The translations under genes were made by a program, and so were the position numbers. From an uncultured Sphingomonas sp. (lineage in GTDB: Bacteria; Pseudomonadota; Alphaproteobacteria; Sphingomonadales; Sphingomonadaceae): DNA of 64,000 nucleotides. Positions 1 to 64,000 of the stretch are shown in pieces. Within the stretch, counting starts at the first letter, position 1. The number at the start of each line of letters is the position of its first letter. The stretch is taken from NCBI RefSeq assembly GCF_913777625.1, contig NZ_CAJYTI010000010.1, forward strand, positions 175,095 through 239,094, given 5' to 3'. A model generated the notes under the pieces. It was not told the DNA's origin. It was given only the letters and a program-made list of their open reading frames with translations, and ran no database searches.

Positions 1-2
1 TC

Positions 3-179
3 GACGCTGACGAGATCGCCCGCCGCAAGGGCGAGCCCGCCCCGCCGATCCCGCCGAGCAACACGCCGTGGGAAGAGCTGTACCGCGAGAAGTCGGGCCA
101 GCTGCACGAAGGCGGCGTGCTCGAGTTCGCGACCAAATATCGCGGCACCGGGCTGAAGGTGCCGCGGCACAACCATTGA
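3..179 (+). CDS. C-terminal fragment of an IlvD/Edd-family sugar-acid dehydratase (probably xylonate dehydratase); 5' end outside the window
   Basis: Frame from nt 3 reads ...PSNTPWEELYREKSGQLHEGGVLEFATKY...VPRHNH*, the typical TPW...PRxNH end of this family; xyl genes are adjacent. Confidence 0.75.
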   Translation, partial: DADEIARRKGEPAPPIPPSNTPWEELYREKSGQLHEGGVLEFATKYRGTGLKVPRHNH

Positions 180-217
180 TCGGGAAGGGGTGGGGGTACC
201 CTTTCCACGCATCCTCT

Positions 218-312
218 GTCATTCCCGCGCAGGCGGGAATCCATTTGCCAGGACGCTGGGGGAAAGGACCTCGGCAACAGCGCCAATGGATCCCCGCCTT
301 CGCGGGGATGAC
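218..312. repeat. REP doublet (REPIN-like): two inverted 26-nt palindromic units with a 43-nt spacer
   Basis: GTCATTCCCGCGCAGGCGGGAATCCA (218-243) and TGGATCCCCGCCTTCGCGGGGATGAC (287-312) are near reverse complements, each internally palindromic, in an intergenic position. Confidence 0.8.
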
Positions 313-441
313 GATGGTGGCGGGGCAACCCGCGTAATCTTTCCTAGCCCCAATCTCCCCACCTCCGGCCCATTCCGGAGATGGCAAGTGTCACCCGCCA
401 GTGATAGTTAACCCTTCGCCAACTACGGGGAAGGGGACGGC

Positions 442-1065
442 GTGAGCGAAGGGGCACCGGCGAAACGGCTGCGCAATGCAGCCAATACGCGGGGGGTAAT
501 TCTCGAAGCGGCGAAGCGGCTGCTGGCGGAGCAGGGCTTTGCCCGCTGGGGCGTCAACGCGATCGCGCGCGCCTCGGGCTACGACAAGCAGCTGATCTAC
601 CGCTATTTCGGCGGGATGGACGGGCTCGCCGAGGCGATCGCCGCCGACGTCTCCGCCTGGATGGAGACGGCGCTGGTGCGGCCCGAGAACGTGCCGCCGC
701 CCGCCACCTATGCCGAGATGATGGCGCGCGTCGCGGTCGCGCTGCTCGATGCGCTGCGCAGCGATCCGCTGGCCCAGAAGATCCTCGCCTGGGAGCTTTC
801 CGCCCCCTCCAAGCTCGCCAGCGCCTTCACCGAGGCACGCGGCAAGGCGCTGAGCAGCTGGATCGCCCGCGAGCGCGGCACGCTGCAGCGGCCCGCGGGA
901 GTCGACGCGCCGATGCTCAATGCGCTGCTGATCGCCTCGATCCAGCAGCTGGTGCTGTCCGGCGCGACCGGCGGGCGGTTCCTGGGGCTGGACCTGTCGG
1001 ACGAAGCCGGCTGGGAGCGGGTGCGCGGTGGCATCGCCGGGCTGACCAAGGCGATGTACCAGTAA
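442..1065 (+). CDS. TetR/AcrR-family transcriptional regulator
   Basis: N-terminal HTH ILEAAKRLLAEQGF...IARASGYDKQLIYRYFG. Confidence 0.92.
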   Translation: MSEGAPAKRLRNAANTRGVILEAAKRLLAEQGFARWGVNAIARASGYDKQLIYRYFGGMDGLAEAIAADVSAWMETALVRPENVPPPATYAEMMARVAVALLDALRSDPLAQKILAWELSAPSKLASAFTEARGKALSSWIARERGTLQRPAGVDAPMLNALLIASIQQLVLSGATGGRFLGLDLSDEAGWERVRGGIAGLTKAMYQ

Positions 1066-1070
1066 AATCG

Positions 1071-1103
1071 AATTCCTCCCCAAGCTGCGCCCGGGGAGGA
1101 ATT
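1071..1103. terminator. Hairpin between convergent genes, probable bidirectional terminator
   Basis: Perfect 11-bp inverted repeat AATTCCTCCCC / GGGGAGGAATT. Confidence 0.6.
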
Positions 1104-1109
1104 TAGGCG

Positions 1110-2003
1110 TTACGCCCCGACGCGGATCATCGAGGTCGGCTGGCCGGCCACCGTCACGCGGAAGCGGAACAGGTCGCCCGAGCTCGGCCGCGCGGCCTTG
1201 TCCTCGGCGGAGAGATGCTTGTTCGCGGTGGTGGCGAACACCGTCTTCAGGTCCGGGCCGCCGAACGCGATCTTGGTGATCGCATCCACGGGGAAGGGTA
1301 CCGTCTCGACCAGGTCGCCCGCCGGCGAATAGCGGCGCACCTCGGAGCCCGCATAGAGGCTCACCCACACATAGCCTTCGCTGTCGACGCAGGGGCCGTC
1401 CGGGAAGCCTTCGCCCTGGGCGATGCGGACGAACTCGCGGCGGTTGACCAGCGTGCCGTCGCCGTCGATGTCGCAGGCATAGACGACGGCGCCCAGCGTA
1501 TCGACATGGTAGAGCGTCTTGCCGTCGGGCGAGACCGCCGGGCCGTTGGTGATCGACACCTTGGGAGCCGAGGCCACGCAGGTCCCGTCCTCGGCAAGGC
1601 GATAGATGGTGCCGGTGGCGTCGCTCTCGCCATCGTCCATCGTGCCGAACCAGAGGCGGCCGTCGGGGTCGACGGTGCCGTCGTTCAGCCGGTTGCCGGG
1701 CAGTTCGGGCTCGGGATCGACCAGGGGCGCGAAGCTGCCGTCGGCCGGATCGAACCTGGCGAGCCCGGTCTGCAGCCCCGCGACGAAGCCGCCGCTGGCG
1801 CAGGGCAGCGCGAAGCCGACCTGGGCTGGCGCATCCCAGCTCGCCTTGTCGCCGGTGGCGGGATCATAGCGGTGGATCTTGTGGCTCTTGATGTCGACGA
1901 ACCACAAAGCCGCATCGCGCTCCACCCACACCGGGCCTTCGAGAAGCGGAGCGCTGAGCCCCCACACGCTCTCCGGCGCCGAAACCACCACCTTGTCGGT
2001 CAT
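1110..2003 (-). CDS. xylC: SMP-30/gluconolactonase family, xylonolactonase
   Basis: LEGPVW, RLNDG, GFPDG motifs; GGAG RBS before ATG 2003; directly downstream of xylB. Confidence 0.85.
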   Translation of the reverse strand: MTDKVVVSAPESVWGLSAPLLEGPVWVERDAALWFVDIKSHKIHRYDPATGDKASWDAPAQVGFALPCASGGFVAGLQTGLARFDPADGSFAPLVDPEPELPGNRLNDGTVDPDGRLWFGTMDDGESDATGTIYRLAEDGTCVASAPKVSITNGPAVSPDGKTLYHVDTLGAVVYACDIDGDGTLVNRREFVRIAQGEGFPDGPCVDSEGYVWVSLYAGSEVRRYSPAGDLVETVPFPVDAITKIAFGGPDLKTVFATTANKHLSAEDKAARPSSGDLFRFRVTVAGQPTSMIRVGA

Positions 2004-2004
2004 C

Positions 2005-2802
2005 TTATCTCCAGCCTGCATCCACGAAGAATTCGTGGCTCGTTATCAGCCGCGCATCGTCGGATGCAAGGAACAGTGCCAGCGCGGCGATGTCGTCGGG
2101 CACCAGGCGACCGGGCAGGCACTGTGCCTTGACGATCTCGGACTCGCCCTCGGGCGTGTACCACTTCATCTGGCGCGGCGTCTTGACGTTGCCGGGAACG
2201 ATGCAGACCGAGCGGATGCCGTCCGGGCCCAGCTCGCGCGCCAGGCTGCGGGTGAGGCCCTCGATCGCGGCCTTGGCGGTCTGGTAGAGCGTCAGCTCCT
2301 CCAGCGCGAGGTGCCAGGAGATCGAGCCGAGGTTGATGATCACCCCGGCGCGCTTCGCCTTCATGCCCGGGATCACCGCCTGCGCCAGGAAGAACTGGTG
2401 GCGCAGGTTCACGTTCATGCGGTTGTCCCAGTACTCCGGGGTCACCTGCTCGATCGTGTGGCGGTCGTCATTGGCGGCATTGTTGAGCAGCACGTCGAAG
2501 CCGCCCTCGGCCGCGATCAGCGCCTGCACCTGGGCCTGACTGGCAACGATGTCGGTCAGGTCCACCTTGTGGAAGCGCGGCGCGATCGCGGCGTCCGAAA
2601 GGCTGGCGACCAGCGCGTGGGAATCCGCCTCGGCGATGTCGAAGAAGGTCACGTCCGCGCCCTGGCGGACGAACCCCTCGACCAGCCCGGCGCCGATGCC
2701 CGAGCCGCCGCCGGTGATCAGGACCCGCTTGCCCTTGAGGCTCGGATAAACGGCGCGCTGGGCGGCCGGGATCGGCCCCTGCTGGAGATCGGCTTGCGTC
2801 AT
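2005..2802 (-). CDS. xylB: SDR-family D-xylose 1-dehydrogenase
   Basis: YPSLKGKRVLITGGGSGIG, NNAANDDRH, YxxxK (YQTAK), end DAGWR; closely resembles Caulobacter XylB as recalled. Confidence 0.9.
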   Translation of the reverse strand: MTQADLQQGPIPAAQRAVYPSLKGKRVLITGGGSGIGAGLVEGFVRQGADVTFFDIAEADSHALVASLSDAAIAPRFHKVDLTDIVASQAQVQALIAAEGGFDVLLNNAANDDRHTIEQVTPEYWDNRMNVNLRHQFFLAQAVIPGMKAKRAGVIINLGSISWHLALEELTLYQTAKAAIEGLTRSLARELGPDGIRSVCIVPGNVKTPRQMKWYTPEGESEIVKAQCLPGRLVPDDIAALALFLASDDARLITSHEFFVDAGWR

Positions 2803-2809
2803 GGACACC

Positions 2810-3940
2810 TTAGGAATTGGAGAGGAGGCCGCGGGCGGCGAGGTTGCGCATCAGGTCGCGGATGCCGAACGTCCAGGGCGCGGCGGCCTTCGACGTGGTG
2901 ACGCGGTTGACGAGCGTGCCGAGCTTCGGCGTGGCGATGCGGACGATGTCGCCGGGCTTGTGGGTGAAGCCGCGGCCGGGATGGTCACGGTCCTGCACCG
3001 GCGCGAACAGCGTGCCGAGGAACAGCGCGAACCCGTCCGGATACTGGTGCTCGCTCAGCGTCTGGCGCACGAGCTCGGTCGGATCGCGGCTGATCTCGCT
3101 CATCTTGTTGGTGCCCGAGAGGCGATAGCCCTCCGGCCCGTCGATGGTGAGGTCGACCACCGCGCCGCGCACATCGTCCATCGTGAAATGATCGTCGAAC
3201 AGGCGGATGAACGGGCCGATCGCGGTCGAGGCGTTGTTGTCCTTGGCCTTGCCGAGCAGCAGCGCGCTGCGGCCCTCGAAGTCGCGCAGGTTGACGTCGT
3301 TGCCGAGCGTCGCGCCCTTGATCGCCCCGTTGCGGTCGACGACCAGCACCACTTCCGGCTCGGGATTGTTCCAGTCGCTGTCCGAACGGATGCCGATCTC
3401 GGCGCCCCAGCCCATCGCCGAGAGCACCGGCGCCTTGGTGAACACTTCCGCGTCCGGCCCGATCGCGACTTCGAGGTACTGCGACCACATGCCGGCCTCG
3501 ATCAGCGCGGCCTTGAGCGCAGCGGCTTCGGTCGTCCCGGGGACGACCGAGCGGATGCCGGAGCCCACCTTGGCTTCGAGGTCGCCGCGAATCTCGGCGG
3601 CCTTGGCGGAGTCGCCGCGGGCGCGTTCCTCGATCACGCGCTCCAGCGCCGAGACCGCGAAGGTCACGCCGGCGGCCTTCACGCATTGCAGGTCGATCGG
3701 CGCGAGGATCTGCGGGGCCGAGTCGGTGCCGAGCGCCTCGACGCTGCACAGCACGGTGCCGGTCAGCGTGGCGATGTCGTCGCGCTCGAGTAGATCGGCG
3801 ACGGTGGCGGCGGTGGCCGACACGTCGAGCACCTGGCCGTCGCGCAGGAGCACGGGGCTGGGGCCGGCGGGCGTCGCCACACGGCCGACCAGAATGGCCT
3901 GCGCATGATCGGCAGGCAGCATGTCACGAAGCGCTTCCAA
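2810..3940 (-). CDS. xylX: Fumarylacetoacetate-hydrolase family, 2-keto-3-deoxy-xylonate dehydratase
   Basis: DLQCVKAAGVTFA, WNNPEPEV, GNDVNLRDFEGRSALLL, HQYPDGFALFLGT. Start uncertain: TTG 3940 (RBS GAGAGG), ATG 3922 or ATG 3985. Confidence 0.88.
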   Translation of the reverse strand: MEALRDMLPADHAQAILVGRVATPAGPSPVLLRDGQVLDVSATAATVADLLERDDIATLTGTVLCSVEALGTDSAPQILAPIDLQCVKAAGVTFAVSALERVIEERARGDSAKAAEIRGDLEAKVGSGIRSVVPGTTEAAALKAALIEAGMWSQYLEVAIGPDAEVFTKAPVLSAMGWGAEIGIRSDSDWNNPEPEVVLVVDRNGAIKGATLGNDVNLRDFEGRSALLLGKAKDNNASTAIGPFIRLFDDHFTMDDVRGAVVDLTIDGPEGYRLSGTNKMSEISRDPTELVRQTLSEHQYPDGFALFLGTLFAPVQDRDHPGRGFTHKPGDIVRIATPKLGTLVNRVTTSKAAAPWTFGIRDLMRNLAARGLLSNS

Positions 3941-3970
3941 GGGACCTCTCGCCAGTTTCGTTTCGAATTG

Positions 3971-3984
3971 TGATAGCGCTACCA
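3971..3984. promoter_or_regulatory. LacI-type (XylR-like) operator of the xylX-xylB-xylC operon
   Basis: TGATAGCGCTACCA, 13/14 identical to the recalled Caulobacter XylR operator core TGTTAGCGCTACCA; a minus-strand TTGACA lies at 4006-4011. Confidence 0.7.
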
Positions 3985-4041
3985 TTGCTGCTCCGCCAAC
4001 GCAAATGTCAAGCGCGGGAAATACGCGTGTCGCGCTGATTT

Positions 4042-4698
4042 TCAAATATGAGAGAGAATTTCGCCCACGATGGCATCCGGGGCGCGCATCGCGCCGTCTT
4101 CGCTGGCCCGCACGACGCGCCACGGGCCGAGCAGATCGGCCGCGACCATCGCCTCGTAATTGCCGCGCACGCGCTGCTGGAGGGCGATATCCGCCTCATA
4201 TTCGTCGAAGCTGCGGGTCGTGTAGCTGCGCTGCGCCTTTTGCAGGATCAGTTCGCGTGCCAAGTCCCACGGCGTGTCGAGATAGATCGACAGGCGCGGG
4301 CGGGGCAGGGCGAATTGCCCGGTCTCCAGCGCGAGGATCCAGTCCATCAGCGCCCGGCCTTCGTCGCCGCCCAGCTTGGCGCCCTGATAGGCCATGTTCG
4401 AGGCGATGTAGCGATCGAGCACGACCACGTCATGGGTTGCCTGCGCTTCCAGCAGCGCGTCGCGCCACTCGAAGCGATCGAGCGCATAGAGCACGGCGGC
4501 GGCATGCGGGGTGACGGGGACGGGCAGTTCGCCGGCGAGCATCTTGCCGATGGTGACGCCGGCGACGGTCTCGCCATAGCGCGGGAAGCCGAGCACGGTG
4601 GCGGTGCGCCCGGACGCCTGCAGCGCCGCGCACAGCCCCTTGGCGGCGGTGTTCTTGCCGACGCCGTCGGCACCCTCGATCGCGATCAATTCACCCAT
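4042..4698 (-). CDS. tmk: Thymidylate kinase, actinobacterial-type
   Basis: P-loop IEGADGVGKNT, FPRYG, LYALDR, DRYIASNMAYQG. Confidence 0.85.
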   Translation of the reverse strand: MGELIAIEGADGVGKNTAAKGLCAALQASGRTATVLGFPRYGETVAGVTIGKMLAGELPVPVTPHAAAVLYALDRFEWRDALLEAQATHDVVVLDRYIASNMAYQGAKLGGDEGRALMDWILALETGQFALPRPRLSIYLDTPWDLARELILQKAQRSYTTRSFDEYEADIALQQRVRGNYEAMVAADLLGPWRVVRASEDGAMRAPDAIVGEILSHI

Positions 4699-4898
4699 GC
4701 GGCTGCCATAGCAGGGTGGCGGGGATTGTCACCGGGGGAGGGGTGGCGTCTAGCAGGTCCCGCCCATAATCGACCCTTCGTTGTTGGGCTGAGCGGTCCG
4801 GAAATAGACACTCTCTAAAGTGCTGCGGCCTTTGCTGGCTTCCGTCAGGCGCAGGTTCGAGCGCCATGATCGATATCAAGGGGCAGGAGAGACCTGCC

Positions 4899-5831
4899 TC
4901 ATTTTCTTGCCGCTTGTTTTTCAGCGTCGGGCGACCCAAACAAGAACGTAAGCGCTGCGGGCAAACGCGTCGCCCATGCATCTTCGCCATGATGAGCGGT
5001 CGGATCGATGACCAACTTAACGCTGGGCGCGCTCAATGCGAGGGCAAGTCGATCGCGTAGTCGTTCAGCGCCGACGACGAGCCCGGTGTTGATGCGTGCG
5101 ATCCGTTCGCGGATGGCTGGTGGCGCACCAGGCGGTATCGCCGCCTCCTCGCCGCCCATGCCAATATAGATACGGTCGGGTAGCATGGCGGCGTCGGCCG
5201 CGTCGCGCAGCAATTGCCCATTGCCGACCTGCAAGGATGGGCTCTCGATCAGCGCCTTGCCGAATAGCTGCGGATTACTCAGCACCGTGTGCAACGTGGC
5301 TACGCCGCCATAGGAGAAGCCGCCGAGTCCAATCTCGGCTGGATCCGTTGATACCCGAAACGATGCCGCGACCAACGGCATCACGTCGCCCGCTAGGAAT
5401 GCTGCCAACCGATCGCCTTCCATCTGACCGGCTGCCGGCATGAACGGGTCGGCATAGGGGAGATACTCGTTGGCGCGACGCGCACCGGCGTTATCGATGC
5501 CAACGATGATGATCGGTGTGATCGCGCCGCTCGAGATCAGCCGAGTGGCGACTTCATCTAGCGTCCACTCATGGCCCTGGTAGCCGGTACAGGTGTCGAA
5601 GGCATTTTGCCCGTCGAGAACGTACAGCACAGGATAGCGTCGCGAACCCGTCGTGTCGTATCCGGGGGGTAGCCAAATGCGCAACGTGCGCTCACCCGGG
5701 AATACCTTGCTCTGCAGCGTGATAGTGCGAACCGTACCGACGATGCTGGAACGACACTCGGGATCGCTCGGCGCCGCAGGGGGAACCTGCGCGGGAATCG
5801 ACATGACAGCGGCGAGCAAAAAGGTCAGCAT
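4899..5831 (-). CDS. Exported alpha/beta-hydrolase esterase (IroE/Fes-like)
   Basis: IWLPPGY, YPVLYVLDGQNAF, nucleophile elbow GFSYGG, C-terminal His (HHGEDAW); hydrophobic N-terminus. Confidence 0.85.
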   Translation of the reverse strand: MLTFLLAAVMSIPAQVPPAAPSDPECRSSIVGTVRTITLQSKVFPGERTLRIWLPPGYDTTGSRRYPVLYVLDGQNAFDTCTGYQGHEWTLDEVATRLISSGAITPIIIVGIDNAGARRANEYLPYADPFMPAAGQMEGDRLAAFLAGDVMPLVAASFRVSTDPAEIGLGGFSYGGVATLHTVLSNPQLFGKALIESPSLQVGNGQLLRDAADAAMLPDRIYIGMGGEEAAIPPGAPPAIRERIARINTGLVVGAERLRDRLALALSAPSVKLVIDPTAHHGEDAWATRLPAALTFLFGSPDAEKQAARK

Positions 5832-6128
5832 CAGTCCGCGTCTCCTTGCATCAAAGCGTAGCAAGAATTGTGACCTTCATGCCTCCGCCTTGATCTCAAG
5901 CTTATCCTAAGGGACGTTTGCTTTCCACCAGATTTGGATATTTGTCGTTCCCTTTGGTCGCACCTTTGACCGCCCCCGCCAACAGCTTGTTCCGTGCGAA
6001 TTGTTTACTATATGTTCGATCGTCGTCCGGTTTGGGCAGCCGCTCTTTGATTCTGTCCGGTAACGTCGTCGTGCGCGCGAAACATCACGTCGTGCGGCTT
6101 CGATGATGCTTGAGCTGACGGTGCTCGC

Positions 6129-6213
6129 CCTAAACTTCCTAAACTTTGCGGCCTGCAGCGGGCGGATGGCTGCCATCCGCTGAAACGCGCGAGAGCCTAA
6201 ACTTCCTAAACTT
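6129..6213. repeat. Two tandem doublets of the 9-mer CCTAAACTT flanking a 19-nt palindrome
   Basis: CCTAAACTTCCTAAACTT at 6129-6146 and 6196-6213; GCGGATGGC-T-GCCATCCGC at 6162-6180. Confidence 0.85.
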
Positions 6214-6271
6214 CGGTGGCAGGATCATGCTGGCCTTCCAGCAGAAGCCCAACGTCGCCCGCCGTCCGGTC

Positions 6272-6784
6272 TCAATGGTACGATGCGGCCTCGACCGGCG
6301 TGCACAGCAGCGCGCACGGGCCTTCGCCGTCGAGCGGCAGGATGGTGGTGAGCGTCGCCAGGCCGCCGGCATGGTCGAGCAGCCAGCCCGGTTCCGCGAC
6401 GGCGGGGCGGTTGGGCGAGAAGGCGACGCCGGTGCCGTCGGTGATCACGCCCAGCCGGCGCGGCGGGCTGGGCCAGCGGCCGGCGAGATAGGTGAGGCAG
6501 GCGCTCGCCGCATCCTGCAGCGCGCCTTCGTCGGTGTCCTCGTCGCAAAAGCCCTCGGGGCTCGCGTCGATCTCGGCGACCAGGCGGAAGTCGTCGCCGC
6601 GCCACCAGATCATCCGCAGCGATCCGTCCATGTCCTGCTGCAGACCCAAAAAAAGCCGACCGCCGGCCGGGAGCAGCGGTTGCGCACAGCGCACCATTTC
6701 CTCGGCCAGTTCGGTCAGCTTGAAATTCGGCCGCGGCATCATCTGGGGTATGCCGCGGCCGTTGGTCTGGGAGTCTCGGGACAT
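6272..6784 (-). CDS. Hypothetical protein downstream of the sigma factor
   Basis: 170-aa ORF with coding-like composition and its own CTATAAT motif 30 nt upstream; no family recognised. Confidence 0.7.
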   Translation of the reverse strand: MSRDSQTNGRGIPQMMPRPNFKLTELAEEMVRCAQPLLPAGGRLFLGLQQDMDGSLRMIWWRGDDFRLVAEIDASPEGFCDEDTDEGALQDAASACLTYLAGRWPSPPRRLGVITDGTGVAFSPNRPAVAEPGWLLDHAGGLATLTTILPLDGEGPCALLCTPVEAASYH

Positions 6785-6814
6785 CGGATCGTTCCGCGAT
6801 AGGGTTACCCCTGC

Positions 6815-6823
6815 ATTATAGAA
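6815..6823 (-). promoter_or_regulatory. TYCTATAA -10-like motif
   Basis: Minus-strand TTCTATAAT upstream of the ORF starting at 6784. Confidence 0.55.
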
Positions 6824-6844
6824 CGATTGCGCAGGAAACGGATA

Positions 6845-7897
6845 TCAGTGCAGCGCGGCGCTGCTCTGCACGGCGGCAGCGACGGCCACGACCTCGACGG
6901 TATCGCGGTTCGCCTCGGCCGCCACCACCGCCTCGACGCTCGCCGGATGGATCGCGACGACGCTGGAGAGCAGGTTGTGGGGCTGGCTGGCGTCCGGCAG
7001 GATCGGGGTGACGCTGCGGGCCGGGGCCGGCTGGCGGCGCTTGGCGGTGGCGGGCTCGCCATATTCGGCCATCACCGAGAAGCGGGGGTCGGCGGCGGCG
7101 ATCTCGGCGATCACCTTGGCGGCGCGCTTGGTGATCTGGCGGACGCGCTCCTTGGTCACGCCGGTCTCGAGCGACAGATCGTCGAGCGTGGCGGTCTGGA
7201 ACACGCGGCGGGCGACGATCTCGCGGTCGCGCTCCAGCTTGGCTTCGAGCTTCTCCAATTCGGTCGGATCGATGCCGTGGGTGGCGGTGCGGAGGCGCGG
7301 GCCTTCGCGGCGCAGCGCGGCTTCTTCCCGCTTCGGACGGGGGCGGCGGCGGAGCTGCTCGATGCCCACCTTGCGGAGATGGTCGACATAGGCCTCGATC
7401 AGCGAGGAGATCGCGCCGTCGGCCAGGTAATCCGACGCGGCGCTCTCGGTACGCTCCAGGGCGTCCTCGTCCTCGATCATCGCCTCGGGCGACATCTCGT
7501 CGCCATCCGCCGAGGTGACCATCGCGCTGAGCGAAACGGTGGTGGCTTCGACCTTCTTCGCGGAGGGGCGCTGATCGGTCATCAGGCGGAAGCGCAGGCT
7601 CTGCAGTTCGCCGCGGATCTGCCAGTTCACGAAGGTGGTGAACTGCGCCTTTTCCGGCTCATAGGCCTGGATGGCACGGTGCACGGCGATGGCGCAGCAC
7701 TGCTCGGCATCGTCCCAGTGCGCGGTCAGGCCGTACTGGCGGATGAAGTGGCGGATGCGCGGTGCGATGAGCTTGAGAATGCGAGCGAAGGCCCGATCGA
7801 CTTCGGCGCGCTGACGGGCAGTCTGCTTGCTGTCCTTCGGCGAGTTCTCGATGACGGTTTGGACTGCGGCCTCGAGAGCGATCGTGATCTTCGACAT
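6845..7897 (-). CDS. Sigma70-family (group 3-like) RNA polymerase sigma factor, atypical
   Basis: Region 2 AIQAYEPEKAQFTTFVNWQIRGELQS, region 3.2-like VSLSAMV...MIED, region 4.2 HTH TLDDLSLETGVTKERVRQITKRA. Confidence 0.8.
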   Translation of the reverse strand: MSKITIALEAAVQTVIENSPKDSKQTARQRAEVDRAFARILKLIAPRIRHFIRQYGLTAHWDDAEQCCAIAVHRAIQAYEPEKAQFTTFVNWQIRGELQSLRFRLMTDQRPSAKKVEATTVSLSAMVTSADGDEMSPEAMIEDEDALERTESAASDYLADGAISSLIEAYVDHLRKVGIEQLRRRPRPKREEAALRREGPRLRTATHGIDPTELEKLEAKLERDREIVARRVFQTATLDDLSLETGVTKERVRQITKRAAKVIAEIAAADPRFSVMAEYGEPATAKRRQPAPARSVTPILPDASQPHNLLSSVVAIHPASVEAVVAAEANRDTVEVVAVAAAVQSSAALH

Positions 7898-7949
7898 TCG
7901 TATTCCCCTGGTTCAGCGCCGGTCCGATCGTTCCGGCGCCGTCGACAGG

Positions 7950-8091
7950 GGCAGATTTCGCCTGAAACCTTTAAAGGAGTGCTAATCGCGGGCTTAGGTA
8001 GTTTTCCGCAAAGGACCCCCGACCTTTATAGCAGTTGCGATTCGCAACGTGGGCCAAGTGCCTGAAAAAATGATGGTTAATCGCCGTTCAG
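7950..8091 (-). promoter_or_regulatory. Sigma-factor promoter region: ftr-like box (7950-7962), TGCTATAAA (8025-8033), CtrA-like half-match (8076-8091)
   Basis: GGCAGATTTCGCC; minus-strand CTATAAA; minus-strand CTGA-N7-TTAAC. Confidence 0.45.
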
Positions 8092-8133
8092 CATGTGCGC
8101 TAACGACGCTTCTCGCGGCCGGAAATGGCGGAT

Positions 8134-9168
8134 TTACGAGGAAAATTTTTCCGGTTGGATGTGCCGGTCGATGAATTGCAGTAACCATTCCCGATGGGCA
8201 CGGGTGGCGTCGCCGGCACTGGCGATGCGCTGTTCTGCAGCCGATCCGCCGATCTGGGCGGCGAGCAACTGGCGGGCACGGCCCGCGTCAATCCCGCCGG
8301 CGAGAAATTTTCGCGCATCGCCCAGCCCCAAATGGTGGCTGAGATAGGCGGCCTTGGCCAAGGTTTCCGAGTCGGCGCGCACGTTGAGCCCGGATGATTC
8401 GAGCTTATGCAAATTGTTGCGGGCCATATCTGCGACGGTGAGAATCGACGCCTGCGGATCGTAGCGCAACGCCAGCAACTCGCTGCGCCGGCTGGGATCG
8501 ACCTTGCCGTTCTCCTTCAGCCAGCCGCGCGCCTTGGCGACGTCGTTCAGCCAGGTGCCGCTCTGTTCGGCGAGTCCCTGCCAGGTGCCGCTGAGGAACT
8601 GGCCCAGCCCCGCCGCGCTCGAGCGCGGGTTGCGGGAGAGCGGGTTCCAGCTGCCGTCATGGCCCTTGCCGGCTTCGGCGTTGACGATTGCGGCGAGCGC
8701 ATTGGCAGGCACGCCGCTCCGTGCCTCGGCCGCCGCCAGCGCATCGGCGTAGCGGCTGTTGGCGCCGAGCGCGAGCGCACCGGAGGTGCCGCCGGCGGCG
8801 ACCCCGGACGCAGGGGCGGAGGCCATGGCGGCCGGCGGCGCCGCGATTGCCCGGGCGCGCTCGGCCGTCAACGGCGCCTTGGGCGCGACGGCTGCGTCCT
8901 GGGCGTCGTCGTGACATGAACAGGCGCATTGGCAGTTGCAGCGGCCCTTGGACGAACGCGGCGCCTGGGTGCCGAGCAGTTCGAGCAACGAGTCCATCTG
9001 CATGTCCGAACCCGGGCCGAGCGGCGAGCGGGTCTTGCCCGCTTCGCGGTCGCCGTCGCCGAGCGCGGCGCGCCAAAGCCGGGTCGAGAGCTCGGACTGC
9101 GCCTGGGCGTAGATCACGTTGGCGCGCTGGGCCGGCGTGAGCGCGGCGAGGTCGGTACGGTGGATCAT
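8134..9168 (-). CDS. Lytic transglycosylase (SLT-like), probable flagellar peptidoglycan hydrolase, with a Cys-rich linker
   Basis: AAIVNAEAG (catalytic Glu), SSAAGLGQFLSGTW, YLSHHLG; ATGA overlap with the fliJ-like gene. Confidence 0.8.
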   Translation of the reverse strand: MIHRTDLAALTPAQRANVIYAQAQSELSTRLWRAALGDGDREAGKTRSPLGPGSDMQMDSLLELLGTQAPRSSKGRCNCQCACSCHDDAQDAAVAPKAPLTAERARAIAAPPAAMASAPASGVAAGGTSGALALGANSRYADALAAAEARSGVPANALAAIVNAEAGKGHDGSWNPLSRNPRSSAAGLGQFLSGTWQGLAEQSGTWLNDVAKARGWLKENGKVDPSRRSELLALRYDPQASILTVADMARNNLHKLESSGLNVRADSETLAKAAYLSHHLGLGDARKFLAGGIDAGRARQLLAAQIGGSAAEQRIASAGDATRAHREWLLQFIDRHIQPEKFSS

Positions 9169-9596
9169 GCAGCCTTCACCGGCATCCGCTTGCGCTCGCG
9201 CAGGAAGCGCGCCGCGGCAATGTCATCAATCGCCGCCTGTTCGGCGGCTTCGGCCTCGCGCTCGGCATCGGCGCGGAAGCGCTCGGCGGCGCTTTCGATC
9301 GCGCGCAGCGTGCCAAAGGCCTCGCGCGCCTGTTCGCGCAGCTGCAGCAGGCGGTCCTGTTCGGCCGCGACTTCCTGGCCGAGCCGGGTCTGGGCGTGCT
9401 TGGCCGTGGCCAGCCAGGCGTCCGAGGCAAAGGGCAGCGCGTGGGCGAGCATCCGCTCCTCGCGCATCCGCTCGACGAGCGTGCGGGCCTGCTGCTCCAT
9501 CTCGGCGATGCGCTCGATCGAGGCGCCGATCGCGACCTTGAGGTCGTCGACGCTACGCTGCTGCATCCGCAGTGCGGTGTCGAGCGGCGTCCTCAT
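9165..9596 (-). CDS. fliJ: FliJ-like flagellar export chaperone
   Basis: 143-aa coiled-coil protein immediately downstream of fliI. Confidence 0.65.
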
Positions 9597-10954
9597 GCGG
9601 CGAGACCCACGTCATGGCCCGGCTCGCCCGCGGCGGCACCGGAGAGGATCGCGGCGAGTTCGGCGAACGCCGCCTCGGCATGGCCCTGGTCGTTCTTGCC
9701 CTGGTTGAGCAGCGCCTCGATCCGCGGCGCGAGCGCCACGGCGCGGTCGACCTCGGGTGAAGATCCCGCCTTGTAGGCGCCCAGCCGCACCATCTCTTCC
9801 ATGTCGGCATAGGTCGACAGGAGCTTGCGCGCCGCGATGCGGACGTCGTTCTGCTCTGGCTCCAGGCAATGGGGCAGGGTCCGCGACACGGACTTGAGCA
9901 CGTCGATCGCGGGGTAGCGGCCGCGCTCGGCGATCGCGCGGCGCATCACGACGTGGCCGTCGAGGATGCCGCGCACCGCGTCGGCGACCGGCTCGTTATG
10001 ATCGTCGCCGTCGACGAGGACGGTGAACAGGCCGGTGATCATGCCCTGGCCGGGGGCGCCGGGGCCGGCGCGCTCCAGCAGGCGCGGCAGCTCGGCGAAG
10101 ACCGTGGGAGTATAGCCCTTGGTCGCAGGCGGCTCGCCCGAGGCAAGGCCGATCTCGCGCTGCGCCATCGCGAAGCGGGTGACCGAGTCCATCAGGCAGA
10201 GCACGTTGAGGCCCTGGTCGCGGAAATGCTCGGCGACGGCCAAGGTCGTCCAGGCGGCCTGGCGGCGCATCAGCGCGGGTTCGTCCGAGGTGGCGACGAC
10301 GACGACCGAGCGGGCCATGCCTTCGGGCCCCAGATCGTCCTCGATGAATTCCTGCACTTCGCGGCCGCGTTCGCCGATCAGGCCGATCACTGCGACGTCG
10401 CACTGTGTCCAGCGCGCGAGCATCGACAGCAGGACCGACTTGCCCACGCCCGAACCCGCGAACAGGCCGAGCCGCTGGCCGCGGCAGAGCGGCACGAAGG
10501 TATCGAGGCAGCGCACCCCGGTCTCGATCCGCTCCGCCACGCGGGCGCGGCCGGCAGCGGCGGGGGGCGAGGCCTTGATCGGCTGCGGGTCGGCGCCGTT
10601 GGCGAGCGGACCCTGTCCGTCGACCGGCCGGCCGAGACCGTTGATCATGCGCCCGAGCCATGCCTTGGAAGGGCGCACGGTGAACTGGCCCGCGCCCAGC
10701 TCGGCGATCGCGCCCAGGCCGACGCCCTGCGGATCGACGAAGGGCAGGCACAGCGCCACGCCGCGATCGAGCGCGGTGACTTCGGCTTCCACCTTGCCCG
10801 AGGGCGACTGGATTTCGACGCGGCTGCCGATCTGGGCAACGCCGGTCAGCCCTTCGACTTCGATCAGCGCGCCGCGCACCGCCACCACGCGCCCGAAGCG
10901 GCGATCCGGAACCATCTCCCGGATTGCACGTGCGGCACTGGCGAGCGTTTGCAT
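9593..10954 (-). CDS. fliI: Flagellar export ATPase
   Basis: [45 protein letters not shown]; start ATG 10954, downstream of the flbT stop. Confidence 0.95.
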
Positions 10955-10968
10955 CGCGGCGGCGTCCT

Positions 10969-11373
10969 TCAGGCGGCCTGGGTGGCGCTCTGGTCGGCGG
11001 TGGCGGCGTCTTCCAGCGCGATCACCTCGCGAGCGGCGGCGAGCGCCTTGTAATATTCGCCCTGGGCGAGTTCGTTGGCGAAGCGGATGCACAGCTCGCT
11101 CGCCTGCGGCGTGCCGAGCGTGGTGATCACCAGGCTGATCAGCTGGACGATGGCATCCTGATGCGCGCTGCGGCCTGCCGGATCGATATAGGCCAGCATG
11201 GTCGCGAAATAGAGCTGGCGGGCAGGCGTGGTCGCTTCCTCGGGCCGCATCACTTCGCGACCGCGCAGGATCGATACCATATTCTCTACGGCAATCTGGG
11301 TACGACCGACGGCGCGCAACACGGCGCCGTTGACGATCGCTTTTTCACCGTCGCGGAGCGTGATGCGAAGCAT
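10969..11373 (-). CDS. flbT: Flagellar biosynthesis regulator FlbT
   Basis: [18 protein letters not shown]...[12 protein letters not shown]...[12 protein letters not shown]. Confidence 0.9.
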
Positions 11374-11403
11374 GGCACTGGCCTTTCGATAAGCGTTCCT
11401 AAA

Positions 11404-11519
11404 CTTATAGCGACGTTTGCAGCGCGCGGTGCGAATACCCGGCAAATTTTGCCGCCTCCCGTGCGCGGACAGGCAATTTCGCCCTATCGATTTGGGCCGG
11501 CCCGCCACCCCTCTACAAT
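11404..11519. promoter_or_regulatory. Divergent flbT/flgE control region with two ftr-like palindromes and two -10-like motifs
   Basis: Minus CTATAAG 11404-11410; GGCAAATTTTGCC 11441-11453; GGCAATTTCGCCC 11472-11484; plus CTACAAT 11513-11519. Confidence 0.6.
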
Positions 11520-11570
11520 AAAGACGTCGCCGGCGTGGGGATCGCGCGGGCATCTCGAGGAGTTTTGAAC

Positions 11571-12878
11571 TTGAGCCTCTATTCCGCTCTTTACGCTGGC
11601 GTTTCCGGGCTGAGCGCGCAGTCGAGTGCCATGGCCACGGTTGCCGACAACATCACCAACATCAACACCGTCGCCTATAAGGGCGTCGAGGCCCAGTTCC
11701 GCACGCTGGTGACCGATGGTCGCGCGTCGTCGAGCTACTCGGCCGGTGGTGTCGCGGCTTCGCCGATCGCCGAGGTCTCCAAACAGGGGCTGCTCCAGGC
11801 TTCGGGCAGCAGCACCGATCTTGCCATCGATGGCGGCGGCTTCTTCATCACCCGCAGCGGCCTCACGCAAAGCGACCCGGTCGCCTATACCCGGGCCGGC
11901 TCGTTCAAGCCGGACGAAGAAGGCTATCTGCGCAATTCCTCGGGCCAGTATCTCTATGGCTGGCGCCTGGATGCCACGGGCGGCTACACCAACACCGGCA
12001 ACCTCGACGCGCTGACGCCGGTGCGGCTGAGCGATCTGGTCGGCACGGCGGCGCCCACCACCAAGCTGCAGGCCCGCATCAACCTCCAGTCGGACGCCAC
12101 GATTTCGTCCGCCGCATCCACCTACACCGCGGGGCAGATGGCCTCGGGCGCGGTGACCCCCAGCTTCACCCGCTCGTTCACGGTCTATGACTCGCAGGGC
12201 GGCAGCCATCAGATGAACATGTCGTTCCTGAAGACGGCGGCGAACACCTGGAAGGTGGAGAACTACCTGGTTCCCGCCAGCGACACGACCGCCGCCGGCG
12301 GCGTCGTCAGCAGCGGCACCGTTCAGTTCAACGGCGACGGCAGCCTGAACAAGACCGCCTCGACCGCGGCGCTGTTCAGCCCGCTCACCATCAACTACAC
12401 CAACGGCGCCAGCTCGGTGCCGATCGACATCGAACTGGGTGACAATGGCAGCATCAACGGCCTGACCCAGTTCGGCCAGCCTTCGTCGCTGATCTCCGGC
12501 GGTGCCGATGGCGGCATCCTGGGCAACATCGCCTCGACCGAAGTGTCGAAGGACGGCGTGGTCAGCGCGATCTTCGACGACGGCTCGACCCGCAAGGTCT
12601 TCCAGCTGCCGATCGCGACCTTCCCGAACCCGAACGGCCTGACCCGCGTGTCCGGCAACTCCTATTCGGCCAATCGCTCGTCGGGATCGATGACGATGAA
12701 CCCGCCGGGGCAGCTCGGCGCCGGCAAGCTGTCGTCGAACACGCTGGAGGCATCGACCGTCGATCTGGCGGGCGAGTTCACCAACATGATCCGCTTCCAG
12801 CGCGCCTACAGCGCATCGTCGAAGATCATCACCACGGTCGACGACATGCTGCGCGAAGTCAGCGATCTGAAGCGCTGA
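11571..12878 (+). CDS. flgE: Flagellar hook protein
   Basis: TTG start with GAGGAG RBS; ADNITNINTVAYK, TDLAIDGGGFF, YTRAGSF, LEASTVDLAGEFTNMIRFQRAYSASSKII. Confidence 0.95.
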   Translation: MSLYSALYAGVSGLSAQSSAMATVADNITNINTVAYKGVEAQFRTLVTDGRASSSYSAGGVAASPIAEVSKQGLLQASGSSTDLAIDGGGFFITRSGLTQSDPVAYTRAGSFKPDEEGYLRNSSGQYLYGWRLDATGGYTNTGNLDALTPVRLSDLVGTAAPTTKLQARINLQSDATISSAASTYTAGQMASGAVTPSFTRSFTVYDSQGGSHQMNMSFLKTAANTWKVENYLVPASDTTAAGGVVSSGTVQFNGDGSLNKTASTAALFSPLTINYTNGASSVPIDIELGDNGSINGLTQFGQPSSLISGGADGGILGNIASTEVSKDGVVSAIFDDGSTRKVFQLPIATFPNPNGLTRVSGNSYSANRSSGSMTMNPPGQLGAGKLSSNTLEASTVDLAGEFTNMIRFQRAYSASSKIITTVDDMLREVSDLKR

Positions 12879-12906
12879 CGACCACTGAGGCCGGGGGACG
12901 CACGAC

Positions 12907-15012
12907 ATGGCACTGAACGATATCCTTGGAACCGCGGTTTCCGGCCTGGCAGCAGCCCAGGCCGGATTGCGCGCGGTATCGAACAACATCGCCAATGTCG
13001 GCGTCACCGGTTACGCCCGCGAAAAGGTCACGCTCTCGACGTCGGTCGTCACCGGCCAGGTGAGCGGCGTGACCGTCGGCGAGCCCGAGCGCGTTGCCGA
13101 CCGCTTCCTCGAGCAGACCGTCTATCGGCGGGCGGGCGATTATGGCCGCGCCGATGTCACCTCCAGCTATCTCGATCGCCTGCAGGCGCTGCTCGGCCAG
13201 CCGGGTGCTTCGTCGGGGCTACCCGCGCGGCTCGATGCGATCAGCGCCGCGGCAACGGCGATGACCGGCTCGCAATCCGCGGCGCAGACCACGGCGGTGT
13301 TCACCGGCAACGTCGCCGACGCGCTCGCCTCGATGCAGCAGACCACGCACGACGTGGACGGTCTGCGCGCCGACGTGGAGTCCGAGGTCGGCTATTCGGT
13401 CGACAAGATCAACACGCTGCTCACGCGCATCAACGATCTGAACAGCACCGTGGCGCAGGCAACCGGGCAGGGGCGCAGTTCCAGCGGTGCCGCCGATCAG
13501 CGCATGAACGCGATCGAGGAGCTGAGCGGCCTGCTGTCGGTCAATGTGCGCGACCAGCCGGACGGGCGGGTGTTCATCGAGACGACCTCGGGACAGATGC
13601 TGCTCGACGGCCGCCTGCGCCAGCTCGATTATCCGAACAACGGCAACGGTACCGGCAGTTCGCAGACCACCTATCCGGACATCAGCATCCGGTTCACCAA
13701 CAAGGACGGTTCGGTTGGCGCGCTGACCGGCGAGAAGCTGGACTCGGCGGCGGTCGGCGGCAAGCTGGGCGGCCTGCTTGATCTGCGCGATCGTGCGCTG
13801 CCGGCCTTTTCCGAACAGTTGGGGACCGTATTCAGCGGTCTTTCCGAGGCGCTCAACGCGGTATCCAATGCAGGCTCCACCGTGCCGGCGCCCACCAGCC
13901 TGACCGGCCGCCAGACCGGTCTTGTCGCTACCGACCGGCTGGGATTCACCGGCAAGGCCACCTTCGCGGTGACCAAGGCGGACGGCACGTTGCTCGCCAA
14001 GACCGAAGTGAATTTCGACGCGCTCGGCCCCAGCGCCACGGTCGGCGACATGATCAACGCGATCAACACCGGGCTGGGCGGCGCCGCGACCGCCAGTTTC
14101 TCGGGCGGGGTGCTGAGCTTCACCGCCACCGGGGCCGGCAACGGGGTGGCGATCGCGCAATCGGCCACGAGCCCCAGCCAGCGGGCCGGCGTCGGCGTCT
14201 CGCAATATTTCGGCATGAACGACCTGATCCGCAGCGACAGCAGCACGCTGGTGCCCAGCGGCTTCAACGCATCGGATCCGCACGGCTTCACCACCGGTCA
14301 GAGTGCGCAGATCGTTCTGCGCGATGCCTCCGGCCTGGCGCTCACCAGCTACACCCTGCAGCCGACCACCGGCGGCACGATGGGCGACATCGTCACCACG
14401 CTGAACAGCAGCCCGCTCGGCAATTTCGGCACCTTCTCGCTCGATACCCGCGGGCGGATGCGGTTCGATCCGGCGAGCGGCATGTCCGGCGCGGCGATTT
14501 CGATCGCGGCGGATTCGACGGACCGCTACGGCAGCGGTCGCACCTTTTCCGCGCTTTCCGGCCTCAGCGGGCTGAACAGCGGGCTGGACGTCGCCAAGGT
14601 TCGCGCCGACATCGCCGCCAATCCGAGCCAGCTTCCGCTCGCACGGCTGGATCCGACGGCTGCCCTCAACACGAAGGTGCTCGGCGCCGGCGACATCTCC
14701 GGGGCCACGGCGTTCGTCAACAAGCTCGCCGGCACGCTGGACATGGGCAAGGACGGCGTGACCACCGTCAATCGCCTGTCCACGCAGTTGCTGGGCAATG
14801 CCGGCCTCGAAGCGAGCCAGGCGAAGAGCCGGCTCGACGACGCGAGTGCCCGCAAGGACGACGCCGTCAACCGGCGCGACAGCTTCTCCGGCGTCAATAT
14901 CGACGAGGAACTGTCGCAGATGGTCGTCCTGCAGAACAGCTATTCGGCATCGGCGCGGGTGATGACCACCGCCACGCAGATGTACGACACACTTCTCCAG
15001 ATGGTCCGTTAA
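12907..15012 (+). CDS. flgK: Hook-associated protein 1
   Basis: VSNNIANVGVTGYAREKV...SGVNIDEELSQMVVLQNSYSASARV. Confidence 0.95.
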   Translation: MALNDILGTAVSGLAAAQAGLRAVSNNIANVGVTGYAREKVTLSTSVVTGQVSGVTVGEPERVADRFLEQTVYRRAGDYGRADVTSSYLDRLQALLGQPGASSGLPARLDAISAAATAMTGSQSAAQTTAVFTGNVADALASMQQTTHDVDGLRADVESEVGYSVDKINTLLTRINDLNSTVAQATGQGRSSSGAADQRMNAIEELSGLLSVNVRDQPDGRVFIETTSGQMLLDGRLRQLDYPNNGNGTGSSQTTYPDISIRFTNKDGSVGALTGEKLDSAAVGGKLGGLLDLRDRALPAFSEQLGTVFSGLSEALNAVSNAGSTVPAPTSLTGRQTGLVATDRLGFTGKATFAVTKADGTLLAKTEVNFDALGPSATVGDMINAINTGLGGAATASFSGGVLSFTATGAGNGVAIAQSATSPSQRAGVGVSQYFGMNDLIRSDSSTLVPSGFNASDPHGFTTGQSAQIVLRDASGLALTSYTLQPTTGGTMGDIVTTLNSSPLGNFGTFSLDTRGRMRFDPASGMSGAAISIAADSTDRYGSGRTFSALSGLSGLNSGLDVAKVRADIAANPSQLPLARLDPTAALNTKVLGAGDISGATAFVNKLAGTLDMGKDGVTTVNRLSTQLLGNAGLEASQAKSRLDDASARKDDAVNRRDSFSGVNIDEELSQMVVLQNSYSASARVMTTATQMYDTLLQMVR

Positions 15013-15025
15013 GGGAGCTGACCCG

Positions 15026-15934
15026 ATGTCCCGCGTAGCCACCGTTCCGCTCCAGCGCACCATGGCCCAGGCCATTTCGACCGCGCAGGAAAAGCTGGCG
15101 ATCACCCAGCAGCAGCTCTCCACCGGCAAGAAGGCGTCCGATTTCGCCTCGCTGGGCACCGAGGCCGTGCGCAACCTTTCGGCGCACAGCCTGCTCGAGC
15201 AGCAAAAGGCACAGTCGGCAGTGGCGTCGCGGGTCGGCACCACCATGTCGCTCTATCAAGGCCATATCGAAGGGATCGAGAAATCCGCGACCGATCTTCG
15301 CCAGCAGATCATGACGGCGATCGGCACGGGCCAGAGCTCGGGCCTGCAAGAGGCCATCGCAAGCTCGTTCGACCAGGTCCGCGCATCGCTCAATGCCAGC
15401 GAGGGCGGCGTGCCGCTGTTCGCCGGATCGCAGACGGACCAGCAGCCCTTTTCGGTGACGTCGCTGGCCGACGCCGCGACGACGACGGCGGCCGATGCGT
15501 TCCACGACGATAACAAGCTGGCCAGCGCGCGGGTCGGCGACGGTGTCGATGTGACCTATGGCATCAACGCCAGCTCGATCGGCAAGAACCTCTACGAGGC
15601 GTTCCGTACGCTCGCCCAAGCGGGCCCGATCGGCACCACCATCACCGCTGCGCAGAAAACCGCACTGCAGCAGGCCGTGTCGCAGCTGAACGGCGGCCTG
15701 AACGACGTCAGTACCGTCAATGCCGATAACGGCCGCAAGCAGAACCAGGTCGAGGACCTGACCCAGCGCGGCCAGGATCGCTCGCTGCTGCTGCAGAAGG
15801 TGATCGAGGACAATGAAGACGCCGATCTGGGCCAGGTCGCGCTCGATCTGTCGCAGCAGCAGACGGTGCTGCAGGCCAGCTATTCCGTGTTCTCGCAGCT
15901 CAGCGGTCTCAGCCTCGTCAAGTATCTGTCCTGA
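15026..15934 (+). CDS. flgL: Hook-associated protein 3
   Basis: Flagellin-like termini (QQLSTGKK; PLFAGS; EDADLGQVALDL) following flgK. Confidence 0.9.
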   Translation: MSRVATVPLQRTMAQAISTAQEKLAITQQQLSTGKKASDFASLGTEAVRNLSAHSLLEQQKAQSAVASRVGTTMSLYQGHIEGIEKSATDLRQQIMTAIGTGQSSGLQEAIASSFDQVRASLNASEGGVPLFAGSQTDQQPFSVTSLADAATTTAADAFHDDNKLASARVGDGVDVTYGINASSIGKNLYEAFRTLAQAGPIGTTITAAQKTALQQAVSQLNGGLNDVSTVNADNGRKQNQVEDLTQRGQDRSLLLQKVIEDNEDADLGQVALDLSQQQTVLQASYSVFSQLSGLSLVKYLS

Positions 15935-16031
15935 TCGACTGGATTTATCATGCGGGTGGCGCAGGCTGTAAGGTCTGCGTCATCTCCGCCGCGTAGCATC
16001 CGCACCGAACGAATATTCGGGAGGCTGGGGG

Positions 16032-17810
16032 ATGCTTCAAAAGGCACGACGGTTGGGCCGGGTCTTGGCCTTGGCGCTTGTCGTGGATGCGGGCGCGGCC
16101 GAGGCCGCCTGCAAGGTCAGTCGCATGGCCGAACTGCCGGTCACCATGCAGGGCATGCGAGCGATCGTCGACACGACCATCAACGGCAAGCCCGCGCCGT
16201 TCATCCTCGATAGCGGCGCCTTCTTCAGCACCGTTCCCCCGGCGGTCGCCAAGGCGTTCGGCCTGCCGGAAGAGCCGGCGCCTCCCGGCTTCCACCTGAA
16301 CGGCATTGGCGGGAGCGCCAGTGCAGGCGTGGTCCGCGTGGACCATTTCGGCCTCGCGGGCGTCGACCTGCGCAACGTCCAGTTCGTCCGCGGCGGCACC
16401 GATATCGGCCAGACCGGGCTGCTGGGACAGAACATCCTCGGCATCGCGGACGTGGAATATGACCTGCCGGGCGGCGCGGTGCGGCTGTTCCGGTCCGAGG
16501 GCTGTGCCAAGGCCTCTTTGGCCTATTGGGCGGTCGGCAAGCCCTATTTCGAGATCGCGATCGAACCCAAGGAGGTCGCCCAAAACCACACGGCCGGCAC
16601 GCTCGAGTTGAACGATGCCAAGATCCGGGCCTTTTTCGACACCGGCGCCAGCGGGACGGTGGTGTCGTTGCGGGCGGCGGCGCGCGCCGGCGTGAAGCCG
16701 GGCGATCCCGGCGTGGAGAAGTCGGGCTGGGAAACCGGCCTCGGTCACCATGTGACCCAGGGCTGGATCGGCACCTTCAAGCTGTTGAAGATCGGCAGTG
16801 AAGAACTGCACAATGTGCGGTTGCGGATCGCCGACCTGGGGGCGCTGGACGTCGATATGCTGCTCGGCGCCGACTATTTCGTGTCGCACCGGCTCTATGT
16901 GTCCAACGCGCTGCACCGCATCTTCTTCACCTATACCGGTGGCAAGCTGTTCCAGCAGGTTGCCCGGGTCGACGCGACCAGCGGCATCGAGGCGCAGGCA
17001 GCGGATACGACCGCTCCGCTCGATGCCGAAGGCTATGCCCGGCGCGGCGCAATGTTCCAGACGCAGCGGGACATGCCGCACGCCATCGAGGCATTCACCC
17101 AGGCGATCGCGCTGGCGCCGCGCGACCCGCGCTTCCCGCGCCAGCGCGCAATGGCCTATCTGGCCGAGGGACGCGGGGTGCTGGCGATCGACGATCTGAA
17201 CACCACCCTGGAGCTCGAACCCGGCGACCATCAGGCGCGCCTGACCCGCGCCCAGCTTCGCGTCCGGTTCGGCAACGCAGCGGGTGCGGTCGCCGATCTC
17301 GACCGCCTCAACGCCGAACTGCCGCGCGAGGACAATGAGCGGCTGCGCATCGGGCAGCTCTACGCCTCGGCCGACAAGTTCGACGCCGCGATCGCGCAGT
17401 TTGACCTGTGGCTGGCCGCACACCGCGAGGATGCGGCGCGGAGCACGGCCCAGAATGACCGCTGCTGGGCGCGGGCGCTCGCCAATATCGATCTGGAAAA
17501 GGCGCACAGCGATTGCGACGCGGCCGTTCGGGCGGTGCCGAACAACCCGTCCTTCCTCGACAGCAGGGCGATGGTGGCGCTGCGCCAGGGCCGGTTCGCG
17601 GCGGCGATCAACGACTTCACCGCCGCGCTGGCGATTGATCCCAAGCTCGCCTGGTCGCTCTACTGTCGCGGGCTGGCCGAGCAGCATCTCGGGCAGGCCG
17701 AGGCAGCCGCGCGCGATATTGCCGCTGCCGTGAAGCTCCAGCCCCGCGTGGCCGATCGCGCGAAGCGCTATGGTCTGGTCGAGGGGGCGAAGGCCGCTGC
17801 TGTCAACTGA
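16032..17810 (+). CDS. Exported aspartyl protease with two retropepsin-like domains plus C-terminal TPR repeats
   Basis: FILDSGA and AFFDTGA catalytic motifs, GLLG/MLLG psi-loops, TPR-like helices, signal peptide. Confidence 0.85.
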   Translation: MLQKARRLGRVLALALVVDAGAAEAACKVSRMAELPVTMQGMRAIVDTTINGKPAPFILDSGAFFSTVPPAVAKAFGLPEEPAPPGFHLNGIGGSASAGVVRVDHFGLAGVDLRNVQFVRGGTDIGQTGLLGQNILGIADVEYDLPGGAVRLFRSEGCAKASLAYWAVGKPYFEIAIEPKEVAQNHTAGTLELNDAKIRAFFDTGASGTVVSLRAAARAGVKPGDPGVEKSGWETGLGHHVTQGWIGTFKLLKIGSEELHNVRLRIADLGALDVDMLLGADYFVSHRLYVSNALHRIFFTYTGGKLFQQVARVDATSGIEAQAADTTAPLDAEGYARRGAMFQTQRDMPHAIEAFTQAIALAPRDPRFPRQRAMAYLAEGRGVLAIDDLNTTLELEPGDHQARLTRAQLRVRFGNAAGAVADLDRLNAELPREDNERLRIGQLYASADKFDAAIAQFDLWLAAHREDAARSTAQNDRCWARALANIDLEKAHSDCDAAVRAVPNNPSFLDSRAMVALRQGRFAAAINDFTAALAIDPKLAWSLYCRGLAEQHLGQAEAAARDIAAAVKLQPRVADRAKRYGLVEGAKAAAVN

Positions 17811-18414
17811 GCGTGGCGGCTAGAACCAGGGCGCGCTCGAACACGGCGGTGAGCATCGGTTCGGTCAGCCGGCCGATATTCTGGTTGTAGCGCGAGACAT
17901 GGTAGCTATCGAGTACCACCTGGCCCTTGGGCAGATGGTGCTCCGCCCCGTGGGCAAAGCGGGCCTTGGGCAACTTTCCGCCGAGCGCCTTCACCGCCGA
18001 CTGGTGCGCGATCTCGCCCAGCGCGACGACGATCGGCGCGCGGAGCTGCCCCGCCAGGAACGGCCGGCAGGCGTGGATCTCGGCCGGCGTCGGTCGATTT
18101 TCCGGCGGGAGGCAGCGCACCGCGTTGAGAATCTGCACACCGCGCGGCGCTTCCCCCTCGGCCAGGCCCAGCTTTTCCAGCACCGCGAACAACAAGGTGC
18201 CCGACTCGTCGCCGGTAAAGGCACGACCGGTGCGGTTCGCGCCCAGGCGTCCGGGCGCGAGGCCGACGATCGCGATCCTGGCGTCCGGGGTACCCAGCGC
18301 GGGGACGGGTGCGTTCCACCAGTCGGGCTGCTCGGCGCGCAACTGGCTGCGCAGCGCGACGAGGCGCGGGCAGAGCGGGCAATCGCGATCGGGTTCGGGG
18401 CTTGGCGTGGACAT
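17803..18414 (-). CDS. Uracil-DNA glycosylase (family 4/5)
   Basis: CPLCPRL, GLAPGRLGANRTGRAFTGD, NAVRCLPPENRP, SYHVSRYN. Confidence 0.9.
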   Translation of the reverse strand: MSTPSPEPDRDCPLCPRLVALRSQLRAEQPDWWNAPVPALGTPDARIAIVGLAPGRLGANRTGRAFTGDESGTLLFAVLEKLGLAEGEAPRGVQILNAVRCLPPENRPTPAEIHACRPFLAGQLRAPIVVALGEIAHQSAVKALGGKLPKARFAHGAEHHLPKGQVVLDSYHVSRYNQNIGRLTEPMLTAVFERALVLAATLS

Positions 18415-18437
18415 GGCATCGCGATAGGCGCGGCAGC

Positions 18438-18914
18438 GTGCCGGTCACAAGCTACATCCTCGCCCTGGGCTCCAATCGCCGCGGCCGCCACGGCAGCCCC
18501 CGCCGCGAGGTGGAGGCGGCGCTGGCGGCGATCGGCGGCGTCCGCGCGGCGTCGCGTATCCACGAGACGGCACCGATCGGCCCCTCGATCCGGCGGTTCG
18601 CCAACGCGGTGGCGTGGATCGACAGCGACGAGACGCCCGCGGCGCTGCTTCGCCGCCTGAAGGGGATCGAGCGGGCCTTCGGACGGCGGCGGGGCCAGCG
18701 CTGGGGCGCCCGGGTGATTGATCTCGACATCGTGCTGTGGTCCGAGGGGGCCTGGTGGACGCGCGACCTGATCGTGCCCCACCCGCAGTATCGCGCCCGC
18801 CGCTTCGTCCTGGCGCCGCTGGCAGAGATTGCCCCGCGCTGGCGCGACCCGGTGAGCGGCCGCGCGACGCTTCCGTTGCTGCACGCGGTTGACCGGCGGC
18901 GCCCCTGCGCCTAG
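18438..18914 (+). CDS. folK: 2-amino-4-hydroxy-6-hydroxymethyldihydropteridine diphosphokinase
   Basis: YILALGSN, ETAPIG, FANAV, WGARVIDLDI, VPHP; GTG start at 18438. Confidence 0.92.
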   Translation: MPVTSYILALGSNRRGRHGSPRREVEAALAAIGGVRAASRIHETAPIGPSIRRFANAVAWIDSDETPAALLRRLKGIERAFGRRRGQRWGARVIDLDIVLWSEGAWWTRDLIVPHPQYRARRFVLAPLAEIAPRWRDPVSGRATLPLLHAVDRRRPCA

Positions 18915-18927
18915 GGGGACGCACTGT

Positions 18928-19003
18928 GGGTCCGTAGCTCAGTCGGTAGAGCAAGCGACTTTTAATCGAGAGGTCCCGGGTTCGAATCCCGGCGGACCCA
19001 CCA
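18928..19003 (+). tRNA. tRNA-Lys(UUU)
   Basis: 76 nt, perfect 7-bp acceptor stem, D-arm, TTCGAAT T-loop, anticodon TTT, encoded CCA; two purine mismatches in the anticodon stem. Confidence 0.95.
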
Positions 19004-19220
19004 CCGAAAGCCCTCGAAACATAGATTTTCTGACGCTCGATGCCTCTCTGCGCGGGGGCATTCCAACACGCGTTTTGACGTTGGGCGCAGGCCGCGACGA
19101 TTGGCGGGACCGCGCTGCCGACCTCCGCATCAATAGTGCGGGACGCGGCACAAAGGAGTTGAGACTATATATCCTACGGGATATCGCCGCTTGTTTCCTC
19201 GTTGAAAGAAGCGGATTTTC

Positions 19221-21389
19221 ATGTCGCGTCGCGTGTTTCTCGCCACTACCGCCCTTGTCTTGCTGCCGCTGTCCGCCTTGGCCGATCCTCAGTCGGACGG
19301 CCCTGGGGACAACGCGCCCGCGCAGGCCAAGGATGCTGCGCCGGCCCAGCAGGGCGCGACGATCATCGTCTCCGCCCCCTATCGCCAGAGCGAGACCGAC
19401 GTGCTGTCCGGCACCTCGGTCGTTACCGGCGCGGAACTGACCCGCAGCCTGCGCCCGACGATCGGCGAGACGCTGGCGCACCAGCCTGGCGTATCGGCGA
19501 GCTCGTTCGGGCCCAGCGCCTCGCGGCCGATCCTGCGCGGCTTCCAGGGCGAGCGCGTGCGCGTGCTGACCGACGGCATCGGCTCGATCGACGTCTCGAA
19601 TACCTCGGCCGACCATGCGGTGATCATCGATCCGCTGCTTGCCGAGCGGGTGGAGGTGTTGCGGGGCCCTTCGGCCCTGCTGTTCGGATCGTCGGCGATG
19701 GGCGGCGTGGTCAACGTGATCGACAGCCGGATACCGCGTGCGGTGCCGGAAAAGGGGTACCGGCTGAGCAGCATCGCGACCTATGGGTCGGCGGCCAATG
19801 AGCGTTCGGTCGGCGGGGCGGGCGACGTTGCGGTGGGCAGCCACCTCGTGCTGCACGCCGACGGCTCCTATTCCAAGTCGGACGATCTCAAGATCGGTGG
19901 CTATGCCCTGACCCCGACCAAGCGGCGCGAGGCGCTGGCCAGTGCAGGCCTGCCGGCCGATCCCTCCGACCCCGATCCGATCGACTTCGCCGCCAATGCC
20001 GCGGTCAGGAACCGCCTGCCGAACACCGCCGCCACGACGTGGACGGCGGGCGCCGGCGCGGCGATCGTGACCGACAATGGCACGCTGGGCGTGGCCTATA
20101 GCCATTATGACAGCCTGTACGGGGTACCGATCCGCTTCGCCACCGAGCCGGGCGAAGGCCAGGAATCGCCGCGGCTGAGCGTGGTCCAGAACCGGCTCGA
20201 TCTGCGCGCCGAGGCCGATACCGGCGGCAGCGTCCTCCAGAAGGTGCGGCTACGCGCCGGCTATGCCGCCTATCGCCATTTCGAGCTGGCGCCCGACGGC
20301 AGCACCGGCACCGCCTTCTACAACAAAGGGCTGGAGGGCCGGCTGGAGCTGGTCCAGGCCGATCACGGTGCCTGGAAGGGCGCGAGCGGCGTGCAGGTGT
20401 TCGCGCGGGACTTCGACGTGAAGGGCGACGAGGCGTTCCTGCCCAAGAACAAGACCGAGCAGGTGGGACTGTTCACGCTCCAGCAGCTCGATCTCGGCGC
20501 GATCAAGGCTGAGGCGGGCCTGCGCTACGAGTTCACCGATCTTTCGGCCGATCCGGTGCAGGGCGATCTGCGCTTCTTCGGCGGGAGCCGCCATTTCGAG
20601 GCGCTCTCGGGTTCGGTCGGCGCTTCCTATGGCCTCAGCCACGACGTGCGGATCGGCCTCAACCTCTCGCACACCGAGCGTGCACCCTCGGCGGAGGAGC
20701 TGTTCGCCAACGGCGCCCATGCCGGCACCGAGGCCTATGAGCTGGGCAGCCCCGATTTTCGGCTCGAAAAGAGCTGGGGGCTGGAGGCGACGCTGCACGC
20801 GCATGGCGACGGCTACAGCTTCGACGCTTCGGCCTATTACACCTGGTTCTCCAACTATATCAGCGATGCCGAGACCAATTCGGCGGTCTGTGCGGCGGCC
20901 GCGGCGCCGAGCGGGCGGACGGTGGAACTGCCCTGCTTCCAGTTCACCCAGCGCGACGCGCGCTATTACGGGTTCGAGGCCGAGGGATCGGTGCGACTGG
21001 CGCAGGCGGGCGGGTACACGATCAACCTCGACGCGCTGGGCGATTATGTCCACGCCAATATCGTCGACCAGGGCCCGGCGCCGCGCATCCCGGCGATGCG
21101 CGTGCTCGGCGGCATCGAGGCGCAGTCCGATGCGGTGACCGGCCGCCTGGAGGCGGAGCATGTCTTCGCGCAGGATCGCATCGCGGCGTTCGAGACGCGC
21201 ACCGCGCCCTATACCATGGTCAACGCGACGCTGAGCCTGAAGCCCTTCCCGACCATGCCGGGCACCACGCTCACGCTATCCGCCAACAACCTGTTCGACG
21301 TCGATGCCCGGCGGGCGAGCAGTTACCTCAAGGACTATGCGCCGCTCGCGGGCCGCGACCTGCGGGCGACGCTGCGCTTCAGCCTCTAG
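19221..21389 (+). CDS. TonB-dependent receptor, ZnuD-like plug
   Basis: SRPILRGFQGERV, SADHAVIIDP, VEVLRGPSALLFGSSAMGGVVNVID, NNLFD; beta-barrel C-terminus. Confidence 0.92.
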   Translation: MSRRVFLATTALVLLPLSALADPQSDGPGDNAPAQAKDAAPAQQGATIIVSAPYRQSETDVLSGTSVVTGAELTRSLRPTIGETLAHQPGVSASSFGPSASRPILRGFQGERVRVLTDGIGSIDVSNTSADHAVIIDPLLAERVEVLRGPSALLFGSSAMGGVVNVIDSRIPRAVPEKGYRLSSIATYGSAANERSVGGAGDVAVGSHLVLHADGSYSKSDDLKIGGYALTPTKRREALASAGLPADPSDPDPIDFAANAAVRNRLPNTAATTWTAGAGAAIVTDNGTLGVAYSHYDSLYGVPIRFATEPGEGQESPRLSVVQNRLDLRAEADTGGSVLQKVRLRAGYAAYRHFELAPDGSTGTAFYNKGLEGRLELVQADHGAWKGASGVQVFARDFDVKGDEAFLPKNKTEQVGLFTLQQLDLGAIKAEAGLRYEFTDLSADPVQGDLRFFGGSRHFEALSGSVGASYGLSHDVRIGLNLSHTERAPSAEELFANGAHAGTEAYELGSPDFRLEKSWGLEATLHAHGDGYSFDASAYYTWFSNYISDAETNSAVCAAAAAPSGRTVELPCFQFTQRDARYYGFEAEGSVRLAQAGGYTINLDALGDYVHANIVDQGPAPRIPAMRVLGGIEAQSDAVTGRLEAEHVFAQDRIAAFETRTAPYTMVNATLSLKPFPTMPGTTLTLSANNLFDVDARRASSYLKDYAPLAGRDLRATLRFSL

Positions 21390-21418
21390 CCTGAATGTCA
21401 GGGCAACGAGCTGCACCG

Positions 21419-21451
21419 TTAAACAAGCCTTGATTCTCCTCCTGCTACGAT
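21419..21451 (+). promoter_or_regulatory. CtrA-like box followed by a -10-like motif upstream of the diguanylate cyclase
   Basis: TTAA-ACAAGCC-TTGA (21419-21433), CTACGAT (21445-21451). Confidence 0.4.
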
Positions 21452-21473
21452 CTGCGTTCACCAGCGTAGATGG

Positions 21474-22634
21474 GTGGTAGAGATGGCGGAGCGTACATTT
21501 CGTCCGAGATTTGGTCCCTTGCGCTGGCTTGCGGACGTTGGACGGGATCTCGATGATGTGGTTCGCTGCCAGTTCGAGAAATCGTTTTTCTCGTCGACCA
21601 TTCCACTGGTGGCGGGGGGGCTGAACTCGGCCCTGATCGCGGGGCTGGCCTGGGTCCGGATCGGCGCGCCGCTGCTGATCGCGCTGGCCCTGTTCGATCT
21701 GGGCACGATCGGGCTGCGGCTTCTCGCGATCCACAATGCGCCGCGCCGCGCGGGGTTTGCAGACCTGCTGTTTGCCAGCAGCCTGGCATGGTGCGTGTCG
21801 CAGGCACTTGCGATGACCATCGTCCTAGCGTCGAAGGACATGCTGCTCATCCTCATCTTCGCTGCCTCGACGGTGGCGACGGCGGCCGGAATCGCGTCGC
21901 GCAATTTCGGCGCTCCCCGCTTCGCGCTGGCGCAGATCCTGATCCTCGATCTGACCTTCAAGGTGAACATGGTGCTGCTCGACCGGGCGCTTGGCATCGT
22001 GGCGGTAATGCAGGGCAGCTTCTTCCTGTGCATCAACATGGGGTTGATCGCGGGGCTGCGACGGCTGACCATCAAGGCGCTGGAGGGCGAGGCTGCCAGC
22101 CGCGCGCTCGCCGCGCGCGACCCGCTTACCGGGCTGGCCAATCGCCGCGGGCTGGAGGACGCCTATGCCCGGCGGGCGGGGCAAGTCTCGGCGTTCGCCA
22201 TCGATCTCGACGGCTTCAAGCAAGTCAACGACCGGCACGGACACGCGGCGGGCGACGTGATCCTTGCCGGGGTCGCTGCACGCCTGCGGGAGTTCTGCGT
22301 CGGCGCGCTGTCGATCAGCCGTATGGGGGGCGACGAGTTCGTCGTGCTGGTCGAGCAGCTGCGGAGCGAGGAACGCGAAGGGCTGGCGGCGCGGCTCGTG
22401 GCGATATTGTCCGCGCCCTACCGGCTGGACGAGGCACAGCGTGCCCTGGTCGGTGCCAGTGTGGGCGTCGCCACCGCCGAGGCGGCTCCGCTGGAGGTGT
22501 TGCTGCGGGCGGCCGACCGCGCGCTCTATGCGGCGAAGTCCGCAGGCAAGGGCCGGTACATCCTCGCCGAATCCCTGCCCGCGGAGTGCCCGGCGTCGAC
22601 GGCGGATGCGGGTGCCACCCGCACCGCCGCCTGA
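21474..22634 (+). CDS. Membrane-bound diguanylate cyclase
   Basis: About 5 TM segments, DPLTGLANRR, IDLDGFKQVNDRHGHAAGD, RMGGDEF; no RxxD I-site. Confidence 0.92.
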   Translation: MVEMAERTFRPRFGPLRWLADVGRDLDDVVRCQFEKSFFSSTIPLVAGGLNSALIAGLAWVRIGAPLLIALALFDLGTIGLRLLAIHNAPRRAGFADLLFASSLAWCVSQALAMTIVLASKDMLLILIFAASTVATAAGIASRNFGAPRFALAQILILDLTFKVNMVLLDRALGIVAVMQGSFFLCINMGLIAGLRRLTIKALEGEAASRALAARDPLTGLANRRGLEDAYARRAGQVSAFAIDLDGFKQVNDRHGHAAGDVILAGVAARLREFCVGALSISRMGGDEFVVLVEQLRSEEREGLAARLVAILSAPYRLDEAQRALVGASVGVATAEAAPLEVLLRAADRALYAAKSAGKGRYILAESLPAECPASTADAGATRTAA

Positions 22635-24458
22635 TCAGCTCGTCGTCACGTCGAGCAGGTCGCCGATCATGCCGGTGGGACTGGCGGCGGGGATCGCCGC
22701 CATTGCCTTGCTGATCCGCGCCGGATCGATCGACGTCGACGGCTGAGTCAGCAGATCGAAGGCCTGGGCGCTCGGCAGCGACTTGAACGCCGCGGCATAG
22801 CGGGCGCGCAGCGCCTGCAGCTTGGCTTCCTGGTTGAGCATCGCCAGCGCGACCGCCTGGCGCAGCACGATCGCCTGGTTGGGGGCGTTGAGCGCGCCCG
22901 GCGAGGGCAGGGTGGCTTCGTTCTCGGTGATGAACGAGCCCCAGTTGCGGGTGCGCCAGTGGATCTCGCTGCGCACCCCGGCGCCGCCGGGCACGCCGTC
23001 CAGCGCCGCCATCGCCGCGGCTTCCCGGCCGAGCTTGTAGAGCGCCACCGCCTCGATCCGCTTGCGATCGAAGCGCATCCCGTCCGAATAGTTCGCCTGT
23101 TCGGTGGCGTGCAGCGTGTCGAGCGCCTTCACCGGATCGCCGGAAAGAATGAACAGCGTCGCCACCTTCACCGAAAGCGGCCCCTGCGCGACGTCCTGCC
23201 GGCGCTGCAGCAGCTGATATTGGAGCAACTCGGCGGCGCGGGGATAGAGACCGGCATCCTCCAGCCGTGCGGCGAGGCGCAGCGCCAGCGCGTCGCCCTC
23301 GGCTCCGGCAGGTGCCAGTTCCTTGTAATCCCAATAGAGGCCCGCAGCCTCGGGCAGCGGGGTGCCGCTGTCGGGCGCCAGCATCTCGGCGAGCCAGCCC
23401 TGGATCTGCTTGAGCATCGCAGCGGAATCGCCGTCAGGGCGGAAGTAGCGGAACAGCGTGGCGGCGCTGCGCAGCGCCGAGCGGTGATCGTTCTCGGCCT
23501 GGGCGAGCTGATATTCGAGCCGCAGCGCGCCCTGCTCGATCATGCCGCCGCGCCAGCCATAGCGGAGCGCCTCCAGCTGCTTGATGCCTTCCTTGGGATC
23601 GATGCGGTGCAGCTTGAGCTCGCCTTCGATGCGCGCGAGCTTCGCCTCGGCACGCACTTCGGGTGCGCCGCTCAGCTCGGCGCGCGAGAGGCGGAACAGA
23701 CCCTCGGCCGGGTCTCCCGAGGCGAGCAGCGCCTTGCCGCGGAGCACATTGGCCTGCGCATCCTGCTCGCCGAACAGCTTGAGCCAGGCGATCGCGGGCC
23801 TGCCCTGGCCGATCGCGATCGCGCCGCGGGCGGCGGCGAGGGTGAACGGCTTGCGGTCCTGGGGGGTGCGGCCGTTGATGGCGGGGACCGCGCAGTTGAT
23901 CTGGCGGGCGGCGGCAGCGGTATCGCCGGTGCCGGCCAACGCCCGGACCCGCCAGGCACAGGCTTCGGCATTCTGCTCGAGTTCGGGCAACGACAGCGCT
24001 TCCACCGCGTCCTTGTAGTGGCCGATCATCACCAGCGCCGCGCCGGTGGCGAGCTGGAACGGGGCGGCGAGCGCGAGGTCCTCGTCGTCCTGCGCCATCA
24101 CTTCCAATACGCTCAGCGCCTGTGCGCCCATGCCGCGGCGGATCAGCGATCCGGCATAGTTCCAGCGCGCCATCTGGCGCCCTTCGGGCTTGGCGCGGAT
24201 GATCGCGTCCCACGCCTCTTCCTCGCCGAGTTCGGGCCAGGCACGGCTGTCGGTGATCGTCGGCATCTGCGCGAGCACGGCGGCGAAGGGCGGCAGGTCG
24301 ACACGGGCCTTGCCGGTTTCGGGAGCTGCCGTGGCGGGGGCCGCGGCCGTACCTGCCGCCGCGGGATCGGCCGGCGTCGCCGCGTCGGCCGTCGGGTCGT
24401 TTGGCGGCGCGGCGGCGGTACTGGCGAGCAGTGCGACGATCAGCAAACGGCGCATCAA
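22635..24458 (-). CDS. Exported TPR-like alpha-helical repeat protein, probably a flagellar motor accessory
   Basis: Signal peptide, Ala/Pro linker, long helical repeats, WRGG motif; lies within the flagellar cluster. Confidence 0.75.
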   Translation of the reverse strand: MMRRLLIVALLASTAAAPPNDPTADAATPADPAAAGTAAAPATAAPETGKARVDLPPFAAVLAQMPTITDSRAWPELGEEEAWDAIIRAKPEGRQMARWNYAGSLIRRGMGAQALSVLEVMAQDDEDLALAAPFQLATGAALVMIGHYKDAVEALSLPELEQNAEACAWRVRALAGTGDTAAAARQINCAVPAINGRTPQDRKPFTLAAARGAIAIGQGRPAIAWLKLFGEQDAQANVLRGKALLASGDPAEGLFRLSRAELSGAPEVRAEAKLARIEGELKLHRIDPKEGIKQLEALRYGWRGGMIEQGALRLEYQLAQAENDHRSALRSAATLFRYFRPDGDSAAMLKQIQGWLAEMLAPDSGTPLPEAAGLYWDYKELAPAGAEGDALALRLAARLEDAGLYPRAAELLQYQLLQRRQDVAQGPLSVKVATLFILSGDPVKALDTLHATEQANYSDGMRFDRKRIEAVALYKLGREAAAMAALDGVPGGAGVRSEIHWRTRNWGSFITENEATLPSPGALNAPNQAIVLRQAVALAMLNQEAKLQALRARYAAAFKSLPSAQAFDLLTQPSTSIDPARISKAMAAIPAASPTGMIGDLLDVTTS

Positions 24459-24673
24459 TGGGCTCCCGCCAGGAAATAGGTGACGGCGCCGCCGCCAAGG
24501 ACACAGGCAATGATGAAGACGAGGGCGGGCACGATCGGCAGCCCGGCAGGTGCCGCCGCCTGGGGTGCCCCCGGCTTGGCGTTCTGCTCGGCTTTGGTGT
24601 CGACGGCGTTGCCGCGGGCGGCGCCGGCATCGGCGACGACGCGCATCCGGGCGGGGCGTTGATCGTGGCTCAT
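24455..24673 (-). CDS. Small protein with a C-terminal TM helix
   Basis: 72 aa, hydrophobic IVPALVFIIACVLGGGAVTYFL; ATGA overlap with the TPR gene; GGAA-like RBS and CTATAA motif upstream. Confidence 0.65.
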   Translation of the reverse strand: MSHDQRPARMRVVADAGAARGNAVDTKAEQNAKPGAPQAAAPAGLPIVPALVFIIACVLGGGAVTYFLAGAH

Positions 24674-24701
24674 TTGTATTCCGTTAAGTGCTTACCCCTT
24701 A

Positions 24702-24710
24702 TTTATAGGA
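24702..24710 (-). promoter_or_regulatory. TYCTATAA -10-like motif
   Basis: Minus-strand TCCTATAAA 28 nt upstream of ATG 24673. Confidence 0.5.
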
Positions 24711-24759
24711 CGTGCGTGGCCGCAGCGGCGGCTCGCCCCATGCGGAAACGGGAGAAAAT

Positions 24760-25176
24760 GTGGTGCGCGGCAAGCGAACGCTGGCAATGCTCGGGCTGGT
24801 GACGGTGGCGCTCTCGCCCCTGCCGGCAGGGCGCGCATTTGCATCCGGCGGCGGGGGCGGCGACGAGCCGCATCTGGTCAAGATGGAGCCGATTGCGGTG
24901 CCGATCGTCGATTCGGATCGCGTGGCCGGCACGCTCAACTTCAAGCTGGTGCTGGAAGCGCATGACGCCGCCACGGCCGAGAAGCTGGCGGCGGCGATGC
25001 CCAACCTGCGCATGGCGGCGATCTCCGGCGGCGTTGAGTTCGCGCGGCTCGATGCCTCGGCGCTGCGCGCGGTGAACGTTGCCGATCTCGACAAGACGCT
25101 GACTGCCGCGCTGAAGGCCGCCTCGCCCGAAATCGGGCGCGTGCTGATCGTCGAAGTCGGCGCGTCGCAGAACTGA
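24760..25176 (+). CDS. FliL-family protein (paralogue 2)
   Basis: GTG start with GGAG RBS; N-terminal hydrophobic segment; EPIAVPIV...LNFKLVLE...RVLIVE FliL-like pattern. Confidence 0.6.
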   Translation: MVRGKRTLAMLGLVTVALSPLPAGRAFASGGGGGDEPHLVKMEPIAVPIVDSDRVAGTLNFKLVLEAHDAATAEKLAAAMPNLRMAAISGGVEFARLDASALRAVNVADLDKTLTAALKAASPEIGRVLIVEVGASQN

Positions 25177-25211
25177 GGCACGCCCGCCCTTCGTGACGGC
25201 CATCCCGACAC

Positions 25212-25260
25212 AGCTTCGCGCGCCTTCCCCGGTCAGGGAAGGGCGCGCGAAGCTCTTTTC
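25212..25260 (+). terminator. Intrinsic terminator
   Basis: AGCTTCGCGCGCC...GGCGCGCGAAGCT stem followed by CTTTTC. Confidence 0.65.
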
Positions 25261-25309
25261 ACGATAGCGTGGAGCATGGCGGCGCGGCGGACGGATCCGC
25301 CGCGCGCGA

Positions 25310-25870
25310 TCAGCCGGGCTTGCGCGCCGCGCCCGTCGGGCCTGCCATGGTCGGGGCAGCAAGGGGCTTCACCGCGCTCTTGCGGGCCAGGGCCATGCTG
25401 AGCGACGCCGCGCCCTTGGGCGACATCGACGCGAGAATGGCGGCGGTGGAGGCGGGACGCATCCGCTGCGCCACCTTCATCTGCACTTCCATGTCCAGCT
25501 GCTCGAACACCGCCGCCGCCTTGGCCGGCTTCATCGCCTGATAGATGCGGGCAAGCTCGTCGAACTGCGCGTCGGCGGGCGAGGGGGCGCCCGGAGCGCC
25601 GGGTGCCGCCGTCGCAGCCTGCTTCTGCTGTGCCTCCACGCCTGCCGCGAGACGCGCTTCGGCCGCCTTTGCAGCCTGCTCGCGCAGGTCCAGCGCGCGC
25701 TGGCGCTTGGCGGCATCCTGGTCGCGCGCGCTCAGGTCGCGCTCGATCGAATTGCCCAGCCGGGTCTTGTTGCTGCCATCTTGGTCGGCGGTGGCGATGC
25801 TGGCCGCGTTGGCGACCGCGGCGATCGCCGAAGCCGCCGCCATCAGCAACAGGAGCGAAGGACGCGCCAT
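25310..25870 (-). CDS. motE: MotE/FlbB-family protein (MgtE-N-like domain)
   Basis: LDLREQAAKAAEARL coiled coil; LARIYQAMKPAKAAAVFEQLD...AAILASMSP. Confidence 0.8.
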   Translation of the reverse strand: MARPSLLLLMAAASAIAAVANAASIATADQDGSNKTRLGNSIERDLSARDQDAAKRQRALDLREQAAKAAEARLAAGVEAQQKQAATAAPGAPGAPSPADAQFDELARIYQAMKPAKAAAVFEQLDMEVQMKVAQRMRPASTAAILASMSPKGAASLSMALARKSAVKPLAAPTMAGPTGAARKPG

Positions 25871-26274
25871 TATGCGGCCTCGCGCGCGGCGGGGGTTTCG
25901 TCCTGGAAAGCCTCCGCTGCATCCGCCTCGGCCGCTTCCTCGCCCGCGACGCGCAGCGCATTGGCGAGGCTCACCGCCGACACGATCCGCTCGCAGGCAG
26001 AATCGGCGATGCCGATCATGTCGGAGAGCTCGTCGCGAAGGTCGCGGGCCTGTTCCACCAGCCGGGCATGGCGGGCGCAATCGGTACCCAGCGTCTGCTT
26101 CATGTCGGACAGGACCGAGCGCGCCTGCACCGTCGCATGATCGAGCGCCTTCACCACATCGGTAAGGGCGCCGTCCTTCACGGCACGCAGGCTGCGCATC
26201 ATCCGCATGCTCTGCACGAGCACGGCGACGCACAGGATGATCGTCAGCACATTGGCGAGAAGCGCGATACTCAT
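25870..26274 (-). CDS. Single-TM coiled-coil protein (DUF6468-like) between fliM and motE
   Basis: N-terminal TM, then coiled coil LSDMIGIADSACERI; ATGA and TAATG overlaps with neighbours. Confidence 0.75.
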   Translation of the reverse strand: MSIALLANVLTIILCVAVLVQSMRMMRSLRAVKDGALTDVVKALDHATVQARSVLSDMKQTLGTDCARHARLVEQARDLRDELSDMIGIADSACERIVSAVSLANALRVAGEEAAEADAAEAFQDETPAAREAA

Positions 26275-27290
26275 GATACTTTCTTCCTTGTGCGGGAGAC
26301 GTCGTTGACCAGGCGCACGGCGACGCGGCCGCTGCGCTGGCCGATCTGGGCCTGGGCGAGCTTGATCTCGCCACACGCCATGTCGAGCGCGTCGTCGGGG
26401 CTCTTGTCGAAGGCGATGGTCTGGCCGACCTGCAGTTCTTCCAGCTCGGCCAGCGGCACGGCCTTCTCGCCGAGCAGCACGTTGACGGTCACGTTGGTCT
26501 TGCGGATCTCGGAGGCCATGTGCGCCTCCCAGATGCTGTCGCGGCCGCTCTTCTCGCCCATGAAGCGCTGGAGCAGCTTGTGGCGTACCGGCTCCAGCGT
26601 GGCGTAGGGGAACACCATGGTGAAGCAGCCGCCGCGGCCGTCCATGTCCACCCGGAAGGTGGCGATGGCGCAGATGTTCGAGGTGGCGGCGATCGCGGCG
26701 AAGCGCGGGTTGGTCTCGATGCGCTCGAGCTTCATGTTGACCGGCTCGATCGGTTCGAACGCATCGGCGAAATCGCGCAGTGCCGTTTCCAGCACGCGCG
26801 AAACCAGCGCGGTTTCGATCGGCGTGAAGGCGCGGCCGTCGATCACCGTCGGCGAATTGCTGCCGCGGCCGCCGAGCAGTGCGTCGACCACCGAATAGAT
26901 CAGGCCCGATTCCACCGTGATCAGGCCGTAGCTCTCCCATTCGGTGACCTTGAACACACCGACCATGGCGGGCAGCATCACCCGGTTCATGAACTCACCG
27001 AAGCGGGCCGAGGTCACTTCCTCGAGGCTCACGTCGATTGCGTCCGAGGTCATGTTGCGCATCGAGCTGGCGAAGGTGCGGACCACGCGGTCGCACACCA
27101 CTTCCAGCATCGGCAGCCGCTCATGGCTGATGACCTTCGATTCGAGAACGGCGCGCAGGCCCTTCTTCTTCAGGATCGGCTCGCTGCCGCCGAACAGCGC
27201 GTCGATGTCCGCCTGGTCGAAGCGGATGTCGTCGCCGCCCATCGGGGCTGCGGGCGGGTCCGGAAGGTCGAAGTCGTCGAGATCGATCAT
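26271..27290 (-). CDS. fliM: Flagellar motor switch protein
   Basis: DQADIDALF, ERLPMLEVVCDR, GGRG, ETNPRFA, FPYATLEPV, SpoA C-terminus. Confidence 0.95.
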   Translation of the reverse strand: MIDLDDFDLPDPPAAPMGGDDIRFDQADIDALFGGSEPILKKKGLRAVLESKVISHERLPMLEVVCDRVVRTFASSMRNMTSDAIDVSLEEVTSARFGEFMNRVMLPAMVGVFKVTEWESYGLITVESGLIYSVVDALLGGRGSNSPTVIDGRAFTPIETALVSRVLETALRDFADAFEPIEPVNMKLERIETNPRFAAIAATSNICAIATFRVDMDGRGGCFTMVFPYATLEPVRHKLLQRFMGEKSGRDSIWEAHMASEIRKTNVTVNVLLGEKAVPLAELEELQVGQTIAFDKSPDDALDMACGEIKLAQAQIGQRSGRVAVRLVNDVSRTRKKVS

Positions 27291-27841
27291 TGCTGGATCA
27301 GGTCCTGAATGAGCACTTCCTTGATCATGCCCGGGCCGAGCGCCTGGGTGGCACGCACCATCAGCTCTTCCTTCAGCCGGAACACCGCCGCCGAGCCGCC
27401 CAGATCCTCGGGGCGCAGCTCGCGCAGGAAGGGCTGATAGGCATCGAGCACCACCGGCAGCTTGTCCTTGAGCGACGCCTCGGTCGCCTTGGGGCCGGGC
27501 ACGAGCATCAGGTGCAGCTTCAGGAACTTCGCCGAGCCGTCGGGCGAGCGCAGGTTCACCGAGACGGTGGGAACGTCGACGAACTTGCCTTCGCCTTCCT
27601 TGCCGCCTTCCTTGCCCTTGGCTTCGCCTTCGCCCTCGCCATGCCCTTCGTCGGCGGCGGCTTCGTCACCATGGCTCTTTTCGGCCTTGGTCGCGCTCTT
27701 GCCGCCCATGAAGAACGCCGCACCGCCGCCGCCCAGCGTAAGCGCGGCCACTGTCGCGGCGCCGATGATGATCAGCTTCTTTTTCTTGTTGGGCGCCGGG
27801 GCCACCTGCGCGCTCTTATCCTCGACGATCTCGGCCGACAT
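27287..27841 (-). CDS. fliL: Flagellar basal-body protein FliL
   Basis: KKKKLIII TM segment, VNLRS...KFLKLHL, FLRELRPEDL GGSA VFRLKEEL, VLIQDLIQQ. Confidence 0.92.
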   Translation of the reverse strand: MSAEIVEDKSAQVAPAPNKKKKLIIIGAATVAALTLGGGGAAFFMGGKSATKAEKSHGDEAAADEGHGEGEGEAKGKEGGKEGEGKFVDVPTVSVNLRSPDGSAKFLKLHLMLVPGPKATEASLKDKLPVVLDAYQPFLRELRPEDLGGSAAVFRLKEELMVRATQALGPGMIKEVLIQDLIQQ

Positions 27842-27897
27842 AGCTTCCCTGGACCTTCCGAAATATCGGCCGCGACGTCCGCACGTCCGATTTCCCT

Positions 27898-27930
27898 CTA
27901 TTATAGAACCGTCACCCGGCAATTTCTGCC
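27898..27930. promoter_or_regulatory. Divergent fliL/flgF control region: palindromic CTATTATAG plus ftr-like box
   Basis: CTATTATAG 27898-27906; GGCAATTTCTGCC 27918-27930. Confidence 0.6.
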
Positions 27931-27958
27931 TAGTGACCATTTTTCGAAGGACGGTCCG

Positions 27959-28699
27959 GTGGACATCTCTTCTTATGTGCTCCTCAGCCAGGAGCAGGCG
28001 CTGCGGCGCCGGATGGATGTGGTGGCGAACAACCTCGCCAACATGAATACGGTCGGGTTCAAGCGCGAGCAGCCGGTGTTCCGCGAATATGTGGAGAACA
28101 CCGACAGCGCGGTGAAGCCCGCCGAAAAGACATCGTTCGTGCTGGATTACGGCGCGGTGCACGATGCCTCGAATGGCGCCTTCCAGCCGACCGGCAACCC
28201 GCTCGACGTGATGATCGACGGGCCGGGCTATCTGGCGGTTCAGGCCGGCGACGGCACCACCGCCTACACGCGCGCAGGCTATGTGAAGGTGCTGGAGAGC
28301 GGCGAACTCGCCACCGCCGGCGGCCAGGTGATCCTGGGCGAGGGCGGCAAGCCGATCAAGATTCCGCCTGAGGAAGCCGGCAAGGTCAATGTGAATGCCG
28401 ACGGCACGGTGATGGGCGAGAACGGCCCGCTCGGCCGTATCGCGGTGACGGTGTTCAACGACGAGGCGGTGGTCGATCCGCGCGGTAACGGCATGTTCAG
28501 CGCGACCGGTGGCCGCGAGCTGCCGGCCAGCGCGACCAAGCTGGTGAGCGGCGGTGTCGAGGGCTCGAACGTCAATGCGATCGTCGAGACGACCGACATG
28601 ATCCAGATCCTTCGCGCCTACCAGACCAGCCAGAGCCTTTCGAACTCGATGTCGGACATGCGCAAGAGCGCGATCGACAAGCTCGGCCGCGTCAGCTGA
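27959..28699 (+). CDS. flgF: Flagellar rod protein FlgF
   Basis: GTG start with GAAGGA RBS; VANNLANMNTVGFK, TGNPLDVMIDG, YTRAG, EGSNVNAI. Confidence 0.95.
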   Translation: MDISSYVLLSQEQALRRRMDVVANNLANMNTVGFKREQPVFREYVENTDSAVKPAEKTSFVLDYGAVHDASNGAFQPTGNPLDVMIDGPGYLAVQAGDGTTAYTRAGYVKVLESGELATAGGQVILGEGGKPIKIPPEEAGKVNVNADGTVMGENGPLGRIAVTVFNDEAVVDPRGNGMFSATGGRELPASATKLVSGGVEGSNVNAIVETTDMIQILRAYQTSQSLSNSMSDMRKSAIDKLGRVS

Positions 28700-28721
28700 A
28701 TTTCATAGAGGAATCAAAACC

Positions 28722-29504
28722 ATGCGTACGCTCTCCATCGCTGCGACCGGCATGCTGGCCCAGCAGACCAATGTCGATGTGATCTCGAACAACATCGCGA
28801 ACATGAACACCACCGCGTACAAGAAGCAGCGCGCCGAGTTCCAGGACCTGCTCTACCAGCAGGTGTCGCGGCCCGGTGCCTCGACGGGGGGCGAGACCAA
28901 GGTGCCCGCCGGCATCCAGATCGGTTCGGGCGTGAAGACGGGCGGGGTCTATCGCATCAACGAGCAGGGCGCGACGACCCAGACCGGCAATCCCTATGAT
29001 CTGGCGATCCAGGGCCATGGCTATTTTCAGGTGAAGATGCCGGACGGTACCACCGCCTATACCCGCGACGGCTCCTTCCAGGTTTCCGACCAGGGCGAAC
29101 TGGTGACGCAGGACGGCTATCCGGTGGAGCCGGGCATCACGCTGCCGCAGGGTGCACTCGACGTCAGCGTGTCGAAGACCGGCCTGGTCGAGGTGACGGT
29201 GGCGGGCAACACCCAGCCGCAGCAGCTCGGCCAGCTCCAGCTTGCCCGCTTCATGAACGAGTCCGGGCTCGAGGCGAAGGGCGGTAACCTGTTCGTCGAG
29301 ACCGCGGCATCGGGCCAGCCGACGGTGGCCGCGCCCGGCGACCCGGGTATGGGCACGCTGACCCAAGGCTTCATCGAGGCCTCGAACGTCAACCCGGTCT
29401 CGGAAATCACCTCGCTGATCACCGCCCAGCGCGCCTATGAGATGAACAGCCGCGTGGTGAAGACTGCCGACGAGATGCTGGCGACGACCAGCCAGCTGCG
29501 CTGA
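28722..29504 (+). CDS. flgG: Flagellar distal rod protein
   Basis: ISNNIANMNTTAYKKQRAEFQDLLYQ, YTRDGSF, EASNVNPVSEI. Confidence 0.97.
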   Translation: MRTLSIAATGMLAQQTNVDVISNNIANMNTTAYKKQRAEFQDLLYQQVSRPGASTGGETKVPAGIQIGSGVKTGGVYRINEQGATTQTGNPYDLAIQGHGYFQVKMPDGTTAYTRDGSFQVSDQGELVTQDGYPVEPGITLPQGALDVSVSKTGLVEVTVAGNTQPQQLGQLQLARFMNESGLEAKGGNLFVETAASGQPTVAAPGDPGMGTLTQGFIEASNVNPVSEITSLITAQRAYEMNSRVVKTADEMLATTSQLR

Positions 29505-29932
29505 TGTCCGCGCTGCTGGGCCTCGCGCTGCTGGCGGCGGCTCCTGCCCAAGACGTACCGGTGGCGGTGGTTCAGCAGCCGGTCGCGCGTGGGGAGCGGA
29601 TCGAACAGGGCGACCTTTCGATCGAGACCCGGCCAGAAGCCGGAGCGCGCGGTGCGCTGCGCCCGGAGCAGGTCATCGGTATGGAGGCGGCGCGTGCGCT
29701 GTCGACCGGCACCGTTGTGCGCCAAGGCGACGTGATGAAACCGCAGCTGGTCAAGCGCGGCGAGCCCGTCACGGCGAAGATCGTGTCCGGCTCGCTCGTC
29801 ATCACCGCGGCCGGGCGTGCGCTCGGCGGCGGCGCCCAGGGCGATCCGGTGCGGATCGTCGTCACCGCTACCAACCGCACGCTCGACGGCATCGTCGATG
29901 GCTCGGGCACGGTGCGGATCTCCACTCCCTGA
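29504..29932 (+). CDS. flgA: P-ring assembly chaperone
   Basis: Signal peptide, SAF-like domain, LVKRGEPV...GRALGGGAQGDPVRI. Confidence 0.88.
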   Translation: MSALLGLALLAAAPAQDVPVAVVQQPVARGERIEQGDLSIETRPEAGARGALRPEQVIGMEAARALSTGTVVRQGDVMKPQLVKRGEPVTAKIVSGSLVITAAGRALGGGAQGDPVRIVVTATNRTLDGIVDGSGTVRISTP

Positions 29933-29943
29933 GGGACAGGTAT

Positions 29944-30693
29944 ATGCGTAAGATCATTCTGGCGGTGGCGCTCACCGCCACGCTTTCGGGCTGCGGTGCG
30001 GTCGGCCGGCTGAAATCGGTCGGCAAGGCGCCGAAGCTCACCGCGATGGACCCGGTCGATGCGCCGGATGTCGAGCCGTCGCTGGCCTCGCCGCTCGATC
30101 GCTCGAACCGTACGCGCCCGGCGCAGCCGGCCAGCGCGCCGACCGCGTCGCTGTTCCGCACCGGCGCCGGCGCCTTCTTCCGCGATCAGCGCGCCGGCCG
30201 GGTGGGCGACATCCTGACGATCAAGATCGCGATCGCCGACAAGGCCGATATCGGCAACAACACCTCGCGCACGCGCGGGGGCAGCGAAGCGGGCGGCGTC
30301 GCGGGCTTGCTCGGTTTGGAGACGCCGCTCAAGAAGCTGACCGGAAGCGATCCTTCAAAGCTGGTCGACACCAGCTCCACCTCCAAATACACCGGCGGCG
30401 GCACGACCAACCGATCGGAGACGATCAACATGACGATGGCCGCGATCGTTACCCAGGTGCTGCCCAATGGCAATTTGATGATCCGCGGCCGGCAGGAAGT
30501 GCGGGTGAACTTCGAGATGCGCGAGCTGATCGTCACCGGCATCATCCGGCCGGAGGACATCGCCCGCGACAATTCGATCCAGCACAGCCAGATCGCCGAA
30601 GCGCGCGTGATCTATGGCGGCAAGGGCCAACTGACCGACGCGCAGCAGGCGCGCTGGGGGCAGCAGATCTACGATGCCCTCTTCCCGTTCTGA
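29944..30693 (+). CDS. flgH: L-ring lipoprotein
   Basis: Lipobox LSGC, FRDQRAGRVGDILTI, VLPNGNLMIRG, IAEARVIYGG. Confidence 0.96.
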   Translation: MRKIILAVALTATLSGCGAVGRLKSVGKAPKLTAMDPVDAPDVEPSLASPLDRSNRTRPAQPASAPTASLFRTGAGAFFRDQRAGRVGDILTIKIAIADKADIGNNTSRTRGGSEAGGVAGLLGLETPLKKLTGSDPSKLVDTSSTSKYTGGGTTNRSETINMTMAAIVTQVLPNGNLMIRGRQEVRVNFEMRELIVTGIIRPEDIARDNSIQHSQIAEARVIYGGKGQLTDAQQARWGQQIYDALFPF

Positions 30694-30719
30694 TCGTCAA
30701 TAGCGCGTTGATATACAGT

Positions 30720-30755
30720 GAAGGGCTCGTCGCTTGTCGCGGCGAGCCCTTTTCA
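30720..30755 (+). terminator. Intrinsic terminator after flgH
   Basis: GAAGGGCTCGTCG...CGGCGAGCCCTTTTCA. Confidence 0.7.
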
Positions 30756-30757
30756 TA

Positions 30758-30841
30758 TTTACCGAAACTTTACCTTAATCATCCGGTAACCATCAAAATT
30801 TTCAGGAGAAATTTTGATGGAGGCGATTTTCTTCCCACAAT
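30758..30841 (+). promoter_or_regulatory. Flagellin upstream region: tandem CtrA-like boxes, 12-bp inverted repeat, -10-like motif
   Basis: TTTA-N7-TTTA 30758-30772; TTAA-N7-GTAAC 30775-30790; CCATCAAAATTT-N7-AAATTTTGATGG 30790-30820; CCACAAT 30835-30841. Confidence 0.5.
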
Positions 30842-30931
30842 GATCGTGCAGGGCGCAGCAAGCGCCCGGTCGAGGGTCGGCGCTTCCGGCCCGGGTCGCA
30901 GAAGCGGCTCTATTCCAAGAAGGAAATCACC

Positions 30932-31786
30932 ATGGCTTTTTCCGTTAACACCAACGTCGGCGCGATGGCGGCTCTGCAGAGCCTGAGCCAGACGCAGAAG
31001 GACCTGTCGACCACCCAGAGCCGCATCAACACCGGTCTCGCGGTTTCGTCGACCAAGGATGACTCGGCGACCTACACGATCGCCCAGGGCCTTCGCAGCG
31101 ATCTGGGCGGCCTCAAGTCGGTTTCTTCGTCGCTCAGCCGCGCCAAGAGCGTGACCGACGTCGCGGTTGCCGGTGCCGAGCAGATCTCCGACATCGTCAA
31201 CCAGATGAAGGCGAAGGCCTATCAGGCTGCTGACGCCGGCCAGACCACGGACAGCCGTACCCAGCTGAACAACGACTTCACCGCGCTGCGTGACCAGATC
31301 ACCACGATCGTGAACTCGGCCAACTTCAACGGCACCAACCTGCTGAAGAGCGGCGGCGGCACCGTGACGGCCCTGCAGTCGCTGCAGGACTCGAACACCG
31401 CGACCACGGCCTGGAACCCGGACTCGCTCTCGGTTGCCAACCAGGCGCTGGACCTCGGCGGCTCGAACATCACGATCGCCTCGACCGCGACGATCAGCAC
31501 CCAGGCTTCGGCCCAGGCGATGATCGACACGATCACCACCACGCAGAGCAACCTGACGGCGGTTCTGGGCAAGCTCGGCGCGGCTTCGCGCAAGATCGAC
31601 GCCCAGCAGGCGTTTACCAGCAAGCTCTCGGACGTGATCGACAGCGGCATCGGCAACCTCGTCGACGCCGATCTGGCGAAGGAATCGGCGAAGCTGCAGG
31701 CGCTGCAGGTCAAGCAGCAGCTCGGTGTGCAGGCTCTGTCGATCGCCAACCAGGCGCCGCAGACCATCACGTCGCTGTTCCGCTAA
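30932..31786 (+). CDS. fliC: Flagellin (short, Caulobacter Flj-like)
   Basis: SVNTNVGAMAALQSL, RINTGLAVSSTKDD, FNGTNLL, LVDADLAKESAKLQALQVKQQLG...LFR. Confidence 0.97.
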   Translation: MAFSVNTNVGAMAALQSLSQTQKDLSTTQSRINTGLAVSSTKDDSATYTIAQGLRSDLGGLKSVSSSLSRAKSVTDVAVAGAEQISDIVNQMKAKAYQAADAGQTTDSRTQLNNDFTALRDQITTIVNSANFNGTNLLKSGGGTVTALQSLQDSNTATTAWNPDSLSVANQALDLGGSNITIASTATISTQASAQAMIDTITTTQSNLTAVLGKLGAASRKIDAQQAFTSKLSDVIDSGIGNLVDADLAKESAKLQALQVKQQLGVQALSIANQAPQTITSLFR

Positions 31787-31820
31787 GAGCCCAAGGCCCA
31801 ACCCTGGGGGCCAAAGGCTT

Positions 31821-31862
31821 GAGGGGGTCGGGATGGTTCGCCATCCCGACCCTCTTTTTTTG
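31821..31862 (+). terminator. Intrinsic terminator after flagellin
   Basis: GGGTCGGGATGG-TTCG-CCATCCCGACCC followed by a T run. Confidence 0.9.
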
Positions 31863-31926
31863 TTTGCCGTGAGGGTGCAAGCTATACGCGGCGTTTCTAC
31901 AGGGATCGAGAAGGGGAGAGCCGGCA

Positions 31927-32328
31927 TTGTTTCCGCGCATTCGTGAAATTACCGATGCCTTTGGCGGGCGCCTGCGCGTGAGCGTCGAGGAGCATCCCGC
32001 GGGTGCGCTGGTGGTGCTGGAACGACCCGATCTGAACGGCCGTCCGCGCGTCCTGCTCGATGGATATGGCGTCGACGTGCTGGCCGGCTACATCATGTCG
32101 GCGCGGCTTTCGGTGCCGCAGGGGCTGCCGGAAGAGCATGTCGACGGCACCTTCTCCACGCGCCTCAGTCTCGATCTCGATCCGTCGGCATGCCTCGTGC
32201 TGCGCCAGGGAGGCCTGGAGGCCCTGGAGATCGCGGCGCCCTTCTGGGACCGGCTCTACGCCGAGCTTTCCATCGTTGCCGCCCATGCCCGCGAACTCAC
32301 CCGGCGGGCCGAAGCGCGCGTTCACTGA
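31927..32328 (+). CDS. Hypothetical protein
   Basis: 133-aa ORF, TTG start after GGGGAGAG, coding-like codon use; no family recognised. Confidence 0.7.
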   Translation: MFPRIREITDAFGGRLRVSVEEHPAGALVVLERPDLNGRPRVLLDGYGVDVLAGYIMSARLSVPQGLPEEHVDGTFSTRLSLDLDPSACLVLRQGGLEALEIAAPFWDRLYAELSIVAAHARELTRRAEARVH

Positions 32329-32334
32329 CCCCGG

Positions 32335-32645
32335 CGCGCAGCACGGTTTCCTCGTGCCCGGCGTGTCGTGCGGGGCTCCATCTCTGGAACCCGGGACGCA
32401 GAAGGAAGGGGGGAGGCGGCGCCGCCGGCTGGCGTAGCAGCAACCCGACATGGCGTCCGCTCCGCATCGGGAGGCAGGGCGGGCAGGGATGCAAGGCCGC
32501 GGCGCGGCAGGCCGGCTCGGCCGTTCCCCGAAATGCGAGCGGCAGGCCAGTTGGGGGGAACTGGCCTGCCGCTGTGCCAGGCGGGGGGGGCCCGGCAATT
32601 AGGGGAGAGCGAAGATCGTGAGGGGATCGGAACGTCCTCGCTGCT
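32335..32645 (-). ncRNA. Candidate structured sRNA with C-rich hairpin loops
   Basis: Minus-strand hairpins with C7 loop (32575-32597), C6 loop on a 15-bp perfect stem (32538-32573) and GAGA tetraloop (32373-32392); TATAAC at 32655-32660. Boundaries are guesses. Confidence 0.35.
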
Positions 32646-32758
32646 CCTGCTATTGTTATATCGGAAATCCCGCACGAAGAGAAACGAAACTGGTTCTATC
32701 GGGCTACAGGATTTGTACCTAGGCAGATCCCCTTACGTATCGTTACGGTAGAAGTAAC

Positions 32759-33424
32759 TTACTTGGTGATGCGTAGGATCATGCTCGTGGGGTACTGTGC
32801 TCCGTTCACCGAAATCACCGGGGATCCATTGATCATCTGGACGTCGTCAACCTTGCCGACTGCATTGGCAGTGGTGGTGATCTTTGCGCCCGCGTCCGTC
32901 GTCCCCGTCAGCTGCAGCTGGTAAAGACCGCTGTCCACCTTCTTGCCGGTGCTGGTGGTGCCGTCCCAGCTGAAGTTGCCCGACGTGCCGCTCACCTTCA
33001 GATCGAAGCTGTCGACCTTGCTGCCCTTGTCGTCGAGAATGGTGGCGGTGAGGCCGGAGACCGCGTTGGTCGCGCTCCAGTCCCATTGCGCCGGTGCCGA
33101 TGCGCTGAGCGCCGCCTTGTCGGAATCGAGCCGCACCGGCTGACCGATCACCGCCGAGGTGGTGGTGAGCGAGGTCATGTTGAGGTTCGACAGGATCGAA
33201 TTCAGCGTCGTGTTCTGCTTGATCGACTGTTCTACCTGCGAATACTGGACCAGCTGCTGCGTGTACTGGCTGCTGTCCATGGGATTGGTGGGATCCTGGT
33301 TCTGCAGCTGCGTGGTGAGCAGTTTCAGGAACATGTTGTAGTCGCCGGTGAGCGATGCGGTCGCAGCGCTGGTCGAGCTCTGCGCGGCGCTGGTCGAGCT
33401 GGTGGCGGAAGAAACGAGGGTCAT
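32759..33424 (-). CDS. flgD: Hook capping protein
   Basis: FLKLLTTQLQNQDPTNPMDSSQYTQQLVQYSQVEQ. Confidence 0.96.
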   Translation of the reverse strand: MTLVSSATSSTSAAQSSTSAATASLTGDYNMFLKLLTTQLQNQDPTNPMDSSQYTQQLVQYSQVEQSIKQNTTLNSILSNLNMTSLTTTSAVIGQPVRLDSDKAALSASAPAQWDWSATNAVSGLTATILDDKGSKVDSFDLKVSGTSGNFSWDGTTSTGKKVDSGLYQLQLTGTTDAGAKITTTANAVGKVDDVQMINGSPVISVNGAQYPTSMILRITK

Positions 33425-33433
33425 GCGCTACTC

Positions 33434-34987
33434 CTAGGCGATGAGGTCGACCTGGCCGTCGCTCCGGACCGGGCGATAGGCTGCGGTCTGGATGTCGGGT
33501 TCGTCCTGAAACTGCTGGTTGCTGCCGCGCGACTGCCCCTGCTGCTGCGAGGCCGACTGGCCGTTCGCATTGCTGCCGGTACCGCCGTCGCGGCTCTCGA
33601 AGCGGAAGCTGCCGGCGTCGCTGCGGATGCCCGCCTGATCGAGCGCGCGGCCGAGGTCGGGGGCGTCCTGGCGCAGCAGGTCGAGCGTGTGCTGGCTGTC
33701 CGCCCGCATCGTCGCCTGGACGCGGCCATTGTCGTCGAACGCCAGCGTCACTTCGACGCGGCCGAGCTCGGCGGGGTTGAGGCGAACCCGCAGCGTATCC
33801 TCGCCGGCATCCACCTTGCGCGCGATCTCGACGCCGAGGCTGCGGCCGAGTTCGCCGACGCGGCCGTTGATCACGGGCTCGCCGGACGCGGGCGCTGCGG
33901 TGTGGGCGGCGGCCGCCGGGGCTGCAGCCTGGGTCGGCGTGGCGGTAGGCAGCGGCTGAACGGCCACGTGCCGGGTATCGACCGCGGCGAGTTGCTGCGC
34001 AAAAGGCTGCGGGTTGCCTTCGCCCTTGGCACCGCTATCGGCGGCCCCGCTGCCCGCTTGGCCGGCCACGGCGCGGGCGAGCTCGGTCGTCTTGTCCGCA
34101 GCAGCCGGGGTGGGCGTGGTATCGCCGGCGATTGCCGTCTCCACTTTGCTCGTGCGGACCGCGATCGTGCCTTCGTTCTTCGCCGTAGCGGTCGTGCGAG
34201 GCGCTGCCGGCACCGTCGGGGCGGCCTGTACGGCGGTAGCCTGGGGCACCGCGACAGGCTGGGGTTGCGCTCGGGCGCCCGCCACCGCCACGTCGGGCGC
34301 GGCGGGCAGGTCGTCGGACGGTTTCGTGCGGAGCGGCTTGCCGCTGGTCTTCGCCGGGAGCGTGGCTTCCGGAAGCGCCAGTCCGTCCGCGTCGGGCTTG
34401 GCCGGGGCGTCGAGGGCGACACCGTCCCCCGCCTGCGGCTGCCCAGCGGTCGCATCTGCCGGCGGGGTGATTTTGGCCAGGACGCGCGTCACGGCCGTCT
34501 TCGCGACGTTGGCGGGTTGCGCGGCGGTCGGCGTCTTGGGCGCCGCCTCGACTGGGTTTGGCGTCGCGGCGGCGACATCGCTCGGTTTCAGCTCGCCGGT
34601 GGCTGGGGCGACAGGTTTCGCAAGGGCCTTGGCAATGGCATCGGCCAGCGGGTTGCCACCTGCCACCACCGTGGGGGCCGCGGCTATCGGGGCGGCGGTA
34701 GCGAGCAGCTGCGTCATCGGCACCTGGGGACGATCACTCGAGACCGGCAGCGTCTCGGCGTCCGCGCTGCCGGGCAGCAGCGCGGCGCCGGTCTGTGCTG
34801 GGATCGTCGCGGGCTGCGTCGTCGCGAAGGATCCGAAGACGGGCGTGCCGAACACCAGGCCGGCTTGTGCGGCATTGGCCGTGCCGGTGCCGAGCAGCCC
34901 TGCAAATCCTGTGCCCGTCGCGGCATCGGCACCAGCCGCTGGTGTGGCGGAGGTTGCAAGGGGAGAGCCGATGTTCGTGACGTTCAT
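33434..34987 (-). CDS. fliK: Hook-length control protein
   Basis: Long Ala/Pro/Thr-rich N-terminus; C-terminal LRVRLNPAELGRVEV...DLLRQDAPDLGRALDQAG; upstream of flgD. Confidence 0.9.
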   Translation of the reverse strand: MNVTNIGSPLATSATPAAGADAATGTGFAGLLGTGTANAAQAGLVFGTPVFGSFATTQPATIPAQTGAALLPGSADAETLPVSSDRPQVPMTQLLATAAPIAAAPTVVAGGNPLADAIAKALAKPVAPATGELKPSDVAAATPNPVEAAPKTPTAAQPANVAKTAVTRVLAKITPPADATAGQPQAGDGVALDAPAKPDADGLALPEATLPAKTSGKPLRTKPSDDLPAAPDVAVAGARAQPQPVAVPQATAVQAAPTVPAAPRTTATAKNEGTIAVRTSKVETAIAGDTTPTPAAADKTTELARAVAGQAGSGAADSGAKGEGNPQPFAQQLAAVDTRHVAVQPLPTATPTQAAAPAAAAHTAAPASGEPVINGRVGELGRSLGVEIARKVDAGEDTLRVRLNPAELGRVEVTLAFDDNGRVQATMRADSQHTLDLLRQDAPDLGRALDQAGIRSDAGSFRFESRDGGTGSNANGQSASQQQGQSRGSNQQFQDEPDIQTAAYRPVRSDGQVDLIA

Positions 34988-35031
34988 GCAGTCGCCTCAT
35001 GCGCAGGGCGGAAGTGCAGCCCTTCCAGACC

Positions 35032-35040
35032 ATTATAGAG
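35032..35040 (-). promoter_or_regulatory. TYCTATAA -10-like motif
   Basis: Minus-strand CTCTATAAT 44 nt upstream of the fliK ATG. Confidence 0.55.
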
Positions 35041-35064
35041 GGATCGTTCCACCCGCGGGCCCGA

Positions 35065-37146
35065 TCAGCCAATTACGCCGAGCGCGCGGATGCGCGCGCG
35101 CGCGTGGATTTCGTTCTGCGACAGGACCACCGTCGCAGGGCGCACACGTTCGATGATCGAGCGGACGAACGGACGGATCGACGGGCTGGTGAGCAGGCAG
35201 GGGATCTCGCCGTCCTGCGCCAGTCGGTCATAGGTCTCGCGCACCGCGCCGATGAACTGCTGGAGCGCCGAGGGCGCCATCGCCAGCTGGCGATCGTCGC
35301 CGGTGCCGAGGATGCTGTCCGCGAACGCCTGGTCCCAGTCGGCCGAGAGCGTCACTACCGGGATCGCATCGCCGCGCGCCTGCGAGGCGCTGATCTGACG
35401 GGCCAGGCGGCTGCGGACATGCTCGGTGATGTAGGTGAGGTTGTTGCTGTGCGGCGCCGACTCCGCGATGCCTTCGAGGATCGTCGGCACGTCGCGGATC
35501 GAGATGCCTTCGGCGAGCAGGTTCTGCAGGATCCGCTGCACGCCCGAGATCGAGACCTTCGACGGGATGATGTCCGCCACCAGCTTTTCCGATTCCTTGT
35601 GGACTTCGGTCAGCAGCTTCTGTGTCTCGGTATAGGAAAGCAGATCGGAGATATTGTCCTTCACCAGCTCGGTGAGGTGCGTGGCGATGATCGTGCCGCA
35701 GTCGACCACGGTGAGGCCGCGGAAGCCGGCTTCGTCGCGCAGCTCGCGATCGATCCACAAGGCGGGCAGGCCGAACACCGGCTCCTTGGTCAGCTCGCCC
35801 GGCAGGCCGACCGGGCCGCCGCCCGGGTTGATCAGCAGCAGCTTCTCCAGCCGGATGTCGCCGCGCGCCGCCTCGGTCTCCTTGATCGAGATGACATATT
35901 CGTTGGGTTTCAGGCCCATATTGTCGATGATGCGGACCGAGGGCAGGACGAAGCCGAACTCGGTCGCCATCTGGCGGCGCAGCGCGCGCACCTGGTCGTC
36001 GAGCCGCGGTTCGCGGGTATCGTCGTTGATCATCGGCAGCAGCGCGTAGCCGATCTCGACGCGCACCGCGTCGATCGCCAGCGTCTGCGAGATCGGCTGC
36101 TCGACGGCCTGGGCCTGGGCGACTTCCTGCGCGGCGGCGAGGCGGGCCTTGGCTTCCTTGGCGCGCGCGCGCCTCGACATGTCCCAAGCGGCCCAACCCG
36201 ACAGCGCCGAGAAGGCGGCAAACGGGATGAAGGGCAGGCCCGGCATCAGCGCCAGCGCGCCCATCAGGAACGAGACCATCCCGAAGGCCTTGGGATAGCG
36301 GCCGAGCTGGTCGCCGAGCGCGGCGCCGGTCTTGCCCGCCACGCCGCCCTTGGAGACGAGCAGGCCGGCGGCGGTCGAGACGATCAGCGCTGGGATCTGG
36401 CTGACCAGACCGTCGCCGGCGGTGAGCACGGTATAGGTGCGGAACGCCTCGCCCACCGGCACGCCGTGGACGATCACGCCCATGGCGAGGCCGACGACGA
36501 TGTTGATCGCGGTGATCAGCAGGCCGGCGATCGCGTCGCCCTTCACGAATTTCGAGGCACCGTCCATCGCGCCGTAGAAGCCGCTCTCGGCCTCCACTTC
36601 GGCGCGGCGGGCCTTGGCCTGTTCCTCGTTGATCATGCCGGCGGAGAGATCGGCGTCGATCGCCATCTGCTTGCCGGGCATCGAGTCCAGGCTGAAGCGC
36701 GCGGCGACTTCGGCGATGCGGCCCGCACCCTTGGTGATGACGACGAAGTTGATGACCACCAGGATGATGAAGATGGTGAGGCCGATCACGGTCTCGCCGC
36801 CCATCAGGAACTCGCCAAAGGCCCCGATCACGCCGCCGGCCGCGTCATGCCCCTCATGGCCGTGGCCGAGGATCAGGCGCGTCGAGGCGAGGTTGAGGCC
36901 CAGCCGCAACATCGTCGCGATCAGCAGGATCGTCGGGAAGGCGCTGAGTTCCAGCGGCTTCTCGATGAACAGCGCCGTCATCAGGATCATCACCGAGAGG
37001 GTGATGGACAAGGCCAGCCCCATGTCGAGCAGCCAGCCCGGCATCGGCAGGATCAGCATCGCGATGATCGCGATCACGCCACCGGCCAGCGCCATGTCGC
37101 GGTTGGCGCCGATGCGTTGGAACAGGTTCAGGACGGCGGGGGGCAT
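35065..37146 (-). CDS. flhA: Flagellar export gate protein
   Basis: FPTILLIATMLRLGLN, ITKGAGRIAEVAARFSLDSMPGKQMAIDADL, FYGAMDGASKFVKGD. Confidence 0.97.
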   Translation of the reverse strand: MPPAVLNLFQRIGANRDMALAGGVIAIIAMLILPMPGWLLDMGLALSITLSVMILMTALFIEKPLELSAFPTILLIATMLRLGLNLASTRLILGHGHEGHDAAGGVIGAFGEFLMGGETVIGLTIFIILVVINFVVITKGAGRIAEVAARFSLDSMPGKQMAIDADLSAGMINEEQAKARRAEVEAESGFYGAMDGASKFVKGDAIAGLLITAINIVVGLAMGVIVHGVPVGEAFRTYTVLTAGDGLVSQIPALIVSTAAGLLVSKGGVAGKTGAALGDQLGRYPKAFGMVSFLMGALALMPGLPFIPFAAFSALSGWAAWDMSRRARAKEAKARLAAAQEVAQAQAVEQPISQTLAIDAVRVEIGYALLPMINDDTREPRLDDQVRALRRQMATEFGFVLPSVRIIDNMGLKPNEYVISIKETEAARGDIRLEKLLLINPGGGPVGLPGELTKEPVFGLPALWIDRELRDEAGFRGLTVVDCGTIIATHLTELVKDNISDLLSYTETQKLLTEVHKESEKLVADIIPSKVSISGVQRILQNLLAEGISIRDVPTILEGIAESAPHSNNLTYITEHVRSRLARQISASQARGDAIPVVTLSADWDQAFADSILGTGDDRQLAMAPSALQQFIGAVRETYDRLAQDGEIPCLLTSPSIRPFVRSIIERVRPATVVLSQNEIHARARIRALGVIG

Positions 37147-37172
37147 AAGCGGTTACCGGTTCCCTGGAAGGA

Positions 37173-38507
37173 TCAAGGGGCGGGCGAGACGGCGATGCCC
37201 GCCTCGATGAAGGTGCGCAGCTTGTTGCGCATCGTGCGCACCGAGATGCCGAGGATGTTCGATGCCGAGGTGCGGTTGCCGTGGCAGCGCTCGAGCGTCT
37301 GGAGGATCAGCTCGCGCTCCACCTCTTCCACCGTGCGGCCGACCAGGCTGTTGATGTCGAGCGCGTTCGCATCGGCATTGAGGTCGGCAAGCGGGGTGCC
37401 GTCGGCACGCACCAGGTCGCCCGGCGTGATCGCGGCGCCGCGGCCGAGCAGGATGGCGCGATGCACCGTCTCGTCCAGTTCGCGGATGTTGCCCGGCCAG
37501 CTGTAGCGCTGGAGCAGCGCCAGTGCCTCGTCGGTGAAGGCGCGCTCGGGCACGCCGTCGACTTCGGCATGGCGCTTGGCGAAATAGCGGGCGAGGGCGA
37601 GGATGTCCTCGCCGCGGGCGCGGAGCGGCGGCACCTCGACGCGGACCAGCCCCAGCCGGACCAGCAGATCGGCGCGGAACGAACCGCTGTCGACCAGCGC
37701 GTCGAGGTTCAGGCTCGATGTCGCGATCAGCCGCGCATGGAACGGGATCAGCTCGTTGCCCGCCAGGCGGCGGAACTGCTGCTTCTGGAGCACGTCGTGC
37801 AGTTTGGCCTGGAGCGCGGGCGACAGCATGCCCACTTCGCGGATCAGCACGGTGCCATGGCCGGCCTTTTCGAGCCGACCGATGCGGCGGGCGACCGCGC
37901 CCGGAAAGGCGCCGGCCTCATGGCCGAACAGCTCGGATTCGAGCACGTCGGGGGCAACCCCGGCGCATTCGGCGACCAGCATCGGCTGCGGACGGCCCGA
38001 GGCATCGTGCACGGCACGCGCCATCATTTCCTTGCCGCTGCCCTTCTCGCCGGTGATCAGCACCGGCGCGCTGCTGGGGGCGACGCCCGCGGCAAGCGAG
38101 AGCGCGCGGGCGAGGGCGGGGTGAACGCCGATCCAGGCCGGGGCCTTGCGCTCGACGACCGAGGCAATGGCCGCCGCGATCAGTTCGCGTTGCGGCGGAA
38201 GCGGTACGTAATCGCGGGCGCCGGCGCGGATCGCCGCAACCGCGCGCTCGGCCGGGGCATCGATGCCGCAGGCCAGCACCGCGATGGTGAAGCGTTCGCT
38301 GCGGATGCTCGCCATGAAGCCGGCGATGTCCGCCTCGACGTCGATCATCACCAGATCTGCGCCGCCCTGGCGCAGCTGGATCAGGCCGTCGGCCGGCGTG
38401 TCGGCCATCGCCACTTCGGCGCCGGCGCTGCGCGCCAGCTCGGCGGCGAGGCGGAACTCGCTGCCCGGCGCACCGATCAGGAGCATGCGTATGGAGCTGG
38501 CCATCAA
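37173..38507 (-). CDS. flbD: FlbD-like enhancer-binding protein (REC-AAA+-HTH) with degenerate sigma54-activation motifs
   Basis: FlbD-like receiver (VLACGIDA...YVPLPP), Walker A GEKGSGKE, GAFPGA instead of GAFTGA, Walker B VLIRE, intact HTH GNRTSASNILGISVRTMRNKL; fliN-flbD-flhA synteny. Confidence 0.88.
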   Translation of the reverse strand: MMASSIRMLLIGAPGSEFRLAAELARSAGAEVAMADTPADGLIQLRQGGADLVMIDVEADIAGFMASIRSERFTIAVLACGIDAPAERAVAAIRAGARDYVPLPPQRELIAAAIASVVERKAPAWIGVHPALARALSLAAGVAPSSAPVLITGEKGSGKEMMARAVHDASGRPQPMLVAECAGVAPDVLESELFGHEAGAFPGAVARRIGRLEKAGHGTVLIREVGMLSPALQAKLHDVLQKQQFRRLAGNELIPFHARLIATSSLNLDALVDSGSFRADLLVRLGLVRVEVPPLRARGEDILALARYFAKRHAEVDGVPERAFTDEALALLQRYSWPGNIRELDETVHRAILLGRGAAITPGDLVRADGTPLADLNADANALDINSLVGRTVEEVERELILQTLERCHGNRTSASNILGISVRTMRNKLRTFIEAGIAVSPAP

Positions 38508-38863
38508 CGGTCGGGCCGCACGATTTCGGTGAGCGTGACGCCCAGCGCGTTGTCGATCAGCACGACTTCGCCGCGGGCGATCAGCCGGTCGTTGACGAAG
38601 ATGTCGACCGGTTCGCCGACCCGGCGGTCCAGTTCGAGCACGGTCCCCGAACTGAGCGCCAGCAGGTCGCCGATCGGCATCCGCGCGCGGCCGAGCACGG
38701 CCTGTACCTTGACCGGCACGTCATGCACGGCCTCCAGGCCGGCGCTGCTGTTCTGCGCTTCGGGCGTGCTGCCCGGCAGCTCGAAATCCTCGAAATCGGG
38801 GGCGGGGGCCGGCTGGGGCTCGGGGCCGTCCGACGGGATGATGTCGTGGGGATCGATGTTCAT
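38504..38863 (-). CDS. fliN: Flagellar motor switch protein FliN
   Basis: DVPVKVQAVLGR, VLELDRRVGEPVDIFVNDRLIARGEVV. Confidence 0.95.
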   Translation of the reverse strand: MNIDPHDIIPSDGPEPQPAPAPDFEDFELPGSTPEAQNSSAGLEAVHDVPVKVQAVLGRARMPIGDLLALSSGTVLELDRRVGEPVDIFVNDRLIARGEVVLIDNALGVTLTEIVRPDR

Positions 38864-38874
38864 CTGCAAAAATC

Positions 38875-40503
38875 CTATGCGTTCATCCACTGGCGGATCA
38901 CCGAGGCCGCCTCAGGCGGGCTCGCGGCGATGGCCGAGCCGATCCGCTTCAGCGCGGAGAGCTTGATCCGCCCATCCACCTGGGCGAGGGCGATTTCCTG
39001 ATCGAGCAGCGGGGCGTCGCTCGCCGTCATCTGCTCGAGCTGCTGGAGCGCTTCCGGATCACCGTCGGCGGCGCGGGCCGTGAGCAGGCGCATCTCTTCA
39101 TTGTGCTGCTGTTGCTGCTGGGCCTCGAGCGCCATCATCTCGGGCTCGATCGCCAGCGGCTCCGGCTTGGGCTTGAGCATGCGCAGCGCGAGCAGGCCGA
39201 CGCCGGCGATCAGGGCGAGCTGGAGGAAGGTCCAGATCTTGTCCATCGGCAGCTTGGAGAAGAGGCTCTCCTTGGCGTCCTCGACGGGCACCGCCGAGAA
39301 GGGCATGCTCTCCACCACCACGCTGTCGCCGCGCTGGGTGTCGATGCCGGTGGCATTCTCCACCAGGCGCTGGAGGCGCTGGATCTGGTCGGTCGGCAGG
39401 CCCTTGGGGCCGCCATCGACCATCACCGCGATGGTGAGGCGGGTGACCTTGCCCGGCGCGCGCAGCGTGACCGTCTTGGTCGAGCTGTTCGAGAAGGTGG
39501 TGTCTTCCGAAGTCTGGTTGCTGGCCGACTGGCGCGAGGTGCCGGGCGCGGCCGGATTGGCCTTGGCATCGGGCAGCTGGTTGGAGACCGAGGTGGTCTG
39601 CGGGCCGGCCTCGTTTTCCTTGTTCTGGTCGCCGGTCTCGACGCTCACCTTGCGGGCGACGACCTGCTTGTCGGGATCGAACACGTTCGATTCCTCACGG
39701 GTCTGGTCGCGGTCGATCTGGGCCGAGACTTCGGCGCGGACCTTGCCCTCGCCGACGATCGGCTGGAGCAGTGCCTCGATCTCGTCGCGCAGCTTGGCTT
39801 CCACCGCCTGCTGGCGCTCGTCGGCATCGGCGGCGCCGGCGGTATCGGGATCGCCCGCGCGGGCGAGCAGCGCGCCGGTCTGGTCGACGACCGAGACCGC
39901 GTCCGGCGAAAGCTCGGGCACCGAGGAGGAAACGAGATAGCGGATCGAGGCGATCTGCTCCGATCCCATATGCCCCTTGGTCTTCACCGTGACGGCAGCC
40001 GTCGCCTTGCGGCTTTCGCTCGCGAACATCGCGCGCTCGGGCATGACGATGTGGACGCGGGCCGCGGTGACGGTCTGGATGGTCTGGATCGACTTGGCGA
40101 GCTCGCCTTCGATCGCGCGCGTCTCGTTCATCTTGGCGCGGCTTGCGGACACGCCGAAGGGCTGTTCGGAGTCGAGTACCTCATAGCCGATCTTGCCGCC
40201 CAGCTTCTCGCCGGCCATGCTCATCCGCAGCTGGGCGAGCTTGTCCTCCGGCGCCATGATCGCGGTGCCGTCGGCGGAAAGGGTGTAGGGGACGTTCTGG
40301 GCCTTCAGCTTCTCGGTGATCGTCGACGCCGCGGCGGGATCGAGATCGGTGTAGAGATAGCCCATGTTCGACTTGGAGCTGCTCATTGCCACCACGGTGA
40401 GTGCCGCGAGCAGCGCGAACGCCACACCGCCCATCATCGCGAGCCGCTTGGTGCCGAGTTGCGTCACCAGATTCTTGATCGCTTCCAAAGCCGCCCCATG
40501 CAC
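38875..40503 (-). CDS. fliF: MS-ring protein
   Basis: Two TM segments, GYEVLD...FGVS, RAIEGELAKSI, ARVHIVMP, RLTIAVMVDG; start could be TTG 40488. Confidence 0.96.
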   Translation of the reverse strand: MHGAALEAIKNLVTQLGTKRLAMMGGVAFALLAALTVVAMSSSKSNMGYLYTDLDPAAASTITEKLKAQNVPYTLSADGTAIMAPEDKLAQLRMSMAGEKLGGKIGYEVLDSEQPFGVSASRAKMNETRAIEGELAKSIQTIQTVTAARVHIVMPERAMFASESRKATAAVTVKTKGHMGSEQIASIRYLVSSSVPELSPDAVSVVDQTGALLARAGDPDTAGAADADERQQAVEAKLRDEIEALLQPIVGEGKVRAEVSAQIDRDQTREESNVFDPDKQVVARKVSVETGDQNKENEAGPQTTSVSNQLPDAKANPAAPGTSRQSASNQTSEDTTFSNSSTKTVTLRAPGKVTRLTIAVMVDGGPKGLPTDQIQRLQRLVENATGIDTQRGDSVVVESMPFSAVPVEDAKESLFSKLPMDKIWTFLQLALIAGVGLLALRMLKPKPEPLAIEPEMMALEAQQQQQHNEEMRLLTARAADGDPEALQQLEQMTASDAPLLDQEIALAQVDGRIKLSALKRIGSAIAASPPEAASVIRQWMNA

Positions 40504-40538
40504 TAGCTACGGGGCGCGGAATGCCCCTGGTTGTTAGC

Positions 40539-40590
40539 TTTATAGAAAGGGGGCGGAGCGGCAGTTTCTGCCGGGTGGGAATTTTTTGCC
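40539..40590 (-). promoter_or_regulatory. fliF promoter region: TTCTATAAA plus two ftr-like boxes
   Basis: Minus CTATAAA 40539-40545; GGCAGTTTCTGCC 40560-40572; GGAATTTTTTGCC 40578-40590. Confidence 0.6.
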
Positions 40591-40683
40591 TAGCGGCTGC
40601 GCGGCCTTGTTCAGGTGGTAGCCATCTGAACCAATCCCAGAGAAAGTCGTTTGCGCGCCAGCGCCAAGGCCAAGGGGGACGGA

Positions 40684-41451
40684 ATGGAAACGAACAGGCG
40701 GGGCTTTACCGCCGGACTGGCATCGCTGTTGCTGGTGCCGAAAGCGGCGGCGGCGATCCAGACGCACGCCGGCGCGGTAAGCCTGACCTATGACGACGGC
40801 CTGTCCTCGCAACTCGACGTGGCGGTGCCCGCGCTGGAACGCCGAGGCTTGCACGGCACCTTCTATGTGACCTGGGACAATATCGTCGATCGCGTCGCCG
40901 ACTGGGCCAAGCTGCCCGCGCGCGGCCACGAACTCGGCGCGCATACGGTGCACCATCCCTGCAACCTGGGGCCGCTCAGCGCCCGGCAGTACGCCGATCG
41001 CGAGATGCTGCCGGTCGAAGCATGGCTCGATCAGGTGGCGGGCAAGGCCCGGCCGCACGACTTCGCCTATCCGTGCGATGTCACCAATCTTGGTCCTGGC
41101 ATCGCCAATGTGCAGCGCGCGCGTTTCGAGGCGATGCTGCACCGGCTGGGGCTACAGAGTGCCCGCAACAGTGAAGGTCCGCCCAATCCGGCGGGATGGG
41201 TACGGCGCCATCCGTTCCGCCTCCAGGCGCTCGCCGTGGGATATGATGCGCAGGCGCTCGACGTGTTCAACTATCTCCAGCGCGCCCGCAACGAGGGGCG
41301 CTGGGCGATCCTGGTGTTCCACCAGGTCGGCGACGGGCCCGAGAGCGACGGCGCCGTCACCGCCGTCCAGCACGACGCGCTGCTCGACATGGTGTTGGGA
41401 AGCGGGCTGGCAGTGCGGACGGTGGGCGAGCAGCTTCAGCACATCGCCTGA
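40684..41451 (+). CDS. Tat-exported polysaccharide deacetylase (CE4/NodB-like)
   Basis: Tat motif NRRGF; SLTYDDG, HELGAHTVHH, FAYP, ILVFH. Confidence 0.88.
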   Translation: METNRRGFTAGLASLLLVPKAAAAIQTHAGAVSLTYDDGLSSQLDVAVPALERRGLHGTFYVTWDNIVDRVADWAKLPARGHELGAHTVHHPCNLGPLSARQYADREMLPVEAWLDQVAGKARPHDFAYPCDVTNLGPGIANVQRARFEAMLHRLGLQSARNSEGPPNPAGWVRRHPFRLQALAVGYDAQALDVFNYLQRARNEGRWAILVFHQVGDGPESDGAVTAVQHDALLDMVLGSGLAVRTVGEQLQHIA

Positions 41452-41572
41452 CGGCGCACGCGCATCCGAACCGGTCGATGGGCGTTTGACCGCCGATGAA
41501 CGGCCGCTCCAGCCCCGGTTCAGCCTCGCAAGGGCAGAACGGCGGGCAAGGGGGCGGGAAGTAGGAGCTGTC

Positions 41573-43252
41573 ATGTCGGATCTCTGGAAACGCCCCGCCA
41601 TGGTCACGGCCAGCGTGATCGCATTGGCCCTGGCCGGTTGCTCCCCCTCGGGGACGACGGCGGATCAGGCGGCGAGCAACGCAGCCATGGCGAACATGAG
41701 CGCGGGCCTGCCCGCCTTGCCCGCGGCCGTGCCGCTGCAACCGGGTGCGCCGACGGCGCTCGCCGCTGCGCCACCCGCGGACGCGCTGCCGGCCACCCGT
41801 CGGGTGCGCGTGGCGCAGGTCGCGCGCCGCAGCGATGCCTATGCCTATCTCGATCGTGCGCAGGGCGTCGCCCATGCGATCGGCGACGCACCGCCGGACT
41901 ATGCCTATGACGATGGCCGGGTCTCGCCCTGGGTGTGGCAGACCAGCCTGGGCGACAGCCGCTATGCCGAACCGGTCGATGGCGGCTATCGCTATTATTA
42001 TTACCAGCCGGGTGCCGACACGCCCTATCTCGTCCGAGACCCGCGCTACAGCTATGCCTATTCGGGCGACGACTTGGTCGCGGTCTATGACGCCGGCGGC
42101 GATCTGCTGCCGCCGAACGACTATATCGGGCGTGCCGATATTGCTTCGCGCTATTATGACCGAGCGGAATATCTCTACGAGCTGTCGCGCCAGCGCGAGC
42201 ATCGCGGCGTCGTCGCCGCCAACTGGGCGGCGCGCCGCGCCGAGATCGCGGCCGCCAATGCGCAATGGGCGGAGGCACAGGCGCGGCAGGCCGAATGGCA
42301 GGCCTATCGCCAGGCCCATGCCGCGCAGGAGCAGGCCGCCTGGGAGCAGGAGCGCGAACGGCGGGCGCTCGTCGCCCAGCGCTTTGCCGCGTGGCAGCAA
42401 CAGGGCTTCCGGAGCCCGCCGCCGCAGCCCGTCGCCTATCTGCCGCCGGCGCCTCCGCCGCAGCCGCGCCGCGGATGGTTGCCCAACTGGTTCGGCGGAG
42501 ATGCCGCGCGCCAGGCGCAGGACCAGCAGCGCCAGCAGCAGTTCCGCCAGCAGCAGATCGCGCAGCAGCAGGCAGCGCAGCGTCAGGCCCAGATGCAGGC
42601 CCGCATTCAGGCGACGCAGCGCCAGCAGCAACAGCAGGCGGCCCAGCAGCAACAGCAACAGCAACGCTTCGCCCAGCAGCAGGCGCAGCAGCGCGTGGCG
42701 CTCCAGCAGGCGCAGCGTCAGTTGGCCGAGCAGCAGGCGCGGCAGCGCGCGGCCCAGCAGCAACAGCAAGTCGCGCAGCAACAGGCCCAGCAGCGGGTGG
42801 TCCAACAACAGGCCCAGCAACAGGTGCAGCAGCGCGCGCGACAGCAGGCCGTCGAGCAGCAACGGCTCCGTCAGCAGGCCGCCCAGCAACAGGCGCAAGC
42901 GCAGGTGCGTGCACGCCAGCAGCTACAGGCCCAGGCAGCGCAGCGGGCTCGCCAGCAGCAGCAGGCCGTGCAGGCCCAGGCTCAGGTTCAGCAACGCGCG
43001 CGGGCGCAGCAGATGGAGCGCCAGCAGGCCCAGCGCCAGCAGGCCCAGCAGCACCAGGCGGAACAGGCCCAGGCGCGCCAGCAGGCAGAGGCCCGTGCCG
43101 CCGCGCAGCTGCGTGAGGCCCAGGCGCGGGTGCAGGTCGCGCAGCAACAGCGTGCCCAGGCAGCCGCGCGCGCAGCAGAGCAGGCGCGCCCGCATCCCCA
43201 GCCGGCGCCGCAGCACGAGGCGCCGCGTCCTCGCACTCCGCACGAGGGCTGA
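41573..43252 (+). CDS. Lipoprotein with a Tyr-rich globular domain and a very long Gln/Ala/Arg-rich tail
   Basis: AGGAG RBS, lipobox LAGC, Tyr-rich middle domain, about 220 residues dominated by Q, A and R. Confidence 0.85.
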   Translation: MSDLWKRPAMVTASVIALALAGCSPSGTTADQAASNAAMANMSAGLPALPAAVPLQPGAPTALAAAPPADALPATRRVRVAQVARRSDAYAYLDRAQGVAHAIGDAPPDYAYDDGRVSPWVWQTSLGDSRYAEPVDGGYRYYYYQPGADTPYLVRDPRYSYAYSGDDLVAVYDAGGDLLPPNDYIGRADIASRYYDRAEYLYELSRQREHRGVVAANWAARRAEIAAANAQWAEAQARQAEWQAYRQAHAAQEQAAWEQERERRALVAQRFAAWQQQGFRSPPPQPVAYLPPAPPPQPRRGWLPNWFGGDAARQAQDQQRQQQFRQQQIAQQQAAQRQAQMQARIQATQRQQQQQAAQQQQQQQRFAQQQAQQRVALQQAQRQLAEQQARQRAAQQQQQVAQQQAQQRVVQQQAQQQVQQRARQQAVEQQRLRQQAAQQQAQAQVRARQQLQAQAAQRARQQQQAVQAQAQVQQRARAQQMERQQAQRQQAQQHQAEQAQARQQAEARAAAQLREAQARVQVAQQQRAQAAARAAEQARPHPQPAPQHEAPRPRTPHEG

Positions 43253-43262
43253 TTGCACGAAC

Positions 43263-43299
43263 GGCAAAGGGCAGCTCCGGAGGGGAGCGGCCCTTTGCC
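43263..43299. terminator. Hairpin between convergent genes
   Basis: GGCAAAGGGC...GCCCTTTGCC 10-bp inverted repeat. Confidence 0.6.
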
Positions 43300-43301
43300 A
43301 T

Positions 43302-44396
43302 TCAGGCCTTGGCGGTGAGCTCGTCCAGGGCATGTGGCTCGTGCATCGGGCAGCCATTGAACCGCCCGCGATAGTCTGCCGAGAATCTATATGGTTCCTT
43401 GCGCGCCCGATTGACCCCGCCCAGCGGCTGGTGGGCCGCCAGCCCATGCCAGGGCGCGAAGGACAGCCGGTCTTCGATCCGGTCGCTTTCCCCCGGCACC
43501 CAGCCGCGCTGCGGCGCAACTTCCAAAGTGGCAACGGTGCGATAGGGGCTCGCCGTCTCGTCCCAGACGATCGAGGCGTCCTCGACCGGCATGGTCTCGA
43601 GATCGGTGCAAAGCTGCACGCGGAACTCCCATATACCGCCTTGCTCGGCGAGCAGTTCGTTCACCTCCTCCCGGATCGCGTCGGGGCGACCGGTGGCGTT
43701 GATCGTCTCCTCGGCGAAGTCCTTGATCGCGGAGACCGGCGCGAGCTGGAACTTGGCGATATACTCGCCATAGCGATAGGGTGTCTGGCTGAAATAGGTG
43801 GCGCCCAGCGGGTGCACCGGCTTGGCGCCGCCCAGCGAGCTGAGCAGGGCGGACTTGCCGCCAACCGCCTCCAGCGCCGCCTCGAAGCTGCGCAGTACCG
43901 CGGAGAGCAGTTTCTTCGCGCCCTCCGCCTTGTCGGTCGTGCCGGCGAGCAGCTTGAGGTTGCCGAGGAACTTCTTCGCATCGGGGGCGGCGAAGGCGGG
44001 CGCATTGACCATCACGAAGTCCTGCGTCGTGTCCCCCTCGCTGCCCGGGAGGCGGTCGCCCTCGACGCCGAGCACCTTCAGCGCGGCGCCGCGGGGCAGG
44101 CGGATCGAGTCGTCGAGAATGTCGCCCGCGTTGGTGGAGAAGCGCAGGATCGCTTCGTGCGGGCCGGGGGTGGCGAACAGGCCTTGCGCCAGTTCAGGCG
44201 GGAGTCCCTCGGCCACCGTGAACGTGCCTCGCGCCAGGCCATGGCCCTTGGCATGTACCGAGCGCACGGCATGCTGGTAATCCCGCGACGTGGTGTCGAG
44301 GATCTTCTCGAACTGTTCCTTCAGCCCCGCGATCGTCTCCGCCTCGTCGGGCTGGGGCTGTTCGACGGACGGCGCGAAACGGACGGGCTGCGGCAT
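43302..44396 (-). CDS. Catalase-like heme protein (small catalase-related family)
   Basis: RSVHAKGHG (distal His), LRFS, DFVMVN, LSFAPWHGLAAHQPLGGVNRARKEPY. Confidence 0.88.
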   Translation of the reverse strand: MPQPVRFAPSVEQPQPDEAETIAGLKEQFEKILDTTSRDYQHAVRSVHAKGHGLARGTFTVAEGLPPELAQGLFATPGPHEAILRFSTNAGDILDDSIRLPRGAALKVLGVEGDRLPGSEGDTTQDFVMVNAPAFAAPDAKKFLGNLKLLAGTTDKAEGAKKLLSAVLRSFEAALEAVGGKSALLSSLGGAKPVHPLGATYFSQTPYRYGEYIAKFQLAPVSAIKDFAEETINATGRPDAIREEVNELLAEQGGIWEFRVQLCTDLETMPVEDASIVWDETASPYRTVATLEVAPQRGWVPGESDRIEDRLSFAPWHGLAAHQPLGGVNRARKEPYRFSADYRGRFNGCPMHEPHALDELTAKA

Positions 44397-44465
44397 GGTG
44401 ACTTCCCTTCGAGGTTGCGAAGGGAATGAACCGTCCGTGCCGTGCGCCGTTCCGTCGCCGGTATC

Positions 44466-45113
44466 TTAGTGGAGCAACAGGCTTTCCAACTCCGCCGCAA
44501 CTGCGTCGCGGCGCTGTTGCGCGTTCAGCGCCAGCCCGCCTTCGTCCCAGTTGATCAGCGCGTCGCCGAGCGCCAGCGTCGAATCCGGAGCGACGGTGAG
44601 GCTCAGCCTGCGGCGATCCCGGGACTGGCGGTCGGCAATCTTGGCCTCGATGTCGTCGACCAGATCGGGGTGGACGCGCACCTGCAGTTCGGTGCCGCGT
44701 GCCACCTGGCCCAGCACCCGGCCGATCGCGGCGTCGATCGCGTCGCCCGGTGCCCGCTGGATCGCCCGTGCGGCGATGTGGTCGGCCGCGGCAAGTGCCA
44801 CTTCGGTCGCCTCGCTGGTCACGCGCTCGGCAACCTCGCTGAACTGGGCGTCGATCACCTCGATGCCGGCGTGCAGCGCGTCGACCGCGCTCAGCAGCGC
44901 CACTTCGCGTTCGGCCCGCGCCTGGGCGAGCCCGGCCTCGAAGCCCTCGGCGCGCGCGCGATCAATCACCGCCTGCTGGTCCGCCTTGAGCAACGCAACT
45001 TCCGCGCGCAGCGCGGCGAGTTCGATCAGGGCATCCTCGTCGACCAGCTTCTTGTCGGACACGGGGGCGGAAAACACGCGGTCGAAGGCGAACCGCTCGA
45101 CATGGATGCTCAT
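44466..45113 (-). CDS. fliH: FliH/FlbE-family export regulator
   Basis: ERFAFDRVF N-terminus, ARAEGFEAG GxxxG repeat, LQVRVHP, WDEGG; downstream of fliG. Confidence 0.85.
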   Translation of the reverse strand: MSIHVERFAFDRVFSAPVSDKKLVDEDALIELAALRAEVALLKADQQAVIDRARAEGFEAGLAQARAEREVALLSAVDALHAGIEVIDAQFSEVAERVTSEATEVALAAADHIAARAIQRAPGDAIDAAIGRVLGQVARGTELQVRVHPDLVDDIEAKIADRQSRDRRRLSLTVAPDSTLALGDALINWDEGGLALNAQQRRDAVAAELESLLLH

Positions 45114-45126
45114 GCTGCCATGCTCC

Positions 45127-46167
45127 TCAGATAATCATCGCGTCGTCGGACTTGGGATCGACCAGCAGGATCTCGCCGCGATCGGCAAGGTCCTTGGCCA
45201 GGCGGACGAGGCTCGACTGCGCCTCTTCGCAATCCCGCGCGCGCACCGGCCCCATGCCGGCCATGTCCTCGCGCATCAGCTTGGCGGCGCGCTCGGTCAT
45301 CGCGTTGAAGAACATCTGCTTCAGCTGATCCGGGGCGCCCTTCAGCGCCAGCGCCATCTCGCGCTTGTCGGCATTGCGGACGATCGACGCGATCGCCGGC
45401 GGCAGCAGGTTGGCGAGATCCTCGAAGGTGAACATCAGCGCGCGGATCCGCTCGGCGCTCTCCGGCGCCTTGGCGTCGAGCGCGGTGAGCATCGCCTCCT
45501 CGGTCGAGCGGTCGAGCGAGTTGAACAGCTCGGCCATGCTCTCGTGCGGATCGCGCTTCTGCGAGCGGGAGAGGTTGGTCATGAACTCGGTCTTGAGCGA
45601 CTGCTCGACTTGGTTGATCACTTCCTTCTGCACCGTGTCCATCCGCAGCATGCGCATGATCACGTCCACGGCGAACTCGCGCGGCAGCTCTGCAAGCACG
45701 CGGGCGGCATGGTCGGGGCGCAGCTTCGACAGGATGACGGCGACGGTCTGCGGATATTCCTGCTTGAGCGCGCCAGCCAGCACCGTCTCGGAGACGTTGG
45801 ACAGCTTGTCCCACATCGTCCGGCCGGAGGGACCACGGATATCCTCCATGATCTCCTTCACCTTGTCGTTCGGCAGGATGCCGGCGAGCAGACGCTCGGT
45901 CGTCTCGTAGCTGCCATGGAGCGAGGCCATGCTGGCCACTTCGCCGGTGAACTGGACGAGCAGGAATTCCACGACCGTGCTGGGGATCCTGCCCAGCCCT
46001 GCGATCACCGAAGACAGCTCCTTGATCTCGTCGGTGGAGAGCTGGTCCCAGATCGGGGCGCCATGCTCCTTGCCGAGCGCAAGCATCAGCGCGGCCGCGC
46101 GCTGCGGTCCGGAGAATTTCTTCAGTTCGGGCGGTTCACCCACCGTGGCGACAGAAGCCATGCTCAT
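45127..46167 (-). CDS. fliG: Flagellar rotor protein
   Basis: GPQRAAALMLALG, MWDKL, EYPQTVAVILS, MFTFEDL, DMAGMGPVRARD. Confidence 0.96.
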   Translation of the reverse strand: MSMASVATVGEPPELKKFSGPQRAAALMLALGKEHGAPIWDQLSTDEIKELSSVIAGLGRIPSTVVEFLLVQFTGEVASMASLHGSYETTERLLAGILPNDKVKEIMEDIRGPSGRTMWDKLSNVSETVLAGALKQEYPQTVAVILSKLRPDHAARVLAELPREFAVDVIMRMLRMDTVQKEVINQVEQSLKTEFMTNLSRSQKRDPHESMAELFNSLDRSTEEAMLTALDAKAPESAERIRALMFTFEDLANLLPPAIASIVRNADKREMALALKGAPDQLKQMFFNAMTERAAKLMREDMAGMGPVRARDCEEAQSSLVRLAKDLADRGEILLVDPKSDDAMII

Positions 46168-46213
46168 CCCTGCAGAAAATGGTCCGCGCGCACCCGCAAG
46201 GCCGCGCTCTCCT

Positions 46214-46270
46214 CTATTATAGGATTGTTAGGGGAAGGGACGGATCGGATCATGGTTAATTATTCTTCAA
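46214..46270. promoter_or_regulatory. Divergent fliG/flaY control region: palindromic CTATTATAG plus CtrA-like box
   Basis: CTATTATAG 46214-46222; minus TTGA-N7-TTAAC 46255-46270. Confidence 0.55.
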
Positions 46271-49035
46271 ACCTAATCGGACTGAGTTTGTTGACCGGAC
46301 AGAATGCGTTCACGTCCGCGAACACCACCCCCGTCACGTTCGAGAGCAAAGCGGTGCGCACCGCGAAGGCGCAGTTCACGCTCGATCCGACCACCCCGCC
46401 CTGGAAGGACCCGGCGACCACGACTTCCGCGTCGTCGCAGCTGATTTCGATCCTCGCCGCACGCACCGTCGTCAACCAGCCGACCACGGACAGTGCCGGC
46501 AATCTGCTGCCGGACGACGTGAAGACCACGTTCACGTCGTACAAGGCGCTCGATCAGCTGCGTGTGCTGGCCGAGGCAGCGACCAACACCACGACCTCCG
46601 ATGCGCAGCGGGCGCAGTATCAGAAGGCCTTTTCGAAGGGGCTTGCCGATCTGCAGAAGTATCTGGCGACGGCGCCGTCGAACCAGGTGGACCTGGCGTT
46701 CGGCAAGCCGAGCACGACCGCGACGACAAGCCAGCTCCAGTCGGCAAGCCAGTATGAAACCCATGGCGCGCCGCTCGTCGCCAAGGGGGACGATCCGCTG
46801 CCGGGGCTTACCGGCAACGAGCAGTTCCAGATCACGCTCACCCGGCCCGGTCTCACGCAGAACTTCACCGTCGATCTGTCGCAAGGGCCGCAGCCGCCCA
46901 CGCTGGCGTCCGTTTCCGACGCATTGAACGCGCAGATCAAGTCGCAGCTCATCTACAACGATGACGGGACGGTGCGCACGGACGCCAAGGGCGATCCGGT
47001 CTCGCGCTGGTCGGCGCGGTTCCAGCCGGAATATGTCAACGGCAAATGGGGCCTGAAGCTCAGTACGCCGGACGGACTTGAACAGGTGAGTCTCAATCAG
47101 GTTGGCGCGAAGGATTCGCTGGTCGTCACCACCGGTCAGACCGCGCTTGATGCGCCGACCGCGACGCAGGTGTTCCGCCTCAACGATCCCGACGGCACCA
47201 GCAGCAGCGTGTCGATGGGCACGATCCAGGCGCTGGACCGCCAGGCGACCGCACAGAATGTCGCCGCCAACAAGACCACCACCGTCACCACCACGACCGT
47301 CGACATGGACGGCAAGGTCAAGACGAACAAGACGACGACCAGCAACGTCTATGCCAGCACCGATGCCGCCGCGGTGACGACGGACGGGCAGGGCTTCAGC
47401 TATGTCGTCGGCACCACCAAGGGCGACCTGGGCGCCAACCTCTCCGACGGCGACAACAATCTGTTCCTCACCAAGATGGACAGCACCGGGAAGGTGGTGT
47501 GGCAGCGCAACCTTGGCGCCGCCGGTGCCGCGACCGGGGCGGCGGTGTCGATCGCACCCGATGGCGGGATCGTCGTGGCCGGGACGGTGTCCGGCAATTT
47601 CAACGGCATCACCGCCGATGGCGACATGGTCGTCGCGAAATATGCGGCAAATGGCGACGAGCAATATTCGACCGTGGTCAGCTCGATCGGCACCGACAAG
47701 GCGCAGGCGATGACGATCGGCGCCGACGGATCCGTGTTCGTTGCCGGTCGAGCCGCCAACAAGGATGGCGGCGACGCGATGGTCGCGCGCATCGACCCGA
47801 ACGGCAAGTTTGCCGAGCGTCGCAGGATCGACAGCGGCGGCAGCGATACGATCAGCGGCCTCGCGGTCGACAAGGACGGCAACCTGCTTGCCCTCGTCTC
47901 GCAGAACGGGGCGTCCAGCGTAATGAAGATGCAGGCGGACTCGCTGTCGACCGATCTCGGCAGCATCAGCCTGGGCAGTGCCGATGCGCGCGCAATCGCG
48001 GTGGCCAGCGATGGCAGCATCGCGATCGGCGGCGCCACGGACAGTTCCATCCCCGGCGCCCAGGTAAACGGGACGAGCGGCGGCCGCGACGGCTTCGTCA
48101 CCCGGATCGATGCCGGCTTCACCTCCGCCAGCACCACCTATATCGGCACCAGCGCGGACGACCAGGTCGACAGCCTCGCCTTCATGAACGGCAAGCTCTA
48201 TGTCGGTGGCCGTACCACCGGTGATCTGGGCGCGACCAAGCGCGGCGCGGTGGACGGCTTTGTCAGCCGGCTCGACGCCGCGACCGGCACGATCGAGAGC
48301 ACCAATCAGTTTGGCCAGGCACTGCTGCGGACCGAGCCGGTGCGGGTGGCGGCGGACAGCGGTGGCGATACCGCAATCTCGGCACTCGGCTTCGGTCGCG
48401 GCACGATCAACCCTACCGTGTCGGACAAGGTGACGACGCAGACCACGCTGCGTCCCGGCGACTATTTCTCGATCAAGGCCGACGACTATGCCGTCCGCAA
48501 GGTGACGATCGAGAAGGGCGATACACTCAAGACGATCGCCGACCGAATCCAGGGCATGATCGGCGCCTCCAAGGGCACCGTGACGGCCACGTCCGTGAAT
48601 GGCGTCCAGTCGCTGCGGATCACGATGAAGGCGGGCCACGAACTCGAACTGCTTTCCGGCCAGGATGGCAGCGATGCGCTGTCCAAGCTCGGCATCGAGC
48701 CGCAGCGCATTTCCGCGGCGGCGACCGTGTCTGCTTCGGCTCCGAAGGTTCGGCCGGGCGGCAATTATGGCATGGATCTCTCCGACGCGCTGAGCCTGAC
48801 CTCGCTGGACAGTGCCAAGGTCGCGCTGGGCAAGATCAAAGATGCCATCTCGATGACCCAGACCGCCTATCGCTCTCTATATTGGGATGACAACAAGGCG
48901 ACGCTGGTCGACGGTACCAAGACCAATACCAAGACCGGCACCTCCTCGACCGCGGTCGAGCAGGCGCAGCTGAAAAATTACCAGGCGGCGCTGTCCCGGC
49001 TTTCGGGCGGCATCCCCGCCGGCACGGGGTTCTGA
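46252..49035 (+). CDS. flaY: FlaY/FlaEY-like beta-propeller flagellar protein (927 aa)
   Basis: Helical N-terminus, repeated DxxGxxYVxGxTxGxL propeller blades, flagellin-like C-terminal helices, end KNYQAALSRLSGG; no Sec signal; lies within the flagellar cluster. Call made from recall. Confidence 0.6.
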   Translation: MVNYSSNLIGLSLLTGQNAFTSANTTPVTFESKAVRTAKAQFTLDPTTPPWKDPATTTSASSQLISILAARTVVNQPTTDSAGNLLPDDVKTTFTSYKALDQLRVLAEAATNTTTSDAQRAQYQKAFSKGLADLQKYLATAPSNQVDLAFGKPSTTATTSQLQSASQYETHGAPLVAKGDDPLPGLTGNEQFQITLTRPGLTQNFTVDLSQGPQPPTLASVSDALNAQIKSQLIYNDDGTVRTDAKGDPVSRWSARFQPEYVNGKWGLKLSTPDGLEQVSLNQVGAKDSLVVTTGQTALDAPTATQVFRLNDPDGTSSSVSMGTIQALDRQATAQNVAANKTTTVTTTTVDMDGKVKTNKTTTSNVYASTDAAAVTTDGQGFSYVVGTTKGDLGANLSDGDNNLFLTKMDSTGKVVWQRNLGAAGAATGAAVSIAPDGGIVVAGTVSGNFNGITADGDMVVAKYAANGDEQYSTVVSSIGTDKAQAMTIGADGSVFVAGRAANKDGGDAMVARIDPNGKFAERRRIDSGGSDTISGLAVDKDGNLLALVSQNGASSVMKMQADSLSTDLGSISLGSADARAIAVASDGSIAIGGATDSSIPGAQVNGTSGGRDGFVTRIDAGFTSASTTYIGTSADDQVDSLAFMNGKLYVGGRTTGDLGATKRGAVDGFVSRLDAATGTIESTNQFGQALLRTEPVRVAADSGGDTAISALGFGRGTINPTVSDKVTTQTTLRPGDYFSIKADDYAVRKVTIEKGDTLKTIADRIQGMIGASKGTVTATSVNGVQSLRITMKAGHELELLSGQDGSDALSKLGIEPQRISAAATVSASAPKVRPGGNYGMDLSDALSLTSLDSAKVALGKIKDAISMTQTAYRSLYWDDNKATLVDGTKTNTKTGTSSTAVEQAQLKNYQAALSRLSGGIPAGTGF

Positions 49036-49038
49036 TCC

Positions 49039-49458
49039 ATGTCCGATATGCCCACGATTTTCTCCGCCATCCAGCTGCGCATGCAGAACCTGTCGCAGCG
49101 CCAGCAGGTGATCGCGCAGAACCTCGCAAACAGCGAAACGCCGGGCTACAAGTCCCGCGACGTCTCCGAACCGAATTTCGGTGACCTGCTGCAGGGGGCA
49201 GGGGGCATGAGCATTGCTCGTCCGCAGATCGAACTCACCGGCGCGATGAAGAATCTCGGCGCGACTCAGCCGGTGGGCAGCGGCCTCACGTTCGACAAGG
49301 ACGTGACCGAGACCAAGCCGGACGGCAACAACGTCACGCTCGAAGACCAGCTGCTCAAGATGGGCAAGGTCCAGGCCGATTTCAGCGCGATGACCAATAT
49401 CTACCGCAAGCAGATGCTGCTGCTGAAAACCGCGGTGGGCAAGGGCGGCGGCGGCTAA
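49039..49458 (+). CDS. flgB: Flagellar rod protein FlgB
   Basis: RQQVIAQNLANSETPGYKSRDV, KPDGNNVTLEDQ. Confidence 0.94.
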   Translation: MSDMPTIFSAIQLRMQNLSQRQQVIAQNLANSETPGYKSRDVSEPNFGDLLQGAGGMSIARPQIELTGAMKNLGATQPVGSGLTFDKDVTETKPDGNNVTLEDQLLKMGKVQADFSAMTNIYRKQMLLLKTAVGKGGGG

Positions 49459-49485
49459 GCCGATTCACTTTTTGAGCGATGACTG

Positions 49486-49516
49486 AGGGCCGCAACCGAT
49501 GGTGCGGCCCTTTTTT
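49486..49516 (+). terminator. Intrinsic terminator after flgB
   Basis: AGGGCCGCA...TGCGGCCCT followed by a T run. Confidence 0.85.
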
Positions 49517-49723
49517 CGTCGAGCGTCCGAGGGTCAGGCGGTGACGATGCGGATCGCGCAGCAGCGGCGCAGTGCCCCAGGCCGCCGCTTCCGCGACGCC
49601 GGCGAAACTCGGCTTCCCGTCGAACCCGGGCGCGACGGTATATTTTCTGTGCCGCATCCTTGCGATTCCGGCATGTTCCGTCTCAGCGGAGCGGCGGAAA
49701 GCACCGGAGGAGTGGTGCGCAAA

Positions 49724-49761
49724 CAAAGAAAAAGGGGCCGCGAGCGAACTCGCGACCCCTT
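49724..49761 (-). terminator. Intrinsic terminator of the PEP-CTERM gene
   Basis: Minus-strand AAGGGGTCGCGAG-TTCG-CTCGCGGCCCCTTTTT. Confidence 0.85.
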
Positions 49762-49782
49762 CGTCTTTCGACTGTCGATCGA

Positions 49783-50289
49783 TCAGGCGACCGCGACGCG
49801 CACGTTGCGGCGGCGACGGATCGACGCACCGGCCATGCCGAAGCCAGCGATCATCAGGCCCCACGCGGCCGGTTCCGGCACGGCGGCGAAGCTGTAGCTC
49901 GCCGAGTTCGACACCGGCGCGATGTTGCTGTTCGACGCGGTGAACGACACGTCGTACCAACCGGACTTGGTGACGAAGAAGTCATACAGCGTACCAGCGA
50001 CCGGCGACGCGATCGTCACGCCGTTGAACACCAGGTTGCTGAAGGTGATGCCCTTCTTGCCGGCGGTCAGGCTGATCTCGAAACCGCCAGCCTTCGGCAG
50101 CAGGATCGAGAACGACGACGTCGCGGTCTTGCCGCCGCCGACGAAGGCAGCGGCGCTGCCCGAGTTATCCTCGAACGTGCACGACGCCATCGTCGGGCAC
50201 AGGACCGTCGCGGCATTGGCCGCACCGGCAACGAACTGCGCGCCAGCGATGATCGCCGCACCAGCCAGCAAAGTCTTAAAACGCTTCAT
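49783..50289 (-). CDS. PEPxxWA-CTERM surface protein
   Basis: Signal peptide; C-terminal VPEPAAWGLMIAGFGMAGASIRRRR. Confidence 0.92.
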   Translation of the reverse strand: MKRFKTLLAGAAIIAGAQFVAGAANAATVLCPTMASCTFEDNSGSAAAFVGGGKTATSSFSILLPKAGGFEISLTAGKKGITFSNLVFNGVTIASPVAGTLYDFFVTKSGWYDVSFTASNSNIAPVSNSASYSFAAVPEPAAWGLMIAGFGMAGASIRRRRNVRVAVA

Positions 50290-50569
50290 GATACACACCT
50301 CCCTCAAGCCACATCCAGCCCTACGGGGTCACCCGGTATAAGCGGGCTAACACACCATCATTCCCATTCGAGCTGTCATCTTGTGTATAGCCTAACTCGC
50401 TTGTTTTACTAGATTTTAGTCAGATTCAGGTCATGCTGACAATAATCATGCAAATTCAGCAGGTTGGGATCGCCCTCTGGCGAATCCGAGGGGATTTGAT
50501 GCCCTGAAATGACACAGACTTTGTCGCACTGCAGCGTCAAAGCTGGTTAATGGCGAGTCGCTAAAGTCT

Positions 50570-50995
50570 TCATAATCTTGCATTTACAGAGATCGGCGCT
50601 GGGGCGTCGATGCCGCCCAGGCCGCCGCACGCGCTATAGGTGGTGCTGCGGCTGCCGGTCAGCCGTTGTGCTTCCGCAGCAATTGCGGCCATCATCTCCG
50701 CCGACAGCTCGATCTGGCGTGACAGGATGCGCGAGTTGACGAGCGACGCGTCCCGCAGCGCACGGCTGGCGTCGGACAGCGTCTCGCGCGCTTCGGGTTC
50801 CAGCGTGTCCAGCCAGTCGTCCGGATTTTCGCGCTTCAACCGCGCGATTTCCGCTTCGATCCGGCCGGCGAGGCGGAGCTTGGCGTTGGCAATCTCGCCC
50901 AGTTCGGGGATGTAGGGCGAGCGCGACAGGCGTTCGCTTTCCTCCTCCATCAGAGCGGTGAGGGATACCATCGCGTCAACGAGCTGGGTGATCAT
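50570..50995 (-). CDS. flgN: FlgN-like export chaperone
   Basis: Helical 141-aa protein (LMEEESERL...NSRIL...TTYSACG) after flgJ; position typical of flgN. Confidence 0.6.
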   Translation of the reverse strand: MITQLVDAMVSLTALMEEESERLSRSPYIPELGEIANAKLRLAGRIEAEIARLKRENPDDWLDTLEPEARETLSDASRALRDASLVNSRILSRQIELSAEMMAAIAAEAQRLTGSRSTTYSACGGLGGIDAPAPISVNARL

Positions 50996-51297
50996 TGCTG
51001 TCCTTGCTGAAGCTTGAGGATCTGGTCGAGTACGTGTGGTGCAAGTCCGATGCCGCCGCGGCGCGCCATTTCGGCACCAAGCTTTTCGGCGAGAACGCCG
51101 CGGAAGATCTCTTCCCCATTGCCGCCGCTGAACTGCTCGTCCTGCTGGACGCTCTGCAGCATCAGCTGGGTCATCTGGCCGAGAAAGACGCTTTCGAATT
51201 CCTGCGCGGTCTTGGCGTTCTTCGGATCGACCTTGGGCAACGGCTTGGCCGGCGTGGTCGCCGATGCAGCGGCGGGGAGGGGGGAGATGTCGGTCAT
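50992..51297 (-). CDS. flgJ: Rod-binding FlgJ (rod-cap domain only, no muramidase)
   Basis: AQEFESVFLGQM...FSGGNGEEIFRGVL...GGIGLA. Confidence 0.88.
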   Translation of the reverse strand: MTDISPLPAAASATTPAKPLPKVDPKNAKTAQEFESVFLGQMTQLMLQSVQQDEQFSGGNGEEIFRGVLAEKLGAEMARRGGIGLAPHVLDQILKLQQGQQ

Positions 51298-52403
51298 CAC
51301 TGCACCTCGATTTCGGCCTGGAGCGCACCGGCGGTCTTGATCGCCTGTAGGATGGTGATCAGGTCGCGCGGCGAGACGCCCAGGGTGTTGAGCCCGCTTA
51401 CCAGCGCCTTGAGCGACGGGCCGTTGATCACCGCCAGGCTGGCGCCGTTGCCATCGTTCACCTGCACCTGGGTCCGCGGGACCACCGTGGTCTGTCCGCC
51501 CTGCGAGAAGGGCTGGGGCTGCGACACCTGCGGCGCTTCGGTCACCGAGATGGTGAGCCCGCCCTGCGCGATCGCGACCGGGGTGATCCGCACGTCGCTG
51601 TTCATCACCACCGTGCCCGAGGCCTCGTTGATGACGACCTTGGCCGGCTGGTCCACCTTCACCTCGAGGTCGCCGACCTGGGTAACCAGATCGATCACCG
51701 ATCCGGCGAACTGGTTGGACGGGCGCACCTCGACGGTGGCCGGGTCGAGCATCTGCGCCGAGCCCGGATAGCGGCCGTTGATCGCCCGGGTGATGCGGTC
51801 CGCCGTGCTGAAATCGGGGTTCTTCAGCGCGAGCTTCAGGCTGTTCGCCGAGCGCAGCTGATAGGGCACTTCGCGTTCGACGATCGCGCCGCCGGCGATC
51901 CGCGCCGAGGTGGTGACGCCGCGGCTGACGCTGGCGGCGGCCCCCTGGCCCTTGAAGCCGGAGACCGCGACCGGCCCTTGCGCCACCGCGTAGATCTCGC
52001 CGTCCAGCGCGCGCAGCGACGAGGCGATCAGCGTACCGCCCTGCAGGCTGGTCGCGTCGCCAAGTGCGGACACCTGGACGTCGATCCGCGAGCCGGAGCG
52101 CGAGAAGGGCGGCATCGTCGCGGTGATCGAGACGGCGGCGACATTCTGCGTGCGCATCTGCGTGCCGCGAATGTTTACGCCCATCCGCTCGAGCATCGAC
52201 TGCATCGATTCCTCGGTGAAGGGCGCGTTGCGGATCCGGTCGCCGGTACCGGCGAGACCGACCACCAGGCCATAGCCTACCAGCTGGTTCTCGCGGACAT
52301 TCTCGACGTCGACAATGTCCTTGATCCGTGTCTGGGCCATCGCCTGGGGTGCGCCGACGAAGGCCAGCGCGAGCGCCAGGAACGATGCGGAGAGACGATA
52401 CAT
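51297..52403 (-). CDS. flgI: P-ring protein
   Basis: RIKDIVDVENVRENQLVGYGLVVGLAGTGD, GDATSLQGGTL, KTAGALQAEI. Confidence 0.97.
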   Translation of the reverse strand: MYRLSASFLALALAFVGAPQAMAQTRIKDIVDVENVRENQLVGYGLVVGLAGTGDRIRNAPFTEESMQSMLERMGVNIRGTQMRTQNVAAVSITATMPPFSRSGSRIDVQVSALGDATSLQGGTLIASSLRALDGEIYAVAQGPVAVSGFKGQGAAASVSRGVTTSARIAGGAIVEREVPYQLRSANSLKLALKNPDFSTADRITRAINGRYPGSAQMLDPATVEVRPSNQFAGSVIDLVTQVGDLEVKVDQPAKVVINEASGTVVMNSDVRITPVAIAQGGLTISVTEAPQVSQPQPFSQGGQTTVVPRTQVQVNDGNGASLAVINGPSLKALVSGLNTLGVSPRDLITILQAIKTAGALQAEIEVQ

Positions 52404-52441
52404 AAACCTCTCGGGCCAAGTGGAAAATTAACGCTACTCGT

Positions 52442-52450
52442 CTTATAGGA
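52442..52450 (-). promoter_or_regulatory. TYCTATAA -10-like motif
   Basis: Minus-strand TCCTATAAG 38 nt upstream of the flgI ATG. Confidence 0.55.
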
Positions 52451-52487
52451 AGAGGAGAGCCAACACGGCTTGAGAGGGCCTGATTTC

Positions 52488-52904
52488 GTGCGTATCGACA
52501 GCCTGTCACCGATCATGGCACGCAACCTGCTGGCGGCGCTGCCCAAATCGATGTCGGGCGCGGTTGTTTCGACCCAGGAAGCGGGCACGCAGCCGCAGCA
52601 GCCGCTCGCGGTGCCCGGCGCGGTTCCGGCTACCAGCGTACAAGCGCTGATCGCGATCGCGGTCAACAATCCGATCGCCGAGCGGCGCCGCAAGCAGGCG
52701 CGTGATGCCGAGCGGGGGATCGACGCGCTTGATCGCCTGCACAAGGAACTGGTGGCAGGCACCCCCAATGTCGCGCGGCTCCGCGAAATCGCGCAATGGT
52801 CGCAGGCGGTACCGACGCCTGAAGAGCCGACGCTGGCCCAGTTGATACGCGACATCGACCTGCGGGTGCGCGTCGAACTCGCCAAGCTGGACATCCAGGT
52901 CTAA
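52488..52904 (+). CDS. fliX: Flagellar assembly regulator FliX
   Basis: ERRRKQ...GIDALDRLHKELVAG...LIRDIDLRVRVELAKL; divergent from flgI as in Caulobacter. Confidence 0.8.
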   Translation: MRIDSLSPIMARNLLAALPKSMSGAVVSTQEAGTQPQQPLAVPGAVPATSVQALIAIAVNNPIAERRRKQARDAERGIDALDRLHKELVAGTPNVARLREIAQWSQAVPTPEEPTLAQLIRDIDLRVRVELAKLDIQV

Positions 52905-53023
52905 TCGTTCTCGCAGCGCGCCACTGATCTCCGTCGGCTGGATGTTCGAACCTGCATTGTCGTGCGGGTGAAATCGAGCGGACGTTCCCTAAATGAACCG
53001 CTATCCCGACTCGGTCTTCTTGG

Positions 53024-53039
53024 TTAACGTCTTGTTGAC
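53024..53039 (+). promoter_or_regulatory. CtrA-like box
   Basis: TTAA-CGTCTTG-TTGAC, one mismatch to TTAA-N7-TTAAC, 15 nt before the start codon. Confidence 0.4.
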
Positions 53040-53054
53040 AAGTGGGGAGATGCG

Positions 53055-54056
53055 ATGAGGATGCTTGCGCGGTGGTTCGCCCTGATTGCGCTGATGCTGG
53101 CGCCTTCGGCCTGGGCGGCGAACGGTAGCTATTCCGGGCTGTACGTCTTCGGAGACAGTCTGGTCGATTCCGGTAATGCCTATATCGGCACGCTTGGCGC
53201 CGAGCCGAGCCCGGCGAACGGCTATTTCGCCGGTCGCTTCTCCAACGGGTTCAACTTCGCCGATTATCTGAGCTTCATGATTTCGGGCAAGCCGACCACG
53301 GCGCTGTTGGCCGGAGGGCTGAATGCCGCAGTGGGCGGTGCGACGGCGGCCTATGACCCCGCCGAGACGAGCCCCAGCTTCCTCAGCCAGATCGGCTATT
53401 ATGACAAGCTGAACGGCAAACCTATCGATCCGAACGCCCTGGTGCTGGTCACCTTCGGCGGCAACGACGTGCGCGACACGATCGGCACGGGCGGCGCGGT
53501 AGATTTCTCCGCCTCGGTCCAGGCCCTCGCGTACGGGCTGAGCGAACTTTATCAGCAGGGCGCGCGCAATCTGCTCATCGTCGGGTCGCCCGACATCGGC
53601 CTGCTGCCGGCATCGGCCCTTCTCGCCGGCGGCGTGCCGGGGCGACTGGCGGAACTGACCGCACGATCGCAGGCGCTCAACACGCAATTGGCTGCACTTG
53701 CCGGGCTGGCCAACACGGTGCCGGGCGTGACCGCAGGCTATTTCGATCTGTTCGGATACGAACATGACCTTCTCGCCAACCCGGCGGCCTATGGCCTGCC
53801 GAGCACGCTGAATACGACGACACCCTGCCAGATTCCGGGCGCCGGATCGCCGCAACTCGTCAATTGCAGCAACGCGCTGTACTTCGATGCCATTCATCCC
53901 ACGACGCAGGTGCACAAGGCCATTGCTACCGCGATTGCCGGGCAACTCGGCATCCGCGCGGTGCCGGAAACGCAGATCTGGGTGATGCTGATCCTCGGCG
54001 TGGGCATGGCCGGCGCATCGCTGCGCCGTCGCCGCGCGCATGCCGTGCCTGCCTGA
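53055..54056 (+). CDS. SGNH/GDSL hydrolase with PEPxxWA-CTERM sorting tail
   Basis: FGDSL, GRFSNG, GGND, DAIHP; C-terminal VPETQIWVMLILGVGMAGASLRRRR. Confidence 0.92.
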   Translation: MRMLARWFALIALMLAPSAWAANGSYSGLYVFGDSLVDSGNAYIGTLGAEPSPANGYFAGRFSNGFNFADYLSFMISGKPTTALLAGGLNAAVGGATAAYDPAETSPSFLSQIGYYDKLNGKPIDPNALVLVTFGGNDVRDTIGTGGAVDFSASVQALAYGLSELYQQGARNLLIVGSPDIGLLPASALLAGGVPGRLAELTARSQALNTQLAALAGLANTVPGVTAGYFDLFGYEHDLLANPAAYGLPSTLNTTTPCQIPGAGSPQLVNCSNALYFDAIHPTTQVHKAIATAIAGQLGIRAVPETQIWVMLILGVGMAGASLRRRRAHAVPA

Positions 54057-54062
54057 AGACGC

Positions 54063-54101
54063 GAGGTCCGGGCGGCGGGTTTACTCCGCCGCCTGGACCT
54101 C
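54063..54101. terminator. Hairpin between convergent genes
   Basis: GAGGTCCGGGCGGCGG...CCGCCGCCTGGACCTC. Confidence 0.6.
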
Positions 54102-54722
54102 TCCGAGCCACGCAGCCAGTTCGGCATAGGGGATCATGTCGATAAAGGCGATGCCGGCGGCTTCCGCATCGCTCCAGCGGACCGTGCAACTGTGCGGCTT
54201 GAGGCCGGGGACGACCAACGTCATCACCCGGTCGAGATCGAGATGGCTGGGCAGGAGGATCCGCGCGCCGCTCTGCGAGATGTTCTCGAGCCGTACGGCG
54301 TTCGAGACACCGTTGCAGACCAGCCGGGCCGGACCGCAGACCTGGAAGCGGGGCGCGCGCGGAACGGCGCGACGCAGGCGGGCGGCAGGCGAACTGCCCT
54401 TCGCGGTGGCGAGCACGTCCTCGACGTCGATCCGCGCCTCGAACTGCACGCCCGCCCGGCCATCGCTGACCCAGACGATCTTGCCGGTCAGCGCCGGTCC
54501 GCCGCGCAGTTCGACGGTGATCCGATCACCGTCACGCAAGGGCAGGGGGCTGTCGAGCATCATGCCGCTGGCGGAGATGTTGCGCACCCGGCAAAGCTGT
54601 TCGCCGCCGCCTTCCCGCACCAGCTTTCCGACCATCAGCGTCGTCACGGTACGCGGCGCGCGTTCCGCCCAGGCGTCGCCGCCTTCGGTGCTGGGGTCGA
54701 AATTATGCTCGGCTGCGCCCAC
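54081..54722 (-). CDS. Tandem PilZ-domain protein
   Basis: Two NxSxxG motifs (NISASG, NISQSG), W...GxxF strand ends, Arg-rich linkers. Confidence 0.85.
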   Translation of the reverse strand: MGAAEHNFDPSTEGGDAWAERAPRTVTTLMVGKLVREGGGEQLCRVRNISASGMMLDSPLPLRDGDRITVELRGGPALTGKIVWVSDGRAGVQFEARIDVEDVLATAKGSSPAARLRRAVPRAPRFQVCGPARLVCNGVSNAVRLENISQSGARILLPSHLDLDRVMTLVVPGLKPHSCTVRWSDAEAAGIAFIDMIPYAELAAWLGEVQAAE

Positions 54723-54766
54723 GGCGTTGGTCTCCCACTGGCCGCGTACCTGCGGCCTCTACGCAT

Positions 54767-54775
54767 ATTATAGGA
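54767..54775 (-). promoter_or_regulatory. TYCTATAA -10-like motif
   Basis: Minus-strand TCCTATAAT 44 nt upstream of the PilZ gene start. Confidence 0.55.
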
Positions 54776-54815
54776 TGAATGACCGTTCAGCTTGGCATCG
54801 GTAGTGTTACAGTGC

Positions 54816-55268
54816 TCACGCCGGGTTGGCGTTGGTCACCGCAATCTTGTGGACAATCTTCGGCCCGAACGCTTCCGTGGCGGCGGCATCGACGACCTTG
54901 CGGAACCCTTCCAGGTCGGGGAGCATCCCGTCCGGGCCGGCTGCCATCGGCGTGCGATAGGTGCGCATGTTGATCGCGTGGAGCAGCAGCGGCATGCGCT
55001 GGCTGACGAAATCGGCCTTGGCCTCCTCGACCTGGAGTTGCACTTCCATCGAGGCATAGCCCGCCAGCCGGCCGTCCGGGAAGACGAGCGGCACCAGCAC
55101 CTTGCCGGTGGGCACGAACTTGCCGCCTTCGTCCTTCTCTTCCTTCTTCGTCTCCTGCTTGGTGGCACCGCCGCCGATGCCCAGCATCTTCACCATCGCA
55201 TAGGCAGTGCCCCCGCCGGCGGCGAGGCCGGCGATCAGCGCGACGATGAGGAACAGCATCTTCTTCAC
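54816..55268 (-). CDS. FliL-family protein (paralogue 3)
   Basis: MKKMLFLIVALIAGLAAGGG TM segment, KEE linker, FVPTGKVLVPL, MEVQLQV; directly after motB. Confidence 0.75.
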   Translation of the reverse strand: MKKMLFLIVALIAGLAAGGGTAYAMVKMLGIGGGATKQETKKEEKDEGGKFVPTGKVLVPLVFPDGRLAGYASMEVQLQVEEAKADFVSQRMPLLLHAINMRTYRTPMAAGPDGMLPDLEGFRKVVDAAATEAFGPKIVHKIAVTNANPA

Positions 55269-55277
55269 GGGAAACCC

Positions 55278-56123
55278 TTAAAACTTGAAGCTGGCATCGC
55301 TCGGCAGGGCCGACGTCTGGCCCTTGAGCACGATGCTGATGCGGCGGTTTTCCGGACGGTTGGGCTGGTCGGGATAGACCGGTTGGGTGGCACCCATCGC
55401 GACCACTTCGGCGAAGCGGTCCGGAGTCACGCCGCCGGCGATCAGTGCCGATCGTGCAGCGAGCGCGCGCTGGCCGGAAAGCTCCCAATTGGCATCGCTC
55501 TGGCCGCCCGCGCCGTCGGTATGCCCCTCGATCGCGATCTGCGCGCCAACGGTGGCGATCTTCGACGCGATCTTGGTAAGCAGCATCCGCGCATAGGGAT
55601 TGAGCTCGGCGGTGTTCGACTTGAACATCGGCTGTTGGTCGGTGTCCATCAGCGTGATGCGGACGCCCTCGCGGTCCTGCTTGACGTCGGTGTTCTTCTT
55701 GCCCTGCGCCTGCGGCGTCGCTTCCAGCGCCACCATCAGTTCGGACGCCATCACGCGCATCGTCGCCGGCACATCGGCGGTGCCGCCGCGCGCCGAACCG
55801 TTGGTGGTGACCTCGAAGGTGGGCTTGCCCTTTGCCGCGCTGGGATCGGCTTCGGATCGGCGGGTAGGGCCGCCGGCGCCGGGCGCGGTGTTGCTCACCG
55901 GGGTGGAAGGCGCGCTGTCGGCGATGGTGGGCGAGAAATATTTGGCCAGGCCCTTCAGCCGGTCCTTGTCCGGATTGGCGAGCAGCCACAGCAGCATGAA
56001 GAATGCCATCATCGCGGTCACGAAGTCGGCATAGGCCACCTTCCAGGCGCCGCCGTGATGCGCGGCGGCACTTTTCTTGACCTTCTTGACGATGATCGGT
56101 CGCGTATCCCCCCCGCGGGCCAT
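55278..56123 (-). CDS. motB: Stator protein MotB
   Basis: HHGGAWKVAYADFVTAMMAFF; OmpA-like IEGHTD, NWELSGQRA, NRRISI. Confidence 0.96.
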   Translation of the reverse strand: MARGGDTRPIIVKKVKKSAAAHHGGAWKVAYADFVTAMMAFFMLLWLLANPDKDRLKGLAKYFSPTIADSAPSTPVSNTAPGAGGPTRRSEADPSAAKGKPTFEVTTNGSARGGTADVPATMRVMASELMVALEATPQAQGKKNTDVKQDREGVRITLMDTDQQPMFKSNTAELNPYARMLLTKIASKIATVGAQIAIEGHTDGAGGQSDANWELSGQRALAARSALIAGGVTPDRFAEVVAMGATQPVYPDQPNRPENRRISIVLKGQTSALPSDASFKF

Positions 56124-56124
56124 G

Positions 56125-56457
56125 TTACTGCCCCTTCAACGCGGAGCGCAGGCGATCCTGGACGGCCCCCAGACGCACATGGCTGATCGCCGAGAGCGAA
56201 TCCTCGCCGCCCGCAATCCGTTCCAGCAGGTTGACGCATTCATCGGCGTGCTGGATCAGATAATCGAACGCCTGGAGCTGTTCGAGATAGTTGGCCGCGA
56301 AATGCTCGTCGCAGACGAGGACTTCTGCCAAGCCTTCCAGCTTCTTGCTGATTTCGCGGATTTCGCCCGCCATGACGCTGTGCAGCACGCCCGCGAACGG
56401 ATCGTAACCGGGCAGGGGCTGGGCGTGGGACGGTTCCGACATTGGCAGGCACGACAT
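56125..56457 (-). CDS. Small chemotaxis-operon protein (CheU/CheT-like by position)
   Basis: 110-aa helical ORF after cheD, the slot of Caulobacter cheU and S. meliloti cheT; LQAFDYLIQH...SHVRLGAVQDRL. Confidence 0.6.
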   Translation of the reverse strand: MSCLPMSEPSHAQPLPGYDPFAGVLHSVMAGEIREISKKLEGLAEVLVCDEHFAANYLEQLQAFDYLIQHADECVNLLERIAGGEDSLSAISHVRLGAVQDRLRSALKGQ

Positions 56458-56981
56458 CAGAAAAGCTCCAATTCTCCGTCGGGGGCGGCAACAGGCAGGG
56501 GGGCGACCGGACGTTCCTGAACGCGCTCCGCCACCTTGGTGCAGCGGCTCTTGCCCTCGTGCGGCAGGAACTCGACCTTGCGGGCGAGCGTGCCACCGAG
56601 ATCGCAATGCGCGATCGTTATTCCCTCGGTCTCCATGAACCGGCGGGCAAAGGCTGCGTTGGACGAGCCGATGCCCCCCAGGCCGGAGATGATGTTGGCG
56701 CCACCATAAAGATGGGCCTGCAGCCGCGGGCGCGAGGCGCCCTTGGCCATCATGCTGTTGATCAGCAGTTCCATCGCATGCACGCCGTAGCGTGCCATGT
56801 CCGAGCTCGACACCTTGTGGTCCGCGCCCGGTTCCCCGAGCAGGAAGTGGTTCATTCCTCCCACCTTGGCGACCGGGTCGTAGAGGCATGCGGCGACGCA
56901 GCTTCCGAGCAGGGTCGAAATCAGGACATGGGGCTCCGCGATGACCGCGTTTTCGCCCTGTACGATGGACACTCTGCGCAT
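56457..56981 (-). CDS. cheD: Chemoreceptor glutamine deamidase
   Basis: ISTLLGSCVAAC, GGMNHFLL, YGVHAMELLIN, ARKVEF. Confidence 0.95.
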   Translation of the reverse strand: MRRVSIVQGENAVIAEPHVLISTLLGSCVAACLYDPVAKVGGMNHFLLGEPGADHKVSSSDMARYGVHAMELLINSMMAKGASRPRLQAHLYGGANIISGLGGIGSSNAAFARRFMETEGITIAHCDLGGTLARKVEFLPHEGKSRCTKVAERVQERPVAPLPVAAPDGELELF

Positions 56982-56982
56982 A

Positions 56983-57372
56983 TCAGGTCAGCTCGCCAAA
57001 GACGCGTTCGATCTTTTCCTTCAGCGCCGCCGGCGCGAAGGGCTTGACGACATAGTTGTTCACGCCCAGCGCCGCCGCCTTCTGCACGACCTCGCGGTCG
57101 GACGAGCCGGTGAGCATGATGAACACGGTCTTGCCGATCACCGGGTCGGCGCGAACCGCCTCCAGGAACTGCAGCCCGTCCATCTCGGGCATGTTGTAGT
57201 CGGAGATCACCAGATGGACGCGGTCGCTCTTGATGGCGGACAGCGCCTCGGGGGCGCTGGCCTTGTCGCGAACGTCCTTGAACCCCAGGTCCTGCAGCGC
57301 ACGACGGATCATCGCCCGCATACTGGTCTGATCATCAACGACCATCACCTTGATTTGTGATGCAGCGGGCAT
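56983..57372 (-). CDS. cheY: Chemotaxis response regulator (CheY2-like)
   Basis: VVDDQ, ISDYNMPEMDG, MLTG, YVVKPF. Confidence 0.93.
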   Translation of the reverse strand: MPAASQIKVMVVDDQTSMRAMIRRALQDLGFKDVRDKASAPEALSAIKSDRVHLVISDYNMPEMDGLQFLEAVRADPVIGKTVFIMLTGSSDREVVQKAAALGVNNYVVKPFAPAALKEKIERVFGELT

Positions 57373-57374
57373 TG

Positions 57375-58421
57375 TTATGCGCTCCCAACCTTAACCGTTT
57401 CTCGACAAGCCTTCAGGATGGCCTCCGGCATCGCCGACAGGCCGACTTCCTTCTCTACTGCACCCGCTTCCTTGGCGGCGCGGGGCATGCCCCAAACCAC
57501 GCAGGTCTCCTTGGTCTGGCCCAGCGTCCGGGCACCGGCCCGGCGCATCGCCAGCAGGCCCTGTGCGCCGTCGCTGCCCATGCCGGTGAGGATCACCCCC
57601 ACGGCACCGGCGCCCAGCTTGGCGACCGACCGGAACAGCACGTCCACCGACGGGCGGTGGCCGGTGACGGGGTCGCCGGCAAGCAGCTTGATCCGGCCAT
57701 TGGCCCCGCCCGAAAGCTCCATGTGTCGTTCGCCTCCAGGAGCAATATAGACGGTTCCCGGGGCCACCTGGGCGCCATCCGTAGCTTCCACGACGTTGAC
57801 GCGGCATTCGGCGTTCAGGCGCTGCGCGAAGCTGCGCGTGAAGCTGGCCGGCATGTGCTGCACGATCAGGATCGGCGGCGAATCCTCCGGCAGCGAGGGC
57901 AGCAGCGAGAACAACGCTTCCACGCCGCCCGTGGACGATCCGATCGCGATCAACTGGCCGGCAGTGCCGCCGCTGGCGCCGACGCTGGGCTGTGCGGGCA
58001 GGCGCTGCGGTCCGGCGCGGGCGACCGAGCGTGCCGCGCTCTTCACCTTCTCGCACAACAGGCCGGCATCGCGCTCGATATCTTCGGGCGTGCCGCTCGG
58101 CTTGGTGACATAGTCGACCGCGCCGAGGCGAAGCGCCTCGATCGTCACTTCCGCGCCGCGCGCGGTGAGGGTGGAGCACATCACCACCGGCATCGGCCGG
58201 AGGCGCATGATGCGCTCGAGGAACGACAGGCCATCCATCCCCGGCATCTCGACGTCGAGCGTCAGCACGTCGGGGTTGAGCGCCTTGATCATGTCGCGGG
58301 CCGCAAACGGCTCCGGCGCCATGCCGACCACTTCAATCTCGGGGTCGGCCGAGAGCATCCGCTTCAACGTCGCGCGCATGGATGCGCTATCGTCGACGAT
58401 GAGCGTGCGAACTGGTTTCAT
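57375..58421 (-). CDS. cheB: Chemotaxis methylesterase
   Basis: Receiver LDVEMP; GSSTGG, QHMP, HRPSVDVLF, LTGMGSDGA. Confidence 0.96.
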   Translation of the reverse strand: MKPVRTLIVDDSASMRATLKRMLSADPEIEVVGMAPEPFAARDMIKALNPDVLTLDVEMPGMDGLSFLERIMRLRPMPVVMCSTLTARGAEVTIEALRLGAVDYVTKPSGTPEDIERDAGLLCEKVKSAARSVARAGPQRLPAQPSVGASGGTAGQLIAIGSSTGGVEALFSLLPSLPEDSPPILIVQHMPASFTRSFAQRLNAECRVNVVEATDGAQVAPGTVYIAPGGERHMELSGGANGRIKLLAGDPVTGHRPSVDVLFRSVAKLGAGAVGVILTGMGSDGAQGLLAMRRAGARTLGQTKETCVVWGMPRAAKEAGAVEKEVGLSAMPEAILKACRETVKVGSA

Positions 58422-59305
58422 GCCCTGGACTCCGGCTTTTGGTAAATAGTGTGCCCGCACGAGCGCATCTTGCTCGCCGCGGGGCCGATCAGCCGTTCCG
58501 AATGACCGATATAGAGGAAACTCCCCGGGGCGAGCTGCTCGACGAAGCGATGCTCCAGCTCTTCCTTCGCGGGATCCCCGAAATAGATCATGACGTTACG
58601 GCAGAAAATCACATCATAGGCGGCTTTCAGCGGCCACGGTTCAAACAGGTTGAGTACCTTTGCGGTGACCAGCTGGCGCGCCTCGTCGGCCATGATGAAG
58701 CCACCTTGCGTGGGCTTCATCCAGCTCGAGCGATACGGTTCCGGCACGCCCGCTGCGACGTTCTCGGCATAGACGCCCCGCTGCACGGATTCGACCACAT
58801 GCGGCGCGATGTCCGTTGCCAGCAGTCGCACGTCGGCGTTGCGCAACCACGATGCATGGCTGCGGTTCGGCCCGAGCAGGCACATCGCGATCGTGTAGAC
58901 TTCTTCCCCCGACGAGCAGCCTGCCGACCAGATCCGGATCGGCCCCTGCTTGCGCTGGAGCGTGGGGATCACGGTCTCGCGGAAATGGTCGAAATGGTGC
59001 GGCTCGCGGAAGAAATGCGTGTGGTTGGTGGTCAGCGCCACCACCATCGCATGGCGTTCCTCGGCATCGTTGTGCACCAGGTCGACATAATCGCAGAACC
59101 GGGTGAGACCGAACTTGCGCAGCCGGCGAGCGAGACGCGACTGGACGAGCGTCGTCTTCGCCTCGCTGAGCGAGATACGCGCATCCTGGTACATGATCGC
59201 GGCAATGGCCTGGAAGTCGCGCGGCGTGAGATCCGCCGTCTGACCCGGGGCCATCGCGGTCGCGGCGCCGGCGGACGCCGCGCTGGCGCCCCCGGCGGCG
59301 CTCAT
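58418..59305 (-). CDS. cheR: Chemotaxis methyltransferase
   Basis: TTNHTHFFRE, IWSAGCSSGEEVY, ATDI, DVIFCRNVMIYF. Confidence 0.96.
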   Translation of the reverse strand: MSAAGGASAASAGAATAMAPGQTADLTPRDFQAIAAIMYQDARISLSEAKTTLVQSRLARRLRKFGLTRFCDYVDLVHNDAEERHAMVVALTTNHTHFFREPHHFDHFRETVIPTLQRKQGPIRIWSAGCSSGEEVYTIAMCLLGPNRSHASWLRNADVRLLATDIAPHVVESVQRGVYAENVAAGVPEPYRSSWMKPTQGGFIMADEARQLVTAKVLNLFEPWPLKAAYDVIFCRNVMIYFGDPAKEELEHRFVEQLAPGSFLYIGHSERLIGPAASKMRSCGHTIYQKPESRA

Positions 59306-59796
59306 GCGGCCAGATCCAGATGCTTGGTAAGGCTCAGCGCGTTCAGGTCGAGCAGCAGCACCATGCTGCCATTCTCGTCCCGCGTGCCGTCCTTGGCGCG
59401 GGTTGCGATGCGGACGAGGCCCGCGATCACGCTTTCCTCAAGCGCCGTCTCCACCGCGGGCGCCGGCTGGATCTCGTTGACGTTGATGCCGACGATGTCG
59501 TTCACCTCGTCCACCAGGAAGCCCGCCTGCTTGCCCATGATGTTGACGACCAGGATGCACGAGCGGGCGTGCAGCTGGCTCGGCTCCCAGCCCAGCCGCT
59601 CGGCCAGGCCGACCACCGGGATCACGTTGCCGCGCAGGTTGGTCACGCCCTTGATGAAGCTGGGCACGTTGGGAAGCGGCGTCGGCTCGTCCCATTCGCG
59701 GATTTCGATGAGCGCGCTCATGTCGATCCCGAAAATCTGCTTGGCGAGCGAGAAGGTAACGATCTTACGATCATTGGCGGTGTCGGGGGTGCTCAT
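59302..59796 (-). CDS. cheW: Chemotaxis coupling protein
   Basis: TPLPNVPSFIKGVTNLRGNVIPV, GFLVDEV. Confidence 0.95.
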   Translation of the reverse strand: MSTPDTANDRKIVTFSLAKQIFGIDMSALIEIREWDEPTPLPNVPSFIKGVTNLRGNVIPVVGLAERLGWEPSQLHARSCILVVNIMGKQAGFLVDEVNDIVGINVNEIQPAPAVETALEESVIAGLVRIATRAKDGTRDENGSMVLLLDLNALSLTKHLDLAA

Positions 59797-62066
59797 GCTG
59801 CCAGTCCTTTGGGCGTGAAACGGGTAGGCGAGGAAACCAGCGCCTCGATATCGAGGATCAGCGCGATCGAGCCGTCGCCGAGGATGGTCGCGCCACCCAG
59901 GCCGCGGATCGGATGCAGGTTCTGATCGAGGCTCTTGATCACGACTTCGCGGCGGTCATCGATGGTGTCGACGACCAGGCCGACCTTGCCCGAGCTTTCG
60001 CTCTCGACGATCACCACCAGCGAGTCCTCGATGGCGCGGTCGTCGTTGAGGCCGAAGATCTCGGTCGCACGCTTCACCGGCAGATATTCGCCGCGCATGT
60101 CGATCACTTCGTGGTCGGGTGCGGTACGCTTCACCTGGCCCGGCTCGGGCTGGATCGTCTCCAGCACGTGCGTCAGCGGCAGCACGAAGCGCTGGCCGGC
60201 GAGCCGCACGATCATGCCGTCCAGAATGGCCAGCGTGAGCGGCAGGATCATCGTGAAGGTCGTGCCTTCGCCCGGCACCGAGTGGATCTCGACGCGGCCG
60301 CCCAGGGCTTCCACGTTCGACCGCACCACGTCCATGCCGACGCCGCGACCCGAGATGTTCGAGATCTTCTCCGCGGTGGAGAAGCCCGGCGCGCAGATCA
60401 GCTGGTCGATTTCCTCGTTCGTCAGCACCGCATCGGCGCTGATGATGCCCTTTTCGACTGCCTTGGCGCGGACGCGTTCGCGGTTGATGCCGCGGCCATT
60501 GTCCGCGACGCGCACGAAGATCCGGGCGCCCTTCTGCTCGGCCGAAAGCTTGATCGTGCCCGCCGGCTCCTTGCCGGCGGCGATCCGCTCCTCGGCGCTT
60601 TCCAGGCCATGGTCCGCGGCGTTGCGGATCATGTGGGTCAGCGGATCGCCGATCTTCTCGATCACGCCCTTGTCGACTTCGGTCGTCTCACCGATCGTCT
60701 CGAGGTTGATCTGCTTGCCGGTTTCCACCGAAAGGTCGCGGAGCATGCGCGGCACGCGGCTGAAGGCCTGCCGGATCGGCTGGGCGCGCAGCGACATGAC
60801 GTTGTCCTGGATCTGCCGGGTGAGGCGGGCCAGTTCGGGCAGTTCGACGCGCTGGCGATCGGCCGGCGACAGCCGGTCGGCCAGAATCGAGTTGCGGATC
60901 ACCAGCTCGCCGACCAGGTTGAGCAGCAGGTCGAGCTTGACCAGGTCGACGCGGATGGTCTGCGCGGCTTCGTTGACAGGCTTGGCCGGGCCGCCGGCGC
61001 CACCGCCTGCGCCGCCACCACCACCAGGACCACCGGTACCGCCGCCACCGGCGGGCGGACTTCCCGACGCCGCGGCGGGTTCCGGCGCAATCGCAACCGG
61101 TGCCGGCGCAGCCACAGGTGCGGGGGCAGGCTCGGACGCCGGAGGTGCGCCCAGGTCCATGAAGTCGTCGACCGTCGCAGTGACGGGCACGAACGGAATC
61201 TCGTCGCCGTCCAGCGCCGCTTCCGGTGCGCCTGCGGGCGGGGTCGCCTCGCCCATCCGCTTGATCTCGATGATCGAGTCCGGTGCGACGAAATCGAAGC
61301 AGTCGGAAAGGTCGCTCTCGGGCAGCTCGGCCGGGGCGTGTATGACCCAGGTGACGTAGCTGTCTTCCGGATCGATCTCGCGCAGGGACGGGATGGTGCT
61401 GGTGTCGACGGATGCGACACGCGCGCCCAGACCTTCGAGTTCGCGGACCGTCAGCAACGGCTCGCCGGCATTGGCCAGCGCGGCGCGTGACGGCTTGAAG
61501 CGGACTTGCCAGCCGGCAGCCTCGTCATCACCCGGACCATCCAGATCGGCAAGCGAAACGCCGACCGGGCGGAAGCCGAACTCGTCTTCCTCTTCCTCCA
61601 TCGCGGGCGCCGGCGCGGGGGCAGGCGCTGCGGGGGCAGGGGCGGGCGCGGCAGCAGCCGGGGCGTCGCCATCGGGCACGCCCTTGTTGGCGAGCACTTG
61701 CTCGAGCGCGCTCAGCGCAGCGCCGTCGTTCGGCCGCGAGGCGTTGCCCTTGGCCGCCTCGACATGGTCCGACAGCACGTCGAACGAGCTCAGCATCACC
61801 CGGATCACGCCGGGCGTAGGGACGATTTTCCCGGCACGCACTTCGTCGAGCACGTTCTCGAACTTGTGCGCGAAGGCGGTCAGGTCCGAATGGCCGAAGG
61901 CGCCGGCGCCACCCTTGATCGAGTGGATCGCGCGGAACACGCCGGCGATGGTCTCGCCGGACAGGTCGCCCGCCTGCATCGCCGACAGGCCTTCCTCGGC
62001 CGTCGTGAGGCCTTCAGTGCACTCTTCGAAGAAGATTGCCTGGATATCGTCGAATTCGTCGCTCAC
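59793..62066 (-). CDS. cheA: Chemotaxis histidine kinase
   Basis: Hpt FRAIHSIKGGAG, HMIRNAADHG, DNGRGI, GFST...SGRGVGMDVV, CheW-like domain. Confidence 0.97.
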   Translation of the reverse strand: MSDEFDDIQAIFFEECTEGLTTAEEGLSAMQAGDLSGETIAGVFRAIHSIKGGAGAFGHSDLTAFAHKFENVLDEVRAGKIVPTPGVIRVMLSSFDVLSDHVEAAKGNASRPNDGAALSALEQVLANKGVPDGDAPAAAAPAPAPAAPAPAPAPAMEEEEDEFGFRPVGVSLADLDGPGDDEAAGWQVRFKPSRAALANAGEPLLTVRELEGLGARVASVDTSTIPSLREIDPEDSYVTWVIHAPAELPESDLSDCFDFVAPDSIIEIKRMGEATPPAGAPEAALDGDEIPFVPVTATVDDFMDLGAPPASEPAPAPVAAPAPVAIAPEPAAASGSPPAGGGGTGGPGGGGGAGGGAGGPAKPVNEAAQTIRVDLVKLDLLLNLVGELVIRNSILADRLSPADRQRVELPELARLTRQIQDNVMSLRAQPIRQAFSRVPRMLRDLSVETGKQINLETIGETTEVDKGVIEKIGDPLTHMIRNAADHGLESAEERIAAGKEPAGTIKLSAEQKGARIFVRVADNGRGINRERVRAKAVEKGIISADAVLTNEEIDQLICAPGFSTAEKISNISGRGVGMDVVRSNVEALGGRVEIHSVPGEGTTFTMILPLTLAILDGMIVRLAGQRFVLPLTHVLETIQPEPGQVKRTAPDHEVIDMRGEYLPVKRATEIFGLNDDRAIEDSLVVIVESESSGKVGLVVDTIDDRREVVIKSLDQNLHPIRGLGGATILGDGSIALILDIEALVSSPTRFTPKGLAA

Positions 62067-62428
62067 GGGCAGACGCGGCGGATCGCCGCCCCCAGCTTGG
62101 TGGCCTCGAACGGCTTGGTGATCCAGCCGGTGGCACCGGCGGAGCGGGCGCGCTGCTTCTTCTCGTCCGAGAATTCGGTCGAGAGCACGAGGATCGGCAC
62201 GCCCTTGAACTCAGGCACCTGGCGTACTGCCTCGATCAGCTCGAACCCGTCCATCTTCGGCATGTTGATGTCGGTGATGAGCAGGTCGGGCTTGACCTCG
62301 TGCATGCGCTCCAGGCCATGCTGACCATCGTTCGCGCTTTCGATGCGAAAGCCCTGCGCGGTCAGCGACGTCTTGAGCAGCATGCGCATGCTCGCGGAGT
62401 CATCGACGGTAAGGATCAGCTTGGTCAC
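62063..62428 (-). CDS. cheY: Chemotaxis response regulator (CheY1-like)
   Basis: LTVDDS, ITDINMPKMDG, LVLSTE, GATGWITKPF. Confidence 0.93.
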   Translation of the reverse strand: MTKLILTVDDSASMRMLLKTSLTAQGFRIESANDGQHGLERMHEVKPDLLITDINMPKMDGFELIEAVRQVPEFKGVPILVLSTEFSDEKKQRARSAGATGWITKPFEATKLGAAIRRVCP

Positions 62429-62739
62429 AGAAGGTCTCCGGTATCAATGCCGACCGCCGCTGCGAGCTGGCAACGGTTCACACGATCGGTGAAGGCAGTG
62501 CTGGGGTTGAGGATGGTGAAGGCCTTGCCGAGCTTTTCGGCTTCCGCCTTGGCTGCGACGAGCAACTGGAGGACCGCCTGGCCAACGCTTTCGACCTGCG
62601 AGGCATCCACCTCGACCGGGCCGTCGCCGTCGACCGCCTGGATCAGGCGGGTCTGAAGATCCGCGGCCGTCACGGTCGAACCGTGCGCGGGGAGCGCGAC
62701 AGCGCCCTCGGCCTCAAGCGGTTGCAGGGGAATTTCCAT
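62425..62739 (-). CDS. STAS-domain chemotaxis protein (CheS / Caulobacter CheX-like)
   Basis: VEVDASQVESVGQAVLQLLVAA STAS pattern directly before cheY1-cheA. Confidence 0.8.
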   Translation of the reverse strand: MEIPLQPLEAEGAVALPAHGSTVTAADLQTRLIQAVDGDGPVEVDASQVESVGQAVLQLLVAAKAEAEKLGKAFTILNPSTAFTDRVNRCQLAAAVGIDTGDLL

Positions 62740-63598
62740 TCTTGGCCTCGTCGAGAGCGGATTCGAGTTGCTGGAAGGTCGGCGCGTACGCGGAAGGCGT
62801 CATGCGACGGGCGATCTCGATCGCGACCTGCACCGGCTGGTTCTGGGCGTAGGCGACGATCGCGGTCTTGATGATGGTGAAGGGCTTGGAGTCGCCCTCG
62901 ATGGTCTCCAGCAGCTTGGTGGCGAGCGGCGCGACCACGCAGTAGGAGAGCAGCACGCCCATGAAGGTACCGACCAGCGCGCCGCCGATCATCGCGCCGA
63001 GGATTTCGGTCGGCTGATCGATCGAGCCCATGGTCTTGATGACGCCGAGCACCGCGGCGACGATGCCGATGGCGGGAAGGCCGTCGGCCATCAGCTGCAG
63101 GGCGTGCTGCGGATGGGTTTCTTCATGGTGGTGCTTCTCGATGTCCGCTTCCATCGCTGCTTCCAGCTGGTGCGGATCCTCGAAGTTCACCGTCATCATC
63201 CGCAGATAGTCGCAGAGAAACTCGATCAGATGGTGATCGGCGAGCAGCCGCGGATAGGGCTTGAAGATGTCGCTTTCCTCGGGCTTGTCGAGGTGCGGTT
63301 CGATGCCGGTCGCGCCGCTCTTCTTGAACAGCGAGAGCAGGGTGAACATCAGCGTCAGCAGGTCGGTATAGTCGCTGGCCTTCCAGCGGCCGCCCTTGAA
63401 CGCGCGCATCAGGCCGGCGCCGGCCTTCTTCACCGTCGGCATCGAATTGCCGACGATGAAGGCGCCGATCGCGGCGCCGCCGATGGCCATCAGCTCGTGC
63501 GGCAGCGCCTCGGCAATAATCCCGAACTTGCCGCCCGACATGATGAAACTGCCGAACACGCAACCGAGAATGATGACGAAACCAACGGCGTTCAGCAT
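62714..63598 (-). CDS. motA: Stator protein MotA
   Basis: PHELMAIGGAAIG, ADGLPAIGIVAAVLGVI, GGALVGTFMG. Confidence 0.96.
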   Translation of the reverse strand: MLNAVGFVIILGCVFGSFIMSGGKFGIIAEALPHELMAIGGAAIGAFIVGNSMPTVKKAGAGLMRAFKGGRWKASDYTDLLTLMFTLLSLFKKSGATGIEPHLDKPEESDIFKPYPRLLADHHLIEFLCDYLRMMTVNFEDPHQLEAAMEADIEKHHHEETHPQHALQLMADGLPAIGIVAAVLGVIKTMGSIDQPTEILGAMIGGALVGTFMGVLLSYCVVAPLATKLLETIEGDSKPFTIIKTAIVAYAQNQPVQVAIEIARRMTPSAYAPTFQQLESALDEAKNGNSPATA

Positions 63599-63633
63599 GA
63601 CGAGCCTAAATTCTTTCCCTGGATGTTTCCAGA

Positions 63634-63642
63634 ATTATAGGA
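63634..63642 (-). promoter_or_regulatory. TYCTATAA -10-like motif
   Basis: Minus-strand TCCTATAAT 35 nt upstream of the motA ATG. Confidence 0.55.
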
Positions 63643-63691
63643 TGGTTTCCGTTCCCACCGGGTGCTTCGGGGATAATGCTTAGGTCCCCGT

Positions 63692-64000
63692 TCACCGCAC
63701 GCCGGGAGCATGCACCAGCGAGGGTTGCGGAACCGTTTCCAAGACGGCGGTTTCGCGGCGTGCAATCGGCCGGAAGACCAGCTGCAGTACCATCGGGCGA
63801 TCGTCGACCCTGGGCGGCGGCGGGACCATCATGAAGGCGAATTCGTTGTCGCAATGGAACAGGTTCGGGGCGACCTGGTGCATCCCTTCCAGCGAAGGCC
63901 GAGCGACCACTTCCTCCGCGCCCGATCGCTGCAGCTCGGCAAGGAAGCGGTCGACGGGCAGGAAGGTCGCGCTTTCGATCTGGACCCAATCGAACAACTG
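63692..64000 (-). CDS. Hypothetical protein, probably truncated by the window end
   Basis: Open frame from the window edge to the stop at 63692; no family recognised. Confidence 0.5.
   Translation of the reverse strand, partial: QLFDWVQIESATFLPVDRFLAELQRSGAEEVVARPSLEGMHQVAPNLFHCDNEFAFMMVPPPPRVDDRPMVLQLVFRPIARRETAVLETVPQPSLVHAPGVR

Follow-up and report, generated by a model that had tools for sequence, protein, structure and literature searches.

Conserved GGCA-N5-TGCC dyads in the flagellar gene cluster of sphingomonads are probable promoter-proximal FlbD operators that work without sigma-54

The window analyzed here, a stretch of 64,000 nucleotides from an uncultured Sphingomonas sp. (GCF_913777625.1 NZ_CAJYTI010000010.1:175095-239094), comprises a Caulobacter-type flagellar gene cluster of the Sphingomonas elodea/azotifigens group. 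A preliminary description had listed seven ftr-like palindromes of the form GGCA-N5-TGCC at flagellar promoters of this DNA, and all seven strings were recovered at their positions. They are compiled in Table 1, together with the neighboring -10-like boxes and three genes of interest. FlbD, acting at ftr sites, is a textbook sigma-54 enhancer-binding protein that also represses, and FliX is its partner in Caulobacter. The genome encodes FliX as well as an FlbD orthologue with an FlbD-type helix-turn-helix (HTH), which is 62% identical to that of a Caulobacter FlbD. Since no other protein of the genome carries an HTH of this type, the flbD product is presumed to bind the dyads.

Table 1. Features of the flagellar gene cluster; centers of dyads are given under the assumption that the TYCTAYAAT-type boxes are -10 elements.
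Feature	Position	Strand	Remarks
Sigma-70-family protein, unclassified, 350 aa	6845..7897	-	Sigma regions 2 and 4 matched weakly
Palindrome GGCAGATTTCGCC	7950..7962	.	Within the leader of the sigma-like gene; ~+63 relative to the CTATAAA box of that gene
Palindrome GGAAAATTTTTCC	8140..8152	.	C-terminal coding sequence of ORF 8134-9168
flbT -10-like box CTATAAG	11404..11410	-	Retained in 37 regions, as TTATAG(G) when read on the + strand
flbT/flgE dyad GGCAAATTTTGCC	11441..11453	.	Center ~-50 for flbT, ~-79 for flgE
Weaker second element GGCAATTTCGCCC	11472..11484	.	Shifted half-site; center ~-48 for flgE
flgE -10-like box CTACAAT	11513..11519	+	Conserved at every flgE locus as CCTACAAT, CCTAAAAT, or CCTAGAAT
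Palindromic box CTATTATAG	27898..27906	.	TATAAT towards fliL, TATTAT towards flgF
fliL/flgF dyad GGCAATTTCTGCC	27918..27930	.	Separated by 11 nt from palindromic box CTATTATAG
flbD	37173..38507	-	REC-like, degenerate AAA+, FlbD-type HTH_8; best Pfam/NCBIfam match FlbD
fliF -10-like box CTATAAA	40539..40545	-	Conserved as CTATAA(A/G/T); points towards the gene
fliF-proximal FlbD-type dyad GGCAGTTTCTGCC	40560..40572	.	Center ~-34 relative to the fliF CTATAAA box
fliF-distal dyad GGAATTTTTTGCC	40578..40590	.	One half-site GGAA; center ~-52
fliX	52489..52904	+	Pfam FliX match 6.7e-19; divergent from flgI

Four of the palindromes (11441, 27918, 40560, and 40578) are strongly conserved across sphingomonads and their flanks are not: dyads and spacing remain invariant, with flanking and intervening bases randomized, across FlgF identities down to ~69%. 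At fliF, both dyads form invariant blocks between random flanks in 24 Sphingomonas loci, the distal one as the conserved block CTAGGCAAAAAATTCC; their centers lie 18 bp apart in the window and 16–18 bp apart in 23 distinct regions. The dyad at 27918, with 10–11 nt to its box, recurs in 30 of 32 distinct sphingomonad regions. The one at 11441 was found in all 37 regions in which flbT and flgE are divergent neighbors and is conserved in Sphingomonas, Sphingobium, and Sphingosinicella. The element at 11472 is recognizable in close relatives only, as GGCAAAATCGCC or GGCAAAAATCGCC, and the two remaining instances, 7950 and 8140, found no support as sites. Across the genome the dyads are specific to the flagellar regulon. 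Further sites are predicted outside the window at flaF, flgC/fliO, and two more promoters, and the positions C10:241274 (flaF), C20:282665 (flgC/fliO), C26:11039, and C39:53259 belong to the predicted FlbD regulon. The dyads are located at flagellar class II as well as class III/IV promoters (fliF, fliL/flgF, flbT/flgE, flaF, flgC/fliO).

All conserved dyads stand at a fixed distance from a directional -10-like box of the consensus TYCTAYAAT: 10–11 nt at fliL/flgF, 13–15 nt across sphingomonads for the proximal dyad at fliF, and 29–31 nt at flbT, the latter in 33 of 37 regions. The values in the window itself, 11 nt (fliL), 14 nt (fliF), and 30 nt (flbT), agree with the 11–30 nt given previously, whereas a position downstream of the box, which had also been proposed, applies to 7950 and to no other listed palindrome. 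The palindromic box at fliL/flgF was found in 32 of 33 sphingomonad loci against 0 of 58 other alphaproteobacterial loci. Relative to it, the dyad is centered at ~-31 for fliL and, by choice of the -10 element, at +14 or -19 for flgF. A shared -35 element was searched among 20 TYCTAYAAT promoters and none was found. A candidate reader of the boxes is the 350-aa sigma-like protein, which is syntenic with the cluster and whose N-terminus is 74–100% identical across sphingomonad loci.

Given this arrangement, the dyads might be regarded as promoter elements, for example upstream recognition elements of the orphan sigma, or as sites of another cluster-specific regulator, and not as FlbD's. In sphingomonads they occur only beside TYCTAYAAT boxes, these promoters lack a -35 consensus, and the orphan sigma is syntenic and conserved. 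However, the spacing to the box varies by promoter (11, 14, or 30 nt), a symmetric dyad serves both directions, unlike a -35 element, and about half of the box promoters are free of dyads. Many motility promoters that have the box are without a dyad, which speaks against an FlbD operator as the best explanation. In addition, site positions are heterogeneous (-19 to -81, if the box is the -10 element), so that no one mechanism accounts for every promoter.

In the FlbD protein of the window, the sigma-54 contact loop reads GAFPGA in place of GAFTGA, its Walker B motif VLIRE for LLLDE, with an arginine instead of the aspartate required for ATP hydrolysis, and its sensor I ATSSLNL for ATSNRDL, with the asparagine lost. 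Among ~115 cluster representatives of sphingomonad FlbD, 71 comprise GAFPGA, 17 GAFAGA, and 3 GAFTGA, so that all but three have lost the threonine; the exchange in Walker B is present in every common variant, and the recognition helix ILGISVRTMRNKL is almost invariant. Non-sphingomonad orthologs retain the Walker B Asp-Glu, NCAA, and the sensor I asparagine in nine of nine cases and GAFTGA in eight of nine, while Limobrevibacterium has GAFSGA. Full-length sphingomonad FlbD proteins retain Walker A and the arginine fingers, and thus nucleotide binding may still matter. A mini-FlbD of REC and HTH, with the AAA+ domain deleted altogether, is encoded by S. deserti and by Sphingobium DEHP117, and shorter forms occur in Novosphingobium as well. 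With the exception of S. deserti, all of these have dyads at fliF, 12–13 nt from CTATAAT; S. deserti has a single one, ~32 nt upstream of its CCTATGAT box. The loss of the GAFTGA threonine and of the Walker B aspartate from the local FlbD, and the deletion of AAA+ in relatives that keep the sites, are support that goes beyond the preliminary description.

The presence of the dyad tracks the integrity of the FlbD HTH, which argues against sites of another regulator. S. endophytica, the one species with a degenerate FlbD HTH (40% identity), has lost both: neither fliF nor flgF has a dyad, and the CTATAAT boxes are kept. Novosphingobium sp. 18050 speaks against FlbD operators, as it combines a good HTH and a dyad at fliF with none at flgF.

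Alphaproteobacteria with sigma-54-dependent flagellar promoters have a matching dyad there as well. At 32 non-sphingomonad flgF loci, a ccCGGCA-N5-YGCC dyad is centered at -75 to -136 (median -89) upstream of the canonical TGGCAC-N5-TTGC; its carriers are Caulobacter, Brevundimonas, Phenylobacterium, Hyphomonadaceae, and other alphaproteobacteria. The sphingomonad site consensus, ccCGGCAAnTTtTGCCtAG, conforms to the symmetric ftr core GGCA-N5-YGCC between C-rich/G-rich flanks and compares with ccCGGCAnnatcTGCCggg for the enhancer-position sites of 30 non-sphingomonad flgF loci. As the search pattern imposed the dyad core, only the flanks, namely the common 5' ccC, and the positions are independent evidence in this comparison. 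Furthermore, a 13-mer identical to the fliF-proximal dyad is present at fliF of Brevundimonas, just downstream of a CtrA box, which we take to be the published ftr4 arrangement. In the window, CtrA boxes were searched at fliF and fliL and none was found. The ftr-like character that the preliminary description had claimed is thus borne out by the flgF dyads at enhancer distance and by Brevundimonas fliF, and the sites would, by comparative sequence data, correspond to Caulobacter ftr. With the same dyad at promoters of sigma-54 users and a loss that parallels that of the HTH, we consider promoter elements or sites of a regulator other than FlbD unlikely.

If the dyads were classical ftr enhancers, FlbD bound to them would activate, as in Caulobacter, sigma-54 holoenzyme at -24/-12 promoters close by. 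All sources annotate FlbD as dependent on sigma-54, the sphingomonad literature simply takes over the Caulobacter scheme, as assumed for Sphingomonas sp. WG (PMC8921679), rpoN is present in the genome, and the retained Walker A and arginine fingers would fit as well. Nevertheless, we judge this scheme to be very improbable. No flagellar intergenic region of the window has a sigma-54-type motif, although other intergenic regions do, and a -24/-12 motif at flgF was found in 0 of 33 sphingomonad loci. Consequently, neither the cluster nor flgF in these 33 loci displays the enhancer geometry of ~100 bp from a -24/-12 promoter. The GAFTGA threonine and Walker B aspartate are lost throughout the clade, and the AAA+ domain is gone from several species in which the sites persist. 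The dyads themselves bear a superficial likeness to a -24/-12 promoter (TGGCAC-N5-TTGC), with a short A/T-rich spacer between GGCA and TGC elements, and they occupy the place of such a promoter at flgF, flaF, and flgC. However, every instance reads GG-N8-GC and not GG-N10-GC, is a true dyad, and lies in either orientation at a variable distance from the gene, and we rejected the dyad as a sigma-54 promoter. Thus the earlier assignment of the sites to a promoter-proximal regulator instead of a remote sigma-54 enhancer holds for sphingomonads, given dyads 10–31 nt from a TYCTAYAAT box and no -24/-12 promoter.

The exact pattern GGCA-N5-TGCC is not significantly enriched in the window (5 matches compared to 2.2 expected; at least 5 in 8 of 100 shuffles), and we therefore relied on an A/T-centered motif, on the genome-wide context, and on conservation footprints. 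The A/T-centered motif has 6 matches in 1.8 kb of flagellar intergenic DNA, while 0.07–0.10 are expected, and the Poisson P of ~1e-9 to 1e-10 has to be read with the post hoc definition of this motif in mind. To functionless chance A/T-rich palindromes in intergenic DNA we give practically no credence, despite the exact count and 157 relaxed matches genome-wide, mostly in coding DNA, because invariant dyads and spacing amid randomized bases and the enrichment (P ~1e-9) contradict it and the footprints refute it for 11441, 27918, 40560, and 40578.

We therefore favor as the probable explanation that the conserved dyads are ftr-type operators of the FlbD HTH, which would be promoter-proximal and work without sigma-54. 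A simple switch close to the promoter appears to have arisen by rewiring of an ancestral system of remote enhancers. In the ancestor, as in present-day Caulobacterales, Hyphomonadaceae, and Rhodospirillales, the dyad would be an enhancer that serves sigma-54 promoters from ~90 bp upstream. The flagellar genes of Sphingomonadaceae would have exchanged these for promoters that have a TYCTAYAAT -10 box but lack a recognizable -35 element, with dyads at fixed short distances from the box (centers at ~-50, -31 to -39, or -19, again if the box is the -10 element). FlbD has lost the residues for sigma-54 contact (GAFTGA to GAFPGA) and for ATP hydrolysis (Walker B Asp to Arg). From these changes in promoters, spacing, and FlbD residues it follows that FlbD most likely binds DNA as a plain dimeric regulator, which FliX presumably still gates. 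We infer that it represses by occluding RNA polymerase where its site overlaps the core promoter (fliF, fliL, flgF, flaF, flgC), and it might activate from ~-50 (flbT, flgE, fliO). By Caulobacter logic flgF is expected to be activated, but its site is in a repressor-like position, which counts against this explanation. Our data indicate that the whole family kept the FlbD DNA-binding domain, its sites, and FliX, and discarded the sigma-54 promoters along with the ATPase function, and that some genera gave up the ATPase domain as well.

Two kinds of known systems invite comparison. In Caulobacter crescentus, FlbD is a repressor at PfliF, to which it binds, and an activator of class III/IV promoters (PMC3930126, PMC4083442). 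This switch from class II to class III/IV shares with sphingomonads an orthologous FlbD, the partner FliX, the core ccCGGCA-N5-YGCC, and the target operons fliF, fliL, flgF, and flgE, and at fliF the site lies near the core promoter, like Caulobacter ftr4, where FlbD represses. In contrast to C. crescentus, sphingomonad sites lie 10–31 nt from TYCTAYAAT, sigma-54 promoters and sites at enhancer distance are lacking, and fliF and fliL have no CtrA box here. FlbD here, unlike its Caulobacter counterpart, is devoid of the GAFTGA threonine, the Walker B aspartate, and the sensor I asparagine, and in some sphingomonads of the whole AAA+ domain. The second comparison concerns enhancer-binding proteins without GAFTGA, which act at sigma-70 promoters (PMC10274813). 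Rhodobacter capsulatus NtrC, Caulobacter NtrC, and Vibrio cholerae VpsR, but also TyrR/PhhR and NtrX, are AAA+ proteins that lost the GAFTGA loop, and NtrC/VpsR-type homologues act on sigma-70-type promoters from promoter-proximal sites (PMC10274813). Both the loss of the contact loop and the promoter-proximal placement are seen in sphingomonads. However, the NtrC/VpsR-type proteins have nitrogen or biofilm genes as their targets, and most reports describe them as activators, while sphingomonad FlbD is a flagellar checkpoint regulator, has lost Walker B as well, and forms a natural series down to the REC and HTH mini-FlbD without any AAA+ domain.

One might go further and speculate that the FlbD-FliX checkpoint of Sphingomonadaceae is fully uncoupled from sigma-54. 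FlbD would then be an ATPase-dead or, in several lineages, AAA+-less operator binder that represses at -19 to -34 and activates at ~-50, the TYCTAYAAT-only promoters would be read by the orphan sigma, and CtrA would now feed into the sigma gene instead of fliF and fliL. We put this forward tentatively and hold it, as a whole, to be somewhat less probable than its contrary. If true, it would be a natural stepwise case of an enhancer-binding protein that turned into a classical repressor/activator. The sphingomonad lineages offer a natural means of separating the FlbD functions that require the AAA+ domain from those that do not, and a testable model for the evolutionary replacement of enhancer-dependent promoters. 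They also yield a clear prediction of the motility regulon in Sphingomonas strains that produce gellan, welan, or diutan, in which motility and polysaccharide production are co-regulated.

The instances at 7950 and 8140 behave as chance or otherwise constrained sequence, and for these two only the chance reading stands. The motif at 7950 is not conserved, with GACGAAATGTGTC or unrelated sequence in relatives, and was rejected as an ftr-type site; next to it, at 7971, is a CtrA-like box. At 52516, an apparent TGGCACGCAACCTGCT falls within the fliX coding region and was dismissed as a promoter candidate. The palindrome at 8140 corresponds to the last codons (P-E-K-F-S-S-stop) of its ORF and varies as codons do in relatives (PEKFSS*, PDKFSS*, or PEQFAG*). 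In more distant relatives its place is taken by GGAACAATTCGCC, ahead of a CCTATAAT box.

The flagellar cluster in the window (GC high, ~67%) is of the Caulobacter type (table), and its host belongs to the elodea/azotifigens/trueperi group of Sphingomonas. FlbD is 90-98% identical to its counterparts in relatives; over its N-terminus, the sigma-like protein shows 100% identity with that of S. elodea ATCC 31461.

Flagellar genes of the window, dyad-plus-box sites elsewhere in the same genome (C-numbers), FlbD forms of relatives (L-numbers) and dyad centres (hexamer's first T set as -12, the box being assumed to be the -10 element)
Feature	Location	Strand	Remark
sigma-70-family gene, unclassified	6845-7897	minus	
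fliJ-like gene, fliI, then flbT	flbT ATG ~11375	minus (flbT)	
flgE, flgK, flgL	from 11571	plus	
fliM, fliL	ATG at 27841	minus	divergent from flgF-flgG-flgA-flgH
flgF-flgG-flgA-flgH	GTG at 27959		divergent from fliM/fliL
flagellin gene, flgD, fliK, flhA	window cluster		
flbD	37173-38507	minus	
fliN, fliF	fliF start 40503	minus (fliF)	
fliX	52489		divergent from flgI
motB, che genes, motA	window cluster		
flaF site	C10:241274		2 kb past window; divergent from HAD-like gene
flgC site	C20:282665		divergent from fliN-like/fliO operon
two sites	C26:11039, C39:53259		genes without assigned role
mini-FlbD, S. deserti	L195 186-725		
mini-FlbD, Sphingobium sp. DEHP117	L199 94-645		
still shorter FlbD forms, two Novosphingobium	L196, L197		
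FlbD remnant, S. endophytica	L198 (and L101 for same species)		
dyad centres: fliF distal, flbT, second flgE site, fliO, C26, C39	-48 to -52		
dyad centres: fliL, fliF proximal, HAD-like gene	-31 to -39		
dyad centres: flaF, flgC	-19		dyad abuts CCTACAAT
dyad centre: flgF	-19 or +14		-19 if -10 element is CCTAGTGA; +14 if TATTAT of palindromic box is used

The preliminary description listed seven GGCA-N5-TGCC palindromes (dyads), and all seven strings are found in the window (7950, 8140, 11441, 11472, 27918, 40560 and 40578). The exact motif occurs 5 times where 2.2 occurrences are expected, a non-significant excess. If relaxed post hoc to allow up to one mismatch in the half-sites, with an A/T-rich centre required, it matches 157 times across the 4.17-Mb genome; 6 matches fall within 1.8 kb of flagellar intergenic DNA, where 0.07-0.10 are expected (P ~1e-9 to 1e-10 for this post hoc motif). 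We regard phylogenetic footprinting as the evidence that decides whether the dyads are real. In 24 Sphingomonas loci, the DNA preceding fliF contains one common block, CTAGGCAAAAA(A/T)TTCC-(3-5 nt)-GGCA(G/A/C)AAACTGCCGC-(13-15 nt)-CTATAA, and DNA further upstream cannot be aligned among them. Between fliL and flgF, the dyad and a palindromic box, CTATTATAG, are spaced 10-11 nt apart in 30 of 32 distinct sphingomonad regions, including Novosphingobium and Pacificimonas with FlgF identity as low as ~69%, and the bases in between are randomised. Between flbT and flgE, GGCAA(A/T)TTTTGCC stands 29-31 nt from the TTATAG box of flbT in 33 of 37 regions; in one region the spacing is 40 nt, one extra helical turn. 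The 11472 element is discernible in close relatives only, the 7950 palindrome is not conserved as a GGCA-N5-TGCC motif among relatives, and the 8140 string represents the last six codons of an ORF (8134-9168). By footprints and coding overlap, four of the seven instances are thus solid, 11472 is weak, and 7950 and 8140 lack support.

In close relatives the 7950 palindrome reads GACGAAATGTGTC. Since both half-sites are altered (GGC/GCC to GAC/GTC) and symmetry is kept, this suggests that another protein binds here or that the leader forms a hairpin, as opposed to an ftr site (FlbD-binding element as in Caulobacter). At the place homologous to 8140, distant Sphingomonas loci (L068-L073, L076, L084) carry GGAACAATTCGCC where the upstream ORF ends, followed after 17 nt by CCTATAAT, upstream of the sigma gene; there, though not in the window genome, the sigma gene may possess a dyad-plus-box promoter.

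The -10-like box, TYCTAYAA(T/A/G), is always directed at the adjacent gene, 25-60 nt before its start codon, and is found ahead of most of the region's motility genes (sigma, flbT, flgE, TPR gene, fliL, fliK, fliF, flgI, pilZ gene, motA and flaF). No common -35 element was detected among 20 such promoters. The flagellar intergenic regions of the window contain no sigma-54-type motif; good ones are present in other intergenic regions of the genome, as is rpoN. One good sigma-54-like string, TGGCACGCAACCTGCT (52516-52531), lies in the fliX coding region, 27 nt past the GTG, and is probably fortuitous. With the box adjoining the dyad and flagellar promoters free of sigma-54 motifs, the earlier view of a promoter-proximal element, as opposed to a remote sigma-54 enhancer, holds.

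CtrA-like boxes (TTAA-N7-TTAA, at most one mismatch) were found in flagellar intergenic regions only upstream of the sigma and flagellin genes, and none at fliF or fliL. The former, TTAGCACTCCTTTAA (7971-7985, minus strand), is located in the sigma-gene leader 8 nt from the 7950 palindrome; at the latter, TTAATCATCCGGTAA (30775-30789), neither TYCTAYAA box nor dyad is visible. In close relatives, a conserved GATTAACCATCATTTTTT (window 8068-8085) precedes the CTATAAA box of the sigma gene by ~45 nt, and TTAACCAT in this stretch is similar to a CtrA half-site.

We compared flgF upstream regions of ~90 alphaproteobacterial loci, 33 from sphingomonads and 58 from Caulobacter, Brevundimonas, Asticcacaulis, Phenylobacterium, Hyphomonadaceae, Parvibaculum, Rhodospirillales and others. 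Among the 58, a strict TGGCNN-N5-YTGC sigma-54 promoter is present in 41 and a GGCA-N5-YGCC dyad in 42, while none has a CTAxxATAG box. Where both elements occur (32 loci), the dyad centre lies at -75 to -136 (median -89), which is classical enhancer geometry. Sphingomonads have the box in 32 of 33 loci, an adjoining dyad in 30, and a sigma-54 motif within 200 nt of flgF in none. Both groups share the 5' flank ccCGGCA. At Brevundimonas fliF, the 13-mer GGCAGTTTCTGCC, identical to window 40560, lies downstream of a CtrA box (TTAACGCCTCTTAAC) at a distance of 20 nt; we take this to match the layout known from ftr4, the site at which FlbD represses fliF. Reviews state both that FlbD binds ftr4 and that it represses PfliF, without giving the geometry (PMC3930126, PMC4083442). 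From the shared enhancer-position dyads, the flanks and the Brevundimonas 13-mer, the dyad appears to be an ftr-type element ancestral to these alphaproteobacteria. At the level of sequence, these comparisons establish the dyads as conserved cis elements with a geometric coupling to the -10-like box; enhancer-position dyads in relatives that use sigma-54 are their homologues in both sequence and target genes.

The best-scoring model for the window FlbD is the Caulobacter FlbD entry of NCBIfam (460 bits), and no other protein of the genome has an FlbD-type HTH (62% identity to that of a Caulobacter FlbD; next best E = 0.04). Its AAA+ domain is degenerate: GAFPGA stands for GAFTGA, VLIRE for the Walker B LLLDE, ECAG for NCAA and ATSSLNL for ATSNRDL. 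Among ~115 sphingomonad cluster representatives, the Thr of GAFTGA is P in 71, A in 17, T in only 3 and otherwise another residue; all common variants have Arg in place of the Walker B Asp, and the recognition helix ILGISVRTMRNKL is almost invariant. All 9 non-sphingomonad orthologs keep Walker B Asp-Glu, NCAA and the sensor I Asn, and 8 keep GAFTGA (GAFSGA in Limobrevibacterium). AAA+ degeneracy is thus a trait of the sphingomonad clade beyond the window genome, and sphingomonad FlbD cannot serve as a conventional sigma-54 activator.

Five sphingomonad genomes seemingly without FlbD each possess a shortened gene between fliN and flhA. In S. deserti and Sphingobium sp. DEHP117, REC-like residues 1-122 are joined straight to HTH residues 383-443, the AAA+ domain being cleanly deleted. 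Two Novosphingobium carry yet shorter forms. All these mini-FlbD genomes retain fliF dyads, in three of them 12-13 nt from CTATAAT; Sphingobium has two, S. deserti a single one ~32 nt upstream of a CCTATGAT box. In S. endophytica, HTH identity is only 40%, the recognition helix is altered (GIPARRIGDTL), and neither fliF nor flgF has a dyad, though CTATAAT boxes and flagellar genes are intact. Because dyads and HTH integrity co-vary in this way, comparative evidence links the dyad with the HTH of FlbD, and retention of the dyad in mini-FlbD genomes demonstrates that the AAA+ domain is, as judged from these natural deletions, dispensable for FlbD's role there.

FlbD orthology, motif, target genes and enhancer-position homologues all speak for the ftr-like identity proposed in the preliminary description. 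We envision the dyads as being bound by FlbD dimers, which would block RNA polymerase from positions -19 to -34, continuing an ancestral class II promoter repression, and may activate from ~-50. FliX, the FlbD partner in Caulobacter, would still link FlbD action to assembly. By orthology, motif and targets, this is an FlbD/ftr/FliX system; the defining enhancer-plus-sigma-54 features are lacking. Sphingomonad FlbD is predicted to resemble R. capsulatus NtrC, Caulobacter NtrC and VpsR, enhancer-binding-protein derivatives without GAFTGA that regulate sigma-70 promoters (PMC10274813). The only paper discussing Sphingomonas FlbD in the literature searched assumes the Caulobacter sigma-54 scheme (PMC8921679), and no account of a sigma-54-free FlbD/dyad scheme in sphingomonads was found there.

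Two further places deserve mention. At the promoter of a 607-aa TPR-like gene (24640-24711), CTATAAA is preceded ~50 nt upstream by GCACCACATTTTCTCCCG, a degenerate dyad relative resembling GCAATTTCTCCCG, which lies upstream of flgE in sphingomonads without flbT-flgE adjacency (L053-L058, L082, L083). Simple ORF calling yields a 1494-aa ORF at 44551-49035 that encloses a second palindromic CTATAATAG box with AATAATTAACCATGATCC before it (46140-46225); this ORF call, or the start of a gene downstream, may need correction.

Follow-up and report, generated by a model that had tools for sequence, protein, structure and literature searches.

The flagellar gene flgD and a convergent gene in Sphingomonas leave between them a gap of several hundred nucleotides, which raises the question of whether anything is encoded there and, if so, on which strand and over what extent. 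The gap lies in a stretch of DNA of 64,000 nucleotides that was analyzed as a whole (referred to here as the window) and that comes from a Sphingomonas genome of the elodea/trueperi/azotifigens group. A first-pass annotation had flagged positions 32335-32660 as a candidate small RNA (sRNA) of about 326 nt. Our analyses indicate that a shorter segment, 32530-32648 on the minus strand, is very probably a real, conserved, and so far unannotated sRNA gene. The fuller reading, a small regulatory RNA gene of ~118 nt that is specific to one Sphingomonas clade, is the one we prefer, with a probability of about 0.6. The genes and signals that frame the gap are the following:

31821-31856, strong terminator of the flagellin gene
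31927-32328, plus strand, gene for a 133-amino-acid (aa) protein (orf133), lying 3' of the flagellin gene and its strong terminator
32329-32758, intergenic gap of 430 nt between the convergent flgD and 133-aa genes
32759-33424, minus strand, flgD (Pfam FlgD match), the last gene of the fliK-flgD unit
35032-35039, TCTATAAT box before fliK

Genomic setting of the gap

The gap is genuinely intergenic and noncoding, because the genes on both sides of it are real and the minus-strand open reading frame (ORF) that overlaps one of them is a mirror frame. On the flgD side, the gene upstream of flgD matches the Pfam FliK family. On the other side, no Pfam or NCBIfam family was matched by orf133. Despite the lack of a family, orf133 is, by its pattern of substitutions, a real gene, since 14 relatives show 217, 164, and 735 substitutions at codon positions 1, 2, and 3, respectively. 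A 233-aa minus-strand ORF that overlaps orf133 was rejected as an artefact, being a mirror frame antisense to it. The ORFs contained within 32329-32758 have no family matches, no conservation, and a mirror-frame-like composition, in agreement with the first-pass view that the gap holds no credible ORF. Simple ORF lists are unreliable in this genome, and GC3-based ORF calling was wrong both at fliL and in the frame antisense to orf133. The start of fliL lies at ~27841 (27841-27905, minus strand), ~52 nt past a TCTATAAT box.

Across species, the length of the gap ranges from 397 to 1148 nt. At three loci (L048, L148, and L149), an extra ORF of ~130 aa, convergent with the sRNA, lies between the sRNA and orf133. 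In relatives, a TCTATAAT box of the flagellar type stands ~30 nt before the TTG start of orf133. The same site upstream of orf133 in the source genome (~31894-31902, plus strand) reads TTCTACAGG, and the promoter of orf133 may therefore have been lost or altered here.

Structure and conservation of the predicted sRNA

We located the syntenic gaps of 23 loci by way of the 133-aa protein and then aligned them. The alignment revealed a conserved unit on the strand of flgD that consists of a -10 box, hairpin 1, a linker, hairpin 2, and hairpin 3. The parts of this unit are listed here in the direction of transcription, together with a box upstream of it and three motifs from the left part of the gap:

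32702-32719, minus strand, upstream box GGTACAAATCCTGTAGCC, 42-64 nt before the -10 box and conserved in both groups of homologues
32655-32660, minus strand, -10 box TATAAC of the sRNA gene, with constant spacing to hairpin 1
32530-32648, minus strand, predicted sRNA of ~118 nt, its 5' end placed by inference ~7 nt past the -10 box
32604-32647, minus strand, hairpin 1, a long bulged stem (14-17 bp across loci) with an invariant apical loop
32620-32632, minus strand, loop 1, UUCCGAUCCCCUC, 13 nt, the presumed seed
32598-32603, minus strand, C/U-rich linker CCUAAU
32575-32597, minus strand, hairpin 2, UGCCGGGC-C7-GCCUGGCA, with a variable C-rich loop
32538-32573, minus strand, hairpin 3, a terminator-like 15-bp stem with a CCCCCC loop, then CGCAUUU
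32401-32416, minus strand, C/U tract CCUCCCCCCUUCCUUC, left part, not conserved
32373-32392, minus strand, GNRA hairpin GGGUUCCA-GAGA-UGGAGCCC, left part, not conserved
32341-32357, minus strand, hairpin GCACG-AGGAAAC-CGUGC, left part, not conserved

Hairpin 1 is the most conserved of the three hairpins and was absent from the structures listed in the first-pass annotation. Ten of its 17 modelled pairs have changed on both sides, and 97% of the corresponding alignment cells are paired. The stem that flanks loop 1 covaries while the loop itself stays constant: the last 10 nt of the loop (CGAUCCCCUC) are identical in 25 of 26 hand-aligned homologues, the exception being L047, which is without the G. 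The predicted probability of being unpaired is 0.7-0.9 at most positions of loop 1 and ~0.3 at one, and the predicted cost of opening the loop is 3.7 kcal/mol. The linker, which is unpaired in all individual folds and reads UUCUCUCCCUUUG in distant relatives, is a possible Hfq site or a possible second pairing site.

All nine modelled pairs of hairpin 2 have changed on both sides. Its loop is a run of C5 to C8 in the window's clade, reads CCUCCUCU, CUCCUCCUCCUC, or CCUUCCUCC in distant species, and is not C-rich at two loci (L047 and L048). Hairpin 3 has 15 pairs, eight of them changed on both sides, and across loci its stem keeps a length of 12-15 bp and remains GC-rich. A simple terminator scan did not call hairpin 3, whose U tail in the source genome is only UUU; its canonical terminator form is found at L047 (AUUUUUUU) and at L048. 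All three loops contain runs of at least four C residues in the window's clade, and the predicted sRNA contains no AUG or GUG.

When each of the 25 unique homologues was folded alone by minimum free energy (MFE), the three hairpins were recovered in every one. Because MAFFT alone misaligned hairpin 2, pairing was scored on a structure-guided alignment of 21 sequences that had been fitted to the structure by hand; an Infernal alignment was also made. In the structure-guided alignment, 97.0% of 810 cells are standard pairs (shuffles, 80.1 ± 0.9%), and double changes occur in 27 of the 41 pairs (shuffles, 15.8 ± 1.6). The observed measures of pairing and covariation were reached by none of 500 shuffles, and sliding the 3' partners by 1-3 columns lowered pairing to 31-43%. 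As a check independent of the hand-fitted alignment, we built a covariance model from six distant homologues only, and this model finds exactly 32531-32648 on the minus strand, at 53.6 bits and an E value of 2e-10. Covariation across relatives, which the first-pass annotation had named as a check on its proposal, is thus found in all three stems. The choice of the minus strand as the RNA strand was likewise borne out: across the homologues, there are 57 G-U cells and 7 A-C cells, and the RNA is therefore read from the minus strand.

Extent of the conserved RNA

The segment 32531-32648 (minus strand) has an MFE of -64.4 kcal/mol against -36.1 ± 3.1 kcal/mol for shuffles (z -9.0). For 32329-32530 on the same strand, the z score is +0.48, with 134 of 200 shuffles folding equally well or better, and the gap taken as a whole gives z -3.1 on the minus strand and z -2.5 on the plus strand. 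Compared with eight relatives, identity is 85-92% over the -10 box and the sRNA, 63-77% over the spacer after flgD, and 38-62% over the left part of the gap (distal to hairpin 3), the length of which varies from 170 to 467 nt. BLAST matches, obtained in 13 of 301 genomes of the genus, span only ~32531-32724, and both the BLAST and the covariance-model matches in relatives stop right after hairpin 3. We place the 3' end of the predicted sRNA after hairpin 3 and its CGCAUUU.

The hairpins, the tract, and the TATAAC that the first-pass annotation had named are all present where it had placed them. From the five structures in its list, hairpins 2 and 3 belong, along with the TATAAC, to the conserved element. 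The other three (C/U tract, GNRA hairpin, and GCACG hairpin) are not conserved and amount to filler of a kind expected by chance in DNA of 70-75% G+C, because the part that holds them has a z score of +0.48, low identity, and variable length and is left out of all BLAST matches. What stands of the original proposal is a minus-strand sRNA gene 3' of flgD; what does not is its span of ~326 nt, since the gene takes up only the rightmost third of the flagged span. For annotation, the consequence is that the other 200 nt of the gap should be treated as unconserved.

Distribution among genomes

The element is single copy in its own genome, also when searched with a covariance model (R2, 99 bits), which rules out a repeat element. 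At least 27 Sphingomonas species carry it, each genome having one copy that always lies between flgD and the convergent 133-aa gene. An exact-pattern scan across 185,579 species, each represented by one genome, returned 38 matches, 25 of them in Sphingomonas. All 25 lie directly 3' of flgD on the same strand and, where the contig allowed, are convergent with orf133. The remaining 13 matches belong to unrelated phyla and are without flgD and orf133; no three-hairpin fold was found in the 15 matches that are not named Sphingomonas (these 13 together with L079 and L106).

Wider searches gave a similar result. A family-level pattern scan of 400 genomes returned 11 matches against ~14 in a reversed control, none of them with the fold, and an order-level covariance-model search of 300 genomes found nothing convincing outside Sphingomonas. 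Two matches in genus g113 were rejected as simple tandem hairpins lacking the loop. Fifteen further genomes of the order carry an alpha-type flgD, and in these the gene is followed by flgE or by unrelated sequence, not by the sRNA.

Two genomes carry altered copies. One of them (G019) has a diverged sRNA with the loop AACCGAUCCCCUC, and the other (G010; L148, ~1960-2080) has a deletion of ~14 nt that removed part of the 5' arm of hairpin 1 and half of the loop.

A similar element follows a TATAAT box in two Verrucomicrobiaceae metagenome-assembled genomes (L084, 6504-6620, plus strand; L099, 4520-4637, minus strand). It reads GAGCG-UUUCGAUCCCCU-CGCUC, then CUCUCUCUCCUUUG and a C run, and resembles hairpin 1, its loop, and the linker. 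Our covariance models R1 and R2 do not match these two elements, and the likeness could be due to convergence, transfer, or chance.

Promoter and transcription unit

In 24 of 24 homologous loci, hairpin 1 is preceded at constant spacing by a TATAA box, which in the source genome is the TATAAC at 32655-32660. In 9 of 11 distant homologues, the box is CTATAAT, which is of the flagellar type (Y)CTATAAT. In the window's clade, it has the form GCGA/CCGA-TATAAC, conserved in 16 species, and in the source genome it reads GATATAAC, not YCTATAAT; no -35 element is evident for this promoter. TATAA is rare in the 64-kb window, with only 14 occurrences, and 12 of these are on the minus strand. Of the 12, 11 have the form (Y/G)C-TATAA(T/A/G) and lie 30-60 nt before minus-strand ORFs of the flagellar and chemotaxis cluster, the twelfth being the sRNA box, and YCTATAAT occurs 6 times against an expectation of 0.08. 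The upstream box at 32702-32719 reads CGTATAAATCC at L037, L039, and L149 and CCGTACAAnCACTTAGCGG in the distant group, and it may be either a regulator site or a second promoter or -10-like box. A similar GTAAGCACTTAACGG follows a TATAAA box at ~24707 (minus strand).

Distant species also bear on whether the sRNA has a transcription unit of its own. At six loci (L041-L046; S. gei, S. naasensis, S. psychrotolerans, and others), flgD has a canonical U-tract terminator of its own, and ~90 nt past this terminator come a CTATAAT box and then the sRNA. We regard the sRNA as a separate gene because, in these species, the terminator of flgD precedes the box. In the source genome, a terminator scan found no terminator-like site between flgD and the sRNA, and fliK-flgD transcripts therefore probably also end at hairpin 3. 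According to the model that we propose, the sRNA would be transcribed along with the flagellar genes from its own box and, in the source genome, would probably arise in addition as the 3' end of the fliK-flgD transcript. Coexpression with the flagellar genes is plausible by inference, and the chances that the sRNA belongs to the flagellar regulon are about even. That it may be a post-transcriptional arm of that regulon, as the first-pass annotation put it, is a surmise from position and promoter type.

Predicted targets and mechanism

The sRNA would act in trans, its unpaired C-rich loops pairing with G-rich Shine-Dalgarno (SD) regions and blocking the initiation of translation, as in Xanthomonas sX13 and alphaproteobacterial anti-SD sRNAs. 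We consider it fairly likely that the sRNA acts by its C-rich loops on G-rich ribosome-binding sites in this way. The best candidate for a direct target would be the leader of an SPFH/Band-7 membrane-scaffold gene (C13:60524 in the same genome), an assignment that is tentative and that we regard as somewhat doubtful.

The SPFH leader ranks first among ~49,000 start windows, at -25.8 kcal/mol (mean, -9.4; standard deviation, 3.1), and is not an energy outlier, the next start-window matches being at -25.6 and -24.3 kcal/mol. The leader GCGAGGGGAGUCGGGGCGU-AUG is predicted to form 7+7 bp with loop 1 around one bulged G, with a net energy of about -9.6 kcal/mol after opening costs. A block within it, UGCGAGGGGAGUCGG, located at 3-20 nt upstream of the AUG, persists between variable flanks in each of the 19 genomes with the sRNA, a count that is confounded by shared ancestry, as the carriers form one clade. 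Energies at this site range from -21.5 to -26.3 kcal/mol among the 19 carriers, with one at -17.8 kcal/mol. In 16 genomes without the sRNA, the SPFH orthologues have other leaders from which the site is absent (-10.9 to -19.5 kcal/mol). The genome with the diverged sRNA (G019) has a near-site in its SPFH leader, and in the genome with the damaged sRNA (G010) the leader site is mutated (GAGUGGAGUCGG). Because the carriers form one clade, the co-occurrence of site and sRNA may go back to a single historical event. Other constraints could also conserve the site, because it lies in a short divergent promoter region and adjoins the palindrome TGCTAGCA. The divergent intergenic region in question is 52 nt long (C13:60470-60523; L111-L129) and holds two blocks, CTATGCTAGCA and UGCGAGGGGAGUCGG, that are specific to the clade of sRNA carriers; the palindrome is part of CTATGCTAGCA, next to the SPFH site.

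Other start-window candidates listed include a GGDEF protein, GalE, PpdK, and a small secreted protein. An MFS transporter (C3:103096), which served as a control candidate with a perfect 10-mer, was rejected, its site being lost even in close relatives. Within the source genome, 9-mers complementary to loop 1 are not enriched at start codons. In the window, loop 1 finds its best non-self match in the flagellin terminator, with the 5' arm of which, UUGAGGGGGUCGGGAUGG (31819-31836, plus strand), it is complementary over 16 bp at -30.8 kcal/mol. Neither a target nor a site of antitermination was accepted here, as the place of this arm is taken in relatives by GGGCCGGG or by unrelated stems, and the match is probably due to chance or specific to the lineage. 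The leader of orf133 was likewise rejected, with a z score of about -1 across species. The flagellar leaders within the window lack conserved complementarity to the sRNA, and none of the flagellar mRNAs came out as a conserved predicted target.

The source genome also encodes two tandem Hfq-like ORFs or domains (C13:1422-1874, minus strand), with 56% and 49% identity to the core of Escherichia coli Hfq.

Alternative explanations

The constant placement of the element directly after flgD, on the flgD strand, would also be expected if it were no more than a structured 3' end to the fliK-flgD mRNA, that is, a terminator or stability element in cis with no function in trans. Hairpins 2 and 3 do resemble tandem terminators, and in the source genome the interval from flgD to hairpin 3 holds no other terminator-like site. 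However, where flgD in distant species has a U-tract terminator of its own, this terminator comes before the element and is followed by the CTATAAT box, and a terminator would leave unexplained an invariant apical loop of 13 nt on a separate covarying stem of 15 bp; we therefore judge a role in cis alone to be unlikely. That same loop is conserved beyond what pairing with a short SD would need, which, along with the lack of enrichment of complementary sites at start codons, could point to an RNA that binds protein or acts as a decoy, its loop recognized by a flagellar RNA-binding protein (e.g., FlbT/FlaF), by Hfq, or by an RNase. This we consider quite improbable, as C-rich apical loops on stable stems are characteristic of pairing sRNAs (sX13 and the cuckoo RNAs among them), the sRNA has no GGA-type CsrA motifs, and a conserved complementary block is present in the SPFH leader.

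The two remaining explanations concern the extent and the nature of the element. The weak U tail after hairpin 3 makes read-through possible, and a transcript of ~326 nt (32335-32660) would then include the C/U tract, the GNRA hairpin, and the GCACG hairpin, all of which do exist; but the distal 200 nt do not exceed shuffles in folding, are poorly conserved and of variable length even among close relatives, and lie beyond the point right after hairpin 3 at which all BLAST and covariance-model matches in relatives end, so that an RNA of this length is very improbable. Least credible of all is that the signal reflects a feature of the DNA, such as a REP- or MITE-like repeat or a bidirectional terminator, or merely chance in GC-rich sequence. 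Although the gap does lie between convergent genes and its plus strand also folds better than shuffles, the covariation exceeds all controls, and both the position and the promoter box are conserved; the excess of G-U over A-C cells and the single copy in the genome already contradict such a reading.

Implications

Very few sRNAs have been characterized from the Sphingomonadales; in the literature, we found only SuhB of Sphingopyxis as a characterized example, and we found no flagellar-locus sRNA for the Alphaproteobacteria. With its clear boundaries, strong covariation, and one sharply conserved seed, the family described here is directly testable in culturable strains, and its carriers include the culturable and industrially used S. 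elodea (gellan) and S. trueperi/azotifigens, among them the strains S. elodea ATCC 31461, S. azotifigens NBRC 15497, and S. trueperi DSM 7225. If it is coexpressed with the hook genes, the sRNA would bring a post-transcriptional level of control to an unusual flagellar regulon with CTATAAT-type promoters, and the SPFH leader would offer a concrete sRNA-target pair to test by compensatory mutation.

A more far-reaching proposal, which we put forward as a speculation that is rather unlikely to hold in full, is that this is the first sRNA of an alphaproteobacterial flagellar regulon, made at the hook stage with fliK-flgD from a lineage-specific CTATAAT-type promoter, and that its invariant loop silences the SPFH/Band-7 mRNA and other mRNAs with GGGG-type ribosome-binding sites. 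If this were true, flagellar assembly would be coupled to membrane organization, and the sRNA and the SPFH site would have arisen together, diverged together (as in G019), and decayed together (as in G010).

Comparison with known RNA families

Searches against Rfam 15 gave no gathering-level match for the window or for 14 homologous loci, and nothing relevant up to an E value of 10. The best subthreshold match was to ar7 (RF02342), at 19.3 bits against a gathering score of 60, and the sX13 model gave no match even at an E value of 10. The first-pass annotation had pointed to AbcR, the cuckoo RNAs, and CcnA as models. Membership in these families is not supported: Rfam gave no match, and, as regards the cuckoo RNAs, the loops do not carry the motif and the element is single copy. 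The features shared with sRNAs are of a more generic kind. A conserved -10 box and a terminator-like last hairpin in a noncoding intergenic region are traits of trans-encoded sRNAs, and compensatory changes in the stems together with an invariant, accessible, single-stranded loop are traits of base-pairing sRNAs.

In CcnA and GsrN of Caulobacter, an accessible C-rich loop serves as the seed on G-rich leaders, and their promoters depend on CtrA and EcfG. The Sphingomonas sRNA differs from both in promoter, locus, and sequence and gave no model match.

The closest likeness in design is to sX13 of Xanthomonas, a three-stem RNA with a C-rich apical loop on each stem that acts as a repressor of mRNAs carrying G-rich motifs at their ribosome-binding sites (Schmidtke et al. 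2013, PMC3771888). Both sX13 and the predicted Sphingomonas sRNA carry C-rich apical loops. Neither sX13 nor the polA-locus sRNAs (for example, ar7/Smr7C of Alphaproteobacteria, RF02342) have sequence or model homology to the sRNA at the flgD locus. The polA-locus sRNAs are found at polA, whereas the sRNA described here follows flgD and has one loop with a longer, specific motif of 13 nt.

Cuckoo RNAs (ar14/RSs0680/CcsR) consist of two to four adjacent hairpins with CCUCCUCCC in every loop and occur in several copies per genome in Rhizobiales and Rhodobacterales (Reinkensmeier and Giegerich 2015, PMC4615179). Like this family and AbcR (ar15), the Sphingomonas sRNA has adjacent hairpins with covarying stems and conserved, anti-SD-like C/U-rich loops, and in some Sphingomonas species the loop of hairpin 2 reads CCUCCUCU or CUCCUCCUCCUC, which comes near to CCUCCUCCC. 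In contrast to the cuckoo RNAs, its loops are UUCCGAUCCCCUC, CCCCCCC, and CCCCCC, it is single copy, and it is found only in Sphingomonas.

In location, the closest counterparts are CJnc230/FlmE of Campylobacter jejuni and the sigma-28-dependent sRNAs of E. coli. CJnc230 lies downstream of flgE and has been shown experimentally to be both processed from the flgE mRNA and transcribed from its own promoter (PMC11187230), and FliX, FlgO, and MotR of E. coli are sigma-28-dependent sRNAs derived from untranslated regions (PMC10578931). CJnc230 and the Sphingomonas sRNA each follow a hook-stage flagellar gene, and by analogy the latter probably also has two sources, the flagellar mRNA upstream of it and a promoter of its own. 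Known flagellar-locus sRNAs target flgM and flagellar or ribosomal mRNAs (PMC11187230, PMC10578931), whereas the Sphingomonas sRNA, which is unrelated to them in sequence and phylum, is without a conserved predicted flagellar target. Taken together, these comparisons make the sRNA downstream of flgD, which is absent from Rfam, a new family of a familiar kind.

Follow-up and report, generated by a model that had tools for sequence, protein, structure and literature searches.

The open reading frame at positions 37173-38507 (minus strand) of the window, a 64,000-nucleotide stretch of Sphingomonas DNA, encodes a FlbD orthologue in a species near S. elodea and S. azotifigens. This protein is probably a vertically inherited FlbD whose flagellar regulon has moved off sigma-54, and which now works as a DNA-binding regulator at sigma-70-family promoters with a non-catalytic AAA+ domain. 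The first-pass annotation had proposed that the protein works without sigma-54, either on promoters of the sigma-70 type or by repression. That proposal is supported by substitutions that are invariant across the lineage, by flagellar promoters that lack -24/-12 elements and carry CTATAA-type boxes, by promoter-proximal FlbD-type palindromes, and by the deletion of the AAA+ domain from the same syntenic gene in sister genera.

The flbD gene and its motifs

The gene occupies the flbD slot in the order fliF-fliN-flbD-flhA. Read from the TTG at 38507, the frame encodes 444 amino acids. Database copies of the product start at the ATG at 38504 (443 amino acids), and this codon, which overlaps the fliN stop, is the more likely start. 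All domain and motif coordinates that follow are on the minus strand. A receiver-like domain (residues 6-118; 38154-38492) matches Pfam Response_reg at a sub-threshold 24.1 bits, and its strands and helices were recovered in the structural model. It is atypical in that the acidic pocket is absent and Lys105 is substituted (YVPLP), as is common to FlbDs. The AAA+ core and lid (residues 126-366; 37410-38132) follow, with Sigma54_activat (PF00158) matching residues 126-290 at 153.6 bits, which places the domain in the AAA+ family, and with AAA_lid_14 also present. The fold is predicted to be intact despite the substituted catalytic and sigma-54-contact residues, and the model superimposes on the AAA+ domains of NtrC1, FlrC, ZraR and PspF with a TM of 0.9 and an rmsd of 1.4-2 A. 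A Fis-type HTH (HTH_8, residues 392-431; 37215-37334) closes the protein; it is nearly invariant and close to the HTHs of canonical FlbDs.

Alignment with canonical FlbDs bore out every motif change listed in the first-pass annotation. In the L1 loop, GAFPGA (residues 199-204; 37896-37913) has Pro in place of the sigma-54-contacting Thr of GAFTGA. The Walker B strand reads GTVLIREV (37833-37856) instead of GGTLLLDEI, and R223 (37839-37841), which is invariant, takes the place of the Mg-coordinating Asp. The NCAA Asn, which is the glutamate-switch Asn in PspF-type bEBPs, is replaced by E180 (37968-37970; VAECAG versus VNCAA), a residue that is at least 90% conserved. In the sensor I region, RLIATSSLNL (37704-37733) has S265 for the Asn of RIIATSNRDL, and LHDVLQK is found where canonical FlbDs have LLRAIQE. 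The same alignment shows what is kept: Walker A (GEKGSGKE, residues 153-160; 38028-38051) with its invariant K159, the Arg fingers and sensor II, the segments FRADLLVRL, PPLRARGEDI and WPGNIREL, and the HTH sequence GNRTSASNILGISVRTMRNKL. Sequencing error can be excluded, as had been argued, and so can chance, since identical proteins occur on several independent contigs and the substituted positions are invariant among homologues. Judging from the AAA+ strand order, E180 and R223 may form a salt bridge that acts as a charge-swapped glutamate switch.

Phylogeny, selection and shortened relatives

The degenerate motif states are common to more than 120 homologues. Neither Thr or Ser at the GAFTGA position nor Asp at the Walker B position was found in any of 120 homologues, and across 30 sequences that are 55-95% identical R223, K159, G199, A200, F201 and A204 do not vary. 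Canonical FlbDs were found in 37 other alphaproteobacterial families and in 6 Sphingomonadaceae genomes. In the tree, the degenerate FlbDs group as one clade with a support of 100. Its stem measures 1.36 substitutions per site and arises within the canonical FlbD clade of the Sphingomonadaceae. Both synteny and tree position assign the window protein to the FlbD orthogroup. Its best NCBIfam match, to the FlbD equivalog NF050807, scores 460 bits and so falls short of the cut-off of 750 bits; this is the second-lowest score among full-length matches, between those of genomes G231 (422 bits) and G183 (470 bits). The low score reflects divergence rather than a separate origin.

The comparison of dN/dS between domains suggested in the first-pass annotation put the AAA+ core at 0.06-0.13 and the HTH at 0.02-0.06, which indicates purifying selection on both. 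Because the AAA+ core is under purifying selection, the domain must still do something, and the sequence would be compatible with a residual, unconventional nucleotide turnover.

Eight related genomes carry a mini-FlbD in the slot between fliN and flhA. These proteins of 140-185 amino acids consist of a receiver remnant and an HTH, have no AAA+ domain, and their HTHs are 63-83% identical to that of the window FlbD. They were missed by a search with full-length FlbD (E <= 1e-110) and were found when the C-terminal 175 residues were used as the query; the protein database holds 1117 clusters of this type. Sphingomonas sp. KC8 and a Novosphingobium are examples of organisms with a mini-FlbD. The gene for FliX, the FlbD partner in Caulobacter, is present in the window (fliX, 52470-52904, plus strand; PF10768, 69 bits) and is divergent from flgI, so that the orthogroup's partner gene accompanies flbD here. 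The seven genomes whose mini-FlbD has a truncated receiver lack FliX.

Flagellar promoters and predicted operators

Promoters of flgI were compared between orthologous loci. In 14 of the 15 genomes with canonical FlbD, flgI is preceded at 65-130 nt by a strong sigma-54 promoter, YTGGCACG-N4-TYNGCW. In all 11 non-canonical genomes, defined by a degenerate FlbD, a mini-FlbD or the cluster sigma factor described below, the region lacks a -24/-12 box and has boxes of the CCTATAAG or (C)ATCCTATAAG type instead. The best sigma-54 matrix score at flgI was 10 or less in these 11 genomes, versus 15-16 at the canonical promoters. In genome G124, which has a canonical FlbD that is sister to the degenerate clade, no sigma-54 box was found within 220 nt of flgI. 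Among 23 flagellar upstream regions of the window, the highest matrix score was 8.5, and none exceeded the 95th percentile of random 250-nt windows. Within 10 kb on either side of nine Sphingomonas loci there was no -24/-12 box apart from one coincidence in a coding sequence.

Several apparent sigma-54 signals were discarded. The match TTGGCRTAGACGTTGCT (47341-47357, minus strand; score 17.8) lies within flaEY in antisense orientation, at codons for a conserved SNVYA peptide, the match at 52515-52531 lies within, or at the start of, fliX, and that at 40717-40733 is within a deacetylase gene. The density of matrix matches within 10 kb of flbD (0.82 per 10 kb in canonical genomes versus 0.49 in Sphingomonas) failed to separate the two groups and was also set aside, since the flbD neighbourhoods consist mostly of early genes, and the flgI comparison was used in its place.

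At the site where canonical-FlbD genomes have the flgI sigma-54 promoter, the window has a CTATAAG box (52442-52448, minus strand). A CTATAAA box at 40539-40545 (minus strand) is the predicted -10-like element of the fliF-fliN-flbD-flhA operon. We regard CTATAA as a putative -10 box from its sequence and placement. The window shows a six-fold enrichment of YCTATAAK (8 sites observed versus 0.31 in shuffled sequences). The motif is also found at intergenic sites away from flagellar genes, with 89 sites counted across the genome. A flagellum-specific element was therefore rejected; the motif may be a general -10 box, and as it is also found at non-flagellar sites it cannot tell whether RpoD or the cluster sigma factor reads it.

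This factor, a divergent member of the sigma-70 family here called sigma-X, is encoded inside the flagellar cluster (6845-7897, minus strand), a gene that the first-pass annotation had missed. Of 121 alphaproteobacterial families, only 2 yielded sigma-X homologues, and these are precisely the families in which FlbD is non-canonical; within the Sphingomonadaceae sigma-X was never found alongside a canonical FlbD. The actual sigma partner of FlbD may be sigma-X rather than RpoD.

In canonical genomes the palindrome GGCA-N5-TGCC, with an AT-rich spacer, keeps its distance from the flgI sigma-54 promoter, lying either 90-130 bp upstream of it or 50-120 bp downstream. In the window it is promoter-proximal, 11-31 nt upstream of the CTATAA boxes. 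At the fliF promoter, the palindrome GGCAGTTTCTGCC (40560-40572) is 14 nt upstream of the CTATAAA box, and a second, imperfect box, GGAATTTTTTGCC (40578-40590), has its centre 18 bp farther upstream than that of the first. The double box and CTATAA together form a sharp phylogenetic footprint across 24 Sphingomonas loci, and a related imperfect double box is kept at the fliF promoter of locus L075. Other palindromes are found in the divergent region between fliL and flgF (27918-27930; 11 nt upstream of the fliL CTATAAT) and between fliI (minus strand) and flgE (plus strand) (11441-11453; 30 nt upstream of a CTATAAG box). An imperfect box lies in the leader of the sigma-X gene (7950-7962), between its -10-like box and the start codon. 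The strong predicted boxes belong to the early-type operons fliF, fliL, fliI and fliO/flgB. No clear FlbD box was found at the late promoters examined (flgI, fliK, flagellin), so direct FlbD control of late genes is unsupported. The predicted operators range in position from about -30 to -50, and position alone does not give the sign of regulation.

Regulatory role and comparison with known systems

In the mechanism that we propose, FlbD would fold as a receiver-like domain, an AAA+ domain and an HTH, and would recognise the ancestral palindrome GGCA-N5-TGCC. ATP hydrolysis is predicted to have been lost through the replacement of Asp by Arg in Walker B, of Asn by Glu at the switch and of Asn by Ser in sensor I, and engagement of sigma-54 through that of the GAFTGA Thr by Pro. 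A sigma-70-family holoenzyme, containing either RpoD or sigma-X, would act at the target promoters. Since the strongest operators are proximal at early (class II-type) operons (fliF-fliN-flbD-flhA, fliL, fliI and fliO/flgB), the ancestral negative feedback on early genes is most likely the activity that persists. Activation from sites centred near -50 is possible. The AAA+ domain would serve as a non-catalytic module for oligomerisation, nucleotide binding or FliX-dependent gating. The sequences show directly which motifs changed, how these states are distributed over the phylogeny, that promoters turned over and operators were relocated, and that relatives deleted the AAA+ domain. From them we infer the transcription start sites, the choice of sigma factor, whether FlbD activates or represses, and ATP binding, the last from the conservation of Walker A and the purifying selection on the AAA+ core. 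As regards the properties of a bEBP, the protein belongs to the AAA+ family and the genome has rpoN, but the GAFTGA Thr, the Walker B, switch and sensor I residues and the -24/-12 targets are missing. With the domain order of a bEBP but a sigma-54 contact loop and a Walker B motif that are both defective, it belongs with the atypical EBPs.

A broader scenario, which we put forward tentatively, is that the whole flagellar regulon moved from sigma-54 to sigma-X, a highly divergent factor particular to this lineage, and that living genomes preserve the steps by which FlbD became a simple HTH regulator: from the canonical form to a dead pseudo-ATPase with FliX (as in the window), then to a receiver-HTH protein with FliX, and finally to a short HTH protein that has no FliX beside it. 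In the window, the dead AAA+ ring would be a FliX-gated sensor of an assembly checkpoint that partners the new sigma factor.

FlbD might instead be a repressor only, with positive control of late genes passed to sigma-X and the AAA+ domain a slowly decaying passenger. The confinement of strong boxes to early-type operons, with the box in the sigma-X leader and none at late promoters, would fit this, as would the mini-FlbDs, which need no AAA+ domain, and the repression of fliF documented for Caulobacter FlbD (PMC3930126). Nonetheless, a centre near -50, as in the boxes of fliI and fliO and the imperfect one of flgE, is commoner for activator sites, and a dN/dS of 0.06-0.13 does not describe decay, so that we hold this alternative to be rather unlikely. 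It largely overlaps the explanation that we favour, differing only in that it excludes activation.

It is very improbable that FlbD is still a sigma-54 activator, either because the substitutions are tolerated or because it forms mixed rings with an intact bEBP. Both rpoN (C15:42642-43121) and a second intact bEBP, which the first-pass annotation had recommended looking for, are indeed present; the genome holds five canonical bEBPs, and good -24/-12 boxes adjoin the rtcR-like and pspF-like genes. A Caulobacter-like sigma-54 hierarchy has also been assumed for Sphingomonas (PMC8921679). However, rpoN was found in 150 of 151 Sphingomonadaceae genomes, with or without flagella; its presence is therefore uninformative and was dropped as a test of sigma-54 independence. 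Heterohexamers with an intact bEBP are unlikely because the flagellar genes have no sigma-54 promoters. Against a sigma-54 activator stand also the lack of -24/-12 boxes at the window operons, at flgI of the 11 related genomes and around the nine Sphingomonas loci, the four independent catalytic and contact positions that were changed and fixed, and the removal of the AAA+ domain in sister genera. Equally hard to sustain is the idea that flbD is a non-functional remnant heading for loss. Its Sigma54_activat score is the lowest among the bEBPs of the genome, its NF050807 score is below the cut-off and its stem branch is long, but more than 120 homologues have an uninterrupted frame, every domain shows a dN/dS well below 1, neither the HTH nor the substituted residues vary, and the predicted operators are conserved. 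In addition, a Sphingomonas welA mutant has been reported to up-regulate flbD along with flagellar genes (PMC8921679).

Among the closest known systems is FlbD of Caulobacter crescentus, which shares with the window protein synteny (fliF...fliN-flbD), orthology in the tree, the AAA+ domain, a near-identical Fis-type HTH recognition sequence, an atypical and probably unphosphorylated receiver, and a gene for the partner FliX that is divergent from flgI. The palindromes of the window are of the same kind as the predicted enhancers beside the sigma-54 promoters of canonical genomes. Caulobacter FlbD, however, has GAFTGA (10.1101/2023.06.06.543975) and activates sigma-54 class III/IV promoters, whereas the window protein has four key residues substituted, targets without -24/-12 elements and promoter-proximal operators.

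Similar architecture without a functional GAFTGA and with a non-consensus Walker B is found in Vibrio cholerae VpsR and in TyrR, PhhR, HupR, HsfA and NtrX, which act with sigma-70 RNA polymerase or as repressors; compared over its full length, the FlbD model matched the structure of NtrX best. The VpsR site is directly upstream of -35, in a class II-like position (PMC6158489). Unlike FlbD, VpsR depends on c-di-GMP, controls biofilm genes and has Asn-Asp at Walker B, versus Arg-Glu here. None of these proteins is in the FlbD orthogroup, and in the searchable literature no series from canonical through motif-degenerate to AAA+-deleted forms in one syntenic slot has been described for atypical EBPs. 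The NtrC proteins of Rhodobacter capsulatus and Caulobacter, bEBPs that also come from Alphaproteobacteria, have likewise been re-targeted to sigma-70 promoters. Their L1 loop was deleted and Walker B kept, while in the window FlbD loop length is kept and point substitutions hit both contact and catalysis. R. capsulatus NtrC requires ATP binding, and hydrolysis is predicted to matter for Caulobacter NtrC. Pseudomonas aeruginosa FleQ is a flagellar master bEBP, and its AAA+ domain is structurally close to that of the model. It can repress as well as activate a sigma-70 promoter, and does so with no hydrolysis of ATP. Unlike FlbD, it has remained a full activator of sigma-54 and relies on c-di-GMP and FleN; its role at the sigma-70 promoter was added to the older one and did not replace it.

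Isolated examples of non-sigma-54 bEBPs are already known. For FlbD, the change can be traced within one orthogroup and one syntenic slot, together with a matching promoter change and a candidate replacement sigma factor. Automated names hide this kinship: members of the degenerate clade are called 'sigma-54-dependent transcriptional regulator' and the mini-FlbDs 'helix-turn-helix domain-containing protein'. The system raises, in Sphingomonas strains that are tractable and non-pathogenic, the questions of how regulons switch sigma-factor class and what a catalytically dead AAA+ domain contributes. For Sphingomonas, the reading that we favour would correct the assumption in the literature that late flagellar genes follow the FlbD/sigma-54 scheme of Caulobacter.

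The flbD gene and its motifs

The flbD open reading frame occupies positions 37173..38507 of the minus strand (444 aa, TTG start; in database copies, of 443 aa, the start is the ATG at 38504). Pfam detected Sigma54_activat (residues 126-290, 153.6 bits), AAA_lid_14 and HTH_8 (residues 392-431), with the receiver domain below threshold, and the top NCBIfam model was the FlbD equivalog NF050807, which scored 460 bits, below its cut-off of 750. The gene belongs to a minus-strand operon with the order fliF (38875-40503), fliN (38504-38863), flbD, flhA (35065-37146), fliK (33434-34987) and flgD (32759-33424). This operon sits within a Caulobacter-type flagellar cluster that includes fliI (9593-11092), flgE-flgK-flgL (11535-15934), fliM/fliL (26271-28162), flgF-G-A-H (about 27971-30693), flagellin (30932-31786), fliH/fliG (44466-46161), flaEY (about 46255-49035), flgB (49039), flgI (51297-52403), fliX (52470-52904), a PilZ gene and a motA...che...motB operon. 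Among named organisms, Sphingomonas elodea ATCC 31461 (98% identity) and S. azotifigens (95%) are the nearest relatives.

The first-pass annotation had read GAFTGA, Walker B, NCAA, LLRVLQE and sensor I as degenerate, and Walker A, the R-fingers, WPGN and the HTH as retained. Alignment with canonical FlbDs, whose motifs are intact, confirmed both readings, and the motif coordinates proved exact. The L1 loop is GAFPGA (canonical, GAFTGA), Walker B is GTVLIREV with R223 (GGTLLLDEI), the switch Asn region is VAECAG with E180 (VNCAA), the helix after Walker B is LHDVLQK (LLRAIQE) and sensor I is RLIATSSLNL (RIIATSNRDL). Walker A (GEKGSGKE), both Arg fingers (FRADLLVRL), sensor II (PPLRARGEDI), WPGNIREL and the HTH are retained. 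The AlphaFold model (mean pLDDT 81.6; AAA+ core mostly 85-96) superposes on the AAA+ domains of NtrC1, FlrC, ZraR and PspF at 1.4-2 Å, and its top full-length structural match is NtrX, an atypical EBP.

Distribution of non-canonical FlbD and sigma-X

In 120 homologues, with identity down to 56%, the Walker B Asp is replaced by Arg without exception, and the GAFTGA Thr has given way to Pro and rarely to Ala or Val. R223, K159, G199, A200, F201 and A204 are invariant among 30 sequences of 55-95% identity. With the Walker B Arg in all 120 homologues, the exclusion of a sequencing error held, and the motif states are a lineage trait rather than an accident. Genomes were sampled at one per species or per family. 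In 37 other alphaproteobacterial families, every FlbD orthologue examined has NCAA, GAF(T/S)GA or GSFTGA, LLLDE(I/V), and ATSN or ATTN. G183, from one further family, has an intermediate FlbD, with VNCAT retained alongside GAFEGA, LYLRDI and AGSCHDL. A fully canonical FlbD persists in six sampled Sphingomonadaceae genomes, and in a quick maximum-likelihood tree the degenerate FlbDs form a single clade (SH-aLRT 100) nested within the canonical FlbDs of this family, on a stem of 1.36 substitutions per site versus a median terminal branch of 0.36. The orthologue alignment and dN/dS comparison proposed in the first-pass annotation gave, for close Sphingomonas pairs, 0.06-0.13 in the AAA+ core versus 0.02-0.06 in the HTH (REC, 0.05-0.13). 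The AAA+ domain is predicted to be dead as an enzyme, yet it is not decaying.

The cluster also encodes sigma-X (6845-7897, minus strand), a very divergent sigma-70-family protein in which region 4 scored 28.9 bits and region 2 was sub-threshold. Its NCBIfam matches, to RpoH and ECF models, are weak and its public annotation is generic only. A search of 121 genomes, each representing a different alphaproteobacterial family, found homologues only in the window's own genome and G183, the two with a non-canonical FlbD. A clear homologue (at least 48% identity) is present in 12/151 Sphingomonadaceae genomes and in 0/6 of those with canonical FlbD; in the genomes sampled, sigma-X is restricted to Sphingomonadales lineages with non-canonical FlbD. 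It is a candidate replacement sigma factor.

The last 175 residues of FlbD served as query for a search of the sigma-X genomes. In eight of them a short gene fills the fliF-fliN-[ ]-flhA slot (L116 in G140, L117 in G052, L119 in G117, L120 in G006, L122 in G028, L124 in G034, L129 in G123 and L135 in G111). These mini-FlbDs consist of an N-terminal REC or REC remnant joined straight to an HTH sharing 63-83% identity with that of the window FlbD, and no AAA+ segment was found in any frame at the eight loci. Clusters of this type number 1117 in the protein database and fall into two size classes, one of about 140-155 aa, in which Pfam recognises just the HTH, and one of about 185-190 aa with REC plus HTH. 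Their sources are Novosphingobium, Sphingobium, Sphingosinicella and some Sphingomonas, and their sole annotation is 'helix-turn-helix domain-containing protein'. The AAA+ domain of FlbD is dispensable in these relatives. FliX accompanies the full-length degenerate FlbD (the window's genome, G112 and G183) and the long REC-HTH form (G117), and is absent from 7/7 genomes with a short, REC-truncated mini-FlbD, a co-occurrence that suggests that FliX acts through the REC domain.

Flagellar promoters and putative operators

A search for rpoN and a second intact bEBP, also proposed in the first-pass annotation, found both: the genome has rpoN and bEBPs with canonical motifs (NtrC, PrsR-like, PspF-like, RtcR and one more), and strong -24/-12 boxes adjoin the rtcR-like and pspF-like genes. 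Besides FlbD, the genome encodes one more degenerate NtrC-family regulator (L008, C20:189768-191111), whose Walker A is GPAGSGKT and which lacks the GAFTGA region. With a PWM that is our own approximation to the published sigma-54 consensus, none of the 23 flagellar/motility upstream regions in the window exceeded 8.5 (95th percentile of random 250-nt windows, 8.9). The genome still uses sigma-54, but apparently not at its flagellar genes.

The orthologous late promoter of flgI was chosen for comparison between genomes. In canonical-FlbD genomes of nine families, YTGGCACG-N4-TTCGCW lies 65-130 nt before the start (9/9), and canonical-FlbD Sphingomonadaceae have TTGGCACG-N4-TYNGCA in 5/6 genomes (PWM 15-16). 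Sphingomonadaceae with degenerate FlbD, mini-FlbD or only sigma-X have (C)ATCCTATAAG-type boxes and a PWM score of at most 10 (8/8). This split had been predicted beforehand for the family. The totals for a sigma-54 box are 14/15 canonical versus 0/11 non-canonical, the latter including the window, G006 and G183. In G124, whose canonical FlbD (L147) is sister to the degenerate clade, no sigma-54 box lies within 220 nt upstream of flgI, which may reflect an intermediate stage or the operon arrangement. In G034, G140 and G052 (L150, L151, L152) the flgI CCTATAAG box precedes the chosen start codon by only about 14 nt, which would imply leaderless or near-leaderless mRNA unless the start call is wrong.

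Two other sigma-54-like sequences were noted. The high-scoring CTGGCATAGACGTTGCT (47341-47357, minus strand) is conserved in Sphingomonas loci; since it is antisense inside flaEY and encodes SNVYA, it is probably a coding coincidence and not a promoter. TTGGAAAGCCTGTTGCT (44473-44489, minus strand), found in close relatives only, lies where fliH ends, with a catalase-like gene (43302-44396) following 79 nt later.

The putative FlbD operator is the palindrome GGCA-N5(AT-rich)-TGCC, often extended to ACYNGGCA...TGCCNRGT. Its strong form occurs only about seven times in the 4.17-Mb genome: at the fliF promoter, at the fliL/flgF and fliI/flgE junctions, at C20:282665, and at C26:11039, C39:53259 and C7:79765. 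The C20 site, 31 nt from a CCTATAAG box, is in a second flagellar block (~280900-285200) where fliO/fliP (minus strand) oppose flgB-flgC-fliE-fliQ-fliR-flhB (plus strand). The last three sites lie outside recognisable flagellar genes. At two of them a CTATAAT or CTACAAT box follows after 28-29 nt, and the genes behind these boxes may be extra regulon members. The distance from the palindrome end to the downstream CTAYAA box, a putative -10-like element, is 11-14 nt at fliL and fliF and 28-31 nt at fliI, fliO and two others, with an imperfect copy before flgE. The fliF block CTAGGCAAAAAATTCCCACCCGGCAGAAACTGCCG-N12-14-CTATAA is conserved in 24 Sphingomonas loci, between which its flanking sequence cannot be aligned; the 66-78% lineages show minor substitutions in the block. 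L075 has a related but imperfect double box at fliF.

The same palindrome is present in canonical genomes, 90-130 bp upstream of the flgI sigma-54 promoter or, in canonical Sphingomonadaceae, 50-120 bp downstream of it, which are predicted enhancer positions. Since the HTH recognition sequence is also conserved among all FlbD forms, the operator-reader pair would be ancestral, and what appears to have changed is the geometry of the putative operator relative to the promoter. Upstream of sigma-X are the CtrA-like TTAACCAT, CTATAAA and an imperfect FlbD-type box. TTAACCAT, which resembles a CtrA half-site, is found at 46222 and 8031 (-), upstream of the fliG and sigma-X -10-like boxes, and suggests CtrA control of early genes.

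Proposed role of FlbD

We propose that FlbD is a DNA-binding regulator at promoters read by a sigma-70-family holoenzyme, the clearest predicted targets being early operons, its own included. Caulobacter FlbD has a dual role, and its repressor half matches these early-operon targets (PMC3930126). FlbD might also activate from sites near -50. The AAA+ domain is probably a non-hydrolysing oligomerisation or nucleotide-binding module that responds to FliX and may bind ATP. In the model, read against the known AAA+ strand order, E180 and R223 are the tips of adjacent strands (176-180 and 219-223); R223, at the Mg-coordinating position, and E180, in place of the switch Asn, could be joined by a locking salt bridge.

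This kind of protein is not new, since atypical EBPs are established: TyrR, PhhR, HupR, HsfA, NtrX, VpsR, and NtrC of R. capsulatus and Caulobacter (PMC6158489; 10.1101/2023.06.06.543975). No paper in the searchable literature connects FlbD with a missing GAFTGA, the two terms occurring together only in Caulobacter NtrC papers, and a Sphingomonas study explicitly presumes the Caulobacter sigma-54 scheme (PMC8921679). What the FlbD case contributes is a switch of promoter type throughout the regulon, together with a new, co-occurring sigma factor and a series of graded forms ending in loss of the AAA+ domain.
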